Below are positions 1-64,000 of a stretch of 64,000 nucleotides of DNA, piece by piece (the stretch's first letter is position 1; the number at the start of each line of letters is the position of its first letter). The notes below the pieces were generated by a model. It did not search any database. It had not been told where the DNA came from and was given only the letters and a program-made list of their open reading frames with translations. The translations under genes and the position numbers were made by a program. Source of the stretch: Abditibacterium sp. (GTDB lineage Bacteria > Armatimonadota > Abditibacteriia > Abditibacteriales > Abditibacteriaceae); NCBI GenBank assembly GCA_965199495.1, contig CBDASK010000003.1, positions 2,912,001 through 2,976,000 of the forward strand, written 5' to 3'.

Positions 1-10
1 CTCGCGCGCC

Positions 11-2290
11 GTGAAAGTGTTGCTTTATCTGTGGATATTGGCGTGGGGTTTCGACCGCGCGATTTTCTGGGCGACCGAAGCCGCGTGGTTTGGTAGCGTC
101 GGGCAGGGCGCGTGGTTTGGCGCGCGATTTTGGACGCAGTTCGCGTTGTTCTGGGGCGCTTTTGCTTTCGCCCTCGTCACCGCCGCCTTAACGATGCGCA
201 TCGCCGCGCGGCCCGCGCCGGGCGCCGAATTGCGCACGTTGACCGGCGTTTTGGAAGGTCTCGAACCGTTGCGGCGCAACGCGACTCGGTTGGCGTGGCT
301 GGCGTTAATCGTGGGCGCGTGGATTTTGGCGCGCACGATGGCGGGCGGTTGGGCCACTGTGATGTTAGCGCGCGCGGGCGATGTAGCCGATCCGATTTAT
401 GGTTTGCCTTTGGCGCGTCTTATCGTCAACGGTTTGTGGGAGTGGAGTCTGTTTTTGTTGGGCGCGTTGGCCTTCGCGGGCGGACTACGCGCCCTCCCGA
501 TTTTGGCGCAACGCGAACCGGCGCCGCCACTGCGGTTGTGGCACGCGTTGGGCGCGCTGGGAGCCTTGGTTTTATTGATTCGCGCGGCGCTTTATGCGGT
601 TTCGGCGAGCGAGAATATTTGGAGCGATGGGACAACCGGAGCTGAACTGTTTGTCGGTTTGCCGGTCGCAATAATCAGCGTCGCTTTGTGTTTGATGGCG
701 GCGTTTTGGTGCCTGAAACGGCCCGGCTATCGCAAGCTCGGCCTCGCCGTGGCTGCTGCTTTGTTCGCACCGCATTTGCTGCGCGTTGTGCTGGCGCCGT
801 TGGGTTTAATTGTGCCAACGCCCGCCGCAGTTCAAGTGCGCAATCGAGCCAATACCATCGCGGCGTGGGATTTGGATGCGCCCGCGCTTGCCGCCAACGC
901 GCCGCCACTCGCGGTGCATTGGCCGATCTGGAACGAAGAGGCGTTGCTTGGGTTGACGCGCGGCGAAGTGCCGCGTAAAGCGGGCCAGATTATTGACTGG
1001 CGACGCGCAACGATTGGGCCGCGCGGGGCGATTGTCGCGGGCGTTCCGGCGGGCATCGATAACTTGGGTTCACCGCACGACGCCGACGCGCCAAATGGCC
1101 TCGAATGGCTGGCCTATGATGTTACTCAAAATGTGGAAGGGCGCGCGCCGGTTGTGCCCGATGCCGAGCTGCCTCTCAGTTCGTTTTACGGTTTGGGCGG
1201 GCGTCCACTTTTGGGCAACGCGGCTTTGGATGCGGGCGTGCCGTTCGAGTTTTGGGGCTGGAAATTCGCGTGGGCGTGGCGTCTGCGCGATCCGTTCCTG
1301 ATGCTCGAAGGCGCGCGCGCCAACCGGTTATTGGTATTTCGCGGCGCGCTCGAAAGCGCGCAGATGTTGGCGCCATTTTTGACGTGGGACGAAGCGCAAC
1401 TGCGCATGACGCCGCAAGGCCCGCGCTGGGAAATGATCGGTTATGCCGCAACGCCGTTCTATCGCGGCGCCTTAGCGGCGAGCGAAGGCGAATTCGCGGG
1501 CGATAACGCCGCGCAAGCTGTCACGCTACTGCAAATGAATCCGCGCGATGGCCGCGTCGAATTCGCCGCGTTACCGGGCGCGCGTTGGAGCGCGCCGTGG
1601 AGCCGAATTCTCGGCGGGAGCGCGGTGGAAAACGCGGTGATGCCAAGACCGCAAACTCCCTTATTGGAAAGCGCGCGCGCCGTTGTCGCGCGGCGTCTGG
1701 GGCGCAAAAACGTGTTGAACGAAATGGCTTGGACGTGGACAAACGGTCGTGCCGCGCGCGTGCAATACGCGTCCGATTTGCCCGTTGGCGTGAGCGAACG
1801 TTTGGCCGCTCTTGATGCTGCCGCCGTGCGCGATTGGCCCGCAAAAGAGAGCGCAAAACTGCAAAATGGCGACGCCGTTTTGTGGCCCGACACGCGCGCG
1901 CCGGGCGGTTTTTGGGTGGGCCGCGCCTACTACTCCGCAACAGCCACGGCGGGCGTGGCCAGCGAGGGCGGCATCGCGCACGACGACAAACTGTGGCACG
2001 TTAGCCTGACCGGTCTGGCGCCTTCGCCTCTCGCCAGCGCCGACAATGCCAGCGCCGCCCTCGTCGCCTTTGATTTGCTTAATGTGCCAACACTACTCGC
2101 GCCCACGCAAAACGCCATTCCCGGCGCGCCCATTGATGCCAGCGCGTTGGCGTTATGGGCTTTGCAAGCGCACGACGCCGCGCAAAAAGCGTTGGCGGCT
2201 TCTAAGTGGGACGAATGGGCTAAACAGTCGAAGTTGGAGCGCAAGTTATTGGAACAAGTCGCGGCAGAGTTGGCGGCGCGGCGCGGATAA
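11..2290 (+). CDS. UPF0182-like integral membrane protein (divergent)
   Basis: 759-aa ORF with multiple N-terminal TM helices. The 'APFLTWD...W...GY...PFY' segment and the C-terminal 'A..AHDAAQKAL...KW..WA' helix resemble UPF0182 proteins. Confidence 0.6.
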   Translation: MKVLLYLWILAWGFDRAIFWATEAAWFGSVGQGAWFGARFWTQFALFWGAFAFALVTAALTMRIAARPAPGAELRTLTGVLEGLEPLRRNATRLAWLALIVGAWILARTMAGGWATVMLARAGDVADPIYGLPLARLIVNGLWEWSLFLLGALAFAGGLRALPILAQREPAPPLRLWHALGALGALVLLIRAALYAVSASENIWSDGTTGAELFVGLPVAIISVALCLMAAFWCLKRPGYRKLGLAVAAALFAPHLLRVVLAPLGLIVPTPAAVQVRNRANTIAAWDLDAPALAANAPPLAVHWPIWNEEALLGLTRGEVPRKAGQIIDWRRATIGPRGAIVAGVPAGIDNLGSPHDADAPNGLEWLAYDVTQNVEGRAPVVPDAELPLSSFYGLGGRPLLGNAALDAGVPFEFWGWKFAWAWRLRDPFLMLEGARANRLLVFRGALESAQMLAPFLTWDEAQLRMTPQGPRWEMIGYAATPFYRGALAASEGEFAGDNAAQAVTLLQMNPRDGRVEFAALPGARWSAPWSRILGGSAVENAVMPRPQTPLLESARAVVARRLGRKNVLNEMAWTWTNGRAARVQYASDLPVGVSERLAALDAAAVRDWPAKESAKLQNGDAVLWPDTRAPGGFWVGRAYYSATATAGVASEGGIAHDDKLWHVSLTGLAPSPLASADNASAALVAFDLLNVPTLLAPTQNAIPGAPIDASALALWALQAHDAAQKALAASKWDEWAKQSKLERKLLEQVAAELAARRG

Positions 2291-2295
2291 ATTGT

Positions 2296-2499
2296 AGAGG
2301 AGTCACGCCGTTCGCTTTTTGTGTCCGCGAAGGCGGACAGTTGCGCACGGAGTGCGCTTCAAGGCCCACATTTTAATGTGGGCCTTGAAGAAAAGCGCGT
2401 ATCCCTTTTGTCCCCCGATTGAAATCGGGGTCTTTGATCTCGCTTCGCGCGCAACTGTCCGCCTTCGCGGACACAAAAAGCGAACGGCGTGACTCCTCT
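2296..2499. repeat. Nested palindromic element (family E), 51-bp perfect inverted repeats with internal hairpins
   Basis: 2296-2346 is the exact reverse complement of 2449-2499. Each arm carries the hairpin TGTCCGC-GAAG-GCGGACA. The spacer holds hairpins CTTCAAGGCCCACAT/ATGTGGGCCTTGAAG and CCCCGAT/ATCGGGG. Confidence 0.9.
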
Positions 2500-2552
2500 T
2501 GTATTGGCTGTTAAATTTAATTGTTTGATTCGTAATTCGGAGGAAATCTAAC

Positions 2553-2634
2553 ATCAGTGGAGCTGACGCACCCTTCCAATCTGTGCGCTTTCGATGAACT
2601 CCGCCGAATGGAAAGGTGCGTTCGCCCCACTGAT
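2553..2634. repeat. REPIN/MITE-like palindrome, family A (degenerate copy)
   Basis: Arms ATCAGTGGAGCTGACGCACCCTTCCAATC ... GAATGGAAAGGTGCGTTCGCCCCACTGAT; homologous to the copies at 29562 and 36307. Confidence 0.85.
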
Positions 2635-2710
2635 ATTGTGTGAGTGGATGCAACGGAACAAAACGCGTCCAAACCCGCGCGCTAAAACCTTTTATCCTGT
2701 ATGGCCAGTT

Positions 2711-3004
2711 ATGCGATTAACCAATTCCGAAGTCGAGCATATCGCGACGCTTTCGCGCCTCGAACTCAACGACGCCGAACGCGAGCGCGCCGCCAATGAA
2801 CTCAGCCAGATCATCGGCTATTTCGAGGCGCTGAGCGAACTCGATACCGAAAACGTCGAACCGACGATGCACGCTTTACCCATCGAAAACGTGCTGCGCG
2901 CCGACGAAGTGCGCCCCGGTTTATCGCGCGAAGCCGCGCTGCAAAATGCGCCCGAAAGCGCTGACGGAATGTTTCAGGTGCCGCGCGTCGTCGAAGCCGA
3001 GTGA
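2711..3004 (+). CDS. gatC: Asp/Glu-tRNA amidotransferase subunit C
   Basis: [19 protein letters not shown]...ENVLRADE...NAP...FQVPRV, directly upstream of gatA. Start moved to ATG 2711. Confidence 0.95.
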
Positions 3005-3123
3005 CAGAATACAGGAGACGGGAGACGAGGGAGACAGGAAATTGCGCGTGTATAAACTTCAGAATCACGCATGAACTCCTGTCTCCCTCGTCTCCCGTCT
3101 CCCGTCTCCCGTCTCCTGTTCCC
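3002..3123. repeat. Heptamer-repeat palindrome, family D (GGAGACG/CGTCTCC units)
   Basis: Purine-rich tandem ~7-mers (acaggagacgggagacgaggagacagg) followed by complementary ctcccgt tandem units, between gatC and gatA. Confidence 0.8.
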
Positions 3124-3129
3124 TTAAAA

Positions 3130-4590
3130 ATGATTACCGATCTTTCCGCCGCGCAAATCGCGGCTCAAATTCAATCCAAAGAACTCTCGTGTCGCGAAGT
3201 GACCGCCGCATTTTTGGCGCGCACCGAAGCGCTCGAACCCCAAGTCGGCGCTTTTGTCAGCGTATTGTCCGAAGACGCGCTGAAACGCGCCGTCGCGCTC
3301 GATATGCGTTTGGCGGCGGGCGAAGACATCGGGCCATTGGGCGGTGTGCCAATCGCGCTCAAAGATAATATGTGTGCCAACGGCACGCGCACGACCTGTT
3401 CTTCCAAGATGCTGGAAAACTTCGTGGCGCCTTACGATGCGCACGTCGTGGAAAAACTGCGCGACGCGGGCGCCGTCGTGCTGGCCAAAGCCAACATGGA
3501 CGAGTTCGCGATGGGCAGTTCGACCGAAAACTCGGCGTTTTTCCCGACGAAAAACCCGTGGGATTTGAGTCGCGTGCCCGGCGGCAGTTCGGGCGGTTCG
3601 ACGGCCAGCGTCGCCGCGCGCGAAGTGCCGATTTCGTTGGGCAGCGATACCGGTGGCTCGATTCGCCAGCCCGCCAGCTTTTGCGGTTGCGTCGGCATGA
3701 AACCGACTTACGGCTTGGTTTCGCGCTATGGCTTGGTTGCTTTTGCCAGTTCCCTCGATCAAATCGGCCCAATTTCTAACACGGTCGAGGACGCCGCGCT
3801 GTTGTTGCAAGCTATCGCCGGACACGATGCGCGCGATTCGACTTCGATTGACCGCGTCGTGCCCGATTATCGCGCCGCCCTGAGCGGAGATATTCGCGGA
3901 CTTCGCGTCGGCGTGCCCTCGGAATACTTCGGTCAGGGCGTGCAGCCGTATGTCGCCAATGCCGTTCACAAAGCAATTGACAAATTGAAAGAGTTGGGCG
4001 CCGAAATCGTCGAAGTTTCGATGCCGACGACCGAATACGGGTTGGCCTGTTATTACATCATCGCGCCCTGCGAAGCCTCGTCAAACTTGGCGCGCTACGA
4101 TGGCGTGAAATACGGTTTGCGCGTGGCTGAGGCGGGCGACGATGTCATCGCGATGACCAGCAAAAGTCGCGCTGCGGGTTTTGGCCACGAAGTCCAGCAT
4201 CGCATCATGATCGGCGCGCACGCTTTGTCGAGCGGGTTTTACGATGCCTATTATTCCAAAGCGCAAAAAGTGCGCACCCTGATTCGTCAAGATTTCGACG
4301 CGGCTTTTTCCAAATGCGACGTGTTAGCCACGCCCACGGCGCCCTCGGTCGCGTTCCCGTTGGGTGACAAAACCGACAATCCGATTGCGATGAAGTTGGC
4401 CGACGTTTGCACGATTCCCGTCAACATGGCCGGAATCCCGGCGCTGTCGTTGCCGTGCGGTTTTGAGAACGGCTTGCCCATCGGTTTGCAACTCATTGGC
4501 AAATTATTGGACGAAAGCACGCTATTGCGAACTGCGCACGCCTATGAACAGGCGACGGATTGGCACAAACAACGGCCTGTTTTGGATTAA
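3130..4590 (+). CDS. gatA: Asp/Glu-tRNA amidotransferase subunit A
   Basis: Amidase signature GGSSGGS...[17 protein letters not shown] and [13 protein letters not shown]. Start moved to ATG 3130. Confidence 0.97.
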
Positions 4591-4610
4591 TTCATCAATA
4601 ATTCACGCTC

Positions 4611-4943
4611 ATGCTTCCATCCTTTCCACTTCTCAGTGGCGCCGTGGCTGCTTTGTGCGTGGTCGCGATAATACCGTGGATTTTGGGCGTGCCCGGCGAT
4701 CCCGGCCCGCCGGGCCACGAAAGTAATTACGCGCGCGGCTGGAAAATGGGGCTGGGCGTTATCATTGTTTATCCGCTCGTGTGGGCGCTCGACTTCTTAC
4801 CCTATTTTATCTTTCGCGGCCTCGTCAGCCCGTCGGCGCAAGCGAGTTGGCAAAACATCAGTCAATGGATCGGCGCCATCGCGTTGGTTGCGGCGATACT
4901 TCGTTTGAGCTGGGCGTTTCGGGTTTTGAGCAAAGGCGCATGA
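4611..4943 (+). CDS. Small hypothetical membrane protein (3 TM)
   Basis: 110-aa ORF with three hydrophobic segments, filling the gap between gatA and gatB. Confidence 0.7.
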   Translation: MLPSFPLLSGAVAALCVVAIIPWILGVPGDPGPPGHESNYARGWKMGLGVIIVYPLVWALDFLPYFIFRGLVSPSAQASWQNISQWIGAIALVAAILRLSWAFRVLSKGA

Positions 4944-4987
4944 GAGTTGGCGGCGCCAAGCGTAAAATTAACCAGCTTTGTTAAAAT

Positions 4988-5022
4988 AAAAAGGCGTCTC
5001 CCGTTTTGGAAGACGCCTTTTT
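4988..5022. terminator. Intrinsic-terminator-like hairpin immediately upstream of gatB
   Basis: AAAAAGGCGTCT...AGACGCCTTTTT stem with A and T tails. Confidence 0.55.
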
Positions 5023-5029
5023 GCGCGCT

Positions 5030-6487
5030 ATGTCCCACCCCCAAACCAAATATGAAGTCGTCATCGGCATGGAAGTCCACGCCGAACTTTTGACGCAGTC
5101 CAAACAGTTCGTCGCCTCGCCTAACTTAGCTTTGGCGCCGCCCAATACTTTAGTTGATCCGGTCACTCTCGGCTTGCCGGGCGCGTTGCCCGTTCTCAAC
5201 CGCGCGGGCGTTGATTTATCTCTGCGCGCGACGTTGGCGCTCAACTGTGATATTTCGCGGCACTGCTTTTTCGAGCGCAAACACTATTTTTATCCCGATT
5301 TGCCCAAAGGTTATCAAATCACGCAAATGGCAAAACCACTGGGCGTCGGCGGCTATCTCGAAATCGAACTTCCCGACGGCACGCGCAAAAAAGTCGGCAT
5401 GCACGACGTTCACATCGAAGAAGACACCGGCAAATCGTCGCACGGCGAAAGCATCGGCGACCCCGATTCGTCGTTAATTGATTTGAATCGCGCCGGAATT
5501 CCCTTGCTTGAAATCGTCTCCGACCCCGATATGCGTTCGATTGAGGAAGCCGACGCTTACATGACGGCATTGCGCGAAATTTTGCTGTTCGCCGAAATTT
5601 CCGATTGCAAAATGGAGCAGGGCCGTTTGCGCTTCGAGGCCAGCGTCAGTCTGCGCGAATGGGGCGCCGAGCAATATGGCACGCGCGTCGAAGTCAAAAA
5701 CCTCAACTCGATGAAAGCCGTGCGCGACAGCTTGCGCGCCGAAATCGTGCGCCAGACCAAAGAGTTGGATAGGGGCAACGAAATCAAGCAGGAAACCATG
5801 TTGTGGGATGAAGCCACCGGCACCACGCAGTCCATGCGCAGCAAGGAACACGCGCACGATTATCGTTATATGCCCGAACCCGATTTGGCGCCGCTTCATA
5901 TTGACGACGCGTGGCTGGAGCGCGTCAAATCCGAAATGCCCGAACTGCCGCGCGAAAAACGCGCGCGCTTCACCGGCGATTTGGGACTTTCGGCTTACGA
6001 CGCCGAAGTTTTGACCGCCGCGCCCAATATCGCTCGTTATTATGAAGCGGTCTGCGAAGGCGCGTCTAATCCCAAGCAAATCGCCAACTGGGTTGCCAAC
6101 GAATTATTGGGACGTTTGAACGCGAGCGGAACTTCCCTTGACGAAGCGAAGGTTTCGCCCGCGCAATTGCGCGGCTTGGTCGCACTCATCGAAGACGGCA
6201 CGATTTCCGGCAAAATCGCCAAAGACGTGTTCGACGAAATGCTCGAATCCGGCGTAGACGCCGGTGCCATCGTCGAAGAAAAAGGCTTGAAACAGATGAG
6301 CGATAGCGGCGAACTTGAAGCGATTTGCCGGAGCGTCATCGAGAAATTGCCGAAAATCGTCGAGGATTATCGCGGTGGAAAACAGAAAGCGTTTGGCGCT
6401 CTGGTCGGCGGCGTGATGAAAGAAACGCGCGGCAAAGCCAACCCGGCGCTGGTCAACGAAATTTTGCTGAAAGTGCTGGGAGCGTAA
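5030..6487 (+). CDS. gatB: Asp/Glu-tRNA amidotransferase subunit B
   Basis: YEVVIGMEVHAEL, RKHYFYPDLPKGYQITQ, VEVKNLNS, DYRYMPEPDL, and a C-terminal YqeY-like domain. Start moved to ATG 5030. Confidence 0.97.
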   Translation: MSHPQTKYEVVIGMEVHAELLTQSKQFVASPNLALAPPNTLVDPVTLGLPGALPVLNRAGVDLSLRATLALNCDISRHCFFERKHYFYPDLPKGYQITQMAKPLGVGGYLEIELPDGTRKKVGMHDVHIEEDTGKSSHGESIGDPDSSLIDLNRAGIPLLEIVSDPDMRSIEEADAYMTALREILLFAEISDCKMEQGRLRFEASVSLREWGAEQYGTRVEVKNLNSMKAVRDSLRAEIVRQTKELDRGNEIKQETMLWDEATGTTQSMRSKEHAHDYRYMPEPDLAPLHIDDAWLERVKSEMPELPREKRARFTGDLGLSAYDAEVLTAAPNIARYYEAVCEGASNPKQIANWVANELLGRLNASGTSLDEAKVSPAQLRGLVALIEDGTISGKIAKDVFDEMLESGVDAGAIVEEKGLKQMSDSGELEAICRSVIEKLPKIVEDYRGGKQKAFGALVGGVMKETRGKANPALVNEILLKVLGA

Positions 6488-6590
6488 GTGACAGGAAACA
6501 AGGAGCAAGGGGACAAGGTCGCAAAGTCAGAGTCTACCGATAGTTTACGGATGCCTACTCTTGCCACTTGTCACTTGTCACTTGCTACTT
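6486..6590. repeat. Heptamer-repeat palindrome, family D (CACTTGT units)
   Basis: aagtgacaggaaacaaggagcaaggggacaagg ... cttgccacttgtcacttgtcacttgctactt. Confidence 0.7.
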
Positions 6591-6595
6591 AAACC

Positions 6596-7108
6596 ATGTT
6601 TATCATCACCGCCGTTGGCCCCGATCAACCCGGCATGGCGCACGCCCTCGCGCAGCGATTGTTCGATGCGCAGTGCAATCTCGAAGACACCACGATGACG
6701 CGCTTGTCCGGCCAGTTCGCCATGATTTTGGTCGTCGCACCGCCCGACGATTTGGAGTTGGAGGCGCTCGAAGACCAATTGCAATCGCTCCATGAATCGC
6801 ACGGCCTACTCATCGAAATCGCACCCGCCGATAGCGTGCCCTCAACCGAGGGGCCGCGCCATATTTTGACGGCTTATGGCCCAGAAACCAGCGGATTATT
6901 GGCGCGCGTGACGCAGGTTTTGGCCGAGCGCAACGTCAACGTGACCGATGTGCAAACGCGCATCGCTTCGGCGGGCATGGCTTATGTCATGCTGCTCGAA
7001 CTCGAACTGTCGCCCGAATTGCGCGCCGACGCGCTCGAAGATGAACTGCGCCATCGCGCGCCCGACTTGCAGATTTCGCTGCGCGAAATGGAATCGGAAA
7101 CAATGTGA
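6596..7108 (+). CDS. Double ACT-domain protein (GcvR-like)
   Basis: IITAVGPDQPG...CNLEDTTMTRLSGQFAMIL, plus a second ACT repeat (ILTAYGPETSGLLARVT...NVNVTDV). Confidence 0.85.
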   Translation: MFIITAVGPDQPGMAHALAQRLFDAQCNLEDTTMTRLSGQFAMILVVAPPDDLELEALEDQLQSLHESHGLLIEIAPADSVPSTEGPRHILTAYGPETSGLLARVTQVLAERNVNVTDVQTRIASAGMAYVMLLELELSPELRADALEDELRHRAPDLQISLREMESETM

Positions 7109-7111
7109 AAA

Positions 7112-7215
7112 AGGGGACAGGAGACGAGGGAGACAGAAAACCCTACGATTTCAGTATTTCATTCTCGCCCACGCATTCTCTGTCTCCTGTTTCCCTCGTC
7201 TCCTGTATTCTGACA
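7112..7215. repeat. Heptamer-repeat palindrome, family D (inverted relative to the 3002 copy)
   Basis: The reverse complement of its right arm (tgtcagaatacaggagacgaggg) matches the left arm at 3002 (tgacagaatacaggagacggg). Confidence 0.8.
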
Positions 7216-7216
7216 A

Positions 7217-7717
7217 ATGATTCGCCCGGTAATTCTCGTCCCCGACGCGCGGCTTTCGACGCCGTGCGACAGCGTGACGCGCTTCGATAGCGCGTTGCGC
7301 GCGCTGGCGCGCGACTTGGAAGACACCATGCGCGATGGGCCGGGCAGCGTCGGCGTGGCTGCTTGCCAGATCGGCGCAATGACGCGCGTTTGTGTGGTAG
7401 ATACGTCGGGCCATCGCAAGTTCGGCGCGCAAAGTCAGGGTTTTTTCGTCTTGGTCAATCCCGTAATTATCCAGCGCCAAGGCGAACGCGTCGGGCGCGA
7501 AGGTTGTATGTCGCTCCCCGATTTTACCGCCAACGTGCGCCGCGCCGAAATGGTCGTGGTGACTTATCACGATTTAGACGGCAACGCGCGCGAGATTACC
7601 TGTTATGATTTCGAGGCCGTCGCCATGCAACACGAAATCGATCATCTTGATGGCATCCTATTTTTGGATCGAGTGACGAATCTGCAAACCGACGTTTTTC
7701 CGCGCAAAAGCAAGTGA
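7217..7717 (+). CDS. def: Peptide deformylase
   Basis: Motifs VGVAACQ, EGCMS and QHEIDHLDG. Confidence 0.95.
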   Translation: MIRPVILVPDARLSTPCDSVTRFDSALRALARDLEDTMRDGPGSVGVAACQIGAMTRVCVVDTSGHRKFGAQSQGFFVLVNPVIIQRQGERVGREGCMSLPDFTANVRRAEMVVVTYHDLDGNAREITCYDFEAVAMQHEIDHLDGILFLDRVTNLQTDVFPRKSK

Positions 7718-7778
7718 CGACAAGAGAATCGTTAATTTTGCGTGACACCTTGTCAACTTTAGTGCGTCTCACTTTGCG

Positions 7779-9008
7779 ATGAAATCCACTCGCTTTTTGC
7801 TGGCGACACTCGCGCTTTCGGGCGCCCCGTTGTTGGCCCCCTCTTCCGTTCTGGCCGCGCCCGCCGCGCCCGTCGCCGCACCAGCCACGCCTGCCGCAAT
7901 GCCGATGGATGCGGGCGCCGTCGCGTTGCTCGATAAATCGGTCAAAGCCTACGCCGCGCTCGACAAATTGTCGCAAAAGTTTGTTATCACCGATAATATG
8001 GGCGGTGCCGCTCAACCCAAAAGTTCGGGCACTGGCCTGATACAAATTCAAAAGCCCGGCAACGCGCGCTTGGAAGTCAAAGTCGGAGACGACCAAATGG
8101 TTTTCGTGAGTGATGGCGCCACGATGATTACGCAGATGGCTCCGACTTCGTATCAAAAAGAGGAGATGACCGAAGATAATATCGTGAGCGTTATTAGCGG
8201 CATTCCCTCGGCGGCCAGTCTGCCTTTGGGCGCGATGTTGAGCGGCGAAAATCCGCTGAGTTCTCAAGGTGGCCCGCAGTGGGAAAATGTCAAGCAAGTT
8301 TCGCTCGAAGGTATGCCCGGCGTTTCGATGCAACTGCCGACGCAGACGGGCCGCAATCCCGTCGTTTTTCAAGTTTTTCTCGATCCGAAAACCAATTTGA
8401 TCGCGCGCGTCGAAGCATCTACGTCCATCGCCACGAAGCCGGGCGAAGCCGCCGTTCCGTATTCCAACGTCACCACGTTTACGACCGATAACAGCGCCAT
8501 CACGCCCGCGACGTTCCAATATACGCCGCCCGCCGGAGCCAAACTCCTCACCGAAGCCGACCTCCCCAAATCCTATGATCCAGCCTTGGTCGTGGGCGCC
8601 AAACCGTTCGCTTTAAACGGCAAAACGTTGGAAGGCAAACCGTTGTCGCTCGATAGTTACAAAGGCAAAGTCGTGTTGCTCGATTTCTGGGCGACGTGGT
8701 GCGGCCCCTGCGTCGGCGAACTGCCCAACGTGCAGACCAACTACAAAACCTATCATCCCCAAGGCTTCGACATCGTCGCGGTTTCTCTGGACGAAGACAA
8801 AGACGCGTTGACCAGTTTTATCAAAGCCAAAGCGATGCCGTGGCCGCAAATTTTTGATGGCAAAGGCTGGGAAGCGGGCGACGCCAAAGCCTACGGCGTG
8901 CAGGCGATTCCGTTCTCGCTGCTCATCGGCAAAGACGGCAAAATCGCGGCAGTCAACCCGCGCGGCCCGGCGCTCGAACCCGCCATCAAAGCCGCGTTAG
9001 CTAAATAA
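7779..9008 (+). CDS. Secreted LolA-like (DUF2092-like) domain + TlpA thioredoxin-like protein
   Basis: Signal peptide, 'IQKPGNARLE...VSDG' LolA-like beta fold, C-terminal KVVLLDFWATWCGPC. Confidence 0.85.
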   Translation: MKSTRFLLATLALSGAPLLAPSSVLAAPAAPVAAPATPAAMPMDAGAVALLDKSVKAYAALDKLSQKFVITDNMGGAAQPKSSGTGLIQIQKPGNARLEVKVGDDQMVFVSDGATMITQMAPTSYQKEEMTEDNIVSVISGIPSAASLPLGAMLSGENPLSSQGGPQWENVKQVSLEGMPGVSMQLPTQTGRNPVVFQVFLDPKTNLIARVEASTSIATKPGEAAVPYSNVTTFTTDNSAITPATFQYTPPAGAKLLTEADLPKSYDPALVVGAKPFALNGKTLEGKPLSLDSYKGKVVLLDFWATWCGPCVGELPNVQTNYKTYHPQGFDIVAVSLDEDKDALTSFIKAKAMPWPQIFDGKGWEAGDAKAYGVQAIPFSLLIGKDGKIAAVNPRGPALEPAIKAALAK

Positions 9009-9024
9009 ATTACGCCGACAAACC

Positions 9025-9068
9025 AACGCCCGCGCCCGATGATTTTCGGCGCGGGCGTTTTTATTTTT
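9025..9068 (+). terminator. Rho-independent terminator
   Basis: AACGCCCGCGCC..GGCGCGGGCGTT stem followed by a T tract. Confidence 0.8.
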
Positions 9069-9103
9069 AGCGGTCTGAGTTAAAATTAAAACGAGTTCTC
9101 ATC

Positions 9104-9646
9104 ATGAAAATTTCCCTCTTCAAGCCCGTCGCTCTGACTTTGCTGTTGTGCGCCGGCACTTCCGTGTGCGCGCCCGTTCTTGCCCCTCCGGCCCACGCCG
9201 CCGATGCCGCCGATATTTACTGGGACGCGAGCTTGGTCGCTGGCGTCAAGCCGCCCGCCTTGAGCGAGCAGACGCTCGAAGGCAAAGCGCTTTCGTTGGA
9301 TGATTACAAAGGCAAAGTCGTGTTGCTCGATTTCTGGGCGACATGGTGTCCGCCGTGTCGCGCCGCGATTCCCAACGTAAAAGCTAATTACGCCAAGTAT
9401 CACGGCCAAGGTTTTGAAGTCGTCGGCGTGTCGCTCGACCGGGGCGATGCCGAACTGCGCAAATATATCGCGGATAACCAAATGCCGTGGCCGCAGTTGT
9501 TCGACGCCAAACATCCCGACGCCAAAACCTATGGCGTGCAGGCGATTCCGTTCTCGTTGCTCATCGGCAAAGATGGCACAATCGCGGCGGTCAACCCCGA
9601 AGGCGCAGAATTGGAACCCGCCATCAAAGCCGCGCTGGCTAAGTAG
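9104..9646 (+). CDS. Secreted TlpA family disulfide reductase
   Basis: Signal peptide plus DFWATWCPPC. Confidence 0.9.
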   Translation: MKISLFKPVALTLLLCAGTSVCAPVLAPPAHAADAADIYWDASLVAGVKPPALSEQTLEGKALSLDDYKGKVVLLDFWATWCPPCRAAIPNVKANYAKYHGQGFEVVGVSLDRGDAELRKYIADNQMPWPQLFDAKHPDAKTYGVQAIPFSLLIGKDGTIAAVNPEGAELEPAIKAALAK

Positions 9647-9693
9647 TTTTGTTGGCTAATCGCCAAGGCGTCCTCACTCACTTTTAATTTTTA

Positions 9694-10950
9694 ATGAAAA
9701 CTACTCGCTCTCTGCTGGCCGCTCTGGCGGTCGCTCCCTTTCTCTGCGCGCCGCTTTGGGCGGCGCCCATCCCCACTACACCAATAGCAGCCACGGCGTC
9801 TGCCACCGAAGTTGAGGCGCCCAAATCAGCCGACGAACTGGCGGCACTCGCGATTTTCGACGAATCCATCAAAGCCTACGCGGCGTTGCCGAATTTATCG
9901 CAGAGCTTTACGTTTTCCACTTCGAGTAGTCGCACGCCCGACGCGCCTCAAAGTGGCAACGGCACTTTCGCTTTTATGCGACCCGACAAAGCGCGCGTCG
10001 CTTACAAATGGGGCGACCGCGACCGGCTCACCATCAGCGATGGAACGACGCTGATTAATCAGCGCGCGGCGGATAAGTTTGAAAGCGACGAAGCGGGCGC
10101 CAAAATCATTCCGCGCGTGGCTCTGATGTTGCCCGCCAGCACAGGGCTGCCGCTCCTTTTTCTTCTGGACGGTGTTAATCCGCTCCAAGGCGCTGGTCTC
10201 ACTTTCCAAAATCTCGTGCCCGTGGACGAAAAAGGGCGACAGACGATCACACTCGTTTCGCTTGCTGACAGCGCCAAAGTTCCGCAGACTACGATTCGTG
10301 TTACTCTCGATACTCGGACGCACTTAATCGCGCGAACCGAATACGAACTCAACATGGCTGCTCAACCCGGTGTTGATGGAAAGCCCGACGTAAAAGCGCT
10401 CAAAATCGTCAACACCATCCAATTTGCGCCCGCGCCTGCCGTTCAAGCGAGCGATTTTACTTTCGTCACGCCCGCTGGGGCGACGCTGACTAAAGTCGCC
10501 GACCAGTCCAAACCTTACGATGCGCGCTTGGTTGTTGGGGCCCAACCGTTCGCGTTGAGTGACAAAACGCTCGATGGTAAAGCGATTTCGCTGGACGATT
10601 ACAAAAGTAAAGTCGTGCTGCTCGACTTCTGGGCGACGTGGTGTGGCCCGTGCGTGGGTGAACTGCCCAACGTCAAAGCCAACTACGACAAATATCACGC
10701 GCAAGGTTTTGACATCGTCGGCATTTCGCTCGATGAGGATGAAGACGCATTGCGCAACTTTATCAAAGCCAAAGCGATGCCGTGGCCGCAAATTTTCGAT
10801 GGCAAAGGCTGGGAGGCGGGCGACGCCAAAACTTATGGCGTGCAAGCGATTCCATTTTCACTGCTCATCGGCAAAGACGGCACAATCGCGGCGGTCAACC
10901 CGCGCGGCGAAGAACTCGAACCGGCGCTTCAAGCGGCGCTGGCCAAATAA
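9694..10950 (+). CDS. Secreted LolA-like domain + TlpA thioredoxin-like protein (paralog of 7779)
   Basis: Signal peptide, FMRPDKARV...ISDG, C-terminal DFWATWCGPC nearly identical to that of the 7779 gene. Confidence 0.85.
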   Translation: MKTTRSLLAALAVAPFLCAPLWAAPIPTTPIAATASATEVEAPKSADELAALAIFDESIKAYAALPNLSQSFTFSTSSSRTPDAPQSGNGTFAFMRPDKARVAYKWGDRDRLTISDGTTLINQRAADKFESDEAGAKIIPRVALMLPASTGLPLLFLLDGVNPLQGAGLTFQNLVPVDEKGRQTITLVSLADSAKVPQTTIRVTLDTRTHLIARTEYELNMAAQPGVDGKPDVKALKIVNTIQFAPAPAVQASDFTFVTPAGATLTKVADQSKPYDARLVVGAQPFALSDKTLDGKAISLDDYKSKVVLLDFWATWCGPCVGELPNVKANYDKYHAQGFDIVGISLDEDEDALRNFIKAKAMPWPQIFDGKGWEAGDAKTYGVQAIPFSLLIGKDGTIAAVNPRGEELEPALQAALAK

Positions 10951-10955
10951 TTAAA

Positions 10956-11999
10956 TTGTTGAAAAACCGCGCCGTCAAACCGCGCCGCTTCTGGCGCAAT
11001 CGCCGGTTGTGGGCGGGTTTGGCGGCGCTGTTTTTGTGCGCGATATTCGCGCACTGGCGCTGGCAACCCGGTTTGACAATTCGCGATGGCCGCGACGATT
11101 TGAATCGCAACGCGCTGTGGCTTGGTCACGGCTGGCTGGGCGCCGATAGTTGGTTTGCGGGCGATAAAACCGCCGAAAAAGCGCGTTTTCGCGATGCGAA
11201 AAACATCGGTAAATTGGCGCAACTCTGCCGCGAAAACGGCGTGCGCGATTTGTATCCGCACCTCACGCCAACACAAGCCACCGGCGCCGTGGCTGCCCAC
11301 GACGACGATCAAATCGAACGGTTTTTGGATAATACCAATGGTTTGCGCGTGTTGCCGTGGATCGGCGGGCGCATGAATACGCATATTGAACCGCAGAACG
11401 CGGCGAAAACCGCGCGTTTCGTCGCGTCGGTCGGCGAATTGATGCGTAAACATCCGCGATTGGCGGGCGTGCATCTCAACGTCGAGCCGTGGAAATCGGA
11501 CGACGCGGCGATGCTCCAATTGCTCGACGATTTGAAAACCGCGATTGGGCCGGACAAAATTTTGTCGGTTTCGACTTATCCGCCGCGCGTTGGGCTTCAA
11601 CCGTTTAAATTGACGTGGAGCCGCGATTATTATCGTGATGTGACAGCGCGCTGTGACCAAATCGCACCGATGTTTTATGATACTTCGATTCACGACGCCA
11701 AACTCTATCAGTGGACTTACGCGCGCTGGACGAAAACGCTGCTCGATTGGACGCGCGATGGCGATGTCCAAATCGTGTTTGGTGTGCCGACTTATGGCGC
11801 CGCCGGGCCGACGCTTGGGCCAATTTATCACGATCCGCGCGTCGAAACTTTGCCCAACGCTCTCGCCGGATTGCATCGCGGTTTGAGTGCATATGAAAGA
11901 TTGCCGCGCAATTATCAGGGCGCGGCGATTTATTGCGAATGGGAAACTGATGCGGCGGAATGGAAATTATGGCGTCGAGATTTCCTCGATTCTCCATGA
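10956..11999 (+). CDS. Membrane-anchored GH18-like TIM-barrel glycoside hydrolase
   Basis: N-terminal TM anchor. GVHLNVEP (variant of DxDxE), DQIAPMFYD, VFGVPTYG. Start uncertain (TTG 10956 or 10959). Confidence 0.6.
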   Translation: MLKNRAVKPRRFWRNRRLWAGLAALFLCAIFAHWRWQPGLTIRDGRDDLNRNALWLGHGWLGADSWFAGDKTAEKARFRDAKNIGKLAQLCRENGVRDLYPHLTPTQATGAVAAHDDDQIERFLDNTNGLRVLPWIGGRMNTHIEPQNAAKTARFVASVGELMRKHPRLAGVHLNVEPWKSDDAAMLQLLDDLKTAIGPDKILSVSTYPPRVGLQPFKLTWSRDYYRDVTARCDQIAPMFYDTSIHDAKLYQWTYARWTKTLLDWTRDGDVQIVFGVPTYGAAGPTLGPIYHDPRVETLPNALAGLHRGLSAYERLPRNYQGAAIYCEWETDAAEWKLWRRDFLDSP

Positions 12000-12760
12000 A
12001 AATTTTATTGACCAACGACGATGGCATCGGCGCGCCCGGCGTTCATGCGGCGTGGAATGCTTTGAACGCGGCGGGCCACGAAGTCACCGTTTGCGTGCCC
12101 GACCGACCGCGTAGCGCAATTGGCCACGCCATCACGATGCACAAACCGCTCCGCGTCAAAACCGTCGAAACGCGCGACGGTTTGGCGCATACCACCAACG
12201 GCACGCCCGCCGATTGCGTGACGATGGCGCTGTTGCATCTGTGCCCCCGCCCGCCCGAATTGTGTATTTCGGGCATCAATCTGGGGCCGAACTTGGGCGA
12301 CGACGTGCATTATTCGGGCACTGTCGGCGGCGCGATGGAAGCGATGCTCAATGGCGTGGTTGCGATGGCAATTTCCCTCGTCACGCACACCGATCCGAAC
12401 TGGGCCGCAGCCGCCCGGTTTTGCGCCGATTTCGCGCCGATTATCCCGACGTTGGAACTGCCACGCGATACGTTTTTGAACGTCAATGTGCCGAATCTGG
12501 CGCCCTCTAAAATCGCGGGTGCGCGCGTGACGAGCCAAGGTTCGCGCCGCTACAAAGGCGATCTGGTGCGCCACGAAGCGCCCAATATCGGCGAGTATTT
12601 CTGGCGCGGCGGCGAAGTCATTGACCGCGCCGAAAGCGACGACGCCGATGTCGCGGTCATCAAGCGTAATTATATTTCGGTCACGCCAATTCATGTGGAT
12701 TTGACCAATCGCGTCGCGATGCCGATTGTCGCGGCAGCTCTGGAACAGATGAACAGTTAA
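11996..12760 (+). CDS. surE: 5'/3'-nucleotidase SurE
   Basis: MKILLTNDDG, GTPADCV, SGINLGPNLG, YSGTVGGA. ATGA overlap with the upstream gene. Confidence 0.96.
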   Translation: MKILLTNDDGIGAPGVHAAWNALNAAGHEVTVCVPDRPRSAIGHAITMHKPLRVKTVETRDGLAHTTNGTPADCVTMALLHLCPRPPELCISGINLGPNLGDDVHYSGTVGGAMEAMLNGVVAMAISLVTHTDPNWAAAARFCADFAPIIPTLELPRDTFLNVNVPNLAPSKIAGARVTSQGSRRYKGDLVRHEAPNIGEYFWRGGEVIDRAESDDADVAVIKRNYISVTPIHVDLTNRVAMPIVAAALEQMNS

Positions 12761-12793
12761 ATTCGATTTTATACTTATTGAGAATTGTGAAAC

Positions 12794-12866
12794 TGCGGGG
12801 CTTGCGCCCTCTTCCAAACGGGAAATCTTCTTCGCAACCCGTTTGGAAGAGGGCGCAAGCCCCGCA
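12794..12866. repeat. REPIN/MITE-like palindrome, family A
   Basis: Perfect 29-bp arms TGCGGGGCTTGCGCCCTCTTCCAAACGGG / CCCGTTTGGAAGAGGGCGCAAGCCCCGCA, between convergent genes. Confidence 0.9.
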
Positions 12867-12891
12867 AATTAACGTCAACATTCGCAATTTC

Positions 12892-14049
12892 TCACGACTC
12901 CCGATAAACCCGCGCCTCGCGTCCGCCTTGCTCGCGATAACGCGCGCAAAGTTCTTCGATTGTGCCCTCCAAATCGGCGTTGATGCGCCTGTCGCACAGC
13001 AGCGCGATGCAGCCACCGGCACCGCGTCCGGTGATTTTCGCACCATAAATTCCGCGTTTTGGCCCGATGGCGCGCGCCAGTTCGACCAAGGAATCGGTCG
13101 CCGAGCTGTTCAAATTGCAGCGATGATCGTAAGAAAAATGGCTTTGAACCATGAGTTCGCCCGCCGCGCGGCCCAGTTCGGCGCGCGCGGCGGGATTGTC
13201 GCCCATCGCGCGCAGCAAATGCGCGAAACGGGCGGCGCGGTCGGCTTCGTAAATCGGATGTTCGGTCGCCAATCGCACGTTGTAAATGCGGTCGGTTTCC
13301 AAATTGAGCAGCGTTTCGTGATGCTCCAAAAACTGCGTGCCGCTCATCTTTTCGGGGATTTTGAGGCGCAGCGCGCGCCAAACATCGGTGCCGATATTAG
13401 CCAGATACAGTTCTCCATCCGGCCCGCGCATCGCGGCGGGCACGATTTCGCTGAGCAACGCCGCGCCCATCTTGGTGGCGCAAAACGCGATGTCGTAAGC
13501 GCTTTGTCCCGCGCTTTGCGGGACGCCCGAATCCACGGCCCACAATTCCAAGCCGTCTGGCAACGCGATAGAATCCTCGACCAATGCGGGCTGATATTTG
13601 ACGAGAGACAGATAATTTGCGCGCGCTAAACTTGTGGCCAACGCCGCCGTGGCTGTAGGCGTCGTCGAACCCAAACCGAGCGCGCGATGAATCGCCGATA
13701 AAACCGCGACTTCGAGCGCGCTTTCCTCGCTTAATCCTGCGTCGCGCGGAATATCGGAAACGATCTCGATTTCCAATCCCGGCAAGATTAAATCGTTGGG
13801 TAATTTATCAATTGTATTCGCCACAATTTGCGCCCAATATGGAACATTTACGCGCGAGATTTCGAGTGGCGCGCTTCCGTTGAAACGCGTGAAAACGCCG
13901 GGCGAATTGCGCGGCACAATACGGCAAGTTGTGGCGATTGCGAGCGGGTAATTCAGGCACAATCCGCCCGAATAGTCGCTGATGCCGCCCATGACATCGA
14001 GCATCGCGGGCGCGCTGGCGAAGGCCGAAATTGGGAAATTCGCGGACAT
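12892..14049 (-). CDS. GHMP kinase family protein (galacto/arabinokinase-like, degenerate motifs)
   Basis: AP.MLDVMGGISDYSG, IVSDIP..AGLS, GELMVQSHFSY, YGAKITG.G.GG. Confidence 0.8.
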   Translation of the reverse strand: MSANFPISAFASAPAMLDVMGGISDYSGGLCLNYPLAIATTCRIVPRNSPGVFTRFNGSAPLEISRVNVPYWAQIVANTIDKLPNDLILPGLEIEIVSDIPRDAGLSEESALEVAVLSAIHRALGLGSTTPTATAALATSLARANYLSLVKYQPALVEDSIALPDGLELWAVDSGVPQSAGQSAYDIAFCATKMGAALLSEIVPAAMRGPDGELYLANIGTDVWRALRLKIPEKMSGTQFLEHHETLLNLETDRIYNVRLATEHPIYEADRAARFAHLLRAMGDNPAARAELGRAAGELMVQSHFSYDHRCNLNSSATDSLVELARAIGPKRGIYGAKITGRGAGGCIALLCDRRINADLEGTIEELCARYREQGGREARVYRES

Positions 14050-14125
14050 AATTTAGGTTGTAGTTTGACCCAAATTAGGCCGCGTAAATCGGAGCTTTTT
14101 CGCGTTGCCAAACGTCTGTTTTCGC

Positions 14126-17068
14126 ATGAATTGGAACGGCGAAAACACGCCTGAATCTGCACTGTTGGAGGCCGCATCCGCCGCGAAACTACGCGATTTA
14201 AACGCGCCGCTCGACTGGCCCGCAATCGAGCGACGCGCGCGCATTTTGGCGTCGAATTCGTATGCTCGTTCCGTCGAATTGGCGGCGGCAGCGCGTGCAT
14301 TAGATGCGGTCGCGCAGGGCGCGCCCGGCGGCGGCTCCATCGCGCGCGAGCGCGGCGTGTGGGCGGCGGCGGCTTTCGCGGCGGACGGCAATTTTCCCTC
14401 GGCTCACGTCGTGACTTTGCGCACCTTCCCGCGCGCCCGCGCCGCCGATGCAGCCACGGCGACGCTGCTCTGCGTTTTGGCGCCTTCGCTGCGCTTCGGT
14501 TTGCGCGCCCAAACGCCGCTGGCGGGCGCGCTTGACGCGTTGTTCGCGGGCGAAAATTGCGATGCTTTGGCGGTTTGGGACGCCATCGAAAACACGGTTT
14601 TCGCGCCCGAACTATGGCAACTGGCGCGGCGTGGCTTGTGTGCAATGAGCGAAGCGGCGACGATCAAAACACTGCGCGGCGCGGTTTTGCCGGACGGATT
14701 TACGTCGAATTTGAGCGCGCAGATTCCCACGCTGTTGCCGCCGCAATTACAAGCCGTTCGGGGCGGATTGTTGGACGGTGAAAACGCTCTCGTCGCCTTG
14801 CCTCCGGGGACGGGCAAAACTTTGCTGGGTGAACTGTTTCTGGCGAGCGCGCTGGGAAATGGAGCGGGATTGGCGGTTTTTTTAGTGCCCTATGTTTCGC
14901 TGGGGCGCGGCGTCATTGAGGCGTTGCGCGCGCATTTGCCCGCCGCAATTCCGGTTCATCGCTGGCTGGGCGGGCAGGGCGATGGCGGCGAGAAATGTCG
15001 CGCGGACGAGCGGCCCGAATTTGCGGTCGCCACGCCCGAACGTTTCGACGCGATGCTGCGCGCGCGGCCCGAATTGTGGGCGCAGTTGCGCGGCGTTGTC
15101 GTGGACGAAGCGCACACGCTGGGCGAAGGCGCGCGTGGCGCGCGCGTGGAAGGTCTGATCGCGCGGTTGCGCGCGCAGCAAAATCGCGGGGCGCAAACGC
15201 GTTTGCTCTTGCTTTCGGCGGCGTTGGACGAGCGCGAAAAGTTGGAGCAATGGGCGGGCGTCACGCGCGTTTTTGCGTCGAATTGGACACCGACGGCGCG
15301 GCGTCTGGCGTTCTGGCGGCAAGACGGAAAAATGGAATGGCACGCCGAATTGGCCGATGGACAAACGTGCGCGCTGGGCGAGTTGGAGCAGCGTTGGCCG
15401 CACCATATCAACAATGGTAGCGACAATTGGGCGCGCGTGCGGCGCTTCGAACCTTTGGCGTGGGAGAATGTGGCCGCCTTGGCGAAGCAACTCAACGAAG
15501 AGCGCGGCGGCGCGATTTTGTGTTTGTGTTCGACGCGGCGCGCCACGCGCGAAATCGCGGGCGCGCTGGGACGATTGTTTCCCGAAACGCTCGAAATTGG
15601 CGGCGCCCTCGCGCGTTGCATCGAAAGCATCGAAGCGCGCCATCGCACGCTGTTGCCGCTTGCGAAATTGTTGCGCAAACGCGTGGCGTGGCACAACAGT
15701 TCGCTGCCCGCCGAAGTGCGCAATGCTCTGGAAGAAGCGATTGCCGATGGACAGATCGCTGCCGTGGCTGCGACTTCGACGCTGGCCGAAGGCGTGGATT
15801 TGCCGTTCGCCCAGACCATCGTCGCCGATTGGCTCAAATGGAGCGACAACGGCCAAATCCCGCTTTCGAGCGCGCTTTTTCGCAACATCGCCGGACGTTG
15901 CGGACGCGCCGGACGCTTCACCGAGGGCGACACTCTGGTTTTCGATAATCCGCTTGGCCCGGCGCGATTCACCGCGCCGACTGTGCGCCGCGATGTTCAA
16001 AATCGCGCGTTCGTCGGCGCGGTTTTGGACGAGCCGCGCAGCGCGTTTGCGACCGGCGAAACCGAGGGCACCGCGCGCACGCAAACGCGGGCCGCGCTCG
16101 AATCGCAGTTGCTCGCGCTGTGGAGCGGACATCCGCAACTCGATGATGAAGCCACAGCGCGCCTGTTTTACGCGGCGCGTTTCGATGACGATTTCGCGAA
16201 TCGCATCGCGCAAATTCGCGCGAATTTCGAGCGCGACGATCTGATTCAAGACGGCGTTTTGAGCGCGCGCGGCGCGGCCATCGCGCGCACCGATTGGTCG
16301 CCCGCCAGCGCGCTACGTTTGCTGGGCGCGCTCGAAGCCTTACCGTCGCAAAACTTCGACGGCGCACGCGGCGCGGCGCGTTTGAACGCGTATTTGTGGC
16401 GCGCGTTGGGCGCATTGCCCGAAGCGGGCGGCGAAATCGAGCGGTTTTTTCGCTCGCGCTCGCGCTTGTTTGTGCGGCCCGAATTATTGGAAGAAACCGG
16501 GCGCGCGTGGCTAAGTGGAACGGCGCCCGAAGCGATTTTTGCGAGTTTGCCGCGCGCGCAAAGTTTGGCGGGCATCGGCGCGTGGCTCGAACGCGACGAA
16601 GCGCCCGCCAATGCCGAAACCGTCGCGCCCGATTGGAGCGGCGAGTTTGATCGTTATTTGGACTTCCAACGCGCCGGAATGGAAACATGGACGCCCTATT
16701 TATGGCGCGCGGCCCATGCCCTCGCGCCGCTCGCCGGGCCAAACGCGTCGCGTGTGAAATGGAGTGTTTGGGCGCGCCGATGGGAACTGGGCGTGGACAG
16801 CGCGTGGGCCGCGCGCGCTTTAGCGTTGGGCGCGCCCGGCACGCGCACGACGTGCGCTTTGGTCGGTCGTCATTGGCCTTTTCAGTCGGCACAACCCGCG
16901 CACGACGCATTGGCTCTGTCGCCGCTCCGCGACGAAAGCGGACGCGAAAAAGCGCGCTTGGCGTTGGACGACGCTCTGCGCGAAGCGGGCGGCGCCTATT
17001 GTTTCGCCGGACGCAACGTGCTGGCGCTACGCGATTGGGTGTGGGCGCGCGCGGGTTTGACGAAGTAA
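14126..17068 (+). CDS. Ski2/Hel308-like SF2 DEAH-box helicase
   Basis: Walker A PPGTGKT, ATPERF, DEAH, LSAA, WHNSSL, ATSTLAEGVDLP, NIAGRCGRAG. Start probably ATG 14126. Confidence 0.9.
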   Translation: MNWNGENTPESALLEAASAAKLRDLNAPLDWPAIERRARILASNSYARSVELAAAARALDAVAQGAPGGGSIARERGVWAAAAFAADGNFPSAHVVTLRTFPRARAADAATATLLCVLAPSLRFGLRAQTPLAGALDALFAGENCDALAVWDAIENTVFAPELWQLARRGLCAMSEAATIKTLRGAVLPDGFTSNLSAQIPTLLPPQLQAVRGGLLDGENALVALPPGTGKTLLGELFLASALGNGAGLAVFLVPYVSLGRGVIEALRAHLPAAIPVHRWLGGQGDGGEKCRADERPEFAVATPERFDAMLRARPELWAQLRGVVVDEAHTLGEGARGARVEGLIARLRAQQNRGAQTRLLLLSAALDEREKLEQWAGVTRVFASNWTPTARRLAFWRQDGKMEWHAELADGQTCALGELEQRWPHHINNGSDNWARVRRFEPLAWENVAALAKQLNEERGGAILCLCSTRRATREIAGALGRLFPETLEIGGALARCIESIEARHRTLLPLAKLLRKRVAWHNSSLPAEVRNALEEAIADGQIAAVAATSTLAEGVDLPFAQTIVADWLKWSDNGQIPLSSALFRNIAGRCGRAGRFTEGDTLVFDNPLGPARFTAPTVRRDVQNRAFVGAVLDEPRSAFATGETEGTARTQTRAALESQLLALWSGHPQLDDEATARLFYAARFDDDFANRIAQIRANFERDDLIQDGVLSARGAAIARTDWSPASALRLLGALEALPSQNFDGARGAARLNAYLWRALGALPEAGGEIERFFRSRSRLFVRPELLEETGRAWLSGTAPEAIFASLPRAQSLAGIGAWLERDEAPANAETVAPDWSGEFDRYLDFQRAGMETWTPYLWRAAHALAPLAGPNASRVKWSVWARRWELGVDSAWAARALALGAPGTRTTCALVGRHWPFQSAQPAHDALALSPLRDESGREKARLALDDALREAGGAYCFAGRNVLALRDWVWARAGLTK

Positions 17069-17133
17069 ATGGGTTTGCGTCTTTTACAATAAGCGCCTGA
17101 CAAAAATGGGTTTAACTCTTAGCGAATTAGCCA

Positions 17134-17224
17134 ATTAACTGTGGCGGGGCTTGCGCCGCCTTCCAATCGGGAATTGAAGAGAAATCCATGATTGGAAGGA
17201 GGCGCAAGCCCCGCCACAGTTAAT
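17134..17224. repeat. REPIN/MITE-like palindrome, family A
   Basis: Arms ATTAACTGTGGCGGGGCTTGCGCC.CCTTCCAATC / GATTGGAAGG.GGCGCAAGCCCCGCCACAGTTAAT. Confidence 0.9.
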
Positions 17225-17287
17225 CAGCCCTCACGAGAATGGTTTGACCTCAATATCTGCGGCCACTCAAGAAGTTACCGCGAAACC

Positions 17288-17983
17288 ATGAAATACGCCG
17301 CCGTCTTTCTCACCCTCGCTCTGGCGTGCGCGTTCTATGCAGCCACGGCGTCGCCGTGGCTGCTACGCGTTGCGTTCGCTTCGGGATTTTTGGCGTTCGG
17401 CGGCGTCGGTCTGGCCTACGCGTTTATCGGCCCGCGCGCGTTTTTCAAGCGCAAAAACGGCACTTTGCTCGCCCTAAGTTATTTGATTTATGCGCCTTAT
17501 TATCTGCTTAACGCGCTGAGTTTGTGGAGTTTTCGGCGGGGCGCCCGCGAAAACGCGTTCGACGAAATCGCGCTCGGCGTTTATCTGGGTTGCCGTTTGA
17601 GCGCACGCGGCCAAGCCGAAGTCACGCATTTGAAAATCGCGCGCGTTTTAGATTTGACCGGCGAATTTGCCGAAACGCCATTTCTGCGCGCGCTCGATTA
17701 TCTTTGCATCCCTCTGCTCGATACGCGCGCACCGACTTTAGAACAATTGCGCGAAGGCGCGGATTGGATCGCACAAAGCGATGTCCCAATTTACGTTCAT
17801 TGCGCGCTCGGTCACGGACGCAGCGCGACATTTGTCGCGGCGTATTTGCTGTTGACGAAGCGCGCCAAAAATGCCGATGACGCGGTTGCGCAAATTCAAA
17901 AACTGCGTCCGCGTGTTGGTTTGACTTGCGAGCAATCGGCGGTTACGCAACTTTACGCTAACAGTCTCCACAAAGAATCGTAA
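17288..17983 (+). CDS. Membrane-anchored dual-specificity phosphatase
   Basis: N-terminal TM helices and the CX5R motif VHCALGHGRS. Start moved to ATG 17288. Confidence 0.88.
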   Translation: MKYAAVFLTLALACAFYAATASPWLLRVAFASGFLAFGGVGLAYAFIGPRAFFKRKNGTLLALSYLIYAPYYLLNALSLWSFRRGARENAFDEIALGVYLGCRLSARGQAEVTHLKIARVLDLTGEFAETPFLRALDYLCIPLLDTRAPTLEQLREGADWIAQSDVPIYVHCALGHGRSATFVAAYLLLTKRAKNADDAVAQIQKLRPRVGLTCEQSAVTQLYANSLHKES

Positions 17984-18921
17984 ATCCCGTCCAAATTGGC
18001 GCCTGCCGCAACGAGCGTAATTTCCAGCAATAGCGCCAGATTAAAACCGACGAAGAACAGTTTGAGAAACGCTAACGGATAGGCGCGCTCACGCCAAATC
18101 GCAGCATCGAGCAAAAAGAATAGGGCGCCGCACGCCAACAGCGGAATTAGATAGGGCTTGAACGGCAGCCACGTCGCCAGCCAAACTTCCGTCGTCAACA
18201 GCGCGGCGATTAATAATTTGGCGCGCGTCGCACCCAGCCACGCCGCCGTTGTGAGGCGTCCAGCGCGCGAGTCTGGTTCGATGTCCATGATTTGACCGAA
18301 CAAATGCGAGTGCATCGCGAAGACGAAACCGAACGCGTAAATCGGCCAAAGCGAAAACGCGCCGCGCGTCCAATCGCTCAAGATGAAAACCGATAAATAG
18401 CCGCATTGAAACAGCAAATCGCAAATCGGGAAATCTTTGGCGCCGCCATTTTTGCGATTATAAAGTGCGCTGCCCAAAACCAAAACCGCGAACCAAAGCA
18501 ACGCTTTAACGCCCCAAATCGCGGTAAACAACGCGACGAACGGGATTTGAATCAGCCAGATTCGCCACGGCAACTCGAACAATTGGTCGGGCGTCGGGCG
18601 CGCGCCAAACAGAAACGAATCTTTGCGCGGATTGAGCCGGTCGGTCTCGGCGTCCGACAAATCGTTGCCCGCGTAAATCAGCATTCCGAGCGGGAGCGTA
18701 ACGTAAATCAATCCCAACCAGAACGCGCCGTTATGAACATCGAAGCGCCCGGCGTGCGGCATTAAGTAAAACCAGATCGTCGTGAGCCAGAAGCCGGGGC
18801 GCGACGCTTTGAGCGTAAAAACCAATTCGCTTGCCAAACTCGCGCGCGGCGTGGCTGCTATGCGCGGCAGTGTGTTGGTGCGCGTGGGAGCAAACTCGTG
18901 TTGAGCGGGAACTGTCGCCAT
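17953..18921 (-). CDS. UbiA family prenyltransferase
   Basis: KASRP.FW, NDLSDAETDRLNPRK, QIMDIEPDSRAG..TTA; multi-TM. Confidence 0.88.
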   Translation of the reverse strand: MATVPAQHEFAPTRTNTLPRIAATPRASLASELVFTLKASRPGFWLTTIWFYLMPHAGRFDVHNGAFWLGLIYVTLPLGMLIYAGNDLSDAETDRLNPRKDSFLFGARPTPDQLFELPWRIWLIQIPFVALFTAIWGVKALLWFAVLVLGSALYNRKNGGAKDFPICDLLFQCGYLSVFILSDWTRGAFSLWPIYAFGFVFAMHSHLFGQIMDIEPDSRAGRLTTAAWLGATRAKLLIAALLTTEVWLATWLPFKPYLIPLLACGALFFLLDAAIWRERAYPLAFLKLFFVGFNLALLLEITLVAAGANLDGIYDSLWRLLA

Positions 18922-18996
18922 TTTGAACCCTTCCTTACATCAAGTTAATCTCGGCGCAAAGCGTGAAGAAAGCGCGATTTTGAGTTGGCTGTATCC

Positions 18997-19031
18997 AAAA
19001 AAGCGGGCCAGACGAAAATCGTCTGGCCCGC
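18997..19031 (-). terminator. Rho-independent terminator of the C13 peptidase gene
   Basis: GCGGGCCAGACGA/TCGTCTGGCCCGC stem with an A6 tract on the + strand. Confidence 0.85.
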
Positions 19032-19046
19032 CGAAAACTAAACGTT

Positions 19047-20600
19047 TTAAAGCGAAGTGTGATTGCCCAAATTGCCCTGCACGGCGTTGGGCATCGCGCT
19101 ATTGTTGGGCGGCGCACCGTTTTCCGAGTAGAGGCCGTGTTCGGGCTTGGAATCGTGAGCCAGCGCGAAGTTCCAGGCTTCGCCCAGCGTCACGCCCCAT
19201 GTGTTGTCGAGGTCGGCATTGGGCGTGGAACTGCCATCAATTTTGGCGCCGTCGGGCGTATGACCGGCCAATGCCGAAAAATACGCGTAGGTAAACGCGC
19301 CATATTGGGCGTTGGAAGTGGCCCACGAAACTTCGTTTGGCCCGCACGACGACATCACCACGCGCTTAGATGCGCGTAGCGTATCGGCGAAACCGCCCGA
19401 AAAGCACTGCTTCATCTGAATCATCATCAGGCGATATTTTTTGATTTGAGCGAGCGATGTTTTGAACTCGCCATCGCTCATGCTATCGCCCCACAACACA
19501 ACGGTGCTGCGGATGTGAACGGAATCAGTTTTGGTGCCGTTGCCGTTGAGATCGAGGTCATACTGGGATTCCGAAATCGCGGGGCCAACCGAATTGGTCG
19601 TATCCAGAACGCCACCATAATTGCCAGGCGCATTATCGCCCGCTTTTTGCGCCAGAAAACCGCCGCCATGATCGTTAATCATCAGGTAAAGCGTATCGGA
19701 ATCGGTCATTTTCGCGTTCAGATTGGCGAAAACGGCGTTGATGTTGTCGCGAGTCGCCGAATAATTGACCGGCATCGAGCCGTCGCGTCCAACGCCGCCC
19801 GCATAAATCACGGTGATGTTTTTGGTGTCGTAGCCGTATTTCTGCAAAATCAGATACATCGTTTTCAGGTCGTTCCAGTAGCGCGGATGGTTGTTGGCGT
19901 TGTCGCCGCCGCCCACCAGCAGCACGGCATATTTGACCGTGGGAAGCGGCTTTTTTGGTTCGGGCGCTGGCGTTGTCGTCGAAGTGTTGCCGGTTGTTTT
20001 GCCGGGAATCGGCAAGTTTTCCAGAATCCCGCCCGTATTGATATTTGGCACCTGTCGCAAAATTTTGGGATCGAAATTCGCCAGCGCATCCGAGCGCGGT
20101 TGGAACTTTTGAACCGCCTGATTTGGCTCGCTTTCCAGCTTCAAAACGCTGGCTTCGTTCAGCAGTTCGAGGCCCGCCGCCGTCGGCGCGACCAGGCGTC
20201 CCGTCACGCCAACTTCGTCGCCGTTGCGCAGGTTGGGCAGGGGCGCCGCGAGGGGCACATACGATTGCGGCGGCATCATCATGTCGCATTGCACGCGCTC
20301 GATGCTGTCCACGATCATCGGGATTGAACCGTCGTAGTAAAAGCCGCGCACCGTGACGACCTGATTCAGTTTGTCGGTGCCCAAAGCGCCGCGCGCCGCC
20401 AAAATTGAGGGCGATTTGACCACCAGATTGGGGCTAAAACCCGCGCGCAGATTCAAATTGCGTTGCAATTCGGGCGTGATGAGCGTGCCACCGGCAGTTC
20501 CATCGGGCACCCGTTGCGCCTGAGCGCCAGCCAGCAATGTGAGCGTTGCGCCCACCACCCACAGGCTCCGTAAAGCCGGACGAAGAGTGAAGTTTTTCAT
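19047..20600 (-). CDS. Secreted C13 (legumain/caspase-fold) cysteine peptidase
   Basis: Signal peptide; YAVLLVGG..N..RYWND, NDHGG (His), MKQCFSGGF (Cys). Confidence 0.8.
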   Translation of the reverse strand: MKNFTLRPALRSLWVVGATLTLLAGAQAQRVPDGTAGGTLITPELQRNLNLRAGFSPNLVVKSPSILAARGALGTDKLNQVVTVRGFYYDGSIPMIVDSIERVQCDMMMPPQSYVPLAAPLPNLRNGDEVGVTGRLVAPTAAGLELLNEASVLKLESEPNQAVQKFQPRSDALANFDPKILRQVPNINTGGILENLPIPGKTTGNTSTTTPAPEPKKPLPTVKYAVLLVGGGDNANNHPRYWNDLKTMYLILQKYGYDTKNITVIYAGGVGRDGSMPVNYSATRDNINAVFANLNAKMTDSDTLYLMINDHGGGFLAQKAGDNAPGNYGGVLDTTNSVGPAISESQYDLDLNGNGTKTDSVHIRSTVVLWGDSMSDGEFKTSLAQIKKYRLMMIQMKQCFSGGFADTLRASKRVVMSSCGPNEVSWATSNAQYGAFTYAYFSALAGHTPDGAKIDGSSTPNADLDNTWGVTLGEAWNFALAHDSKPEHGLYSENGAPPNNSAMPNAVQGNLGNHTSL

Positions 20601-20661
20601 GGAGTGTCGGCGCCCAGTTACAAGTGTTCGCGGCGCCTGACTTCTATCTTAAAACTTCCAT

Positions 20662-20690
20662 TTTATACTTGCAACATGATTTTATGTCAA
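20662..20690 (-). promoter_or_regulatory. Near-consensus sigma70 promoter for the C13 peptidase
   Basis: Minus strand reads TTGACA-N17-TATAAA in an AT-rich intergenic region about 60 nt upstream of the start. Confidence 0.65.
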
Positions 20691-20740
20691 CTTTCAAAAT
20701 AAACTCGCTTTGTTATTTATTTTGCTTTCTAACCTTTAAC

Positions 20741-20772
20741 AAAAAGGCCGCGCGACTTTTGCCGCGCGGCCC
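20741..20772 (-). terminator. Rho-independent terminator of glgP
   Basis: GGCCGCGCG..CGCGCGGCC stem with an A5 tract on the + strand. Confidence 0.75.
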
Positions 20773-20778
20773 TTTCAA

Positions 20779-22500
20779 CTATCGCAAATACGCCTGCGTG
20801 ACATATTGCCGCATCATGCGATGCGTATTGAAATAACAGGCGTTTTTGCCAATCGCGCCTTTCATCACTTCAATCCAACTCGCGTGATCGTCGTCGGCAT
20901 AATATCTGGGCAAAATTTTGTTACACAGTTTGTCGTATAAATCGTGAATATCGAGAGTTTCGTCCACGTTTTCCAGACTCGATTCGGTGGCGGCGGGGCC
21001 GATGCTCCAACCGGTCACGTCTTCGATCCAGCCTTCGATCCACCAGCCGTCCAAAACCGAAAAATTCGGCACGCCGTTGTGCGTGGCTTTCATGCCGCTC
21101 GTGCCGGACGCTTCGCGCGGACGCATCGGCGTGTTGAGCCAAATATCAGCGCCCGCGACGATTTTGAGCGCCAAATCCATATCGTAATTTTCCAGGAAAA
21201 CCAAAGGAATATCCGAATGGCCCAGCGCGCGCGCGGCTTCGATAATTTTGTGGATGTTCTCTTTGCCCGCGCCGTCGCGCGGATGCGCCTTGCCCGCGTA
21301 AACGATTTGCAATTTGCCATGAGCCATTTCGGCGAGCTTGTTGATGTCGCGAAACAACAAATCGGCGCGCTTGTAGGGCGTGGCGCGGCGCGCGAAACCA
21401 ATCGTCAAAATGTCTTCGGACATTTGGATGCCGGTGCGGTCGCGCACTTCTTCGATCAAATCGCGTTTGCAATGCTGGTGCGTCGCCCAGATTTCTTGAT
21501 CGGGCACGTTGTCCACGCGCACAAAAAGTTCCGGTTCAGCAGTCCAGCCGGGAATGTATTTGGAGTAAAGCGCCTGCCAGCGCGGGTGCGTCCAGGTGCG
21601 CGTATGCACGCCGTTGGTAATCGAGTGAATATCGTAGCCGGGGAACATGTGCCGCGAAATCTCGCCGTGCTTTTTGGCTACGCCGTTGGCATAACCGCTC
21701 AGGTTCAGCGCCAGCGTCGTCATGTTCAACATATCGTGCGCATCGCCAAACTTTTTGAACGCGTCCATCGGGAAATATTCGCCCAAAACTTTTTGCACGA
21801 GCGGCCACTCGAAGCGGTCGTGGCCAGCCTCGACCGGCGTGTGCGTGGTGAAAACCGTCCGATCTTGGACAGAAGCCACGTCCCACACGGCGTCTTCTTC
21901 CCACACATCCTCGATGTTGCGGCGCGTGCGGCGCAGCAGTTCCAAAACGAGCAGGGCGGCGTGCCCTTCGTTCATGTGGAATTTTTCGATGGGATAACCC
22001 AAATCTTGCAACAATCGGGTGCCACCGATGCCCAGAATCACTTCTTGTTTGAGGCGATATTCGTTGTCGCCGCCATACAAATGATAGGTCAAACCTTTGT
22101 CCCATTCGTGATTTTGTTCCAAATTGGAGTCGAGAAACAAAAGCGGCACGACGTGGCCGCTCTCGCCTTCCAAGTCGTAGCGCCACGCTTGCAAATGAAC
22201 GGCGCGGCCTTCGATGGAAACCTGCACGCGATTGGGCAAAAGCGTGAAACCTTTTTCGGCGGGATTCCAATCCACCGGCGATTCGGTTTGCCAGCCGTCG
22301 GCGTCGAGATGTTGGCGGAAGTAACCCTGATTATAAAGCAGCGAAACCGCGACTTCGGGCACGCCCAAATCGGCGGCGGATTTCAGGGTGTCTCCGGCCA
22401 AAACGCCGAGGCCGCCGGAGTAGGTCGGAATATCGGTGCGAAAACCGATTTCCATCGAAAAATAAGCGATGCGTGGATCGCGCTGTGATTGTGTGGACAT
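20779..22500 (-). CDS. glgP: Alpha-glucan (glycogen/maltodextrin) phosphorylase
   Basis: AYFSMEIG, YSGGLGVLAGD, HMNEGH, FTTHTPV, FARR..YKR, PLP-binding EASGTSGMK. Confidence 0.95.
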   Translation of the reverse strand: MSTQSQRDPRIAYFSMEIGFRTDIPTYSGGLGVLAGDTLKSAADLGVPEVAVSLLYNQGYFRQHLDADGWQTESPVDWNPAEKGFTLLPNRVQVSIEGRAVHLQAWRYDLEGESGHVVPLLFLDSNLEQNHEWDKGLTYHLYGGDNEYRLKQEVILGIGGTRLLQDLGYPIEKFHMNEGHAALLVLELLRRTRRNIEDVWEEDAVWDVASVQDRTVFTTHTPVEAGHDRFEWPLVQKVLGEYFPMDAFKKFGDAHDMLNMTTLALNLSGYANGVAKKHGEISRHMFPGYDIHSITNGVHTRTWTHPRWQALYSKYIPGWTAEPELFVRVDNVPDQEIWATHQHCKRDLIEEVRDRTGIQMSEDILTIGFARRATPYKRADLLFRDINKLAEMAHGKLQIVYAGKAHPRDGAGKENIHKIIEAARALGHSDIPLVFLENYDMDLALKIVAGADIWLNTPMRPREASGTSGMKATHNGVPNFSVLDGWWIEGWIEDVTGWSIGPAATESSLENVDETLDIHDLYDKLCNKILPRYYADDDHASWIEVMKGAIGKNACYFNTHRMMRQYVTQAYLR

Positions 22501-22653
22501 GAGAAACTAAACAGCAACGAGTTTATAATGATTTCGGCGTGCCAAAGCACGAAAGCGCATTTGCTAAACTGCGCGCGAAGATTTTCTGACCGCGCGAAAG
22601 ATGAAGACAATTGAGCGAATTCATTCGTTCTGACACGCCGATTCCATCCCCGC

Positions 22654-23037
22654 ATGAAACCAACTTTTTGTTGTCTGTCTTCTGTCTTGTTGACCGGCGT
22701 GGCTGTGGCGTTGCCCGCGCGTGCCGCGACGCCCCAATTTCAGCTCAGTGCCGTTGACGCCCAAACGTTTCATCTCGTCGTTTACCCGTCCGGCCAGCCT
22801 GCGCCGCCGCCGAGTCCGTTCGTCGTCGAAGACGCGAAGTGGCCGCAAGCGGTCACCGCAACTAACGCGATGGGTTCGTCGGTGCGCGTGGCGGGCGGCG
22901 CGCTCACTCTCGATGCGCGCGGCAACTGGCAACTCAAAGCGCCCAATAATTTGACGCTGAGCGGCGAAAACCGTGGTTTATGCGGGCAACGCGGTGAAGG
23001 TGAAGTTTTAAAAGCGGTTGAGAAATTGATGCGATAG
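22654..23037 (+). CDS. Short secreted protein, possibly a truncated N-terminal fragment of a larger enzyme
   Basis: Clear signal peptide (ALPARA) and a beta-rich region that ends abruptly. Confidence 0.5.
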   Translation: MKPTFCCLSSVLLTGVAVALPARAATPQFQLSAVDAQTFHLVVYPSGQPAPPPSPFVVEDAKWPQAVTATNAMGSSVRVAGGALTLDARGNWQLKAPNNLTLSGENRGLCGQRGEGEVLKAVEKLMR

Positions 23038-23078
23038 GGTCTTAATAAAATGCGCGGCGCGTTAAACTAAGGCTTCCC

Positions 23079-23654
23079 ATGAAAGCCCTTTCGTGGCGCG
23101 CGCTGTTCGCGCCCCGACAAACCGCCGACGCCGCCGAAACCGCGCCTGCGCGCCCGTTTTTGCGGCGCATCAATGCCGACCCGCGCGTTGGGCTACGCGT
23201 TTTCGATTGGAGCGCCGATGCCGAAATCGTCAGCGAATGGCAACGCGAAACTTACGCGCTGAACTTTCCTGATTTCGGTTACACGCCCGAATTCGCGGCG
23301 GCTTTTCGCCACGATTTGCGCCGCGCCGCTTTGGACGAAAATAACGGTTTATTCGTCTTGTCCGAACTCGATTCGCACAACGGCGAGCAGTTGTGCGGTT
23401 TCGTGTGGGTCGTTTTGTGTCACAACAATTGGACGAGCGAACGTTACGGCTATATCAACAATCTTTATATCGCGCCCTCACGGCGCGGCCACGGCCTGAG
23501 CGACGAGTTGATGAGCTACGCCGAAAGTTGGTTTCGCGAGCGTCGCGTTTCTAAATTGCGTCTGACGGTGACTTCGACCAACGTTAACGCGTGCCGGTTA
23601 TACGAACGTTTGGGTTATCAGACGCAGCGCTTCGAGATGGAAAAAGATATTTGA
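23079..23654 (+). CDS. GNAT family N-acetyltransferase
   Basis: YINNLYIAPSRRGHGL, LTVTSTNVNACRLYERLGY. Confidence 0.92.
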   Translation: MKALSWRALFAPRQTADAAETAPARPFLRRINADPRVGLRVFDWSADAEIVSEWQRETYALNFPDFGYTPEFAAAFRHDLRRAALDENNGLFVLSELDSHNGEQLCGFVWVVLCHNNWTSERYGYINNLYIAPSRRGHGLSDELMSYAESWFRERRVSKLRLTVTSTNVNACRLYERLGYQTQRFEMEKDI

Positions 23655-23761
23655 GCTGTTGTATAAATGAGTTTCTGACAAGTTTTAAATTGGCGATTCG
23701 CATCAACTTAGAAGTTTCGCAATCGGAACCCTACGCGCGGCGCTGTTGTCTGAATTGTTCG

Positions 23762-26700
23762 ATGTTTCCCCGCTCCCGTTTCGCCCTCCGTTTCGCCGCC
23801 ATTTGTGGCGGCGCTTTGCTGGTTGCGCCCGTTTCTCATGCGGCGCCCACCAAAGCCACGCCCGCCGTGGCTGCTGTTCCAACCTTGAAGCTCGACGGTT
23901 GGAACTATGAAATGGCCGACGAGCCATTGGAACCACGTTGGAGTTGGCGCGCGACGGTGAAAAGCCAGAGCGATGGCGCCGGTCGCGTGGTGTTCGGCTG
24001 GAAAGATGCGCGCAACTTCGCTTTGTTGCAGGTCGGGCGCGCCGCGACCGAACTGTGGCAAATCAAAGATGGCGCCGCGCGCCGCGTTGCTTTTGGCGCG
24101 AGCGTTGCGCCAAACCAAAGCGTGACGCTGCAAGTCGAGGGCAAACGCGCGCGCGTTTTGCGCGATAATGCGATTGTCGCGCAGACCGAAATGGAATTGC
24201 CCGGTAGCGGATTCGGCACTGCGACGCAGGGCACAATAACGTGGGATGCGGGCGATGTGCAGCCGACGGCGCCGGTTGTTTTTCGCGATGATTTCATGCG
24301 TGCTGAGGGGCCAGACGATGCCGAGATTCCGTCGGAGTGGGCCGTGCAGGGCAATTGGAAAACGTCGGGTTCGCTGGGGCCGAAATCCGACGCGGCGCTC
24401 AACCCGAATCCGTTCGTGTTTCGCGCCAGTTATGCGGCCAATAACGCTAAAAATGACGAGGCCGTCGCGCGCGCCGGACATTGGTTTTGGAGCGATTACG
24501 CGTTGACGGCTTCGGTGCGCGCCAACGATTCTAATGGCAACGGCCCATTGACGGCGGCGTTGCAGGCGTTTGAAGGCACGAACCAAACCGGCGTCGTCGC
24601 CGAAATTGATTTTCGCGCCAATGTCGCGCGCATCAAGTTGGGCGACAAAGTTCTGGCCCAGAGCGCGCCCTTCGATACCGAACCCGGCCAGTGGCACCGG
24701 GTGAGATTTGAACCCGGCCCCGGCACGGCGCGCCTTTTGATTGACGGCATCGAGCGCGTCAGCGCCAAAGACGTGACGCTGGCGCAGGGCGAAATCGGGT
24801 TGCGCGCCAAAACAAACGGCGCCAATTCCGTTGATTTCGACGACGTGTGGGCCGCGCCCGTGGCCGATGATAAAGGCTGGGGCGAAGGGCAGTTGCCCGA
24901 ACGGTTTCAGAAAGACCGGCTGATGAAAAATTGGGCGAGCGCGGCGGCGGCGTGGAAGCGCGGCGCCGACGGGACGTGGTGGAATACCGGCGATTTCTTT
25001 GGCGATGCGCAGGTTTCGTTGCCCGTACCCGATTTGGCGGATGGCGCCGGAATGAAGATTTCGCTGGGCGCCAAAGACGACGCAGCCACGGCGACCACGC
25101 AGTTCATTGTGACGCGCGCAGGAGACAGTATTTTGCTCGGTTTCGAGGGCAATCCGCAACTCAAAATGCCCCTCGCGCAGGCGACGGGCAAACCGATTAT
25201 GGTGAAAAGCACGCCGCAAATGAATAAAGGGAAAAGCGAAGTCATCTCGGAAGCGTTTGTGGATGGCAACTCGTTTGGCCGCCACACTGATGCGCGCGTG
25301 ATGGGCGGCGTAAAGATCTGCGTGACTCCGCTCAAAAATGGCGTGCCCCTCGGAGCGGTTGCGCCCGAACCCATCTCGCTGACATCGGCGACGTTCGAGC
25401 GCGATGGCACCGCGATTATCGGCGTGAATATCACGCCGGTAACCGAGCAAATCGCGCGCGAAAACGGCTTGCCGCAGGCGGTTGGCGCCATCGTGGATAA
25501 CGTCGAGGGCGGCAGTCCGGCGCGCGCGGCGGGCGTGCAAAACGGCGATGTCGTCATCGGCGTCAACGGCCAGAAAGTCGTGGACGTGGATTCGATGAAA
25601 GCCGCCGTTGGCGCGGTCAAGCCGGGCGATAAAGTTACGATTGACTTATTGCGCGCGCGCCGCGACGGATCGGGTATTGATTGGGAAAACGCCCTCGCCA
25701 CGACCGATGCGGTTTTGGATTATAACTTCACCACGGCGCCGACCGATTGGCGCGCGGCGCGCGGGCGCTGGGAAGTCGCCGAGCGTTGGACGTGTTCGCC
25801 GCAGTGGAGCTTTTTTAGCGGCAGCAACGCCGATTCGCCGCTTCTGTGGAGCCGCTTTCAAACCAAGGGCGATTGGACGCTCGAAGCCTATCTCGCCACG
25901 CCGATGGATTTGACGCGCGGCGAGCGTTCGCCGACCGATTTGAACATCAGCGTCGGTGGCGACGGACGCGATTTGGCGAGCGGTTACTCGTTCGGTTTCG
26001 CGACCGACGCGCGCGCGCACAACACGATCTGGCGCGGCGATGGCGTCGCGCTGCAAAAAGATTTCGTGTTGCCGCCGGGCGTGGGTGAAACTCATCAGGA
26101 TTGGTTTTATGTGCGTCTGGAAAAACGGCAAATCGGCAAAAGCGTCCACTTCAAGTGGAGCGTCAACGGGCGCGAAATCGCCGATTATACCGACGATAAT
26201 CCATTGTCAGACGGCGGTCATCTGGCGTTTTGGAGCAAGAATGGCGCGATTTCGATGGCGCGCATGCGGCTGTGGAATTCGGGTTTGAGCGCGCCCAAAG
26301 CCGCGCCGTTTGCGCCCTTGCCCGGTGTGCGGCAAATCGCCAATCCGTTGGGAAATTGGGGCACGCGCGGCGCCGGTGATGACGCTTCGGCGGTTGTGTT
26401 GCCGATAGCAGCCACGGCGCCGGATAAGGGCGCGGTGAAAATCGTCAATCCGCAAAGCGGCGGCGACTGGACGACGTATATCACGCGCACGCCGTTCGCG
26501 GCGGCGGCGCATCCGACATTGGGTTGGGAATATAAAATGGATGCGAATGTAAAGCTCAATCTCTACGCCAAAATCGCGGGCGCGTGGCGCGAAATCACTT
26601 GGAGCGGTGGCAAAAGCGATGGTAACGACACGAAATCGCTGGGCCATTTCGACGCCGTGGCTGATGGGCAGTGGCACCGCGCCAGTTTCGATTTGTTGAG

Positions 26701-26863
26701 CGCAATGCGCGAGAACGGTTTGGAGGGACAAACCGTCGAATCATTGGCTTTTGCGGCGCCCGATGTGGATTATCTGCGCGCCGGATTGGGCGGCAATCAT
26801 GCGGGCGCGACGTTGGAACTGCGCGATTTTACGGCGCCGGTTCTGGTGGCGAAAGCGGATTAA
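23762..26863 (+). CDS. Large secreted multidomain protein: jelly-roll/LamG-like (DUF1080-like) domains plus a PDZ domain
   Basis: Signal peptide; 'GQWHRVRF...GEIGL...VDFDDV' jelly-roll repeats; DegP-type PDZ IGVNITPV...VEGGSPARAAGVQNGDVVIGVNG. Start moved to ATG 23762. Confidence 0.7.
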   Translation: MFPRSRFALRFAAICGGALLVAPVSHAAPTKATPAVAAVPTLKLDGWNYEMADEPLEPRWSWRATVKSQSDGAGRVVFGWKDARNFALLQVGRAATELWQIKDGAARRVAFGASVAPNQSVTLQVEGKRARVLRDNAIVAQTEMELPGSGFGTATQGTITWDAGDVQPTAPVVFRDDFMRAEGPDDAEIPSEWAVQGNWKTSGSLGPKSDAALNPNPFVFRASYAANNAKNDEAVARAGHWFWSDYALTASVRANDSNGNGPLTAALQAFEGTNQTGVVAEIDFRANVARIKLGDKVLAQSAPFDTEPGQWHRVRFEPGPGTARLLIDGIERVSAKDVTLAQGEIGLRAKTNGANSVDFDDVWAAPVADDKGWGEGQLPERFQKDRLMKNWASAAAAWKRGADGTWWNTGDFFGDAQVSLPVPDLADGAGMKISLGAKDDAATATTQFIVTRAGDSILLGFEGNPQLKMPLAQATGKPIMVKSTPQMNKGKSEVISEAFVDGNSFGRHTDARVMGGVKICVTPLKNGVPLGAVAPEPISLTSATFERDGTAIIGVNITPVTEQIARENGLPQAVGAIVDNVEGGSPARAAGVQNGDVVIGVNGQKVVDVDSMKAAVGAVKPGDKVTIDLLRARRDGSGIDWENALATTDAVLDYNFTTAPTDWRAARGRWEVAERWTCSPQWSFFSGSNADSPLLWSRFQTKGDWTLEAYLATPMDLTRGERSPTDLNISVGGDGRDLASGYSFGFATDARAHNTIWRGDGVALQKDFVLPPGVGETHQDWFYVRLEKRQIGKSVHFKWSVNGREIADYTDDNPLSDGGHLAFWSKNGAISMARMRLWNSGLSAPKAAPFAPLPGVRQIANPLGNWGTRGAGDDASAVVLPIAATAPDKGAVKIVNPQSGGDWTTYITRTPFAAAAHPTLGWEYKMDANVKLNLYAKIAGAWREITWSGGKSDGNDTKSLGHFDAVADGQWHRASFDLLSAMRENGLEGQTVESLAFAAPDVDYLRAGLGGNHAGATLELRDFTAPVLVAKAD

Positions 26864-26866
26864 ATT

Positions 26867-27011
26867 AGCCACAGAAGACACGGAGAACACACAAAGGGGC
26901 ACAGAAAAGCACGAAGAAATTAAAACTACACAGCACAATTTGAGAGATTGAGTTTTAATTTCTTCGTGCTTTTCTGTGCCCCTTTGTGTGTTCTCCGTGT
27001 CTTCTGTGGCT
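26867..27011. repeat. Nonamer-type palindrome, family C (61-bp perfect arms)
   Basis: 26867-26927 (AGCCACAGAAGACACGGAGAACACACAAAGG...) is the exact reverse complement of 26951-27011. Confidence 0.92.
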
Positions 27012-27034
27012 TCAAAACCTTAAACTAAGCGGCA

Positions 27035-28183
27035 ATGTCTCAAACCCCCTTGAAAGTGATGCCGATTGTTGGCACTCGTCCCGAAGCGGTCAAAATGGCG
27101 CCGCTCATTAATCTGCTGCGCGCACGGCCCGACCAATTCGACGTGAAAGTCTGTGCCACCGCCCAGCATCGCGATATGCTCGACCAAGTGATGCAGGCGT
27201 TCGATGTCGGTTATGATTACGATCTCAACATCATGCAGCAGGGCCAGACTTTGACGCAAGTCACGACGCGCGCGCTCGAAGGTTTGGAAGGCGTTTTGAA
27301 AGAAGCCCGGCCCGATATCGTGTTGGCGCAGGGCGATACGACGACCGTGCTGGCGGCGAGTCTGGCTGCGGCTTATCAGCAAATCGCCTTTGGCCACGTC
27401 GAGGCGGGACTGCGCACCGATAACAAATTCGACCCGTTTCCCGAAGAACTCAATCGCCGTTTGACCACGCAAATCACCGATATGCACTTCGCGCCGACGG
27501 CTCAATCCAAAGCCAACTTGCTGCGCGAAGGCGTGCCGGAATCGAAAATTTATCTGACCGGCAATACGGTGATTGACGCGTTGTTGCAAGTCACGGACGG
27601 CGGGCAAAAAGCCATTGCGCAAAACGGAGAAAGTGGCGAAGGTCGCATGATTTTGGTGACGACGCACCGGCGCGAGAATTTGGGCGCGCCCTTAGAAAAC
27701 ATCGTCGGCGCGCTAAGCGATATTTTAGAGAAGTTTCCTGATGCCAACATCGTTTATCCGATGCACAAAAACCCGGCGGTGCGCGAAGTCGTGCGGCGCG
27801 TGCTGGGCGATAACTCGCGCGTGGATTTGATCGAGCCGCTCGATTATCTGCCGTTCGTTCGCGCGATGCAACGCGCGCACCTGATTTTGACCGATTCGGG
27901 CGGCGTGCAGGAAGAAGCGCCCGCGCTGGGCATTCCGGTTTTGGTGCTGCGCCGCACGACCGAGCGGCCCGAAGGCGTGAGCGCGGGCACGGCCAATTTG
28001 ATCGGCACCGAGCGCGCCGACATCGTCGAGGCCGCCAGCCAACTTTTGGGCGATGAGAACGCCTACGCTGCGATGAGCCACTCCGCCAACCCGTATGGCG
28101 ATGGCAAAGCGGGTGAGCGCATCGCGCAGGCGATGTTGCACTGGGCGGGCCGGGGCGAGCGGCCCGGCGATTTCGTGGTTTAG
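27035..28183 (+). CDS. wecB: UDP-N-acetylglucosamine 2-epimerase (non-hydrolysing)
   Basis: GTRPEAVK, QGDT, HVEAGLR, PFPEE.NR, TDSGGVQEEA, ERPE, NPYGDG. Confidence 0.97.
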   Translation: MSQTPLKVMPIVGTRPEAVKMAPLINLLRARPDQFDVKVCATAQHRDMLDQVMQAFDVGYDYDLNIMQQGQTLTQVTTRALEGLEGVLKEARPDIVLAQGDTTTVLAASLAAAYQQIAFGHVEAGLRTDNKFDPFPEELNRRLTTQITDMHFAPTAQSKANLLREGVPESKIYLTGNTVIDALLQVTDGGQKAIAQNGESGEGRMILVTTHRRENLGAPLENIVGALSDILEKFPDANIVYPMHKNPAVREVVRRVLGDNSRVDLIEPLDYLPFVRAMQRAHLILTDSGGVQEEAPALGIPVLVLRRTTERPEGVSAGTANLIGTERADIVEAASQLLGDENAYAAMSHSANPYGDGKAGERIAQAMLHWAGRGERPGDFVV

Positions 28184-28189
28184 CGAAGC

Positions 28190-28293
28190 CATCCGTAGAG
28201 ACGCCGATTTATCGCGTCTAAAACGTAAAGACTCCCGTGTAGCTCGCGGTAATTTTACGTTTTAGACGCGATAAATCGGCGTCTCTACGGATG
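28190..28293. repeat. GTAG-type REP doublet (REPIN), family B
   Basis: Perfect 40-bp arms containing GTAGAGACGCCGATTTATCGCGTCT. Confidence 0.92.
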
Positions 28294-28316
28294 TCATTCA
28301 GCCTATTAATTAAAAA

Positions 28317-29534
28317 ATGTTTTTTTTATCTCCGCGCGAGCAACGCCATTGGAGCGACCGGCGCATTCTGATTTTAGTCGCGTTTTCGGCGCTTATCGTC
28401 ACTGTGATCTGGCATCTGCCGCAGGAAGCCGAATTTCTGTCGCACCGCACCGGCGAACTGTTTCTGGCGCTCACGCTCGCGATGGCGACGGTTTATATTT
28501 TGCGGCCCGTCGTGCGTTTTTTCGAGCGCTATTTTGGCTCGACGCACAAGGGCAAAATGTGGGCGACTTTAGCGACATTTGCCCTCGTTTGTGTGGCGCT
28601 TTACCTGATGTTTCTGGTCGGATTCAAGCCGGTGCAACGCGATGTCAGCGAACTGGTGAATGGGTTCTGGCCCCATGACCCCGCCGCGCGCAAGGCTCTC
28701 ATTGAACAGTGGCAACGTTCGATTAATCTGGCGCTCGAACCCTACCGCAGCTATTTGCCCGCCGACATGAGCGCCGATCCAGCCTACATTCGAGAACAGC
28801 TCAAGCCCATCACCCAAGGTTTGAGTCATTGGCTGTCCGGGCAAAAAGCGCATCTGGGCTTTATCGTCGAATTATTATTGATCCCCGTGCTGGCGTTCTA
28901 TTTTCTGGCCGAGGGGCCAGAAATTCGCCGCGAAGCGCGTCTGTTTGTGCCCGCCAGTTGGCGCGCGCCGATTTCGCGTATGGCGCACCATTTCGATTTC
29001 GTGTTGGACGGCTACGTGCGCGGCCAATTGTGGATGTGCATCATCGCGTGGGTTTTGGTGACGATTACCCTACTCATTCTGGGCGTGCCGCACGCCGTCA
29101 CGCTGGGATTAATCGCCGGAATCACGCGCGCCGTCCCGGTTATCGGGCCGCTACTTGGCGCGATTCCGCTTTTAATCGTCTGTTTGTTCTATACCAAAAG
29201 CATGCAAACAACCGGCATTTTGCTGGGCGCTTTTATGCTGATGCACTTGCTGGAATCGAAGATTTTGCTGCCCAAAATCGTCGGACATCACGTCGATTTA
29301 CATCCGGTTTCGGTCATCATCGCGCTCTTAATCGGACTCGAATTTTTCGGTTTCATCGGCGTGTTTCTGGCCGTCCCGATTGCGGCGGTCATCAAAATTA
29401 TGCTGGTCGAATATCAAACGTCGCAAGCGCAGAAGTTGGCTTTGTCTGGCGCCGTGGCTGTTGATGGGGGCGCACCAGAAGTTATCGAAATCGAGAAAGT
29501 CGGGGCGGACGATGAAAGAAATTCCGAGATTTAA
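28317..29534 (+). CDS. AI-2E family transporter
   Basis: Multi-TM; YILRPVV, AFYFLAEG, GYVRGQ, VPVIGP, ESKILLPKIVG..VDLHP, LAVPIAA. Confidence 0.93.
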   Translation: MFFLSPREQRHWSDRRILILVAFSALIVTVIWHLPQEAEFLSHRTGELFLALTLAMATVYILRPVVRFFERYFGSTHKGKMWATLATFALVCVALYLMFLVGFKPVQRDVSELVNGFWPHDPAARKALIEQWQRSINLALEPYRSYLPADMSADPAYIREQLKPITQGLSHWLSGQKAHLGFIVELLLIPVLAFYFLAEGPEIRREARLFVPASWRAPISRMAHHFDFVLDGYVRGQLWMCIIAWVLVTITLLILGVPHAVTLGLIAGITRAVPVIGPLLGAIPLLIVCLFYTKSMQTTGILLGAFMLMHLLESKILLPKIVGHHVDLHPVSVIIALLIGLEFFGFIGVFLAVPIAAVIKIMLVEYQTSQAQKLALSGAVAVDGGAPEVIEIEKVGADDERNSEI

Positions 29535-29561
29535 AAGCTATAGTTCGTTAATACGTTACGA

Positions 29562-29639
29562 CAGCGGGGCTAACGCATCCTTCCAATCCATATAACCTCG
29601 AAGAACCCCGCCGATTGGAAGGGTGCGTCAGCCCCGCTG
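29562..29639. repeat. REPIN/MITE-like palindrome, family A
   Basis: CAGCGGGGCTAACGCATCCTTCCAATC ... GATTGGAAGGGTGCGTCAGCCCCGCTG. Confidence 0.9.
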
Positions 29640-29786
29640 CCTTGGCGCTGAAACATGAGATTTAGCTTAGAGTTTGCGCCCGATTCACGCCCATAGCGCG
29701 CAAACAATTGTAACCTCGTGTTGCCAGCGCGCTCCGTTGCGTCACACTGTTGGCTCGACTTTGCCTCGCTGTCTTTCATCGCATCC

Positions 29787-30737
29787 ATGAATTCCTCCGT
29801 TCTCTTGCGCGCCGCTCGCCGCTTGCTGCGTCCGCTCGCCCCGTTTTTTGCTTTTGTTGTCCCGCTCCTCACAGCAGCCACCGCCCACGCCCAGACCGCC
29901 GCACCTGCGGCGCCCGCCGTTCCACAACCGCATATCGAAGTCTGGCAATCCATCGTTTTGGGTTTGGTGCAGGGTTTGACCGAATTCATTCCGGTTTCGT
30001 CGTCGGCGCATCTCAACATTGCCCACAGGCTGATGGGGCAACCGCGCCAACTGACGCTCGATGTCTTTTTGAGCATCGGCACGACCGTGGCTTTGGTCTG
30101 GTATTTTCGCCACGATTGGAAGGAATTGCTGACGGTCAAAAAACTCGCCAAATTGCGCAATTTAGTGTTTATTTCGTGCGTTCCGGCGGCCATCGCGGGC
30201 GTTTTACTGCGCGGTCTGGAAGACAAATATCCGCTTTTTGCCGACATTCGTTTCAACGCGGCTATGCTCGCCATCGCGGGCGCGGTCTTGATGATTTCCG
30301 ATCAGGTCGGCACCAAAGAGCGTGGAATTGAAAAAATCACGCTGCAAGACGCGTTGATTATCGGCGCCTCGCAGGCGCTGGCGCTGATTCCGGGCGTTTC
30401 GCGTTCGGGTTCGACGCTGACGGCGGGCCTGTTTCTGGGCTTGCAGCGCGCCGATGCCGCGCGTTTTTCGTTCTTGATGTCGCTGCCGATTACCCTTGGC
30501 GCCATCGCGTTCGAGTTGCGCAAATTTATTAAAGATGGTAGTCCGATGGGCGATACGCCTTATTCCACGATTGCCATTGGCATTGTGGCGGCGGCGATTT
30601 CCGGGTTCTGGGCGATTGGCTTCTTGCTAAACTATCTCAAGACCAAAGATGTGACCCCGTTTTTCATCTGGCGTCTGGCGGTTGCCCTGCTGGTTTTCGG
30701 ATTGATTTTGAGCGGATTGGTGGACGCCACCGCTTGA
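29787..30737 (+). CDS. uppP: Undecaprenyl-diphosphate phosphatase with an N-terminal extension
   Basis: LGLVQGLTEFIPVSSSAH, ALIPGVSRSGST, AARFSFL. Start probably ATG 29787. Confidence 0.93.
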   Translation: MNSSVLLRAARRLLRPLAPFFAFVVPLLTAATAHAQTAAPAAPAVPQPHIEVWQSIVLGLVQGLTEFIPVSSSAHLNIAHRLMGQPRQLTLDVFLSIGTTVALVWYFRHDWKELLTVKKLAKLRNLVFISCVPAAIAGVLLRGLEDKYPLFADIRFNAAMLAIAGAVLMISDQVGTKERGIEKITLQDALIIGASQALALIPGVSRSGSTLTAGLFLGLQRADAARFSFLMSLPITLGAIAFELRKFIKDGSPMGDTPYSTIAIGIVAAAISGFWAIGFLLNYLKTKDVTPFFIWRLAVALLVFGLILSGLVDATA

Positions 30738-30928
30738 TCCTTCGTATCCAAAAACGCCGGTTTTGTCCCGAAGTATTTGAAGTTAAAACGCACCGATTTT
30801 TCATTGATGTGGGCGTAGGCAAGAACCGTTCATTTCCCGTTTAGCGACTGGCGTTTTGGCGTCCATAGCAATTCATTTATGCTTTTCATGCTTCTTTCCG
30901 GTGAAATTTTCGATACGCGAGGTGCCAT

Positions 30929-33412
30929 TTGGCGCGTGTAATCTGTGGCCGTTGCGGTCACTATACCGTTGACGGCTCGACCTATTGTGCCATTGATCAT
31001 TGGGTTTTGCTCGATGAACTGCCCAGCACGCAGGAATCCAACGCCAAGCGCGTTGATTTCGTTTTGCCCGAACAACACGCGGGCCTGTTCGCGCGTCGCA
31101 ATCAGGAAAAACAGCGCGACAATTTGGAGCGTTCCTACAAGCAGAACTTGGAATCGCGTCTGGAAAAGTGGGAAAAACAGCTCGAAGACGATCCCGACAA
31201 CGCCTCCATTACGCGCCGTATGGGATTGTTGGCCCTCCTCGAAGGCCAAGTCGAGCGCGCCGGAGCGTTATTCGAGCGCGCCCGCTCGCTGGAACCGGGC
31301 GATTTCGAATCAATGGTCAACCACGCAGTTACTCTGGCGCGGCGTGGCCGCTTGCAACCCGCCATTGATTTGCTGCTCAAAGCCCGCGAGCAACGAAACG
31401 ATTCGCCGCTCGTGCTGTTCAATCTGGCTCTCGTCGGCTTGCAAGCGCGGCGTCCCAAGCAGGTTTATGAGGCGATTGATGCGCTGGAAAAATTGTGGCA
31501 AAACAACGGTCTCATCGCCAGAGATTATCACGACGACGGCGTGACGTTGCGCGGTTTGGCTTTGCTACTGGAAGACAAACCGCAAGAGGCGTTGGTGCAA
31601 CTCGAATCCGCCGCGCGGCATCGCGTTGACTTGGGCGTGACCGAGGCCGAGATGAACAATCGTCGCCACGCCGAGCGGCGCCAGCGCGACCGGCGCCAAC
31701 GCGATGTGCCCGTCGAAAACGACCGCCGCCAAGGGCCACGCCGCAAAGGAGACCGGCGCCAAGAAGTCGAACTCATCGAATTTCTGGAAAACGGCGGCTT
31801 CAACGAAGCCGGGCAAAGTCTGGGCGCGGCGCAGGTGGGCGGCGCGGGGGCCAACGCCGAAATGATGCTGCCGGGACAGAGCGCCGAGGCCGATTCGCTC
31901 AACAATTTGGCGCTGGCCGAAGCTGCGCTGGGCCAGACCGACCGCGCCGTGGCTCGTCTGCGCGCCGCGCTGCGATTGGAGCCGGGACATTTGCAAGCGC
32001 TCAATAATCTGGGCGTGCTGGCGTTGCGTCAGGGCGATGCCGCAGTCGCGTGGCGCTATCTGGATGCGTTGCGTCAGGTCGAAGAATCCACCGGTTCGAT
32101 TGACGCCGTGACGTGGAATCATCTGGGCGCGGCGGCTTCGGCGCAGGGCGATGTCGAGAAATCGCTGGAATATTATCAGCGCGCGGGCGGCACGGAACAC
32201 GGCGAGTTCGAGGTTTATTACAATTTGGGTCGCTCGTGGATCGAACACGGCAAATCCGACATCGGCGTGCCCTATTTGCGTCAGGCGTTTGCCATCGAGC
32301 CGAACAACGCCGACGTTCACACGGTTTTGGCTGCGGCCTACCTGTTCGTCGGACGCGCTGATCTCTATGCCGAAGCGCTCAAACACCTCAAGCGCGCTCT
32401 GCAACTCGATACGCATCATCGCACGGCGGCGATTGATTTGATTCTGGCGTTGGGCGAAATCCATAATAACGAGATGGCCGGGCAAATGATCGCGCAGGCG
32501 TTCAAGTTGTATCCCAAAACGGCGGAGCCAAACTTTTTGGCGGCGCTAATGATGCTGGAAAACGCGCCCGATGCCTTGGAACACGAAGACCGTTGGGCGG
32601 CGGCGGCGCAGCGTTTCGAGGTCGCGCTCGCCGCGCGGCCCAACTTGGTTTCGGCGCTTTATAATTCGGCGCTGTGCCAGTTCATGATCGGTTTTCGCGA
32701 TACCAGCGCCAAATTATTGGAAGCCGTCGTCGCGCGCGATCCTTCGATGGGGCCAGCCTATTACCTCATCGGATACGGCCACGCCGTCGCCAAACGCGAC
32801 GACGCCGCGATTAAATCGTGGCAAATCGCGGTCAAATACGAGCCGAATAATCCCGATTTGCACGCCAATCTGGGCGCGTTGCTTTATCGGAAAAAAGATT
32901 TCAAAGGTTCGATTCGCGCTTACGCGCAGGCGCACCGTCTGTTGCCCGACGACGCACAAATTTTGGCCGCGCTGGGCGTGGCTTTCGCGCAGGCCAAGAT
33001 GTATGAACAGGCGATTTTGACGATCAAACAATCCATATATATTGACCCGCGCTCGCCTATCGCTTACTCAAATCTGGGGTTGGCGCACTATCTGTTCAAG
33101 CAAATCGAGGACGCCGTGTTGTGTTGGCGCGTGGTCGTGCAACTCGACTCGGCCTATGCCGAGCGGCGCGAGGGCATCCAGGAAAAATCGTTCGACGAAA
33201 CGATTATCCAATTGCGCCCGATTAATTGGCGCAACCGCATCGTCAAGCTGGCGCCCGTCTTGCCGCGCGCCCAGACGCGACTGTTGCCGGGCACCAACGC
33301 GCGCGAGTATCGTCTGGTTGTCACCGATCCCGAACTGCAACCTTTGGTTGCCGACAAACGCAACATGGATCGCACCAGTCGTCAACTGGCTTCGATGAAC
33401 CTGAAAAGATAA
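30929..33412 (+). CDS. TPR-repeat protein with an N-terminal zinc ribbon and a DRR/ERR repeat insert
   Basis: CGRC-x9-CAIDH, many TPRs, insert RRHAERRQRDRRQ...NDRRQGPRRKGDRRQ. TTG start preceded by GAGGTG. Confidence 0.85.
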   Translation: MARVICGRCGHYTVDGSTYCAIDHWVLLDELPSTQESNAKRVDFVLPEQHAGLFARRNQEKQRDNLERSYKQNLESRLEKWEKQLEDDPDNASITRRMGLLALLEGQVERAGALFERARSLEPGDFESMVNHAVTLARRGRLQPAIDLLLKAREQRNDSPLVLFNLALVGLQARRPKQVYEAIDALEKLWQNNGLIARDYHDDGVTLRGLALLLEDKPQEALVQLESAARHRVDLGVTEAEMNNRRHAERRQRDRRQRDVPVENDRRQGPRRKGDRRQEVELIEFLENGGFNEAGQSLGAAQVGGAGANAEMMLPGQSAEADSLNNLALAEAALGQTDRAVARLRAALRLEPGHLQALNNLGVLALRQGDAAVAWRYLDALRQVEESTGSIDAVTWNHLGAAASAQGDVEKSLEYYQRAGGTEHGEFEVYYNLGRSWIEHGKSDIGVPYLRQAFAIEPNNADVHTVLAAAYLFVGRADLYAEALKHLKRALQLDTHHRTAAIDLILALGEIHNNEMAGQMIAQAFKLYPKTAEPNFLAALMMLENAPDALEHEDRWAAAAQRFEVALAARPNLVSALYNSALCQFMIGFRDTSAKLLEAVVARDPSMGPAYYLIGYGHAVAKRDDAAIKSWQIAVKYEPNNPDLHANLGALLYRKKDFKGSIRAYAQAHRLLPDDAQILAALGVAFAQAKMYEQAILTIKQSIYIDPRSPIAYSNLGLAHYLFKQIEDAVLCWRVVVQLDSAYAERREGIQEKSFDETIIQLRPINWRNRIVKLAPVLPRAQTRLLPGTNAREYRLVVTDPELQPLVADKRNMDRTSRQLASMNLKR

Positions 33413-33487
33413 TTTCTCGGCAGTTTGTCAATTTGTAACGGGCATTCGGGCACACGAAGACCGGTTTCGTTTAACTTTAGCTTTATC

Positions 33488-34288
33488 ATGGAAAAATGGA
33501 AATTAGGCGTCATCGGCCTGCTGCTGCTGGGGTTAATCGGCTATGGCGTAACACAACAAAAATCCGAGGCCACCGTGAATTCGCCCCTCCCCGGCGCAAA
33601 CAGCGCTTCGGCCAGCAATGCGGGCGATGGAAGTGCCAAAACCGAAAACAAAGCGGCCAAATTCATCGGACAAACTTTGGGAAGCGACCAGTTTTCCGAA
33701 TGGTCGGAGCTTGGCCCGTGGCAAAACAGTTCGCAGGCCGTGACCCTGAATTCGCTCAAGGGCCAACCCGCTTTGATCGAATTTTTTCGCATCGGTTGCT
33801 CGCACTGTCAGGAGGCCGCGCCCTTCATGGAAGCGCTTTACCAGCGTTATCAGCCGCGCGGTTTGAAGATGGTCGCCGTGCAATCGCCGGGCGATTACAA
33901 AGACCCGACCAACGACGAGACGCAGTGGCCCAAAGTCCAAGCCTGGATTACAGCCGCGGGCCTGACTTATCCCATCGCGATGGACAAAGATAGCGCCTAT
34001 TTTCAGGGCACGCTCAAGGGCACCTATTACCCAACGATTCTGGTTTCCGATGCGTCGGGCAAAATCGTTCATGGGCAGACCGGGCATGACGCCGAAAAAA
34101 CGATGAAGTTGGCCGTCGAGTTAGAAAAATTGTATCCCGGCCCCGGCGCGCCCAAAGCGCGCGCCCAGAGCTTAATGAAGTTTTTGTTGCCTTTTTTGTA
34201 TAACAATACGACTTCCGATCCCGCGATGGAAAAAGCCCTCGCCGACGATTTGGAACAGCGCTTGACAGGCAAAGTCAAGGATGCTTGA
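33488..34288 (+). CDS. Membrane-anchored TlpA-like redoxin
   Basis: N-terminal TM; LIEFFRIGCSHC; YYPT. Start moved to ATG 33488. Confidence 0.85.
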   Translation: MEKWKLGVIGLLLLGLIGYGVTQQKSEATVNSPLPGANSASASNAGDGSAKTENKAAKFIGQTLGSDQFSEWSELGPWQNSSQAVTLNSLKGQPALIEFFRIGCSHCQEAAPFMEALYQRYQPRGLKMVAVQSPGDYKDPTNDETQWPKVQAWITAAGLTYPIAMDKDSAYFQGTLKGTYYPTILVSDASGKIVHGQTGHDAEKTMKLAVELEKLYPGPGAPKARAQSLMKFLLPFLYNNTTSDPAMEKALADDLEQRLTGKVKDA

Positions 34289-34291
34289 AAT

Positions 34292-36262
34292 TCAACTGTC
34301 GCTTTCCAGCCACAAATTCTCCCAACTATCCACGCGCGCCGACCACTGCGGCGGCACCACAATCGTCGTATCGAACTGAAATACCAGACCCGGCCCGCGA
34401 AATTGCGCGCCGGGTCGTAGTTTTTCGCGCTCGAACAGCGCGGTTTGCAGCGCGCCCGCTTCAAAACACACCCTTTTGGAACCCACAGCCACGGCGGCGT
34501 GGCTGCTATCGGGCGCCGCGCTTTCGGTGGGCACATTCGCCGCGCGCCGCACGCGCAAACGTAACGTGACGGCTTCGACTTCGCGCGCTAAATCTGATAA
34601 TCCGTAACGCGCCTGATGCAAATCGTGAAACGCAGATTTCGCGACGGCCAAACTTGCGCTCGAAACCGGCAACGCGAGCGGCACGGCCAATTCGTAACTT
34701 TGCCCACGATAACGCGCTTCGATCTGCGCTTCGAGCGCGCCGTCCAAGGCGAAACTCGCGTTCATTTCCCGAATCAAATCGCCGATTTGCGGCGCCGTTA
34801 ATTCGTCAAAATCGCACAAAAGCGCGCGCGAGGCGTCGCGTGTTTCGTCGGCGACGATCATGCCCAGCGCCGACAAAACGCCGGGAAAACGCGGAATCAA
34901 AACGCGTTGTATGCCCATCAACTGCGCGAGTTCCGCCGCGTGCAACGGCCCGGCGCCGCCAAACGGCAGCAAAACAAACGGGCGCGGATCAACGCCGCGC
35001 GCGGTCGAAACGCGCCGCAACGCGCGCTCCATGTGCGCGTTGGCCACGCGAACGATGCCCAGCGCGGCGGCTTCGAGCGTTAAATTCAAAGCGCGCGCGA
35101 TGGGTTCGAGCGCAGTGCGGGCGGCGGCTTCGTCCAACGTCTTTTCGCCGCCCAGAAATCGCGGCGCGTCCAAACGGCCCAGAACCAAATTGGCGTCGGA
35201 GACCGTAGGCAAAACTCCGCCCAAACCGTAACAGGCCGGGCCGGGCGCAGAACCCGCCGACTGCGGCCCGACGCGCAGGGCGCTGCCTTCGTCCACGCGC
35301 GCCAAGCTGCCGCCGCCCGCGCCGACGGTGTGAATATCGAGCGAAGGCAAACGCAACGGCAAACCGCCGATTTCGCCTTCCGAACTGCGCGGCAAGTCGC
35401 CGTCGAGCAGAGCCACGTCGGTCGAAGTGCCGCCCATATCGAAAGTCAAAACTTGCTCGGCGCCCGCGCGCGCGGCCACAAAGCGCGCACCGACAACGCC
35501 GCCCGCCGGGCCGGACAAAACCAAACGCGCCGCCTGAGCCGACGCGGTCGCGATGTCGAGCGCGCCGCCACTCGACGCCAACACGCGCACGCGCGCATCG
35601 GGCAAACGCGCGGCTAAATTGCCCAGATATTTGGCGACGGGCGGCGCCAGATAGGCGTTGATGGCGCAAGTCGAAGTGCGTTCGTATTCGCGCGCTTCGG
35701 GCAAAAGTTCGTTGCCCAGAGTCAGCAAAACATCGGGCAGTTCGGCGCGCAAAATCTGCGCGGCGCGCCGTTCGTGGTCGGAATTGAGAAACGCCCACAA
35801 AAACACAATCGCCACGCTTTCCACGTTCAATTTACGCAATTGCGCCGCCACCGCACGCACGCCGTCTTCGTCGAGGGGCGTCACTATTTGACCGTACGCA
35901 TCTAATCGCTCGGCGACTTCAAAACGCAGTTCGCGACCGATAAGCGGCTCGATTTTGCGCGGCGACAAATCATACAAAACGGGCCGATTCTGGCGCGCGA
36001 TTTCCAAAACGTCGGCGAAACCCGCCGACGTCAGCAGCGCGGCGCGCGCGCCGTTGCGTTCCAATAACGCGTTGGTCGCCACGGTCGAACCATGAGCCAC
36101 GTCGCCGCGATAGTTCATCGCGTCAAGGCCGTCAGCGATGGCACGCGATTGGTCATCTGGCGTGGAAAGCCGCTTGCCGATGCGCCATTTTCCGTTCTCG
36201 AAAATCACGAAATCGGTGAAAGTGCCGCCGACATCGACGCCAGCCAGCGTGGGAGAATTCAT
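34292..36262 (-). CDS. Hydantoinase/oxoprolinase subunit A family protein
   Basis: GVDVGGTFTD, HGSTVATNALLE, EYERTST, SGPAGG, DMGGTSTD, GAGGGS. Start probably ATG 36262. Confidence 0.93.
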   Translation of the reverse strand: MNSPTLAGVDVGGTFTDFVIFENGKWRIGKRLSTPDDQSRAIADGLDAMNYRGDVAHGSTVATNALLERNGARAALLTSAGFADVLEIARQNRPVLYDLSPRKIEPLIGRELRFEVAERLDAYGQIVTPLDEDGVRAVAAQLRKLNVESVAIVFLWAFLNSDHERRAAQILRAELPDVLLTLGNELLPEAREYERTSTCAINAYLAPPVAKYLGNLAARLPDARVRVLASSGGALDIATASAQAARLVLSGPAGGVVGARFVAARAGAEQVLTFDMGGTSTDVALLDGDLPRSSEGEIGGLPLRLPSLDIHTVGAGGGSLARVDEGSALRVGPQSAGSAPGPACYGLGGVLPTVSDANLVLGRLDAPRFLGGEKTLDEAAARTALEPIARALNLTLEAAALGIVRVANAHMERALRRVSTARGVDPRPFVLLPFGGAGPLHAAELAQLMGIQRVLIPRFPGVLSALGMIVADETRDASRALLCDFDELTAPQIGDLIREMNASFALDGALEAQIEARYRGQSYELAVPLALPVSSASLAVAKSAFHDLHQARYGLSDLAREVEAVTLRLRVRRAANVPTESAAPDSSHAAVAVGSKRVCFEAGALQTALFEREKLRPGAQFRGPGLVFQFDTTIVVPPQWSARVDSWENLWLESDS

Positions 36263-36306
36263 CGGCGTATAGTTTAGAACCACCGCGCGCGCGTTACATT
36301 TTGATA

Positions 36307-36380
36307 GCGGGGCTGACGCACCCTTCCAATCAGCGGAGTTCCTCGAAAGAATACGGATTGGAAGGGTGCGTCAGCCCCGC
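36307..36380. repeat. REPIN/MITE-like palindrome, family A
   Basis: Perfect 25-bp arms GCGGGGCTGACGCACCCTTCCAATC / GATTGGAAGGGTGCGTCAGCCCCGC. Confidence 0.92.
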
Positions 36381-36430
36381 CGCCAAAAAGGAAGGCGCGA
36401 TTTAGTGCGATAAAGAAACTGCCATGTTTT

Positions 36431-36501
36431 GCAGGGCTGATGTCCTCTTCCAATCTTGGTGCGAAGGCGAATTCCCGATTGAAAGGGTGCGCAAGCCCCG
36501 C
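36431..36501. repeat. REPIN/MITE-like palindrome, family A (degenerate)
   Basis: GCAGGGCTGATGTCCTCTTCCAATC ... GATTGAAAGGGTGCGCAAGCCCCGC. Confidence 0.75.
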
Positions 36502-36528
36502 TCTCAAAAGGCGAAACTTACCTCAATC

Positions 36529-36981
36529 ATGCCATTTATCACGCTTGCCACGCTCATCAACGCTCCGCCCGCCGTCTGCTTCGACGCGGCGCGCGACGCG
36601 CAATTGCATTTGGAAAGCGCGCGTGAAACTGGCGAGTGCATCGTCGCCGGACGCGATGTAGGCCTGTGGGAGTTGGGCGATGAAATTATCTTTGAAGGCA
36701 AGCATTTGGGCGTGCGCCAACGTTTTTCGGCGCGCGTTGTCGCGTTCGAGCGCCCGCATTATTTTCGCGACGAAATGACACGCGGCGCCTTCGCCAGCCT
36801 GAGCCACACGCATATTTTCGAGCCGTTGCCAAATGACAAAACGCGTATGGTTGATGTCGTCGAATGGCGCGCGCCGTTGGGGAAATTGGGCGCGATTTTT
36901 AGCGATAAAATCGTTGAAATGCACTTGCGGCGATTTCTGCGAGAGCGCGCGTGGCACTTAAAACGGCATTGCGAAAATTAA
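36529..36981 (+). CDS. SRPBCC family protein
   Basis: ITLATLINAP..VCFDAARD..LH, FERPHYFRDEM.RGAF....HTH.F. Start moved to ATG 36529. Confidence 0.88.
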   Translation: MPFITLATLINAPPAVCFDAARDAQLHLESARETGECIVAGRDVGLWELGDEIIFEGKHLGVRQRFSARVVAFERPHYFRDEMTRGAFASLSHTHIFEPLPNDKTRMVDVVEWRAPLGKLGAIFSDKIVEMHLRRFLRERAWHLKRHCEN

Positions 36982-37142
36982 GTAAGCGAATAAATTCGCA
37001 GCCATCCGCCCAAGGGGCACCCGAAGTGTCGGCCTGCGCCGACACGAAGAGGTTACTACAAAGAACTCTGCTTCACTCTTAAAATTTCCTCGTGTCGGCG
37101 CAGGCCGACACTTAACTGTGGCTGCGAATTTATTCGCTTACT
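36981..37142. repeat. Nested palindromic element (family E-like), two inverted-repeat pairs
   Basis: Outer 24-bp IR at 36981-37004/37119-37142 contains the hairpin GCGAAT-AA-ATTCGC. Inner 24-bp IR at 37024-37047/37090-37113 contains the hairpin GTGTCGGC-CTGC-GCCGACAC. Confidence 0.9.
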
Positions 37143-38034
37143 CAATTCGACTACTTGAACTGAAAGCAGAAACCTGCGGCTTTTTAAAACCGGTATAAAT
37201 CACGCCCGCCAAGGTGATCGCGCCGCCGAATAATGCCACGCCCGACGGCAATTCGTGTAGAAACAGCCAGCCCATCAAAACCGAAAGCGGTGCGACCAAA
37301 TAAAGGTAGTTCATCAGACGCGCGACCGGCATTTGCGACAGGCACCACATCCACAAAACGTAGCCCAGTGCACCGGGAAACGCGCCCAGCAACAGCAAAT
37401 TGAGCGTCGGCACAAGCGGTGCCGTTTTAACGGCCTGAACTAAGCCGCCGCCGAGGGGAATCAGCAAAAGTGTGCCGCAGAAGATCGCCGTGGCTGTGAC
37501 ATCGAGCGCGGCGTATTTCTGGAGTAGCGGTTTTTGCAGCGTGTTATAAATCGCCGCGCATAGCGCCGCGCCCATCACCAAAAAGGCGCCCGCGCTGAAA
37601 CCGATGCCGCTTTCGGCGCCCCACGCGATGAGAGCCACGCCGACCAGAGCGATGGCGCTGCCGCCCCAAACGCGCCCATTGACGCGCTCGCCCAGAAAAA
37701 TACGCGCGCTTAATGTGCTGAGAACCGGAATCGTCGAACCAATGAGCGCCGACGCGCCCGCCGTCACGGTTTGCTCGCCCGCGTTGAGGCACAAATTATA
37801 AAGCGTGAACCCGAACAATCCCGCGCCCAAAATGCGCGCCCAATCGGCGCGCTCGAAGCGCGGGCGCCGCGCCAAAATCAGCGGCAGCAAAATCGCCGAC
37901 GCCACGAGATAGCGCCCCAAAGCCAACTGCGCCGGGGAATAGGCTTCGACCGCCACGCGAATCGAAACCCACGCCGTCGCCCACGCCACAACCGAAACCG
38001 CGACGGCGAGCGGCAATTTGAATCGTGAATTCAC
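37138..38034 (-). CDS. DMT/EamA family transporter
   Basis: Ten TM helices in two EamA repeats. Confidence 0.93.
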   Translation of the reverse strand: MNSRFKLPLAVAVSVVAWATAWVSIRVAVEAYSPAQLALGRYLVASAILLPLILARRPRFERADWARILGAGLFGFTLYNLCLNAGEQTVTAGASALIGSTIPVLSTLSARIFLGERVNGRVWGGSAIALVGVALIAWGAESGIGFSAGAFLVMGAALCAAIYNTLQKPLLQKYAALDVTATAIFCGTLLLIPLGGGLVQAVKTAPLVPTLNLLLLGAFPGALGYVLWMWCLSQMPVARLMNYLYLVAPLSVLMGWLFLHELPSGVALFGGAITLAGVIYTGFKKPQVSAFSSSSRIE

Positions 38035-38096
38035 TGAATTAAGGATAAACCTTTAATGCGCCCACGATACCGTGAGTTCGCGCAATGCTGAGACTT

Positions 38097-38264
38097 CGCG
38101 TAAGTTTTTTATTTGCCACAAAAACACAGAATTCACAAAAGGCACAAAAAATTCAAAACAGCTTGTCGAACTTTCTTCTTTGAAAAATTGTTCTTCCAAA
38201 CCTTTTGAATTTTTTGTGCCTTTTGTGAATTCTGTGTTTTGTGACAAATAAAAAAACTTGCGCG
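38097..38264. repeat. Nonamer-type palindrome, family C (AT-rich variant)
   Basis: About 62-bp near-perfect arms with CACA(A/G)AA units. Confidence 0.85.
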
Positions 38265-38284
38265 AGTTTCCTCTCACTTTAGCT

Positions 38285-39343
38285 TCAATGTGGGATAATC
38301 CGGCGCGCGGCGTGAACCAAAACGACCGCCAAAAAGAAAGCGTTGCGCAATAAAGGCGTGCCGAGCAACACGCGCGGCGCGACGACGGCGATGCCCTGCG
38401 AATGTGCGCTTTCGAGTTCGCGTGCCACGCGCTCGATGTAAGCGGGCGAGTTGGGCCAATCCCACAATTCGGAGCGCCAGTGCGCGGGCAAGTTTTCGGC
38501 GCCCACGCGCGCGCCGATGATGCCGCCCAATATCGCCGCCGTCGAATCGGTATCGCCGCCGCAACGAATAATACTTTCCAAGGCCGCGCGAAAATCGTTG
38601 GGATAGCGCAGCCAGCATTGCAAAACCACGGGAACCGTATGAAAAATGTAGCCGCTCACGCCGTTTTCCAAACCCAAATCGCGGCAAAACTCGCGCGTGG
38701 TTTGGTTACGCGTGGCGGAAATTACGGCTTTGTCGGCGAGGCCAAGAAATTCTTTTGTCGCATCCGAATCGTCGCTCCATTCGCGCAAATCGCGCAGCAG
38801 ACGCGCGCCGTTGCACTCGCCCTGCGCGCTCTGATGTGCGGCCAGAGCGATGGCGAACGCGCCGATTTCGGCTTTGGGATCGGTGTGCGTTAGAAGCGTC
38901 GAGGCGCGGCAAAACTCGCGCAGTTGTCCGATGTCGGGCAGGAACGCGCCCAAAATCGGCGCGCGCATCGCCGGGCCGTTGCCCGCCGAAAACACGCCGG
39001 TTTTGTGGGTAAAAGTCCACGCTTTAAAGCCCGCCAGCAATGTCGCGCGGCCCACGCCCGGCGGCAAATAAAACGTCCATGCGCGCAGTTCGCCGCGCAA
39101 AACGCGACCAAACTTTTGCGTGTCGCCGCGCGATTCCAATAAAGCGCGCGCGGTGAAAAGCGCGTGTTCGGTATCGTCGGACAACATACCGCGACCGGGC
39201 AACAGTTGCATTTCCAAGCCCTTGGGTTGCGCGCCATAAATTTGGCGCGCGCGTTGCGGCGCCAAGCGCTCGAACGGCAAACCCAACGCATCGCCGATGG
39301 CGCCGCCCAGCAGACAGCCGTGGAGCCGGTCAAAGAGAGTGAT
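38285..39343 (-). CDS. ADP-ribosylglycohydrolase (DraG/ARH family); no canonical start codon
   Basis: SDDT, SAGNGPAMR, THTD, GGDTDSTAA. The conserved DRLHGCLLGGAIGDALG extends upstream of the ORF-track start to ATC codons at 39343/39346. Confidence 0.85.
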   Translation of the reverse strand: MTLFDRLHGCLLGGAIGDALGLPFERLAPQRARQIYGAQPKGLEMQLLPGRGMLSDDTEHALFTARALLESRGDTQKFGRVLRGELRAWTFYLPPGVGRATLLAGFKAWTFTHKTGVFSAGNGPAMRAPILGAFLPDIGQLREFCRASTLLTHTDPKAEIGAFAIALAAHQSAQGECNGARLLRDLREWSDDSDATKEFLGLADKAVISATRNQTTREFCRDLGLENGVSGYIFHTVPVVLQCWLRYPNDFRAALESIIRCGGDTDSTAAILGGIIGARVGAENLPAHWRSELWDWPNSPAYIERVARELESAHSQGIAVVAPRVLLGTPLLRNAFFLAVVLVHAARRIIPH

Positions 39344-39472
39344 GATAAATCAAGTATCGCTTGCGCGAGCGAATTGCGGTTTCTCAATTCAAATTGTGCG
39401 GTCAGATTATAGCAACGGGGAAAACTGCGCTGTCGCCATAACAACTCGCAAACGGTAAAATTGAAGGGACTT

Positions 39473-42400
39473 ATGAAAATTACTCCCATTTTGCTCGCCA
39501 GTGCGCTCGTCGCGGGCGTCCCGTTGTTATGTCCGGTTCTCTCGAACGCCCAAAACGCCCAGAAAACTGCGGCCCAACCGATGTTTATTGGTGCGTCGCA
39601 ACTGTTGGCGAAGTTACCCGCGCCGAACAAACAAGAAAATGAGAGCAGGATGTATGATGAGCCGGGCGACGTTTTCTTCGGCGGCAAAATCGTGGGATTT
39701 GAAGAAGGCCCGGACAAAATGGTGCCCGATGCGCAACGTTTGGCGTCGTGGAAAGCCGATGCTAAAAGCTATCGCAAGGCGGGTGGCGCGCCAACGGCGG
39801 CGGCGTGGCTGCAATTGGAGGCACGCCGCGCCGCGATATTGAAACCCACGCCCAAACCGATGGCGCAGGGTGAAATGGGCACATCGCAGGGCGCCATCAT
39901 TCCGGCGTCCGATATGTTGGTAACGCCGGGATTTTCCAGTTCCGTCAACATTTTGCCCGCGCCCGACCAATGGCGCGCGTTGTTGCAGGGCGCGCGCAAG
40001 TCCTGCGACAATGCAGCCACGGCGCATAACGCGGCGGTTTATTATTTCGCGGCGCGACTCAACGGCGACGAGGCCGAACAAGTGAACGCCCTGCGCGCGC
40101 TCACTCGGATTTGGGCGCCCGTCGTGCGCGCCGACATCGCGGATAAAGCTAAAAATAACAACGACAGCGCGCGCCGCGCCGCGTTGCAGCACGACGATGC
40201 GTTGGCCGATTTGCTGGCGAACTCGCCCGATGTCGCGCAGCAGCAGTTGGGTCTGAGCTGGAAATTGCAAATCGGCGGCATCAACAATAATTACGCTTAC
40301 GTGGATTTGCCCGATTTGGTCAAAAACTGGGGCGCGGCGCGCGCCAAGGCTTTTCTGCCCGAAGTTTTGCGCTCCAAGGCGCGCGTTCAATGGTATGGCG
40401 CGGGCAAAACCGTGGATTTGGCGCGCGAGGTTTGGCTGGATAATCCCGATTTGCAAAACCAGCCGCAATGGCAATTGGTGCAGACGAGCGCCAATTTCAA
40501 CATGGATTTCGCGTTGAAATCATTGGAAAATTTCGCGAACCCCAAACCCAACGATTCCAATTTTTCCGACGGCTACAATTATCAATATGCACAAGCGGCG
40601 GTGCTGCAAAATTTGGTCAAGCGCGAGCAGTTCGCGCGTGCCGACGAGCTTTTATCGCAGTGGAACCGGCGCGGCCAGCTCAAGGCGGATTTGGGGTTTA
40701 GTCCTTACGACGACGAAGCCACGCTCGCGCAACAATTGGCGCAGTTGAGTTGGATGGAAACCACGATGCAGCATTTGCCGATGCTCGATTGGTGGTCTTC
40801 CTATCGCGATTTGGCGTTGAGAGCGGGCCAATCGAAGCGCGCATTGAACTTTGTGCAAACGCGTTTGGAAAATCCCAAAATCGCCCATCGCGGCGCGCTC
40901 CAAAGCGCGCTCGCCTCGCTTTACTTGGATAACGGCGAAATTGAAAAGGGCGGCGCGCTGTTGGCCGCGCAGGTCAAAGCGGGCACGCGCGCGAACGATG
41001 ATTTCCAAAATCGCGCGGGAAACGTCGCCAGTTTGCTGCGCCTGACGCGCGTGGCTCCTCATTTGGAGTGGCTGCAAATCGCGCGGACGGGCGCACAGAG
41101 TTTGGTCGCGACGCCGCTCGATGGTGGCAACGACGACGATAAAATTCGCAAAATCGCCGATGTCGCGCTGCAATTGCACGAACAAAACCAGAGCGTTTTC
41201 GCCAACCAACTATTGGCCCGCGCTTTGATCGCGGCCTCGCAAAAGCCCAAAGAAGAGTATGGTTCGCGGCCCGATGTCAAACCGTATTTGTATGCGCTGA
41301 TGACGATTTATCGCGATACCAACCACGCCAAAGACGCGCTTTATCTGCTGGAAAACGCGCGAGGTTGGGGCGCCGCCGAACTGTCGCCGCTTTTGACCTA
41401 TCACGGCGAAGATCAGTGGGGCGAAGACCACACCGATATTGACACCAAAGCGCGCGCGCCTTTGGGCGAATTGGTGACATGGGCTTTGGCGAAAAACAAT
41501 CGGCGCGCCCAAGCCGCGCAGGTCGCGCGTGCCACGCTCGAACGCGCGGCTGGTAACGATGGCGTCTACGCGCTGTTGGTGGATTTAGAAGGGCAAAAAG
41601 CCGTTCCATTTTTGCAAGAGTTGCAGGCGCGCGACCCTTACGAAGAACGCCCGCTCATCTGGCAGGCTGAACTGGCGCGGCGCGCGGGCAATTTGTCCAA
41701 AGCGGCGCAGTTGGCGCAAAGCGCGATTGCCGTTGATCCATCCGACGGCGAGCAGCCACGGGGCGACCGTCTGCGCGCTTATAGCGAATTGGCGAGCGTC
41801 AAACGCGCGCAGGGCGACGCGGCCAAAGCGGGCGAACTGAGCGAAGCCGTCGGGGCGATTCGGCTGAGCGAGACCGCCGACAAATGGCGCGTCGCGGGCG
41901 TGGCTCCGCGCGCCATCGCGCTCTACCGGCAATCACTCGGTTTGTTCGATAACGCCTATTGCGTGCAATCGCGGCTGGCCGTCGAGCTGACGAGTCAGGG
42001 CGATTTCGCGCAGGCGGCGCAACATTTCGAGCGCGCCTATCAATTGATGCCAATTTCGTTTGGCCGCATGGAAAGCCACTGTTTCGGCTGCGAAGGCGTC
42101 TTTGGCGGCACCAAAAGCGAGCCGATTGCGCGCCGTGTTTTTCGCCAGTTGGAAGCGGCGCAACCCAACAACGCCAAAGTGCAATATCTCGCCGGTTACT
42201 GGCGCATGAGCGCCGGGCAAAATCAGGCCGCGACCCAGTATTATCGGCGCGCCGTCCAACTCGATCCGCTTTATCTGTCGGCGTGGAAGAAGTTGGCCGA
42301 AAGCAAAAGTTTCCAGACACCGCTTCAGCAAGACGCCGCGACGCTCGCGGTTTTACGTTTAGACCCGGCCAGCCAGCACGACGATTACGGCGCGTCATTC

Positions 42401-42604
42401 GAGATTAATCAAGATTTCAAAGGATTGTGGAATGTGACCCAAGCCGTGTTGCCGCGCATTCGGCCCAACCTCAAAGCCAATTTTCCCCTGCCGAAATCAA
42501 TCAACACCAGCGAAAGTTACAATACGTGGGAGTTGGTAACTTCGCCCGCCAACGCTATCGCACGCCAAAGTTTCGTGCGGTCATTGGATGAGATTGTGAG
42601 CTGA
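39473..42604 (+). CDS. Large secreted TPR-like helical-repeat protein
   Basis: Signal peptide; C-terminal TPRs; YCVQSRLA and SHCFGCEG motifs. Confidence 0.75.
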   Translation: MKITPILLASALVAGVPLLCPVLSNAQNAQKTAAQPMFIGASQLLAKLPAPNKQENESRMYDEPGDVFFGGKIVGFEEGPDKMVPDAQRLASWKADAKSYRKAGGAPTAAAWLQLEARRAAILKPTPKPMAQGEMGTSQGAIIPASDMLVTPGFSSSVNILPAPDQWRALLQGARKSCDNAATAHNAAVYYFAARLNGDEAEQVNALRALTRIWAPVVRADIADKAKNNNDSARRAALQHDDALADLLANSPDVAQQQLGLSWKLQIGGINNNYAYVDLPDLVKNWGAARAKAFLPEVLRSKARVQWYGAGKTVDLAREVWLDNPDLQNQPQWQLVQTSANFNMDFALKSLENFANPKPNDSNFSDGYNYQYAQAAVLQNLVKREQFARADELLSQWNRRGQLKADLGFSPYDDEATLAQQLAQLSWMETTMQHLPMLDWWSSYRDLALRAGQSKRALNFVQTRLENPKIAHRGALQSALASLYLDNGEIEKGGALLAAQVKAGTRANDDFQNRAGNVASLLRLTRVAPHLEWLQIARTGAQSLVATPLDGGNDDDKIRKIADVALQLHEQNQSVFANQLLARALIAASQKPKEEYGSRPDVKPYLYALMTIYRDTNHAKDALYLLENARGWGAAELSPLLTYHGEDQWGEDHTDIDTKARAPLGELVTWALAKNNRRAQAAQVARATLERAAGNDGVYALLVDLEGQKAVPFLQELQARDPYEERPLIWQAELARRAGNLSKAAQLAQSAIAVDPSDGEQPRGDRLRAYSELASVKRAQGDAAKAGELSEAVGAIRLSETADKWRVAGVAPRAIALYRQSLGLFDNAYCVQSRLAVELTSQGDFAQAAQHFERAYQLMPISFGRMESHCFGCEGVFGGTKSEPIARRVFRQLEAAQPNNAKVQYLAGYWRMSAGQNQAATQYYRRAVQLDPLYLSAWKKLAESKSFQTPLQQDAATLAVLRLDPASQHDDYGASFEINQDFKGLWNVTQAVLPRIRPNLKANFPLPKSINTSESYNTWELVTSPANAIARQSFVRSLDEIVS

Positions 42605-42673
42605 GTTGGCGACCAACTGCGCAACTTCTACAAAAATTCAAAGGATTGCGGTTTGCTCTGAAATTTTTCCCGT

Positions 42674-44149
42674 ATGAATATCTCCGAAATTCCCTTGCCC
42701 GCCGCTTACGAAAACCTCGAACCCGCCGCCGTGTGGCAGCAATTCGCCGCGCTCAATTCGATTCCGCGTCCGTCGGGCGCCGAGGCGGCGGCGCGCGCCT
42801 ATGTGCAGCAACTCGCCAAAGCGCGCGGCGCGCGTTGGGACGCCGACACGCGCGGTAACATCGTGGTGCAGTTGCCCGCGTCGGGCGATAACGACGGCGC
42901 GCCCACAGTTGTGTTGCAGTCGCATCTCGATATGGTGTGCCAAAAGCGTCCCGAAACCGATCACGATTTCGCCGTTGACGCGATTTTACCTCGCCGCGAG
43001 GGCGACCGCATTTACGCGACCGGCACCACGCTGGGCGCCGACAACGGTCTGGGCGCCGCCATGATGCTGGCGATTTTAGCCGACGAAGGAGTCAATCATC
43101 CGCCGCTCGAATTGTTGTTCACGGTCGAAGAAGAAACCGGATTATTTGGCGCCGCCGAACTCGACCCCGATTTGGTTAAAGGCCGCTTGATGATCAATCT
43201 CGATTCGGAAGACCCTGACGAAATCATCATCGGTTGCGCGGGCGGCGCGACTACAACCTTGATTTTGCCGGTCGAGCGCGAAGCGTTGGATAATTCGGAC
43301 AACTGGCAAATCGTCGTTGGCGGTCTGGCGGGCGGACATTCGGGCGTCGAAATCGGCAAGCCGCTCGCCAACGCGATCAAAACGTTAATCGAAATCGTCA
43401 ACGCCGGGCGCATCGAAGCGCCCGAATCGCGCCTAATCGCGATTGACGGCGGCACCGCGCATAACGCGATTCCGCGCGATTGCATCGCGCATATCGCCGT
43501 TTTGAGCGCGCATCAAGCGGCGTTTGCCGCCGCCGTGGCTGCACGCACCGACGAACTTAAAACGCAATGGAAAACCGACGAGCCGAATCTGGAAATTACG
43601 CTTCAACCGTCCGATTCGACTTCGTTGCCCTTGAATGCAGCAGCCACGGCGACAGCCCTCGAACTTTTGCGTGCCCTGCCGCACGGCGTTTCAGCGATGA
43701 GCGAGCGGTTCGCGGGCAAAGTTCAGACTTCATCGAATTTGGCCGAAGTCACAACGCGCGAAGACGAAATCGAAATTCACATTTCCAACCGTTCGTTTGT
43801 GGCAAGCGACATCGCGAACTTGCAGCAAAATCAGGCCAATCTGGGCGAAGCGGCGGGCGCCAAAATTACCGCGCGCGACGGTTATCCCGGCTGGGAACCG
43901 CGCTCGGAATCGCCGCTACGCGAGAAAACAATCGCGGCTTATCGGCGCGCGATGGGTAAAGAACCGATTGTCGAAGTGGTTCACGCCGGTTTGGAATGCG
44001 GATTGTTGAGCGAGAAATTTCCCGGCCTTGACGCGGTTTCGTTTGGCCCGCTCATTAAGGGCGCGCACACGCCCGAAGAGTGGGCCTCGATTGAAAGCAC
44101 GCAAGAAATATGGAATTTGCTGACGGGATTGTTGAACGATTTGTCCTGA
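42674..44149 (+). CDS. pepD: Aminoacyl-histidine dipeptidase (M20C)
   Basis: IPRPSG.E, LQSHLDMV, TTLGADNG, FTVEEETG, NLDSE, GGHSG, HAGLECG, HTPEE. Confidence 0.93.
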   Translation: MNISEIPLPAAYENLEPAAVWQQFAALNSIPRPSGAEAAARAYVQQLAKARGARWDADTRGNIVVQLPASGDNDGAPTVVLQSHLDMVCQKRPETDHDFAVDAILPRREGDRIYATGTTLGADNGLGAAMMLAILADEGVNHPPLELLFTVEEETGLFGAAELDPDLVKGRLMINLDSEDPDEIIIGCAGGATTTLILPVEREALDNSDNWQIVVGGLAGGHSGVEIGKPLANAIKTLIEIVNAGRIEAPESRLIAIDGGTAHNAIPRDCIAHIAVLSAHQAAFAAAVAARTDELKTQWKTDEPNLEITLQPSDSTSLPLNAAATATALELLRALPHGVSAMSERFAGKVQTSSNLAEVTTREDEIEIHISNRSFVASDIANLQQNQANLGEAAGAKITARDGYPGWEPRSESPLREKTIAAYRRAMGKEPIVEVVHAGLECGLLSEKFPGLDAVSFGPLIKGAHTPEEWASIESTQEIWNLLTGLLNDLS

Positions 44150-44164
44150 CAAGAGTTTTACGTC

Positions 44165-44205
44165 AAAAAAAGAAGCGCCCACCGAATTTTCGGTGGGCGC
44201 TTCTT
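44165..44205. terminator. Bidirectional intrinsic terminator between convergent genes
   Basis: AAGAAGCGCCCACCGAA/TTCGGTGGGCGCTTCTT stem with an A tract. Confidence 0.85.
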
Positions 44206-44231
44206 GCGTTCGATGGCGAATCGAATCGTTG

Positions 44232-45038
44232 TCAGGGATTGCCAGCTTCACCCTTTAGCACAATAAACGGGCGAACGGTCGCCAGAACGTCATTGGGCAT
44301 TTTGGGCACGTCACGACCATCTTTTCCGAATTCGTCGTTTTCATTGTAGGTCGGCGAAACTGGGCGCGAACCGCCATCTAAGCCGTTCAACAGTGCGGTG
44401 ACGACAGCCGTGTGACGCGCCTCGGTGCCCTGAATCGCAGCGGCGGTTTGCAGGTATGTTGTTGTTTTGAAGGAGGGAATAGCGCCCAAATAGGCTTGCA
44501 CGCCCAACGCTTCGGCTTTGCGCACTTGCTCTACAACACTGGCGACCGTCGGATATTTGCTGACGTCGTCCAATCCGAAATCGAATTTGGTGCCGTTGAG
44601 CGGTTTGCCCGTTGCCAAAATCGAATTTGCTCCCAACGCACCGTTGAGAAAATCGCGATGGGCATTTTCGACTTTGCCGAAGTCCACCAGATACGAAACG
44701 GCGGGCGACGAGTTCGGCTGGTTCAATCCGACGATGGTTTTGCCCAGCGCATTGGTGCCGCCGGTCGTCAGGCGCTGCAACGCTTGCGCGTAAAGATCGG
44801 CTTCGAGGGCTTCGAGCGACAGCGCATAGTTGAGAACTTGTGTGTCGTTGGCGGCGGTGCCAAAAGTGGCCTCGGTAAACGTGATGGGAGTTTTGTTCTG
44901 GGCGCGCGCCGCTTTGGGCGTGGCAAAAAGGGCGGCACCTCCCAAAAGGGCCGCGCCCGTCAAAATCGCGGCGTTGGAAGGGGAAGCAACGGGCGCCCCG
45001 TTGGGCGTGGCTGCTGAAGTTTGAATGATTTCGCTCAT
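44232..45038 (-). CDS. Ferritin-like domain protein (Ferritin_2/desiccation-related type)
   Basis: VLNYALSLEALEADLY, ENAHRDFL, EALGVQAYLGA, IQGTEARH. Confidence 0.88.
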   Translation of the reverse strand: MSEIIQTSAATPNGAPVASPSNAAILTGAALLGGAALFATPKAARAQNKTPITFTEATFGTAANDTQVLNYALSLEALEADLYAQALQRLTTGGTNALGKTIVGLNQPNSSPAVSYLVDFGKVENAHRDFLNGALGANSILATGKPLNGTKFDFGLDDVSKYPTVASVVEQVRKAEALGVQAYLGAIPSFKTTTYLQTAAAIQGTEARHTAVVTALLNGLDGGSRPVSPTYNENDEFGKDGRDVPKMPNDVLATVRPFIVLKGEAGNP

Positions 45039-45084
45039 AGGTTTCCTTGGATGGGTAAATGAATCCGTTGTTGGGATGGGCCGT

Positions 45085-45966
45085 TTACTGCACGATCAGC
45101 GGTTGAATGTTCTGCACAACGGTCGTCGGCGGGATGAAATACTCGAAGACGTTCTGCTTGTCCGACTCATTGTTGGGGCCGCTATAAGGCAAAGGGCCGC
45201 CGTTGAGTTGCACTTTCTCGCGCGCGCCCACACCCGTGGCTGGGCTTTGCGACGGGCCGGTGTCTTTGCCCAAAATATAGGCGATGGCCGCCGAGTGACG
45301 CGCCTCGGTCGAGTAAATCGAGACCGCCGTTTGCACGTAACCCAAATCGGTCAGATAGGGGGCCGCGCCCAGATAGGCGCTGACGCCCTCTTCTTCGAGC
45401 GGATAAATTGAGGTCAGCAAATCTTTGAGCGTTGGATTGGCCGGAGGCGCGAGCGGGCCAAAGGTATAGCCTTTGGGGTTGCGCGTCACCACCGGCGCGT
45501 TCAGGCTTTGCAGCGTCATCTGCAAAAAGTCGCGGTGCGCCGCTTCGACAAACGTGAAATCGCGCAAGTAAGCAAAAGCTGCCGCCGAATTCACGCCGCC
45601 TGCACCAACCGTCGGCGCGGAATAGGCGCCGGGCGTGGATTTGAGCGGCGTGGCTGCTGGTAAGCCAACGGCAATATTGAGCGCTTGACGATAAAGATCG
45701 GCTTCCAGAATTTCGAGCGTTAGCGCGAAGTTCAAAACCTGTTCGTTGGTGTTGCGACCCGGCAATTTCACCGGGAAACTGCCGGTGCTGGTGCCGCCGC
45801 CAGTGTTGCCGCCGTTACCATTACCGCCTAAGAGGCCACCGCTGTTGCCGCCGCCGCAACCGTCGAGCAGCGCGATGGCTGCAACACCCAATCCGGCGGC
45901 GCCCATGCGCTGCAAAAAGGCGCGGCGATTGACCGGATTGTTTTTGATTTGATCAAAGCTATTCAT
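45085..45966 (-). CDS. Tat-exported lipoprotein with a ferritin-like domain
   Basis: NRRAFL twin-arginine signal with LDGC lipobox; VLNFALTLEILEADLY, EAAHRDFL, EARH. Confidence 0.88.
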   Translation of the reverse strand: MNSFDQIKNNPVNRRAFLQRMGAAGLGVAAIALLDGCGGGNSGGLLGGNGNGGNTGGGTSTGSFPVKLPGRNTNEQVLNFALTLEILEADLYRQALNIAVGLPAATPLKSTPGAYSAPTVGAGGVNSAAAFAYLRDFTFVEAAHRDFLQMTLQSLNAPVVTRNPKGYTFGPLAPPANPTLKDLLTSIYPLEEEGVSAYLGAAPYLTDLGYVQTAVSIYSTEARHSAAIAYILGKDTGPSQSPATGVGAREKVQLNGGPLPYSGPNNESDKQNVFEYFIPPTTVVQNIQPLIVQ

Positions 45967-46282
45967 GAGTTATTTTTCTCAATCGGAAAATGCGTGACGT
46001 TTTTCGTCACCTGAATCGGTGGCCCACAAAAGAAATTAATGCGCAACCACAAGCGAGGACGCGATGATGCGATCATCGAAACGAACAAAGGGCGAAAAAT
46101 TTGCCGATTCGCCACTTTGCTCCTTTTAGGTTGAATTAAAACAAAAATTCGGGCAATTCGCACCGTGAAAAAACTTGACACTAATTAGTGAAATTAATCC
46201 TAAAAATTTTTGAAATAGGAGTTGAAATACTTGTGCCAAGTGTTACTTTTGAGCGTAATCGTAATTATATAAATTGGGTGCC

Positions 46283-46319
46283 AAAAAAAACACCAGCGGG
46301 TTTATGCGCTGGTGTTTTA
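46283..46319 (-). terminator. Rho-independent terminator
   Basis: AAAACACCAGCG..CGCTGGTGTTTT stem with an A8 tract on the + strand. Confidence 0.8.
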
Positions 46320-46361
46320 TCGGGTGTGCTCACACTTCTTTGCGTCAAGCTGGGGAAGCAT

Positions 46362-47078
46362 CTATTCGCGTTTTTTCTGCGTGCGCGTGTGCCGTTCAAT
46401 TTCGATGGCCAGCAGCATCGGTTCGACATCAATGTAGTTGGCGACGCGGTCAATAACGCGAGACATCGCGCGGCGCCCGGCGTGGCTTTCGGCGGCGCCC
46501 TCGAAGAGCATTTCCTGCGCGTCGCTCAAACTTTCGGCGATTTGCAAAATCAAACCGGCGCGCACCTGGGGCAAAACGCGGTCGGTAACCTGCGAGATTT
46601 GCTGGCGAATTTCGCTGACGATCTGGTTCATCACGTCCTCGACATGATGCTCGCTTACCTTGCGCTCGGCCATCGCGATAACGGCGGTCTGCGCTTTTTC
46701 GCGGCTCTCCTTGATCTTGTTCCAATCTTCGATGGTTTTGCCTTCGATGGCCTCGAAATGGATCGGGCGGCCCGCCGCGCCGCGCAAAATATTTTCGATG
46801 GTATTTTTGGCGATGCCGCCCGACAGCGCGGGCGCCATCGAAATGTGGCGCGCTTCCATGCCGACGATGAAATTATCGCCGTCCATGACGATGGGCGTGG
46901 CTTCGGCCATCGCATCGGCGACGGGCAGGGAAAACGGCATTTTGATAAAAACGCGTTTGCGCACCTCGCGCCAGACCCAGTTGAGATCGACCGCGTCGGG
47001 CGCGGGCGAGGCCGCCGTTGGCAAATCGCTGCTATTTTCAGCTTGTAAAGAAGGGGATGAACTGGAAACTTCGGCCAT
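46362..47078 (-). CDS. Hypothetical protein, possible DnaA-N/DciA-like (KH-type) N-terminal domain
   Basis: 238-aa ORF with its own terminator; pattern W..V...V...P....GD.F.VG...IE..L......I.F. Confidence 0.65.
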   Translation of the reverse strand: MAEVSSSSPSLQAENSSDLPTAASPAPDAVDLNWVWREVRKRVFIKMPFSLPVADAMAEATPIVMDGDNFIVGMEARHISMAPALSGGIAKNTIENILRGAAGRPIHFEAIEGKTIEDWNKIKESREKAQTAVIAMAERKVSEHHVEDVMNQIVSEIRQQISQVTDRVLPQVRAGLILQIAESLSDAQEMLFEGAAESHAGRRAMSRVIDRVANYIDVEPMLLAIEIERHTRTQKKRE

Positions 47079-47238
47079 AAATCGATCCTATAATCTCAAA
47101 TTTCGCGACGTATGCCCGCAATTGTGTGAAGCTGTGTGAAATGATCGGGCAAATTAAAAACGAAGCGATTGCCTTTTATTATAACCGCTCAGAGGCAATT
47201 TTTCCATAGAAATAATCCGAAGAATTCTGACGCGACAT

Positions 47239-48063
47239 TTAAGTCGTGAGATTTTGAAGGCGCCGCGCCGCGCGCAACTCTTCCAAAAACCCCAGAGACT
47301 TGAAGCGCGGCGCGATATGCGCCAGCGTCGAGCGCCGCACGCATTGGCCCAATTCGGCGCTTTCAACCACGTTCAACTCAAACGGCGCGGCGCCCAACGA
47401 CGAAGGCGCGCGATTGCTGCGCTCCAAACGATGGAGCGCGCGCAAGCTCGCCGCGCTCGCCCGCAATGCGCCGCCGTCGCGATGAGCGCATTCGTCGCAT
47501 AACGTGCCGCCGAGATTGGGGCCGAACCAAACGCGCGCGTCCTCAACTGGCGGCGCGCTGATTTTGCGCGCGCATTCGACGCAAAACCCGACGGTCGGCG
47601 CGAAGCCCTGATGCGCCAGCCACTGCGTCTCGAACCAGACGCCCGCTGCCTCGCGCGCGCGGTCGTCGGGCGCGTTTTCGAGCGCATTCAACGCGACTTC
47701 GACGATCTCAAATCCGCGCGGGTCGGGCAAACCTTCGGGCAAAGTATTGGCGACTTCGAGGACGAAATAGGCCCACGCCGTCGCGAAAATGCTATGGCTG
47801 AGTCCCGCGTGCGAAGTTTCGATTTGCGCCTGCGAGATAATGTGCAAACTGCGCCCGGTCACCAACAAAAATCGCGCGACCACAAACGGCTGCGCCAGCG
47901 CCGCTAATTTCGATTTCGGCCCGCGCGCACCCTTAGCCACGGCGTCAATGCGCCCGCGTTCGGGCGAAAATAATACGCAAATCCGGTCTTTTTCGCCCAA
48001 GGGCCGCGTCCGCAAAACCAACGCGCGCGCGGCGTAGGGAACGGATGCGGCAGAGCGGGGCAT
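47239..48063 (-). CDS. recO: DNA repair protein RecO
   Basis: ALVLRTRPLGEKDRI..LFS.E.G.I.AVAKGAR.PKSKL; zinc finger CVEC...CDEC. Confidence 0.93.
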   Translation of the reverse strand: MPRSAASVPYAARALVLRTRPLGEKDRICVLFSPERGRIDAVAKGARGPKSKLAALAQPFVVARFLLVTGRSLHIISQAQIETSHAGLSHSIFATAWAYFVLEVANTLPEGLPDPRGFEIVEVALNALENAPDDRAREAAGVWFETQWLAHQGFAPTVGFCVECARKISAPPVEDARVWFGPNLGGTLCDECAHRDGGALRASAASLRALHRLERSNRAPSSLGAAPFELNVVESAELGQCVRRSTLAHIAPRFKSLGFLEELRAARRLQNLTT

Positions 48064-48086
48064 GGGGGCAAGGATTAAAGTGGAAA

Positions 48087-48296
48087 CACGGATTTGAAGT
48101 AGAAGCGGCTATAACTCACACCCCCTCTGCCTTCGGCATCTCCCCCTCCGAGAGGGGAAGAATGCCTCGGACGTTTCGGAGCTTTCTTGTTCATTTCACG
48201 CCATTGAAGTAACTGAGGCATTCTTCCCCTCTCGGAGGGGGAGATGCCGAAGGCAAAGGGGGTGTGAGTTATAGCCGCTTCTACTTCAAATCCGTG
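48087..48296. repeat. Long palindrome, family F (82-bp arms, CCCCTC/GAGGGG type)
   Basis: 48087-48168 versus 48215-48296 differ by one mismatch; arms contain the hairpins TGCC-TTC-GGCA and CCCCTC..GAGGGG. Confidence 0.92.
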
Positions 48297-48306
48297 CCGC
48301 TGAATG

Positions 48307-49113
48307 TCACTTCCTCGTCGCATCCTTCAGCGCACGCGCCAAATTCGCTGCGACCGCGATGCGCTCGCTCGCCGAACCATTCGCTTTCTCAAATTTATCA
48401 ATTAATGCCGAAGCCACGACGATGCCGTCGACGTGGCTGCTCGCGATGGTATCGCGAATTTGCCCCGCCTCGCCAAAGCCGAAACCCGCGCAAATCGGCG
48501 TGTCGGTTTCTGTTTTGAGATGCGCGACCAATTCGCCGATTTCGGGCGGCACATCGGTTCGCGCGCCCGTCACGCCCATGCGCGCGACGGCGTAAATAAA
48601 ACCGCTCGCGCTTTTCGCAACCGATTGCAGACGCGCTTTGTCCGATGTCGGCGCGACCAAAAATATCGTGTCAATTTCATTGTCGCGCGCGGCCTGAATC
48701 CATTCTATACCGGCTTCGGGCGGCAAATCGGAGATAATCACGCCATCGGCGCCCGCTTGCGCGCACTGCCGGGCGAACTTTTGGAAGCCGATGCGATAAA
48801 CCGGATTGATATAAGTCATCGGCACAATCGGGGCTTGCGTCTGCGCGCGCAAATCGCGAATCAGTTCAAACGCGCGCTCCATCGTGTTGCCGCCCGCCAG
48901 AGCGCGCTCGCTGGCGCGCTGAATCGTCGGGCCGTCGGCGAGCGGATCGGTAAAGGGAATGCCGATTTCGAGAATATCGGCGCCCGCATCGAGGTAAGCC
49001 AGCGCGAGTTCGCGTGTGGTCGGCAAGTCGGGATCGCCGCAGGTGACAAACGGAATAAAAGCGCGTTCATCGCGCGCGCGCAAAGCGGCAAAAGTATCGG
49101 CTAAACGGGACAT
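48307..49113 (-). CDS. trpA: Tryptophan synthase alpha chain
   Basis: IPFVTCGDP, LEIGIPFTDPLADGPTIQ, MTYINP, DLPPE, GVTG, GFG. Start moved to ATG 49113. Confidence 0.97.
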   Translation of the reverse strand: MSRLADTFAALRARDERAFIPFVTCGDPDLPTTRELALAYLDAGADILEIGIPFTDPLADGPTIQRASERALAGGNTMERAFELIRDLRAQTQAPIVPMTYINPVYRIGFQKFARQCAQAGADGVIISDLPPEAGIEWIQAARDNEIDTIFLVAPTSDKARLQSVAKSASGFIYAVARMGVTGARTDVPPEIGELVAHLKTETDTPICAGFGFGEAGQIRDTIASSHVDGIVVASALIDKFEKANGSASERIAVAANLARALKDATRK

Positions 49114-49124
49114 GGCTTGAGATA

Positions 49125-49272
49125 AGCCACAAAGGGCACAGAGAACACAACAAGGACACAAAGAAATACAAGAAACTATTTTGTAAAAGAAAAATTAAAA
49201 ACCTTTCTTTTATTTGTTAATTTCTTCTTGTTTCTTTGTGTCCTTGGTATGTTCTCTGTGCCCTTTGTGGCT
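49125..49272. repeat. Nonamer-type palindrome, family C
   Basis: AGCCACAAAGGGCACAGAGAACAC... / ...GTTCTCTGTGCCCTTTGTGGCT. Confidence 0.88.
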
Positions 49273-49281
49273 CAAAGAAAT

Positions 49282-49515
49282 CTACAAAATTCCTTTGCGT
49301 TTGGCTTTGGCGAGCGTGGCGGAAACGCCATTTTTCGCCATCGCTTTGAGCGCTTTGGTCGAAATTTTCATCTTGATAAAGCGACCTTCTTCGGGAACCC
49401 AGATGCGTTTGGTTTGCAGATTGGGGAACTGGCGCCGTTTGGTGTGGCGCATCGAGTGCGAGACGGCATTGCCCGTCATCGGCTTTTTTCCGGTAATTTC
49501 ACAGCGTCGTGCCAT
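49282..49515 (-). CDS. rpmB: 50S ribosomal protein L28
   Basis: MARRCEITGKKPMTGNAVSHSMRHTKRRQFPNLQ. Confidence 0.98.
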   Translation of the reverse strand: MARRCEITGKKPMTGNAVSHSMRHTKRRQFPNLQTKRIWVPEEGRFIKMKISTKALKAMAKNGVSATLAKAKRKGIL

Positions 49516-49594
49516 TGTTGTTTTCTACTCCTGATTTATGCCTGTTTTAAAGCGACATCGGAGTTTAACTGCTGGCTGGTTTTGGTGCAATTCG

Positions 49595-49702
49595 CGTTTT
49601 CGTAGAGACGCCGATTTATCGCGTCCGAAACGTTGAAGTTACCGAAAACTTTGGGAATGCAATAGGTTTTAGACGCGATAAATCGGCGTCTCTACGAAAA
49701 CG
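49595..49702. repeat. GTAG-type REP doublet (REPIN), family B
   Basis: CGTTTTCGTAGAGACGCCGATTTATCGCGTC ... GACGCGATAAATCGGCGTCTCTACGAAAACG. Confidence 0.92.
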
Positions 49703-49708
49703 TGAAAT

Positions 49709-51304
49709 TTATTCCAATTTGCGCAAACGCCCGTTAATCCGTTCGACTTCGCGCGTTTTAATTTCCAGCAGCGCCGTCGGCAAATGCGCGGCGATGTCGC
49801 CCGCGACCAGACCGTTGCCGCGCGTGCGCGCCGCGATTTCGCCCGCTAAGCCGTGAACGTAAACGCCCAATTTCGTCGCGTTGTCGGCGTCTTTGAGTTG
49901 CGCCAACAAACCGGCGATTGTCCCGGTCAAAACGTCGCCCGCGCCTCCGGTCGCCATGCCGGGATGTCCGCTGAGATTTACCCAAATTTCGCCCGACGAA
50001 TCGCAAACCAAAGTGCGCGCGCCTTTCAATACCACAATCGCGCCGTATTTTTCGGCGCACGCGGCGACGGTTTCAAATCTCGCGTCGTTGACCGATTTCG
50101 CGTCCATCTCCATCAAAACGCCCATTTCGCCCGGATGCGGCGTCAAAATCGTCGGTGACTTGCGCGCTTTTACGTCATCAACAATCGCGGGCAAAGCGTG
50201 CAGCGCGTCGGCGTCAATCACGAGTGGAATCGGACATTCGCGCACGACGCGGCGCGCGAACTCGAACGCTTCATCGGTGCGCCCCAAACCGGGGCCAAGC
50301 GCCACGACTTGCATCTTGTCCCACAAAGCAGCCACGTCGTCGGCGGCGTGGCTGGTAAGATGGCCGCTCTCGTCGTTAGGCAACGGATGCGAAACCGCTT
50401 CCAACACCGACGCCGCGAAAATCGGCAAAACGTCTTTGGGAAGCGCGGCGGAAAGCAATCCGGCGCCAGTCGCTAAAGCCGCTTTCGAGGCCAGACAAAT
50501 CGAGCCGCTCATGCCGAAACTGCCGCCGATAATTAAAGCGCGACCAGCGTCGCCTTTGTGCGCGTCGAGTTGGCGATGCGGCAGCAAAGTTTTGGCGGTT
50601 TGAAGATCGAGAGTTTGAACGCCGGTTTCGGTTTCCCAAAGCTGTTCCTCAAAAGTGCCAATATCTCCAACCCAAACTTCGCTGCTATTGTCTAAACCTT
50701 CGCGCGCCAGCAATCCGCGTTTGGGCGCGGCGAAAGTAATCGTATAATCGGGTTGAGCGCCATGCTTTGATGTTTCTCCGCTATCTGCGTTGACGCCACT
50801 TGGAATATCAACAGCGACTTTTTCGCACCATTCTGCGCTGAAATAATTCAGCGCGCGCAAATAATTTGCGTCGGTGAGTTCGCCTTTGAATCCAGTGCCT
50901 AAAAGCGCGTCTATAATAATATCTGGATCATCAATGCGTAGTTCGTTATCAGCTTTGATTTCTTCAAGACGCAAGTTAATCGTGGGCAAATCTTCCGCGA
51001 ATTTAAAGGCGCCAAGCTGAATCGCTGCATCGCCCTTCAACGCTTCTTTCTCGCAAGCCAGACAAACGATGACAAACGCGCCATAAGTTTCGAGATGTCG
51101 CGCAATCGCCAATCCGTCGCCGCCGTTGTTGCCTTTGCCGCACAAGATCACGATTTTCTTGCCCGCGAGCGGCGAAAACTTCGCTTCCAAAAATTCGACG
51201 ACGCGCAAGGCGGCGTTTTCCATTAAGACAATCGAGGGAATGCCATAATCTTCGATGGCAGCGCGGTCGAAGTCGCGCATTTGTTGGGCGGTGAAAACTT
51301 TCAT
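49709..51304 (-). CDS. nnr: Bifunctional NAD(P)HX epimerase/dehydratase
   Basis: LMENAA, CGKGNNGGDG, DALLGTG, HKGDAG, GPGLG, DADAL, LTPHPGE, ATGGAGDVLTG. Confidence 0.96.
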   Translation of the reverse strand: MKVFTAQQMRDFDRAAIEDYGIPSIVLMENAALRVVEFLEAKFSPLAGKKIVILCGKGNNGGDGLAIARHLETYGAFVIVCLACEKEALKGDAAIQLGAFKFAEDLPTINLRLEEIKADNELRIDDPDIIIDALLGTGFKGELTDANYLRALNYFSAEWCEKVAVDIPSGVNADSGETSKHGAQPDYTITFAAPKRGLLAREGLDNSSEVWVGDIGTFEEQLWETETGVQTLDLQTAKTLLPHRQLDAHKGDAGRALIIGGSFGMSGSICLASKAALATGAGLLSAALPKDVLPIFAASVLEAVSHPLPNDESGHLTSHAADDVAALWDKMQVVALGPGLGRTDEAFEFARRVVRECPIPLVIDADALHALPAIVDDVKARKSPTILTPHPGEMGVLMEMDAKSVNDARFETVAACAEKYGAIVVLKGARTLVCDSSGEIWVNLSGHPGMATGGAGDVLTGTIAGLLAQLKDADNATKLGVYVHGLAGEIAARTRGNGLVAGDIAAHLPTALLEIKTREVERINGRLRKLE

Positions 51305-52239
51305 TGTTGCATCTTCGAGCGAGCAAAATAATAGCCCAGACCGGCGCCTAACGCGGCCCAGCTCGAAAGTTCAAACGCCGAAGTGCGCCACAGCAATAGC
51401 GCCGCCGGTTGGAGAATCGGCATTTGAAACTGCGCGGCCAAAAACATCGTCGCCACGAACGCGATGACGAGCGGCGCCAGAATCACGTCGCCCGAACTGC
51501 CCAACGCGCGAAACGCGCGGCGCGCCACGAACGTCGCCACGAATAACGCCGCCATTGTCAGGAATCCGCACACAGCAGCCACGGCGGGGCCGGACGGCAA
51601 TTGATCCAAGCGCGGGTCGCCCAACGGCAATCCCAAAACGCCCAATATCATCAGCGCGAAGACGCCGCCGATAACCGTCGAAAGCGGGTACACGAACGCC
51701 GTCGAGAACGATTTGAGGCCGTTGCCCGCCAAATCGTCGTCGCTAACGGGCGCTTCTTCGATTATATCTTTGCGGCGGCGCGCCCAGAACCAACTGACCG
51801 CCGACGCGACGATGAGCGCGAAAGCCACGCTCAAACTCTGCGAAATCGCGTTGGAAAAAACCAAACGTTCGCGCGCGCCAGCGGGAAATCCGCCGCCGAC
51901 AATCGCCAGATATTGGCCCTGCGCGCTAAAGTGCAACGACAAACCCCACAACGCCCAGCCCAACGCGCACGCCGTGGCTGCCAATGGCCCGTGGAAGCGT
52001 CGCCCCAAAACCGCCGTCGCGATGCCGCCCGCCATCGCCGAAGTCGCCAGACCCTTGAAGACGTTGGCGCCCGTGCGCTCGAACGGCGACCAAACTTCGG
52101 CGGCGCCAAATTTGAGCAACGCCAACACCACCATCGTCACGATGGCGCCGCCCGCGAGCGGCACAAGGTAGTCGAAAACCGAAGCCGCGACGGGCGCGGG
52201 CGCGGCGGATTTGGCAATTTTAGTTTTGGATTTAGACAT
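51301..52239 (-). CDS. Hypothetical multi-pass membrane protein
   Basis: About 8 hydrophobic segments in two similar halves; ATGA-coupled to nnr. Confidence 0.8.
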   Translation of the reverse strand: MSKSKTKIAKSAAPAPVAASVFDYLVPLAGGAIVTMVVLALLKFGAAEVWSPFERTGANVFKGLATSAMAGGIATAVLGRRFHGPLAATACALGWALWGLSLHFSAQGQYLAIVGGGFPAGARERLVFSNAISQSLSVAFALIVASAVSWFWARRRKDIIEEAPVSDDDLAGNGLKSFSTAFVYPLSTVIGGVFALMILGVLGLPLGDPRLDQLPSGPAVAAVCGFLTMAALFVATFVARRAFRALGSSGDVILAPLVIAFVATMFLAAQFQMPILQPAALLLWRTSAFELSSWAALGAGLGYYFARSKMQQ

Positions 52240-52251
52240 TCTTTGAAACAG

Positions 52252-52395
52252 TTAGCCACAGAAGACACAGAGAACGCTCACAAAAATACAGAAAGAAAGA
52301 AGAAAATTTAAATAAAACAATAATGATTTTATGAGTTCTTGCCCGCTTCACGCTTTCTGTGTTTCTCTGGCGTTCTCTGTGTCTTCTGTGGCTAA
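52252..52395. repeat. Nonamer-type palindrome, family C
   Basis: TTAGCCACAGAAGACACAGAGAACGC... / ...GCGTTCTCTGTGTCTTCTGTGGCTAA. Confidence 0.88.
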
Positions 52396-52400
52396 AAAAT

Positions 52401-53384
52401 TTATGCGTATTGCTGCAACAATGCGCTTGCCGCCGCCACGATTTTGGCGGCGTCGGGCAGGGCGGCGCGCTCCAAAACGTCGGCGCAGGGAATCGGCGTG
52501 TCGGCGCCCGCCACGCGGCGAATCGGCGCTTGCAGAAAGTCGAAGCACTCTTCCATCACGCGCGCTGCGACTTCGGCGGAAACGCCCGCCGTCTGACAAT
52601 CTTCCGCGACGACAATCGCGCGGCCCGTCTTCTCGACGCTGGCGGCGACAGTATCAATATCCAATGGCGCCAAAGTCCGTAAATCAATCACTTCGCATTC
52701 GATGCCGCTCTGCGCCAAAATCTCGGCGGCTTTCAAACATTCCACCGTCATGCGCGAATACGCAATCAGCGTCAAATGCGTGCCTTGGCGCGCGACGGCG
52801 GCTTCGCCGAGCGGAACCGTATAACTCTCTTCGGGCACCGGCCCGCGCACGCCGTAGAGCAGTTTCGATTCGATGAAAACAACCGGATTCGGATCGCGAA
52901 TCGCCGAAATCAGCAAACCTTTGGCGTCGTGCGCATTCGAGGGCGCGACGACTTTGAGGCCGGGCGCGTGCATAAACCACGCTTCCAAACTCTGCGAATG
53001 CGTCGGGCCGTAGTTGCGGCCACCGCCTGCGGGCGTGCGAATCACCATCGGCACGGTGCATTGATTGCCATACATATAATGAAACTTCGCCGCGTGATTG
53101 ACCAATTGATCCATCGCCAAAGTGATGAAATCCTGAAACATAATATCCACGATGGGCCGCAGTCCCGTAATCGCCGCGCCAACGCCGACGCCGACGATGG
53201 AGTTTTCGGAAATCGGCGTATTGCGCACGCGCGCAGGGCCGAACTGCTCGACCAAACCCTGCGTGACTTTAAAGGCGCCGCCATAACCGGCGATGTCTTC
53301 GCCTAAAATAAACACGGACGGATCGGCTTCCATTTCTTGAGCAATGGCCTCGCGGATGGCGTGAGAAAAATAGATTTCGCGCAT
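52401..53384 (-). CDS. 2-oxoacid/acetoin dehydrogenase E1 beta subunit
   Basis: GEDI..YGGAFKVT.GL, RVRNTPISE, GLRPIV, HSQSLEAW, PGLKVV.P, EVIDLRTL.PLD. Confidence 0.93.
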   Translation of the reverse strand: MREIYFSHAIREAIAQEMEADPSVFILGEDIAGYGGAFKVTQGLVEQFGPARVRNTPISENSIVGVGVGAAITGLRPIVDIMFQDFITLAMDQLVNHAAKFHYMYGNQCTVPMVIRTPAGGGRNYGPTHSQSLEAWFMHAPGLKVVAPSNAHDAKGLLISAIRDPNPVVFIESKLLYGVRGPVPEESYTVPLGEAAVARQGTHLTLIAYSRMTVECLKAAEILAQSGIECEVIDLRTLAPLDIDTVAASVEKTGRAIVVAEDCQTAGVSAEVAARVMEECFDFLQAPIRRVAGADTPIPCADVLERAALPDAAKIVAAASALLQQYA

Positions 53385-53432
53385 AATGTTTCGCTTTTCG
53401 AGAGATTTAGTTTAAAAGAGTGGCGCGATGGG

Positions 53433-53438
53433 TATAAT
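53433..53438 (+). promoter_or_regulatory. -10 box (TATAAT) 6 nt before the ATG; probable leaderless transcript of the pilin-like array
   Basis: TATAAT-tctaat-ATG with no Shine-Dalgarno sequence. Confidence 0.6.
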
Positions 53439-53444
53439 TCTAAT

Positions 53445-54026
53445 ATGAAACATAAAGCCTTCACTTTAATAGAAGCCATCGTCGTCGTGGCAATAACCGG
53501 CATTTTGGCCGCGATTTTAACGCCGGTTTTCTCGCGCACGTATTGTAGCGCGCGGACTTCGAGTTGTCAATCGAATCTCAAGCAAATTGGGCTGGCGTTT
53601 TTGCAATACGCGCAGGATTATGACGAGAAATTTCCGCCCGTTGCCAACGCGCGCGCCGGATATTGGGCGGGTTCGCTGCAACCTTACATCAAAAGCTGGG
53701 AAGTTTTCCAGTGTCCGTCCGAGCCAAAACATCAAGCGAAAACGACCGATTATTTTTACAACGCGCGGTTGGCGAATGTCCAACAGAAAAAGTTGGTTTC
53801 GCCAACTGCTACCCTTTTGGCGGGCGATGGCGCGGGCGATCAATTGACACTTTATCATCTCAATCAATTGCCTAAAGCGTGGCGCACCGACCCGAAATCT
53901 CCGGCGTGGCGTCATTTGGATTCAGCCAATTATTTGTTCGCCGACGGACACGCCAAATTATTGAAACCCGAACAAATCACGCTCAATAAACCTGCCTTGG
54001 GAAAGCCGACATTTCTGGTGAAATAA
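53445..54026 (+). CDS. Prepilin-type N-terminal/DUF1559-like, H-X9-DG protein 1
   Basis: MKHKA|FTLIE, SCQSNLKQIGLA..QY.QDYDEKFP, FQCPS, RHLDSANYLFADGHAK. Start moved to ATG 53445. Confidence 0.92.
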   Translation: MKHKAFTLIEAIVVVAITGILAAILTPVFSRTYCSARTSSCQSNLKQIGLAFLQYAQDYDEKFPPVANARAGYWAGSLQPYIKSWEVFQCPSEPKHQAKTTDYFYNARLANVQQKKLVSPTATLLAGDGAGDQLTLYHLNQLPKAWRTDPKSPAWRHLDSANYLFADGHAKLLKPEQITLNKPALGKPTFLVK

Positions 54027-54029
54027 ATC

Positions 54030-54620
54030 ATGAAACACAAAGCCTTTACTTGGGTAGAATTCGCTGTTGTTGTAGCGCTTTTAATCATTCTGCCGACGAC
54101 TTACTTTCTGTTTTTGGTGGGGGGGCACGGATCGGGATCGCGGCGTTCAAGTTGTCAATCGAATCTCAAGCAAATCGGCATGGGCTTTCTGATGTATGCG
54201 CAAGATTATAACGAGAAGTTCCCCGCCGTGGCTGCTTCGGACGGCTGGACAAACGCGGTGCAACCTTACGTCAAATCATGGCAAATTTTCCATTGCCCCT
54301 CGGCTTCATCGAACCGAGGTGAACACACGACCGATTACTATTACAACGCACGTTTGTCTGGCGTGAAACAAGGACAAATTGAAGCTCTCGAACTTTCGAT
54401 TCTCATGGCCGATGGCCTGAGCGGACAACCCGCCGATTACTCGTTGATGCAATTGCCCGCCGCGTGGCGCACCGACGAAAAATCTCCGGCGTGGCGTCAT
54501 ACCGGAACTGCCAACTACCTTTTCAGTGATGGCCACGCCAAACCGCTCAAACCGGAAAAAATTACGCTCGATAAACCACGCGCGGGCCATCCAACATTTT
54601 TATTGGGCAGGAGCCAATGA
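54030..54620 (+). CDS. Prepilin-type N-terminal/DUF1559-like, H-X9-DG protein 2
   Basis: MKHKA|FTWVE, SCQSNLKQ, RHTGTANYLFSDGHAK. Confidence 0.92.
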   Translation: MKHKAFTWVEFAVVVALLIILPTTYFLFLVGGHGSGSRRSSCQSNLKQIGMGFLMYAQDYNEKFPAVAASDGWTNAVQPYVKSWQIFHCPSASSNRGEHTTDYYYNARLSGVKQGQIEALELSILMADGLSGQPADYSLMQLPAAWRTDEKSPAWRHTGTANYLFSDGHAKPLKPEKITLDKPRAGHPTFLLGRSQ

Positions 54621-55207
54621 TGAAACACAGAGCCTTTACAATCTGGGAAGTTTTAATTATCGTCGCGGTTCTCTCTATCGCGGCGGCGATTCTGTTTCCA
54701 ACGGGCAGTCGTGGCCGCGAAAACGCGCGACGTTCGAGTTGTCAGTCCAATCTCAAGCAAATCGGTTTGGCGTTCGCGCAATACACCAAAGATTACGACG
54801 ATAAATTTCCTCCTCTTGCCAATGTGTCGGGCGTTGGCAGCACGCAATTGACGCCTTACATTGGCGAACACGAAGTTTTTCAGTGTCCTTCTGCCAGTGG
54901 CTCTGCCTCTGGCTCAACCGATTACTTTTACAACGCACGTTTGGCGCGCGCGGATCGGGTCAAAATCGCCAATCCCAACACACACGTCAGCGCTATTATT
55001 CTCGCAGGAGACGGAGAAGATGATCAAGACTCGTCTTACCATTTGTCGCAATTGCCCGCCGCGTGGCGCAAAGACGAAAAATCTCCGGCGTGGCGTCATT
55101 TGGATACGGGCAATTATTTGTTCGTTGACGGCCACGCCAAAGCCTATCGCGCCGACAAAATCTTCGGCGCGCGCGATGCAGCCACGCCGACCTTCGAGGT
55201 GAAATAA
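54617..55207 (+). CDS. Prepilin-type N-terminal/DUF1559-like, H-X9-DG protein 3
   Basis: MKHRA|FTIWE, RENARRSSCQSNLKQ, RHLDTGNYLFVDGHAK. Confidence 0.92.
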   Translation: MMKHRAFTIWEVLIIVAVLSIAAAILFPTGSRGRENARRSSCQSNLKQIGLAFAQYTKDYDDKFPPLANVSGVGSTQLTPYIGEHEVFQCPSASGSASGSTDYFYNARLARADRVKIANPNTHVSAIILAGDGEDDQDSSYHLSQLPAAWRKDEKSPAWRHLDTGNYLFVDGHAKAYRADKIFGARDAATPTFEVK

Positions 55208-55210
55208 ACC

Positions 55211-55801
55211 ATGAAACGCAAAGCGTTTACTCTGACGGAAGTTTTCTTAGTTATCGCAATTCCGGCGATTGCAACTTTGGTGCTTTTCCCATTTTTTACG
55301 CGTTCGCGCGAGACTGATTGTCGTCCGAGTTGCATATCTAATCTCAAGCAGATTTCGCTGGGATTGCTGCAATATACGCAAGATTACGACGAGAAATTCC
55401 CGCCAGCCAAAAACACAGTCGGTGGTTGGGCCGATTTGGTTTTTCCTTACGTCAAATCCACGCAGATTTTTCAGTGTCCCAACGACAGAAGCGGCGCTAA
55501 CAAAACTTCCGATTATTTCTACAACGCACGCTTATCGGGCGTTTCGATGGGAAAACTTGCGGTGCCCAATTTCACGATCTCGCTCGGCGACGGCTTGCTC
55601 AATCAACCGTTCGACGCCAATCTGTCGCAGTTACCCGCGAGTTGGATCCGCGATTCCAATTCTCCGGCCCATCGCCATCTTGACGGCGCCAATTACGCCT
55701 TCGCTGATGGCCACGTCAAATGGTATGAGCCGCGTAATATCACGCTCGACAAACCGGGTAAAAACAATCCGACGTTTTTGTTGGGGAGCATCCGACCATG
55801 A
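55211..55801 (+). CDS. Prepilin-type N-terminal/DUF1559-like, H-X9-DG protein 4
   Basis: MKRKA|FTLTE, SCISNLKQ, RHLDGANYAFADGHVK. Confidence 0.92.
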   Translation: MKRKAFTLTEVFLVIAIPAIATLVLFPFFTRSRETDCRPSCISNLKQISLGLLQYTQDYDEKFPPAKNTVGGWADLVFPYVKSTQIFQCPNDRSGANKTSDYFYNARLSGVSMGKLAVPNFTISLGDGLLNQPFDANLSQLPASWIRDSNSPAHRHLDGANYAFADGHVKWYEPRNITLDKPGKNNPTFLLGSIRP

Positions 55802-56400
55802 AACATTGCGCTTTTACCGCCATCGAACTTGTCGTTGTCGTCGCGATAATCGGCATTTTGGCGGCGATTTTGTTCCCAGTTTTCGCTCGCACGCACTGCG
55901 ACGACAGACCGAGTTATTGTCGCTCTAATCTCAAGCAAATCGCGCTGGCGTGGCAGCAATACGCGCTTGATTACAACCAAATCGCGCCGACTTTAATAAC
56001 CAACGGCCAGTTTTACGGCTGGAGCGACGCGCTCACGGTTTACGGCGTCAACGCCAAAGGGTTTCATTGTCCGTCCAATCGCGCCGCGCCCGCGACCAAT
56101 CCTATCGCGCCCGGCTACTGCGATTATTGGACAAACTCGCGTTTAGCTGGACGTTCGCTCAAAATCGTCGTTTTCCCGGCGCGCACCATTGCTTTTGGCG
56201 AAGGCGAAAACGGCGACGCGCGCTACGCACTTTCGCATCTGCCGCGAAATTGGCGTAACGCGCCAACGTCGCCCGCCTTTCGTCATCGCGAAGGCGCCAA
56301 TTATCTGTTCGCCGATGGCCACGCGCAGTGGTTGCGGCCCGAAAAAGTGACGGTTGCTAAACCGGGCGCGGGCCAAGCGACGTTTGTGGCGAACTGGTAG
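55798..56400 (+). CDS. Prepilin-type N-terminal/DUF1559-like, H-X9-DG protein 5
   Basis: MKHCA|FTAIELVVVVAIIGILAAILFPVFA, CRSNLKQ, RHREGANYLFADGHA. Confidence 0.92.
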   Translation: MKHCAFTAIELVVVVAIIGILAAILFPVFARTHCDDRPSYCRSNLKQIALAWQQYALDYNQIAPTLITNGQFYGWSDALTVYGVNAKGFHCPSNRAAPATNPIAPGYCDYWTNSRLAGRSLKIVVFPARTIAFGEGENGDARYALSHLPRNWRNAPTSPAFRHREGANYLFADGHAQWLRPEKVTVAKPGAGQATFVANW

Positions 56401-56579
56401 AGTTTTGGGCGTTGGCACATTGGCATCTGCAAAGTGGCGAACCCGAACTCGATGGCCTCGCTTCGACGGTGTTCACTTTGTTGTTGACACAAAATTTTTA
56501 CAAAAGACGTGAATTTTTCTTCGCTATCAGCTAAGATAAAATTGCTTGGTAAATCAAGCAAAATTAAAGGAGAAAAACA

Positions 56580-56807
56580 ATGGCCAAATGTCACTATTGT
56601 GATGGAACCGGAAAGTTCAAAGACGCTCGGTGTGCTGGACGCGGGCAGGTGCGTTGCGAAACTTGCAACGGGAGCGGTAAAGACACGGTTTTGGGAATAG
56701 AGCGCACCTGTCCGCGTTGTGGCGGGAGCGGCGAAATGAGCTGCCCGGATTGCGGCGGTTCGGGGAAGATGACGTGCCCTAATTGCCACGGAAGTGGCGA
56801 AGAATAA
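56580..56807 (+). CDS. Small stand-alone CxxCxGxG-repeat (DnaJ-type zinc finger) protein
   Basis: Five intact CxxCxGxG repeats plus one degenerate (DARCAGRG); AAGGAG ribosome-binding site upstream. Confidence 0.85.
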   Translation: MAKCHYCDGTGKFKDARCAGRGQVRCETCNGSGKDTVLGIERTCPRCGGSGEMSCPDCGGSGKMTCPNCHGSGEE

Positions 56808-56999
56808 AAGCTTTTCCACGCGGTTTGTTACTTCCGCCATAGCGATGATTTTCTGCACAAAAATGTGCTGGCGAAATCATTTCCCAAGAGCCTGTTCTTC
56901 GCTGCGTTTAGAGTAACAAACCGTCTGGAGAGGCAAACGCTCTGGGTTTCGATGAGCGCAACCGATTTCGTCGGTCGAAGAGGGCGCGAACAAAACACG

Positions 57000-57032
57000 A
57001 AACGCTCCGCAGTTTCATCTGCGGAGCGTTTT
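57000..57032. terminator. Intrinsic terminator (possibly bidirectional)
   Basis: AAACGCTCCGCAG-TTTCAT-CTGCGGAGCGTTTT. Confidence 0.8.
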
Positions 57033-57052
57033 CAATTGACCAACAATTAATC

Positions 57053-58936
57053 TTAATTGGGCGCGTCAATCTCGCCAGCGACTTGTGTCGCCACGTCGGC
57101 GTCGTAGCTCGAATTATATTTTTCTTCGATGGCGGCGCGTTTGACTTGCGCGGCGCGAATCGGCGCGATGTCGAATTTCTCGCCCCGGTCGAAATCGTAG
57201 ATGCCGTTTTCTTCCTGAAAAACATCCGTCAACTGCGTGTAGCAGTAGCCGAACATATCGGGATTATCGAGCAAAACGGCGCACAAACCGTCGAAGCGAT
57301 GATAAAACTCTTCCAGCGATTGCGGCGATTTGCCGTAACCCCACGACGCTTTGCGGTCGGTGGCCAAACCGTCGGCCAGCTTTTTCGCTGCCGGATTCCA
57401 GTGAATGCCGCCGAACTCGCTCACAAAGTAGGGTTGGCCGCGATAGGCGATGGACATCGGTTTCTCTTTTTCTCCGTTGACGAACGGTTTGCCCTTGGCC
57501 AAACCCTGCTGGTTGCGGGCGAATTTTTTCGGGTCTTGTTCGTAATCGTGCGAATCGTAAACGTCGGTGTCTTGGACGCGGTGGCTGTAGCCCGATGCGT
57601 CCAAAACCGGACGCGTGGTGTCCATCAGTTTGGTCATCAAATAGAGCGCGTGCGCGGCATCGTCCAATTCGGTGATTTCATCGCGAATCGGTTGGTGCGT
57701 TTCGTTGAGCGGGCACCAACCGATGATGCTGGGATGCGAATAATCGCGTTCCAGACACTCGGCCCACTGCGCCGCGAAGGTAATTCCGTGATGTTGCGCG
57801 TTATTATCCACGCTCTGAAAGCGGCAACCCCAATCGCCAAACTCGCCCCACACCAAGTAGCCTAAACGGTCGGCATGATACAAAAAACGCTCCTCGAAAA
57901 CTTTCTGATGCAAACGCGCGCCATTGAAACCGGCTTCCATCGAAAGCTGGATGTCCTCGACCAAAGCCGCGTCCGAAGGCGCCGTCATGATGCCGTCGGG
58001 ATAATAGCCCTGATCTAAAACCAAACGCTGAAACACGACTTCGCCGTTGATGCGAATCGCCTTGCCGTCAATGGCGGTCGAGCGCAGACCGGCGTAGGAA
58101 CTGGCTTTGTCCACAACTTGGCCGTCGGCGTCGAGCAGTTCGATGTCGATGTCGTAAAGCGTCGGACTGCCCGGCGCCCACAAATGACGGCGATTTTCGG
58201 GAATCTCTAAATCCAATCGCGGCGTCAAATCGTAGCCTAAATCGGCGGTTTGCGTCGTAATAACGCCGTCTCTATCTTTCAAAGTGGCGCGCACTTTGAG
58301 GTCGGGATTGCCAGCAGCCACGCGCTGTTCGAGGCGAAAGCGCCCGGCGCTGACTTCGGGCGTGATGCGCGGTCGCAACAGATGCGCTTTAGGCACCGGT
58401 TCCATCCACACGGTCTGCCAGATGCCGGTCGTGCGCGTATAAAGACAGCCGTGATTCTCGAAGCGCTGCGACTGTTTGCCGCGCGGCTTAGGCGTTTCGT
58501 TATCGTCGCGCGCGCGCACGCAAATCTCAATTTCTTCGCCGGGCTGGGCCAGTTCAAAAAGCGGGCAGGTGAAGGGCGAAAACCCGCCGCGATGTTTGCC
58601 GACTTCGACGCCGTTGACCCACACGGTCGCATCGTAATCCACGGCGCCAAAGTGCAGCAGCACGGTTTTTCCTTTCCAATCGGCGGGAATTTGAACGCGC
58701 TTTTTATACCAGACGGCGGGCATGAAATCGACGTAACCCAAACCCGACAGCGACGATTCGGGGCAAAATGGGACGGTGATTTCTGAGGGCAAATCGTGGC
58801 CGAGTTGGTTGAGATTGCGGTTGAGGCCGGAATCGCCCGCATCCATTTCAAATTGCCATTGGCCGTTGAGGTTGTGCCAATCGGGGCGGACGAACTGCGG
58901 GCGCGGATATTCGGGACGGGGAATGGAGTTGGACAT
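57053..58936 (-). CDS. Glycoside hydrolase family 2 (beta-galactosidase/glucuronidase-like)
   Basis: PRPEYPRPQ, NLNGQW, LHFGAVDY, TGIWQTVW, LVLDQGY, HPSIIGW..LNE, SEFGG, YTQLTDV.QE.NG. Confidence 0.93.
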   Translation of the reverse strand: MSNSIPRPEYPRPQFVRPDWHNLNGQWQFEMDAGDSGLNRNLNQLGHDLPSEITVPFCPESSLSGLGYVDFMPAVWYKKRVQIPADWKGKTVLLHFGAVDYDATVWVNGVEVGKHRGGFSPFTCPLFELAQPGEEIEICVRARDDNETPKPRGKQSQRFENHGCLYTRTTGIWQTVWMEPVPKAHLLRPRITPEVSAGRFRLEQRVAAGNPDLKVRATLKDRDGVITTQTADLGYDLTPRLDLEIPENRRHLWAPGSPTLYDIDIELLDADGQVVDKASSYAGLRSTAIDGKAIRINGEVVFQRLVLDQGYYPDGIMTAPSDAALVEDIQLSMEAGFNGARLHQKVFEERFLYHADRLGYLVWGEFGDWGCRFQSVDNNAQHHGITFAAQWAECLERDYSHPSIIGWCPLNETHQPIRDEITELDDAAHALYLMTKLMDTTRPVLDASGYSHRVQDTDVYDSHDYEQDPKKFARNQQGLAKGKPFVNGEKEKPMSIAYRGQPYFVSEFGGIHWNPAAKKLADGLATDRKASWGYGKSPQSLEEFYHRFDGLCAVLLDNPDMFGYCYTQLTDVFQEENGIYDFDRGEKFDIAPIRAAQVKRAAIEEKYNSSYDADVATQVAGEIDAPN

Positions 58937-59055
58937 GAAAAAACGGCGCCCACAGCGAAATTGGGCGCGCCTGACTAAACGTGAAGCGGAAGCGGTGTTT
59001 TAGGATACCAACGCGGTCAAAATTGGCAAGTCCTTTTGCTAAATCTATTTTGCAA

Positions 59056-59805
59056 TTAATCGAGCAACTGCGGCAAAATCTCTTCGGCGCGCCCCAGATA
59101 TTCTTCGCCGAAATACGGATTGCGCGTTTCCATCGGCGTCAAATTGACCATTATCGTGCGCGCCTTGTTATAAGCCGCGCCGCGCACAAACTCCGACGCC
59201 GGAGCCACAACGCCGCTCGTACCAATCGCCAGAAATAAATCGCAATCGCGCAACGCGCTTTTCACGCGATGCAAGGCATCCAAAGGCAACGCTTCGTTGA
59301 ACAAAGTAATATCGGGCCGCAAATATTCGCCGCAAATCGTGCAGCGCGGCACATTTTCCCATGTTGGATTGGCGACGAATTCGGCGTCGGGAACCCAATC
59401 GTCAACGAACGGTTTGGAAGCGCAACTTTCGTTGGTGCAGCGCGAGCGGCGCAAACTGCCGTGAATCTCGATAACGTCGCGGCTTCCGGCGCGTTGATGC
59501 AAACCGTCCACGTTTTGCGTGACGATGATGATTTCGCGGCCTTCGCGCCATTTGTCTTCCCAGTTGGCGAGCGTGACGTGCGCCGGGTTGGGCGCGAATT
59601 GCATTAAGCGACCGCGCGCGGCGCCGTGCGTCGCCCACATTTCGGGCAACAAAGTCGCGACGTTGCGACCATCAGCCACGCGCATGTAGGCGTCCGAAAT
59701 TTGACCCTGCGGCCCGCGAAACGTCGGGATGCCCGACGCCTGCGAAACGCCCGCGCCCGTCAAGACGACGATACATTGATAATTTTGGGTTTGCAGCGGT
59801 TGCAT
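59056..59805 (-). CDS. cobB: NAD-dependent deacylase (sirtuin)
   Basis: VLTGAGVSQASGIPTFR, PNPAH, TQNVDGLHQRAG, EIHGS, zinc ribbon, LRPDI..F.E, IGTSG.V.PA. Start probably ATG 59805. Confidence 0.92.
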   Translation of the reverse strand: MQPLQTQNYQCIVVLTGAGVSQASGIPTFRGPQGQISDAYMRVADGRNVATLLPEMWATHGAARGRLMQFAPNPAHVTLANWEDKWREGREIIIVTQNVDGLHQRAGSRDVIEIHGSLRRSRCTNESCASKPFVDDWVPDAEFVANPTWENVPRCTICGEYLRPDITLFNEALPLDALHRVKSALRDCDLFLAIGTSGVVAPASEFVRGAAYNKARTIMVNLTPMETRNPYFGEEYLGRAEEILPQLLD

Positions 59806-59909
59806 ATCGGATGTCAGATGACGGATTTCGGACAATCGGATAGGTCGAAGCAAGTGAGATGTTACTCAACACTCTTCAACTTATCCGACTATCCGAAATC
59901 TGGTGTCCG
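59806..59909. repeat. Heptamer-repeat imperfect palindrome (TCGGATG/TATCCGA units), family D-like
   Basis: tcggatg-tcagatg-acggatt-tcggaca-atcggat ... tatccga-c-tatccga-aatctgg; a 27-bp arm pair with about 4 mismatches. Confidence 0.7.
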
Positions 59910-60746
59910 TTATCTGGAAGGCATATTCTCGACGCGAATCCAGAACAGTTTCGACCAATTTTTGCCCGTCACAAATACGCGTTTGCTGGCCGCGTCATAG
60001 GCGATGCCGTTCAACACGTCTTCCTGTCCGGTGCGGTCGGCGGCGCCCAGCAAGCCGGTCATGTCCAGTTCGTCCACGACTTTGCCATTGTTCGGATCGA
60101 TAATCACGATGTCATCGGTTTGCCAGACGTTAGCCCACGCGTAGCCGTCAATCCATTCGAGTTCGTTCAAGTTGCGCAGTGGCGCGCCGTCTTGCGTGAC
60201 TTTGAGCGTCTTTTTCGCCGCGAAGTTTTTGGTGTCGCGCCATGTCAAAACGTCGCTGCCGTCGCTTTGAATCAAATCGGTGCCATCGAAAGTCAAACCC
60301 CAACCTTCGTTTTGATAATTGAATTTGGCCAATGGTTTGAAAGTTTTGGCGTCGTAGGCAAAGCCGATTTTGGTTTGCCACGTCAGTTGATACAACCGGT
60401 CGCCCGCCAACGCCAGACCTTCGCCAAACAATTGTGGCGGCAAATTCACGCTTTTAATCGCCTGTCCCGATTGCAAATCCACGCGGCGCAGTTTCGACTG
60501 GCCTTCTAATCCGGTGCTTTCGTAGAGCGTGCCGTCGTGCCACAACAAACCCTCGGTAAACGAAGTCGGATCGTGGGGAAACGCTTTGATAATTGACCAA
60601 TCGAGCGTTACAACATTCGATTGTGAAACGGGTAGGGCGGGCGTTTGCAAGGGCACGCCCGGCGTGGCTGTTGGCGCCGCCGCAATCGGTTGGCGCGGCG
60701 CGCAACCGCCTATAAACAAAAGCGCGAGAAGAGAAAGACGATTCAC
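59910..60746 (-). CDS. Glutaminyl-peptide cyclotransferase (lipoprotein)
   Basis: PHD..SFTEGL, LYESTG, FGEG, YQLTW, EGWGL, LNELE, VLNGIAYD, TGKNW. Lipobox IGGC; GTG start at 60746. Confidence 0.93.
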   Translation of the reverse strand: MNRLSLLALLFIGGCAPRQPIAAAPTATPGVPLQTPALPVSQSNVVTLDWSIIKAFPHDPTSFTEGLLWHDGTLYESTGLEGQSKLRRVDLQSGQAIKSVNLPPQLFGEGLALAGDRLYQLTWQTKIGFAYDAKTFKPLAKFNYQNEGWGLTFDGTDLIQSDGSDVLTWRDTKNFAAKKTLKVTQDGAPLRNLNELEWIDGYAWANVWQTDDIVIIDPNNGKVVDELDMTGLLGAADRTGQEDVLNGIAYDAASKRVFVTGKNWSKLFWIRVENMPSR

Positions 60747-60804
60747 GATGGCGAGTTTAGAGCGATTAGGGCGCGCGAACGTTGCTTGCCTCAATACTTA
60801 ACGC

Positions 60805-61776
60805 ATGAACCAAATCGCAACTTCGCCCGACAACGCGCGCTTCTGGGTTCGCCCCTACGAATTCGAGGGCGACGGCAGCCACGGCGCCGCCGAGAATGTC
60901 GCGTCGCTCGAAGTCGGCGGCAAAACGCGGACGTTCTGGCTCAAAACGTTGGAGAATCGTTTGTTCTTTCGTGAAGTCGGGCGCGACGAAAATTGGAATT
61001 TCGGCGCGATTGACGAATTAAGCGACGCGGAAAAATCGGCTTTACCGTCGGCGTTGGCGCGCGTTTTGGCGAGCGAGAATTATGGGCGCGTGGTTTTGCC
61101 CGACAGTCCGTCGAGTCCATTTTATTTATTGGCCGCGCTCGATGGTCGCATTCGATGCGATGTGCCGAAACATTCGTTGCACGCGTTTTTTGATCACAAA
61201 TATCCGCATACGATGTGGAACAATTCTTTTTTGGATTGGCGACCGGGCGCCTTCCAGAAGATCGGCACTTTTCATTCGATTCGCTATAATGCGCCCGAAT
61301 TTTCGGAAAAACTCGGTGATATTCCGGTGCCCGTGATTGCCGCGCATTGGTCTGTTGGCTCGCAAAAAGAGTGGGAGCATATGCTTCAAACTCTCTGTTT
61401 CTGCTTCTGGCCAGAGTTCAATAACATCGAAGATTTAGTCGCGATAGAGTGGTATTTACAAAGCGATTTTTCTATGAAAGATGGACTGTTTCTCTGCGGA
61501 CTTGAGTTCGCCACAGACATCCCATCGGAGACGCAACGCCCTTTATTGCATGCTCTCCAACGTCGGCTTCGCTATGTCAGAAAGCAGAACCTTTTTGCGG
61601 GCCAAAAGAGGAATCCTCGCCCCAATATGTTGCCGTTCATTGTGCCAGAAGAAATTTCAGGAACAATTCACGCACCGACGCACCACGAAATTCTCGAAGC
61701 GCACCTCTATCTGCGCGATTGGATTAACCAACGCTTGCCGCCCGAACGCGCGCGCGAATGGCTCGATTTTTCTTGA
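60805..61776 (+). CDS. Hypothetical protein
   Basis: 323-aa ORF filling the gap; no recognised motif. Confidence 0.7.
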   Translation: MNQIATSPDNARFWVRPYEFEGDGSHGAAENVASLEVGGKTRTFWLKTLENRLFFREVGRDENWNFGAIDELSDAEKSALPSALARVLASENYGRVVLPDSPSSPFYLLAALDGRIRCDVPKHSLHAFFDHKYPHTMWNNSFLDWRPGAFQKIGTFHSIRYNAPEFSEKLGDIPVPVIAAHWSVGSQKEWEHMLQTLCFCFWPEFNNIEDLVAIEWYLQSDFSMKDGLFLCGLEFATDIPSETQRPLLHALQRRLRYVRKQNLFAGQKRNPRPNMLPFIVPEEISGTIHAPTHHEILEAHLYLRDWINQRLPPERAREWLDFS

Positions 61777-61786
61777 GTTTTTCATT

Positions 61787-62137
61787 TCAAAGATGACTGA
61801 GGATATTTACAATCGCTCCGTACGGATCGGCGACAAAGAAACGGCGCACGCCCCAAACTTCGTCGGTCAACGGATAAACGATTTCAATGTCGAGCGCGAT
61901 AGCCCGATTATACATCTCATCAACATCGGAAACCTCGACGCTGATGCCGGGATGCGGCGCGCCCGAATCGTCGGGCCGCACCACGCTAATTTGCGCCGCG
62001 ATAATATTGGTCGCCGCGAAAGTGATAATTTCATCTCTTTCCATTGCAACTTCTAAATTCAAGAAGTCCACATAAAAAGCGCGACTCGGTTCGAGTTCGC
62101 CCACCAAAATATTAGTAACGATGCGTTTGGTGTTCAT
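61787..62137 (-). CDS. VOC/glyoxalase family protein
   Basis: RAFYVDFLNL, ISVEVSDVD, PLTDEVWGVRRFFVADP.G..VNIL. Confidence 0.92.
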   Translation of the reverse strand: MNTKRIVTNILVGELEPSRAFYVDFLNLEVAMERDEIITFAATNIIAAQISVVRPDDSGAPHPGISVEVSDVDEMYNRAIALDIEIVYPLTDEVWGVRRFFVADPYGAIVNILSHL

Positions 62138-62145
62138 AGTAAAAT

Positions 62146-63378
62146 TTATTTATCCATCGGATCGAGATAAATCACTTTGCCAAACGGCGCGCTCATTTCG
62201 GGTGTAATCGAACACCACAGAAACGGCATCGTCGGCGCGACCTCGCCGAAACTGCCATACATATCAGTGAGATACAAACCGACTTTGGCGCCCGATTGGT
62301 TGATTTTTTCAATCGCCGGGCCAAACGCCGTGCCGCCGCCGCCCTTGAATTCGATGGCGCCGTCGCGCACTTTGTCGGCGAAACTTTTGCCGTCGTTTTT
62401 GACCATAATTTCGCCGGTCACTTCGGCATCGGCGACGACCAAGTAAATCTCGCAGCCCGCGCGCTTCTGCACGGCATCAATTTCAGCGCAGAATCTTCGC
62501 AAAATTCCATCATCAATCGAACCCGACGTATCCACAGCCACGGCGATGCGGCGAATACCTTTATCGGGCCGCGTGGCTGGCTCGAAAACTTCGCTGCCGG
62601 TGGCTAACATGCGGCGTCCGGGGCGGCTCCAATTCTCGGTCGAACGCGGCATCACGGCGTCCTGCAAAAACGCGCGCAAAATGCGTGGCCACGGCGTTTT
62701 GGTGACGGGGAAATCGGACGCCAATCGGCGCATCATGCCGCCGGGCCGGTCGCCCGCCTGCGCGCGAATCAATCTCGAAGCCCAAATGCGGCTGGCGACA
62801 TCTTCGCTCAAATCGCCGCTCGTCTCGCCCGCGCCGGGCACCAAATCGAAGCCTTCAATGCCGCGTTCGTTCATCCATTTTTCCAGCCACTGCTCCATAT
62901 CTTTGCCGTCTTTGGGCAAACCGATTTGTTCGAGCAATTGCAGGTAAAGCGCCTCAGTTGACCAACTCGCGGGCGGACGAGCCGCCAGCGTTTGTTCGTC
63001 CAGAATTTTGTCGAATTTGACGCCGTCACCGGGCGTTTGCAGCCAATCCATGCCGTCAAGGGAATAATTGATAATCGCGTCACAGGCGATGTTCCAGATG
63101 TGCGCGTGCGCGCTCGATTGGCGCGCATATTTCATCCCGCGCGGGCAATGGCGTAGCGCGACGTGCAGAATTTCGTGGCACAGAATAAAGGCGCGTTCGA
63201 GCGGCGCGTAATCCCAAAACTTGCCGCCAAAAACCACCTCGCGCCCGTTTGTGTAAGCGACGAACCCATCATCAGCCACGGCGCGGTAGGGCACCCACAA
63301 CGCGATGGCGGCAAAGCCGGGCGATTTGGTCACGCAAAAACGCGCGAGCGTTTGCAATTCGGTCTTGCGATTGGACAT
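62146..63378 (-). CDS. DUF2201-type putative metallopeptidase + vWA-like domain protein
   Basis: AYTNG, CHEILHVAL.H, WNIACD..IN, VAVDTSGSI, GGGGT.F, YLTD.YG. Start moved to ATG 63378. Confidence 0.88.
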   Translation of the reverse strand: MSNRKTELQTLARFCVTKSPGFAAIALWVPYRAVADDGFVAYTNGREVVFGGKFWDYAPLERAFILCHEILHVALRHCPRGMKYARQSSAHAHIWNIACDAIINYSLDGMDWLQTPGDGVKFDKILDEQTLAARPPASWSTEALYLQLLEQIGLPKDGKDMEQWLEKWMNERGIEGFDLVPGAGETSGDLSEDVASRIWASRLIRAQAGDRPGGMMRRLASDFPVTKTPWPRILRAFLQDAVMPRSTENWSRPGRRMLATGSEVFEPATRPDKGIRRIAVAVDTSGSIDDGILRRFCAEIDAVQKRAGCEIYLVVADAEVTGEIMVKNDGKSFADKVRDGAIEFKGGGGTAFGPAIEKINQSGAKVGLYLTDMYGSFGEVAPTMPFLWCSITPEMSAPFGKVIYLDPMDK

Positions 63379-63401
63379 GATCAAACGATTACATTGTTCC
63401 C

Positions 63402-63498
63402 TGTAGAGACACCGACTTGTCGTGTCTAAAACGTCAATGAACCCGCTAAATCTATGGTAAATCTGACGTTTTAGACACGACAAGTCGGTGTCTCTACA
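63402..63498. repeat. GTAG-type REP doublet (REPIN), family B variant
   Basis: Perfect 35-bp arms containing GTAGAGACACCGACTTGTCGTGTCT. Confidence 0.92.
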
Positions 63499-63503
63499 AG
63501 GCA

Positions 63504-64000
63504 TCATTTCAACGGATTGCGCGCTTCCGCCGCGCGCAATTTGGCGAACGCGGCTTGCTGTTCGGGCGTGCCGTCGGTCTGAACGCGCGCGCCCAATACC
63601 ACCGAATAACAGCCGCGCACGAACCGTTCGAGCATTGATTTGCGCACTTCGCCCATGCCCTGCGCGCGCGAATATTTATTGATGGCGTCGTTGATTTGGT
63701 TGACTTGCGCGGGGCGCGCCGCCAGCCACGTCGAGGCGCTGCGTTTGGCGGCGCGATATTTTTCGCTCGTTTTTTTCGCTTTCAAGCCGGGATAGCGCTG
63801 CACCAATTGCGAATTTAATTTGGCGATACGCGCATTGAGCGCTTTTTCCTGTGCGTCGCTCAAGCCGTCGTCATCGTCATTGTCGGGTTTGGCAAACGCC
63901 GTCAGCGCGTTTTTGACGCGCGTTTCGCCCGTCAGTTGGAGCGCGCTCGAAAGACTGTTCAGCATCGCTTTTTGCCACGGCTCTGCGCCGCTTAAAATCT
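63504..64000 (-). CDS. Hypothetical protein, C-terminal part (runs off the window)
   Basis: Frame is open from 63504 to the window end; helical; no recognised motif. Confidence 0.7.
   Translation of the reverse strand, partial: ILSGAEPWQKAMLNSLSSALQLTGETRVKNALTAFAKPDNDDDDGLSDAQEKALNARIAKLNSQLVQRYPGLKAKKTSEKYRAAKRSASTWLAARPAQVNQINDAINKYSRAQGMGEVRKSMLERFVRGCYSVVLGARVQTDGTPEQQAAFAKLRAAEARNPLK

Follow-up and report, generated by a model that had tools for sequence, protein, structure and literature searches.

A non-palindromic word iterated along the chromosome of Abditibacterium, possibly a tag for uptake of self DNA

One short word, GCAGCCACGGC, recurs in a 64-kb stretch of DNA (the window) from the chromosome of the soil bacterium Abditibacterium (G000). 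Is it a consequence of the proteins encoded there, or is it kept for its own sake, and if so by what?

Results

Copies of the word in the window

The initial annotation listed 18 copies of GCAGCCACGGC, 9 on each strand, and recounting returned the same copies at exactly the same coordinates, where 0.06 would be expected (100 dinucleotide shuffles, maximum 1). Seventeen of the 18 extend to GCAGCCACGGCG, and CAGCCACGGC occurs 26 times, adding 8 further 10-mer cores, both as claimed. The variant CAGCCACGCC is indeed present in 13 copies against 0.15 expected, with one position to be corrected by one nucleotide (55179, not 55178). The 8-nt core, CAGCCACG, is found 50 times, 22 on the forward and 28 on the reverse strand (Table 1). 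The pattern CAGCCACG[G/C/T]CG is fitted by 39 of these, and 49 lie in called CDS. Reading frames had been described correctly as mostly AATA and AVAA, with GSHG, PWL and QPR also represented, as had the codons: Ala usage is GCG 0.505, GCC 0.326, GCT 0.105 and GCA 0.063, and the word is spelled with the rare GCA and GCT. The initial observation is confirmed and is valid for the whole genome; the word is not confined to this locus. A local site of the matS type is excluded by its chromosome-wide occurrence.

Table 1. Positions of CAGCCACG in the window. "Full word" is GCAGCCACGGCG; tetrapeptides and tripeptides give the frame.
Position	Strand	Form	Location
294..301	-	core only, flank CCA	CDS 1-2290(+), antisense
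748..755	-	full word, AVAA	CDS 1-2290(+), antisense
1941..1948	+	CAGCCACGGCG	CDS 1-2290(+), sense
4122..4129	-	core only	gatA 3001-4590(+); same codons in G011 and G004 without it
4643..4650	-	full word, AVAA	small ORF 4611-4943(+); also in G011 (L003)
5910..5917	-	core only	gatB 5006-6487(+)
7354..7361	-	GCAGCCACGCCG variant, GVAA	def 7217-7717(+); synonymous codon GCT creates site
7882..7889	+	core only, CCT flank	redoxin-domain gene 7779-9008(+)
9788..9795	+	full word, AATA	CDS 9694-10950(+)
11288..11295	-	full word	outside called CDS; within alternative ORF 10782-11999
13648..13655	-	CAGCCACGGCG, TATA	CDS 12892-14049(-), sense
14451..14458	+	full word, AATA	helicase gene 14105-17068(+)
15763..15770	-	GCAGCCACGGC then A (sole 11-mer of 18 without G extension), AVAA	helicase gene 14105-17068(+)
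17340..17347	+	full word, AATA, left arm of inverted pair	CDS 17192-17983(+)
17355..17362	-	full word, PWL, right arm of inverted pair	near-perfect palindrome 17339-17363, CDS 17192-17983(+)
18166..18173	+	GCAGCCACGTCG variant	CDS 17953-18921(-), antisense
18235..18242	+	CAGCCACGCCG variant	CDS 17953-18921(-), antisense
18850..18857	-	GCAGCCACGCCG variant, AATP	CDS 17953-18921(-), sense
22698..22705	-	CAGCCACGCCG variant	ORF 22654-23037(+), antisense
23866..23873	-	full word, AVAA	CDS 23591-26863(+)
25083..25090	+	full word, AATA	CDS 23591-26863(+)
26409..26416	+	full word, AATA	CDS 23591-26863(+)
26656..26663	-	CAGCCACGGCG	CDS 23591-26863(+), antisense
29453..29460	-	CAGCCACGGCG	CDS 28317-29534(+), antisense
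34486..34493	+	CAGCCACGGCG, close inverted pair with 34498	hydantoinase-family gene 34292-36283(-)
34498..34505	-	GCAGCCACGCCG variant, SSHA	hydantoinase-family gene 34292-36283(-)
37489..37496	-	CAGCCACGGCG	EamA gene 37138-38034(-), sense
39804..39811	-	GCAGCCACGCCG variant, AWL	CDS 39461-42604(+), antisense
40014..40021	+	full word, AATA	CDS 39461-42604(+)
41753..41760	+	core, GGG flank, QPR	CDS 39461-42604(+)
43534..43541	-	full word, AVAA	peptidase M20 gene 42674-44149(+)
43641..43648	+	full word, AATA	peptidase M20 gene 42674-44149(+)
45006..45013	-	core, CCC flank	CDS 44232-45038(-), sense
45235..45242	-	core, GGT flank	CDS 45085-45966(-), sense
45649..45656	-	GCAGCCACGCCG variant, AATP	CDS 45085-45966(-)
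48432..48439	-	GCAGCCACGTCG variant, SSHV	trpA 48307-49161(-)
50329..50336	+	GCAGCCACGTCG variant, close inverted pair with 50347	CDS 49709-51304(-), antisense
50347..50354	-	CAGCCACGCCG variant	CDS 49709-51304(-), sense
51576..51583	+	full word, AVAA	CDS 51301-52239(-)
51973..51980	-	full word, AATA	CDS 51301-52239(-)
54227..54234	-	full word, AVAA	pilin-like gene 54030-54620(+)
55179..55186	+	GCAGCCACGCCG variant, AATP	pilin-like gene 54617-55207(+)
58315..58322	+	core, CGC flank	GH2 gene 57053-58936(-), antisense
59673..59680	+	core, CGC flank	SIR2 gene 59056-59853(-), antisense
60663..60670	-	CAGCCACGCCG variant	glutamine cyclotransferase gene 59910-60794(-), sense
60876..60883	+	full word, GSHG	CDS 60805-61776(+)
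62535..62542	+	CAGCCACGGCG	CDS 62146-63507(-), antisense
62572..62579	-	core, CGG flank	CDS 62146-63507(-), sense
63273..63280	+	CAGCCACGGCG	CDS 62146-63507(-), antisense
63723..63730	+	CAGCCACGTCG variant	CDS 63504-end(-), antisense

Abundance and distribution on the chromosome

The most frequent 11-mer of the 4.72-Mb chromosome is CAGCCACGGCG with 1051 copies, where Markov models of order 1, 3 and 4 expect 5.9, 11.7 and 23.8, respectively. The core is present 3083 times, and the consensus, a-G-CAGCCACG-[G/C/T]-C-G, is non-palindromic and occurs about once per 1.5 kb. The enrichment persists against 20 synonymous within-gene shuffles, which preserve proteins and codon usage and had been proposed as a control for an Ala-rich peptide artefact: genic CAGCCACGGCG numbers 956 against 21.1 +/- 4.4, and the genic core 2824 against 271 +/- 16. 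It extends to all six frames (3.7-23x for the core, 11.5-94x for the 11-nt pattern) and to intergenic gaps of 20-150 nt, which hold 37 cores against 2.0 expected. Genes contain 92% of the cores, the raw density being 0.37 per kb in intergenic and 0.70 per kb in genic DNA. Sites originate through point substitutions, in genes and in spacers, those in genes being silent and running against the codon habits of the host, and the word is maintained by a directional force acting on the DNA itself. Variants differing from the core by one mismatch are no more frequent than background, in a test confounded by palindrome avoidance, which throughout the genus depresses at least 10 palindromic hexamers by 20- to 150-fold.

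The claimed absence of strand bias is borne out, with 1558 cores on the forward and 1525 on the reverse strand, a ratio near 1:1 in each of the 19 250-kb bins and no replichore polarity in any of them. Only 2 of 471 10-kb windows are without a core, so that the chromosome is almost fully tiled, and spacing is slightly more regular than random (CV 0.93; 8.6% of spacings below 200 nt against 12.3% expected). Inverted pairs are in excess and direct pairs are lacking; 99 close inverted pairs were found, 17 of them outside CDS.

Acquired DNA is poor in the word, a depletion that the initial annotation had suggested looking for. The two small replicons, C1 and C2, carry 2 and 6 cores against 16 and 42 at the chromosomal rate. 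A 133-kb array of serine-recombinase/defence islands inserted in comM carries 29 against 87 (full pattern, 13 against 60), and its depletion takes in segments of normal GC.

Distribution among relatives

Three of the 13 genomes of the genus show enrichment of the core (G000, 3091 copies; G011, 2676; G004, 3503), which is at or under the reversed-word control in the remaining 10. None of 28 genomes outside the genus is enriched in the 11-mer. Judged from these genomes, only G000 and its two closest relatives have the word; within this three-species clade, one member uses a different flank dialect.

In the sister species G011 (84% nucleotide identity), conservation of the sites exceeds background, at 2-2.5 times expectation: identical sites number 117 of 165 for the core (58.6 expected) and 73 of 114 for the full pattern (29.6 expected). 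Identity is 0.87-0.97 within the word, whereas the flanks are at about 0.85. In def, 7 of the 8 loci of relatives retain the peptide GVAA (G004 has GIAA), but only G000 and G011 spell the word, and the site is absent from 6 other Abditibacterium loci with the identical peptide.

The dialect of G004 is the 14-mer ACACCAGCCACGTC, with 1406 copies there against 9 in G000 and 5 in G011. The form ACAsCAGCCACGTCc is found in genes as well as in hairpins. The dialect lies mostly in intergenic hairpins with conserved 20-nt arms and loops of 8-12 nt, and through these arms it resembles a REP element more than a DUS pair. The density of the 16-mer is 0.88 per kb in non-coding DNA and 0.075 per kb in CDS. 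In 238 kb of G004, 106 cores in the same dialect lie deep within CDS, and at one locus the left hairpin arm is amplified 7 times. G000 has a separate GTAG-headed REP-like repeat.

Competence and recombination genes

Uptake genes of the kind that the initial annotation proposed searching for are present in G000, among them comEC, dprA, a comEA-like gene, secretins and pilins. The set includes an intact comM, 8 secretin matches, 8 PilB/PilT-type ATPase matches, 47 prepilin motifs and a pilB-pilT-pilC-pilD-pilin operon. Across the genus, ComEC and secretin are found in 13/13 genomes and HHH_3 in 12/13; the 10 members lacking the word have competence genes to the same extent, and these genes therefore do not explain its restriction to one clade. 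The search for a clade-specific receptor found none, since most of the genus has orthologs of the three large pilin-like genes in the pilus operon, and it yielded no reader protein. RecC (PF04257) was not found in the genome, which encodes a single large PD-(D/E)XK protein, a Dna2-like SF1 helicase rather than an enzyme of the AddA/RecB type.

Discussion

The best reading, which is put forward tentatively, is that of a self-DNA uptake word like DUS and USS. All the computational signatures of such words that were tested are found here, but the competence genes are non-discriminating and the search gave no reader protein, so that the interpretation in the initial annotation is partly supported; the same signatures would also be expected from any other chromosome-specific directional force. 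A genic word iterated thousands-fold recalls the self-recognition tags for DNA uptake of Neisseria and Haemophilus, and the set of properties is that by which DUES are defined in published accounts (bioRxiv 10.1101/2025.10.24.684340; PMC3630211; PMC2397512). About half of the words of Neisseriaceae and Pasteurellaceae lie in terminators, whereas the cores of G000 are 92% genic and only 17 of 99 close inverted pairs are non-CDS. Literature searches found no paper on this word and no uptake or transformation data for the phylum, in agreement with the view that no such word had been described for the lineage.

A binding site for a chromosomal protein, kept by host selection rather than by uptake bias and serving, for example, nucleoid organisation, segregation, repair loading or the marking of self against invaders, is rather unlikely. 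Near-complete tiling, the slightly even spacing, scarcity on mobile DNA and conservation are consistent with it, and an abrupt origin in one clade suits the gain of one DNA-binding protein. However, the site families known for such proteins have tens to hundreds of members, as a rule with polarity or restricted to one chromosomal region, whereas the word studied here occurs thousands of times with neither polarity nor any regional pattern, and no candidate protein was identified. A Chi-like or KOPS-like signal, read by a helicase-nuclease or translocase, is highly improbable and close to refuted because polarity is lacking. An 8-nt core at about one per 3 kb per strand is within the range of Chi sites, and the word is scarce on mobile DNA while being conserved in the core genome, but its specificity reaches 11-15 nt and, in G004, hairpins, RecC was not found, and the one large PD-(D/E)XK protein is Dna2-like. 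The idea that Ala-rich peptides, codon usage or base composition produce the word as an artefact is refuted: the two dominant frames, AATA and AVAA, would fit it, but the synonymous shuffles and the order-4 Markov model fall far short of the observed counts, the word relies on rare Ala codons, and ten congeners of similar composition are without the word.

The word might also be a by-product of sequence-biased mutation, repair or gene conversion with no reader at all, much as HIP1 has accumulated in cyanobacteria for reasons that are unexplained, though this too is rather unlikely. It would account for enrichment in all frames and in spacers, the rare codons and the near-cognate variants that are not raised; the heavy restriction-type pressure evident in the avoided hexamers points the same way, and an excess of inverted pairs with a lack of direct pairs is the type of pattern that replication-template effects produce. 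Yet palindrome avoidance is genus-wide and the word is not, G004 has changed both flanks and kept the 8-nt core, which looks like a shift in reader specificity, and no repair system is known to make a non-palindromic 11-12-mer from all mismatch kinds. Origin as a REP/REPIN-like hairpin spread by a Y1 (RAYT-type) transposase, with the G004 form original and genic copies secondary, is very unlikely. The concentration of G004 hairpins in non-coding DNA, the 7-fold arm amplification and the presence of Y1_Tnp genes favour it. Against it, genic copies arise by silent substitution with no insertion, single genic copies predominate in G000, and G004 too holds its dialect deep within CDS; moreover, Y1_Tnp is found in 12 of 13 genomes of the genus regardless of the word, none of 4 G004 Y1 genes checked has a hairpin on both sides, and the GTAG-headed repeat of G000 is unrelated to the word.

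Under the preferred reading of an uptake word, the maintaining force would most likely be that behind the DUS of Neisseriaceae and the USS of Pasteurellaceae. Word-bearing DNA would be preferred by a surface receptor for DNA on the type IV pilus/ComEA-ComEC route, and because word-bearing alleles would enter and recombine more frequently, through molecular drive alone or together with selection for conspecific exchange, the word would accumulate where proteins tolerate it, chiefly in Ala-rich tetrapeptides. It would then remain conserved, and rare in DNA recently arrived by other routes.

Copy number, orientation and spacing of the word

The initial annotation described an iterated non-palindromic word in the window, with 18 copies of GCAGCCACGGC, nine on each strand. 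A recount found all 18 at the same positions (0.06 in dinucleotide shuffles), 17 of them extending to the 12-mer, as well as another 8 occurrences of the 10-mer CAGCCACGGC and 13 of the variant CAGCCACGCC (0.15 expected). The reading frames were as claimed, AATA and AVAA being dominant with GSHG, PWL and QPR also seen, and the use of rare alanine codons was borne out (GCG 0.505, GCC 0.326, GCT 0.105, GCA 0.063). The 8-nt core of the word, CAGCCACG, occurs 50 times in the window (22 on the + strand and 28 on the − strand), where 39 copies fit the pattern CAGCCACG[G/C/T]CG and 49 are within a called coding sequence (CDS).

The assembly (G000) consists of three contigs, the 4.72 Mb chromosome C3 (55.7% GC), on which the window spans 2912001–2976000, C1 (24.7 kb) and C2 (64.6 kb), and its commonest 11-mer and 10-mer are CAGCCACGGCG (1051 copies) and AGCCACGGCG (1374 copies), respectively. 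C3 carries 3083 cores, 1558 on the + strand and 1525 on the − strand, and the strand ratio is near 1:1 in all 19 bins of 250 kb; the core therefore has no strand or replichore polarity along C3. Cores are a mean of 1529 nt apart (CV 0.93), all but 2 of the 471 10-kb windows contain at least one, and short spacings are too rare, with 8.6% below 200 nt compared with 12.3% for an exponential distribution. The even density along the 4.72 Mb chromosome rules out a local site of the matS type. The logo of the G000 sites reads a-G-CAGCCACG-[G.42 / C.36 / T.18]-C-G, and no conserved positions were found outside it out to ±25 nt.

Other repeats were also seen in G000. A family of 16-mers present in exactly 131 copies each (e.g. 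CAAGACCCGATTAAAA) looks like one or more large CRISPR arrays. A separate REP-like family, with 153 copies counted by the 13-mer GTAGAGACACCGA, is an intergenic, GTAG-headed hairpin of ∼33 nt that is unrelated to the word.

A DNA-level signal in genes and spacers

Genes were called with a simple self-trained ORF scorer that always takes the longest start, giving 3564 CDS that make up 85% of C3, and the limits of this caller carry over to all genic and intergenic figures. The genic copies of CAGCCACGGCG number 956, compared with 21.1 ± 4.4 in 20 synonymous within-gene shuffles of the kind that the initial annotation had proposed, and the genic cores number 2824, compared with 271 ± 16. Each of the six frame and orientation classes exceeds its own shuffled expectation, by 3.7–23 fold for the core and 11.5–94 fold for the 11-nt pattern, and Markov models of orders 1 to 4 predict only 6 to 24 copies of the 11-mer against the 1051 observed. 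An explanation of the word as a peptide or codon artefact is contradicted by the shuffles, the frame-wise tests and the Markov models alike, and can be regarded as refuted, with virtually no probability left to it.

In G000, 92% of cores are genic and 8% are outside CDS, with raw densities of 0.70 per kb in genes and 0.37 per kb between genes; the GC content of the spacers is only 49.5%. As codon periodicity around sites indicates that the non-CDS class includes some uncalled genes, the intergenic claim was based on gaps of 20–300 nt. Gaps of 20–150 nt contain 37 cores (2.0 expected), and those of 150–300 nt contain 40 (3.5 expected). Codon-level alignments with relatives reveal that word sites were created by point changes, with no indels. 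In def, 7 of 8 relatives' loci retain the peptide GVAA (GIAA in the relative G004), and the spelling GTG-GCT-GC is found only in G000 and a second relative, G011.

Close pairs of cores (≤60 nt) in G000 are mainly inverted, with 60 +−, 39 −+, 4 ++ and 2 −− pairs where ∼30 are expected per class, and 82 of the 99 inverted pairs are inside CDS. Slippage may have removed direct pairs, which would account for their scarcity, and template-switch correction or a preference for hairpins may lie behind the excess of inverted ones. A first spectrum of one-mismatch words hinted at depletion of near-cognates; however, it is confounded, as several such words contain avoided palindromic hexamers. The 8-mer one-mismatch variants of the core are at background level.

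At least ten palindromic hexamers are extremely avoided on C3, including CGGCCG (15 vs 2366 expected), CTCGAG (20 vs 2050) and CCGCGG (52 vs 2482), and further CCCGGG, GAGCTC, TTCGAA, GGGCCC, CACGTG, GCCGGC and CCATGG. This avoidance is common to congeners with and without the word (G000 C3 and the loci L004, L007–L012 and L083–L122 cut from relatives' genomes), and suggests that restriction pressure is heavy throughout the genus.

Distribution of the word among relatives

A count in G000 and 40 relatives showed enrichment of the 11-mer in three genomes only, G000 (1051 copies), G011 (839) and G004 (231). The remaining 38 contain 0–47 copies, which is comparable to the control with the reversed word. 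Of the 13 genus genomes, these three are also the ones enriched for the core (3091 copies in G000, 2676 in G011 and 3503 in G004), and the other 10 are at or below the control. The three carriers are mutual closest relatives, sharing 92–93% GatB identity compared with ≤82% for others. DNA alignment to G000 of one ∼400 kb sample each gave 84% identity over 255 kb for G011 and 79% over 266 kb for G004. A k-mer discovery scan of 400 kb samples from two further relatives, G009 and G012, found no hyper-abundant 10-mer, the top 10-mer having 12–15 copies compared with 80–176 in the three carriers. Because enrichment is confined to the three closest relatives, and no other abundant 10-mer is present in G009 and G012, the word is an innovation of a small three-species clade and not a genus-wide trait with many dialects. 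Its origin is recent and bracketed inside one genus, with three species that have the word and ten congeners that do not.

Conservation of sites and the G004 dialect

In the ortholog alignments suggested by the initial annotation, 117 of 165 G000 cores are identical in G011, whereas windows of matching codon phase predict 58.6, and the corresponding figures for the 11-nt pattern are 73 of 114 and 29.6. Mismatches at the 41 pattern sites that are not identical have a bimodal distribution, with one at 21 sites, two at 7 and four or more at 13. For the 107 of 114 sites that are ≥90 nt from a block end, identity between G000 and G011 is 0.87–0.97 at the 11 word positions and ∼0.85 in the flanks. 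Between G000 and G004 there is no excess conservation of either cores (45 of 162, 42.5 expected) or patterns (11 of 105, 18.7 expected), as expected if the flank specificity has changed.

The G011 logo is the same as that of G000, and two dialects can be distinguished, aGCAGCCACGsCG in G000 and G011 and ACAsCAGCCACGTCc in G004, where the unchanged 8-nt core is flanked by ACA[C/G] on the 5′ side and TCC on the 3′ side. The 14-mer ACACCAGCCACGTC occurs 1406 times in G004, 9 times in G000, 5 times in G011, once in the relative G006 and not at all in G012. The G004 word is mainly intergenic (16-mer, 0.88 per kb in non-coding DNA vs 0.075 per kb in CDS), and there it forms both arms of hairpins with ∼20-nt arms, 8–12-nt loops and a constant arm order. 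Deep in CDS, G004 has 106 cores in 238 kb (0.45 per kb) that exhibit the same flank preferences in weaker form, which means that the dialect and the genic habit go hand in hand. A simple terminator scan of L004, aimed at the G004 hairpins but not scoring loops >8 nt, found 35 sites compared with 36 expected. Gene order is scrambled between G004 and G000, precluding a core versus accessory comparison by synteny.

Scarcity of the word in acquired DNA

The widest core-to-core gaps of C3 cluster at 1.12–1.26 Mb. Three islands are arrayed there, each with a large serine recombinase and a bounding remnant of the 3′-end of comM, and an intact comM frame of 519 codons is present in addition to the three remnants. 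The islands entered the 3′-end of comM one after another, in tandem. Their cargo includes a type I R-M system, a TIR protein, a KAP NTPase, a transposase, and an Eco57I-like methylase with SNF2, PLD and DEAD/MZB helicase genes. Depletion in islands, which the initial annotation had proposed examining, is evident here, as the 133 kb array holds 29 cores (87 expected) and 13 full patterns (60 expected), and the scarcity extends to segments of 54–57% GC. The smaller contigs are similarly poor, with 2 cores in C1 and 6 in C2 compared with 16 and 42, respectively, at the chromosomal rate, and CAGCCACGGCG is absent from both. In carrier genomes, the word is a practical marker dividing native from recently acquired DNA.

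Uptake machinery and the search for a reader

The competence genes that the initial annotation had suggested seeking were found in G000, with matches to ComEC, DprA, a ComEA-type HHH_3 protein and secretins (8 matches). Also present are an intact ComM, 8 matches to PilB/PilT-type ATPases, 47 prepilin motifs, and a pilB-pilT-pilC-pilD operon followed by four pilin-like genes. ComEC, a ComEA-like gene and secretins occur in essentially all 13 genus genomes without discriminating the carriers, and therefore do not explain why only this clade carries the word. The search for a clade-specific receptor covered three of the pilin-like genes in the pilus operon and yielded no candidate; orthologs of each occur in most genomes of the genus.

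The 618-residue pilin-like protein of this operon is a fast-evolving surface protein, the identity between G000 and G011 being far lower than that of its two pilin-like neighbours (82% and 86%) and of GatB (93%). This and other features seen are located in the table below.

Location of features in G000 and G004
Feature	Location	Strand	Details
Array of three comM islands	L176-L181 (G000:C3:1115001-1230000), continuing to C3:1255900		
618-residue pilin-like protein	L182:10592-12448 (G000:C3:868592-870445)		57% identical between G000 and G011
Dna2-like protein gene	L183:5365-9630	-	1421 residues; N-terminal PD-(D/E)XK nuclease and SF1 (AAA_11/AAA_12) helicase
Bacterial type IB topoisomerase gene	L183:9908-11038	-	Adjoins the Dna2-like gene
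Five tandem paralogs	Window 53337-56400	+	49-58% identical; small prepilin-type proteins with DUF1559 / H-X9-DG signature; word present in 2 of 5
Four redoxin/AhpC-TSA-domain genes	Window 7779-10950 and 33425-34288		Two of ∼410 residues with long N-terminal extensions
Separate REP-like family	G000 C3, e.g. 83229, 161577, 288497		
Repeated hairpin arm	L134:470-640 (G004:C3:360373-360540)		Left arm 7 times with a 19-nt period, then a single right arm
Three-copy repeat	L135:320-400 (G004)		27-nt period, in an apparently repeat-rich coding region

Comparison with known systems

According to the cited section of a recent preprint, sequence-specific DNA uptake is documented in two proteobacterial families only [bioRxiv 10.1101/2025.10.24.684340]. 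In the cited parts of three sources, DUS and USS are words with thousands of copies on both strands, genic and intergenic, that are placed silently in tolerant frames, are better conserved than their flanks, are enriched in the core genome and scarce in acquired DNA, and have clade-bound dialects with a shared core [bioRxiv 10.1101/2025.10.24.684340; PMC3630211; PMC2397512]. About half of such DUES (DNA uptake enhancing sequences) are described in the preprint as intergenic inverted pairs acting as terminators [bioRxiv 10.1101/2025.10.24.684340]. A DUES is a word of 9–12 nt that is repeated hundreds to thousands of times, well beyond chance, and the G000 word resembles it in this, with 1051 copies of the 11-mer and 3083 of the core, as well as in having both orientations in equal measure and no replichore polarity. 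It is genic in tolerant frames and also intergenic, more conserved than its surroundings in the comparison with G011, and scarce in acquired DNA (C1, C2 and the comM array). The dialects of related lineages share a core, and the host has DNA uptake machinery, the same genes being found in congeners without the word.

The Neisseriaceae DUS, which is read by the minor pilin ComP, is likewise a short non-palindromic word in thousands of genic and intergenic copies on both strands. It too is better conserved than the adjoining sequence and enriched in the core genome, is missing from DNA of recent acquisition, and has a core shared by the dialects of related species and inverted pairs that form hairpins. 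However, the word is not the DUS proper, as its sequence is unrelated to the DUS listed in the cited part of PMC3630211 and its host, Abditibacterium, belongs to an unrelated phylum (Abditibacteriota/Armatimonadota). The shared core is 8 nt here compared with 3 nt in the DUS dialects described there [PMC3630211], only 8% of G000 cores are outside CDS, intergenic pairs are few, and the word arose recently, inside one genus. The Pasteurellaceae USS (Hin and Apl types, with the minor pilin ComN as predicted receptor) is similar in its mostly genic copies in tolerant frames, its subtypes with a common core and its strand symmetry, but the Abditibacterium word is GC-rich and has no AT-rich flanking segments to ±25 nt.

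HIP1 of cyanobacteria is an 8-nt palindrome found about once per kb, placed in genes via silent changes and with no established function. The word is also iterated and put into genes by silent changes, but it differs from its own reverse complement, which excludes an iterated palindrome of the HIP1 type, and its dialects, which differ between lineages, have asymmetric flanks. REP/REPIN elements are hairpins outside genes that accompany and flank a RAYT transposase gene. The G004 form resembles them in being a family of hairpins between genes, with arms that are long and conserved, whereas in G000 and G011 the word is present as single genic copies that arose by substitution and has no association with RAYT.

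Searches of open-access and bioRxiv literature found nothing on the word itself or on uptake sequences in this lineage, nothing on putative or novel uptake sequences outside the two known families, and no experimental evidence of transformation in the phylum; among the Abditibacterium matches listed, none concerned genome repeats or transformation.

Possible origins of the word

The DUS/USS-like interpretation offered in the initial annotation holds for the sequence signatures, which match, but no clade-specific reader was found among three pilin-like proteins and the competence genes do not single out the carriers. Biased uptake of self DNA followed by homologous recombination nevertheless appears to be the most likely force, at somewhat less than an even chance, because the set of traits is that of DUS and USS in print and the components of an uptake route are present in the genome. 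DNA bearing the word would be preferentially taken up, and would then be incorporated by homologous recombination. Counted against this are the few intergenic pairs in G000, the REP-like hairpins of G004 and the competence genes in 10 non-carriers. It is unlikely, though worth considering, that the word is instead a selected binding site of a chromosomal protein, which would fit the near-complete tiling of the chromosome and the slightly even spacing; sites of this kind are not known in such numbers without polarity, and no candidate was found for the protein. A HIP1-like biased repair or conversion process that needs no reader would account for one-mismatch variants being at background level, but would not easily explain the coordinated change of both flanks in G004, and we consider it similarly improbable.

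The hairpins of G004 might suggest that the word came from a REP/RAYT system. This is very unlikely, given that genic copies were made by substitution and that 92% of G000 cores are genic single copies; moreover, Y1_Tnp is found in 12 of 13 genus genomes regardless of the word, and none of four Y1 genes in G004 or three in G000 is flanked on both sides by hairpins. A polar signal of the Chi or KOPS kind has less still to recommend it and is scarcely credible, as orientation is not skewed with replication direction and searches for RecC and for PD-(D/E)XK proteins found no RecC and no AddA/RecB-type nuclease-helicase. Returning to self-DNA uptake, the word may tentatively be seen as a third independent invention of sequence-specific uptake, which would be the first outside Proteobacteria, recent, within one genus and already with two dialects.

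Abditibacteriota is a barely cultured phylum. Even if uptake is not involved, some undescribed cell machine would read an 11–15-nt word thousands of times per chromosome. What makes the case stand out is the recent, bracketed origin together with the dialect split. A datable, recent word with genomes from before and after its appearance bears on the question of how uptake words and their receptors originate, and these genomes and the dialect split make both the identity of the reader and the sufficiency of molecular drive alone testable. If this is indeed a third invention, then, because the origin is so recent, a comparison of gene content between the three carriers and the ten non-carriers should suffice to expose the receptor and the birth of such a system.
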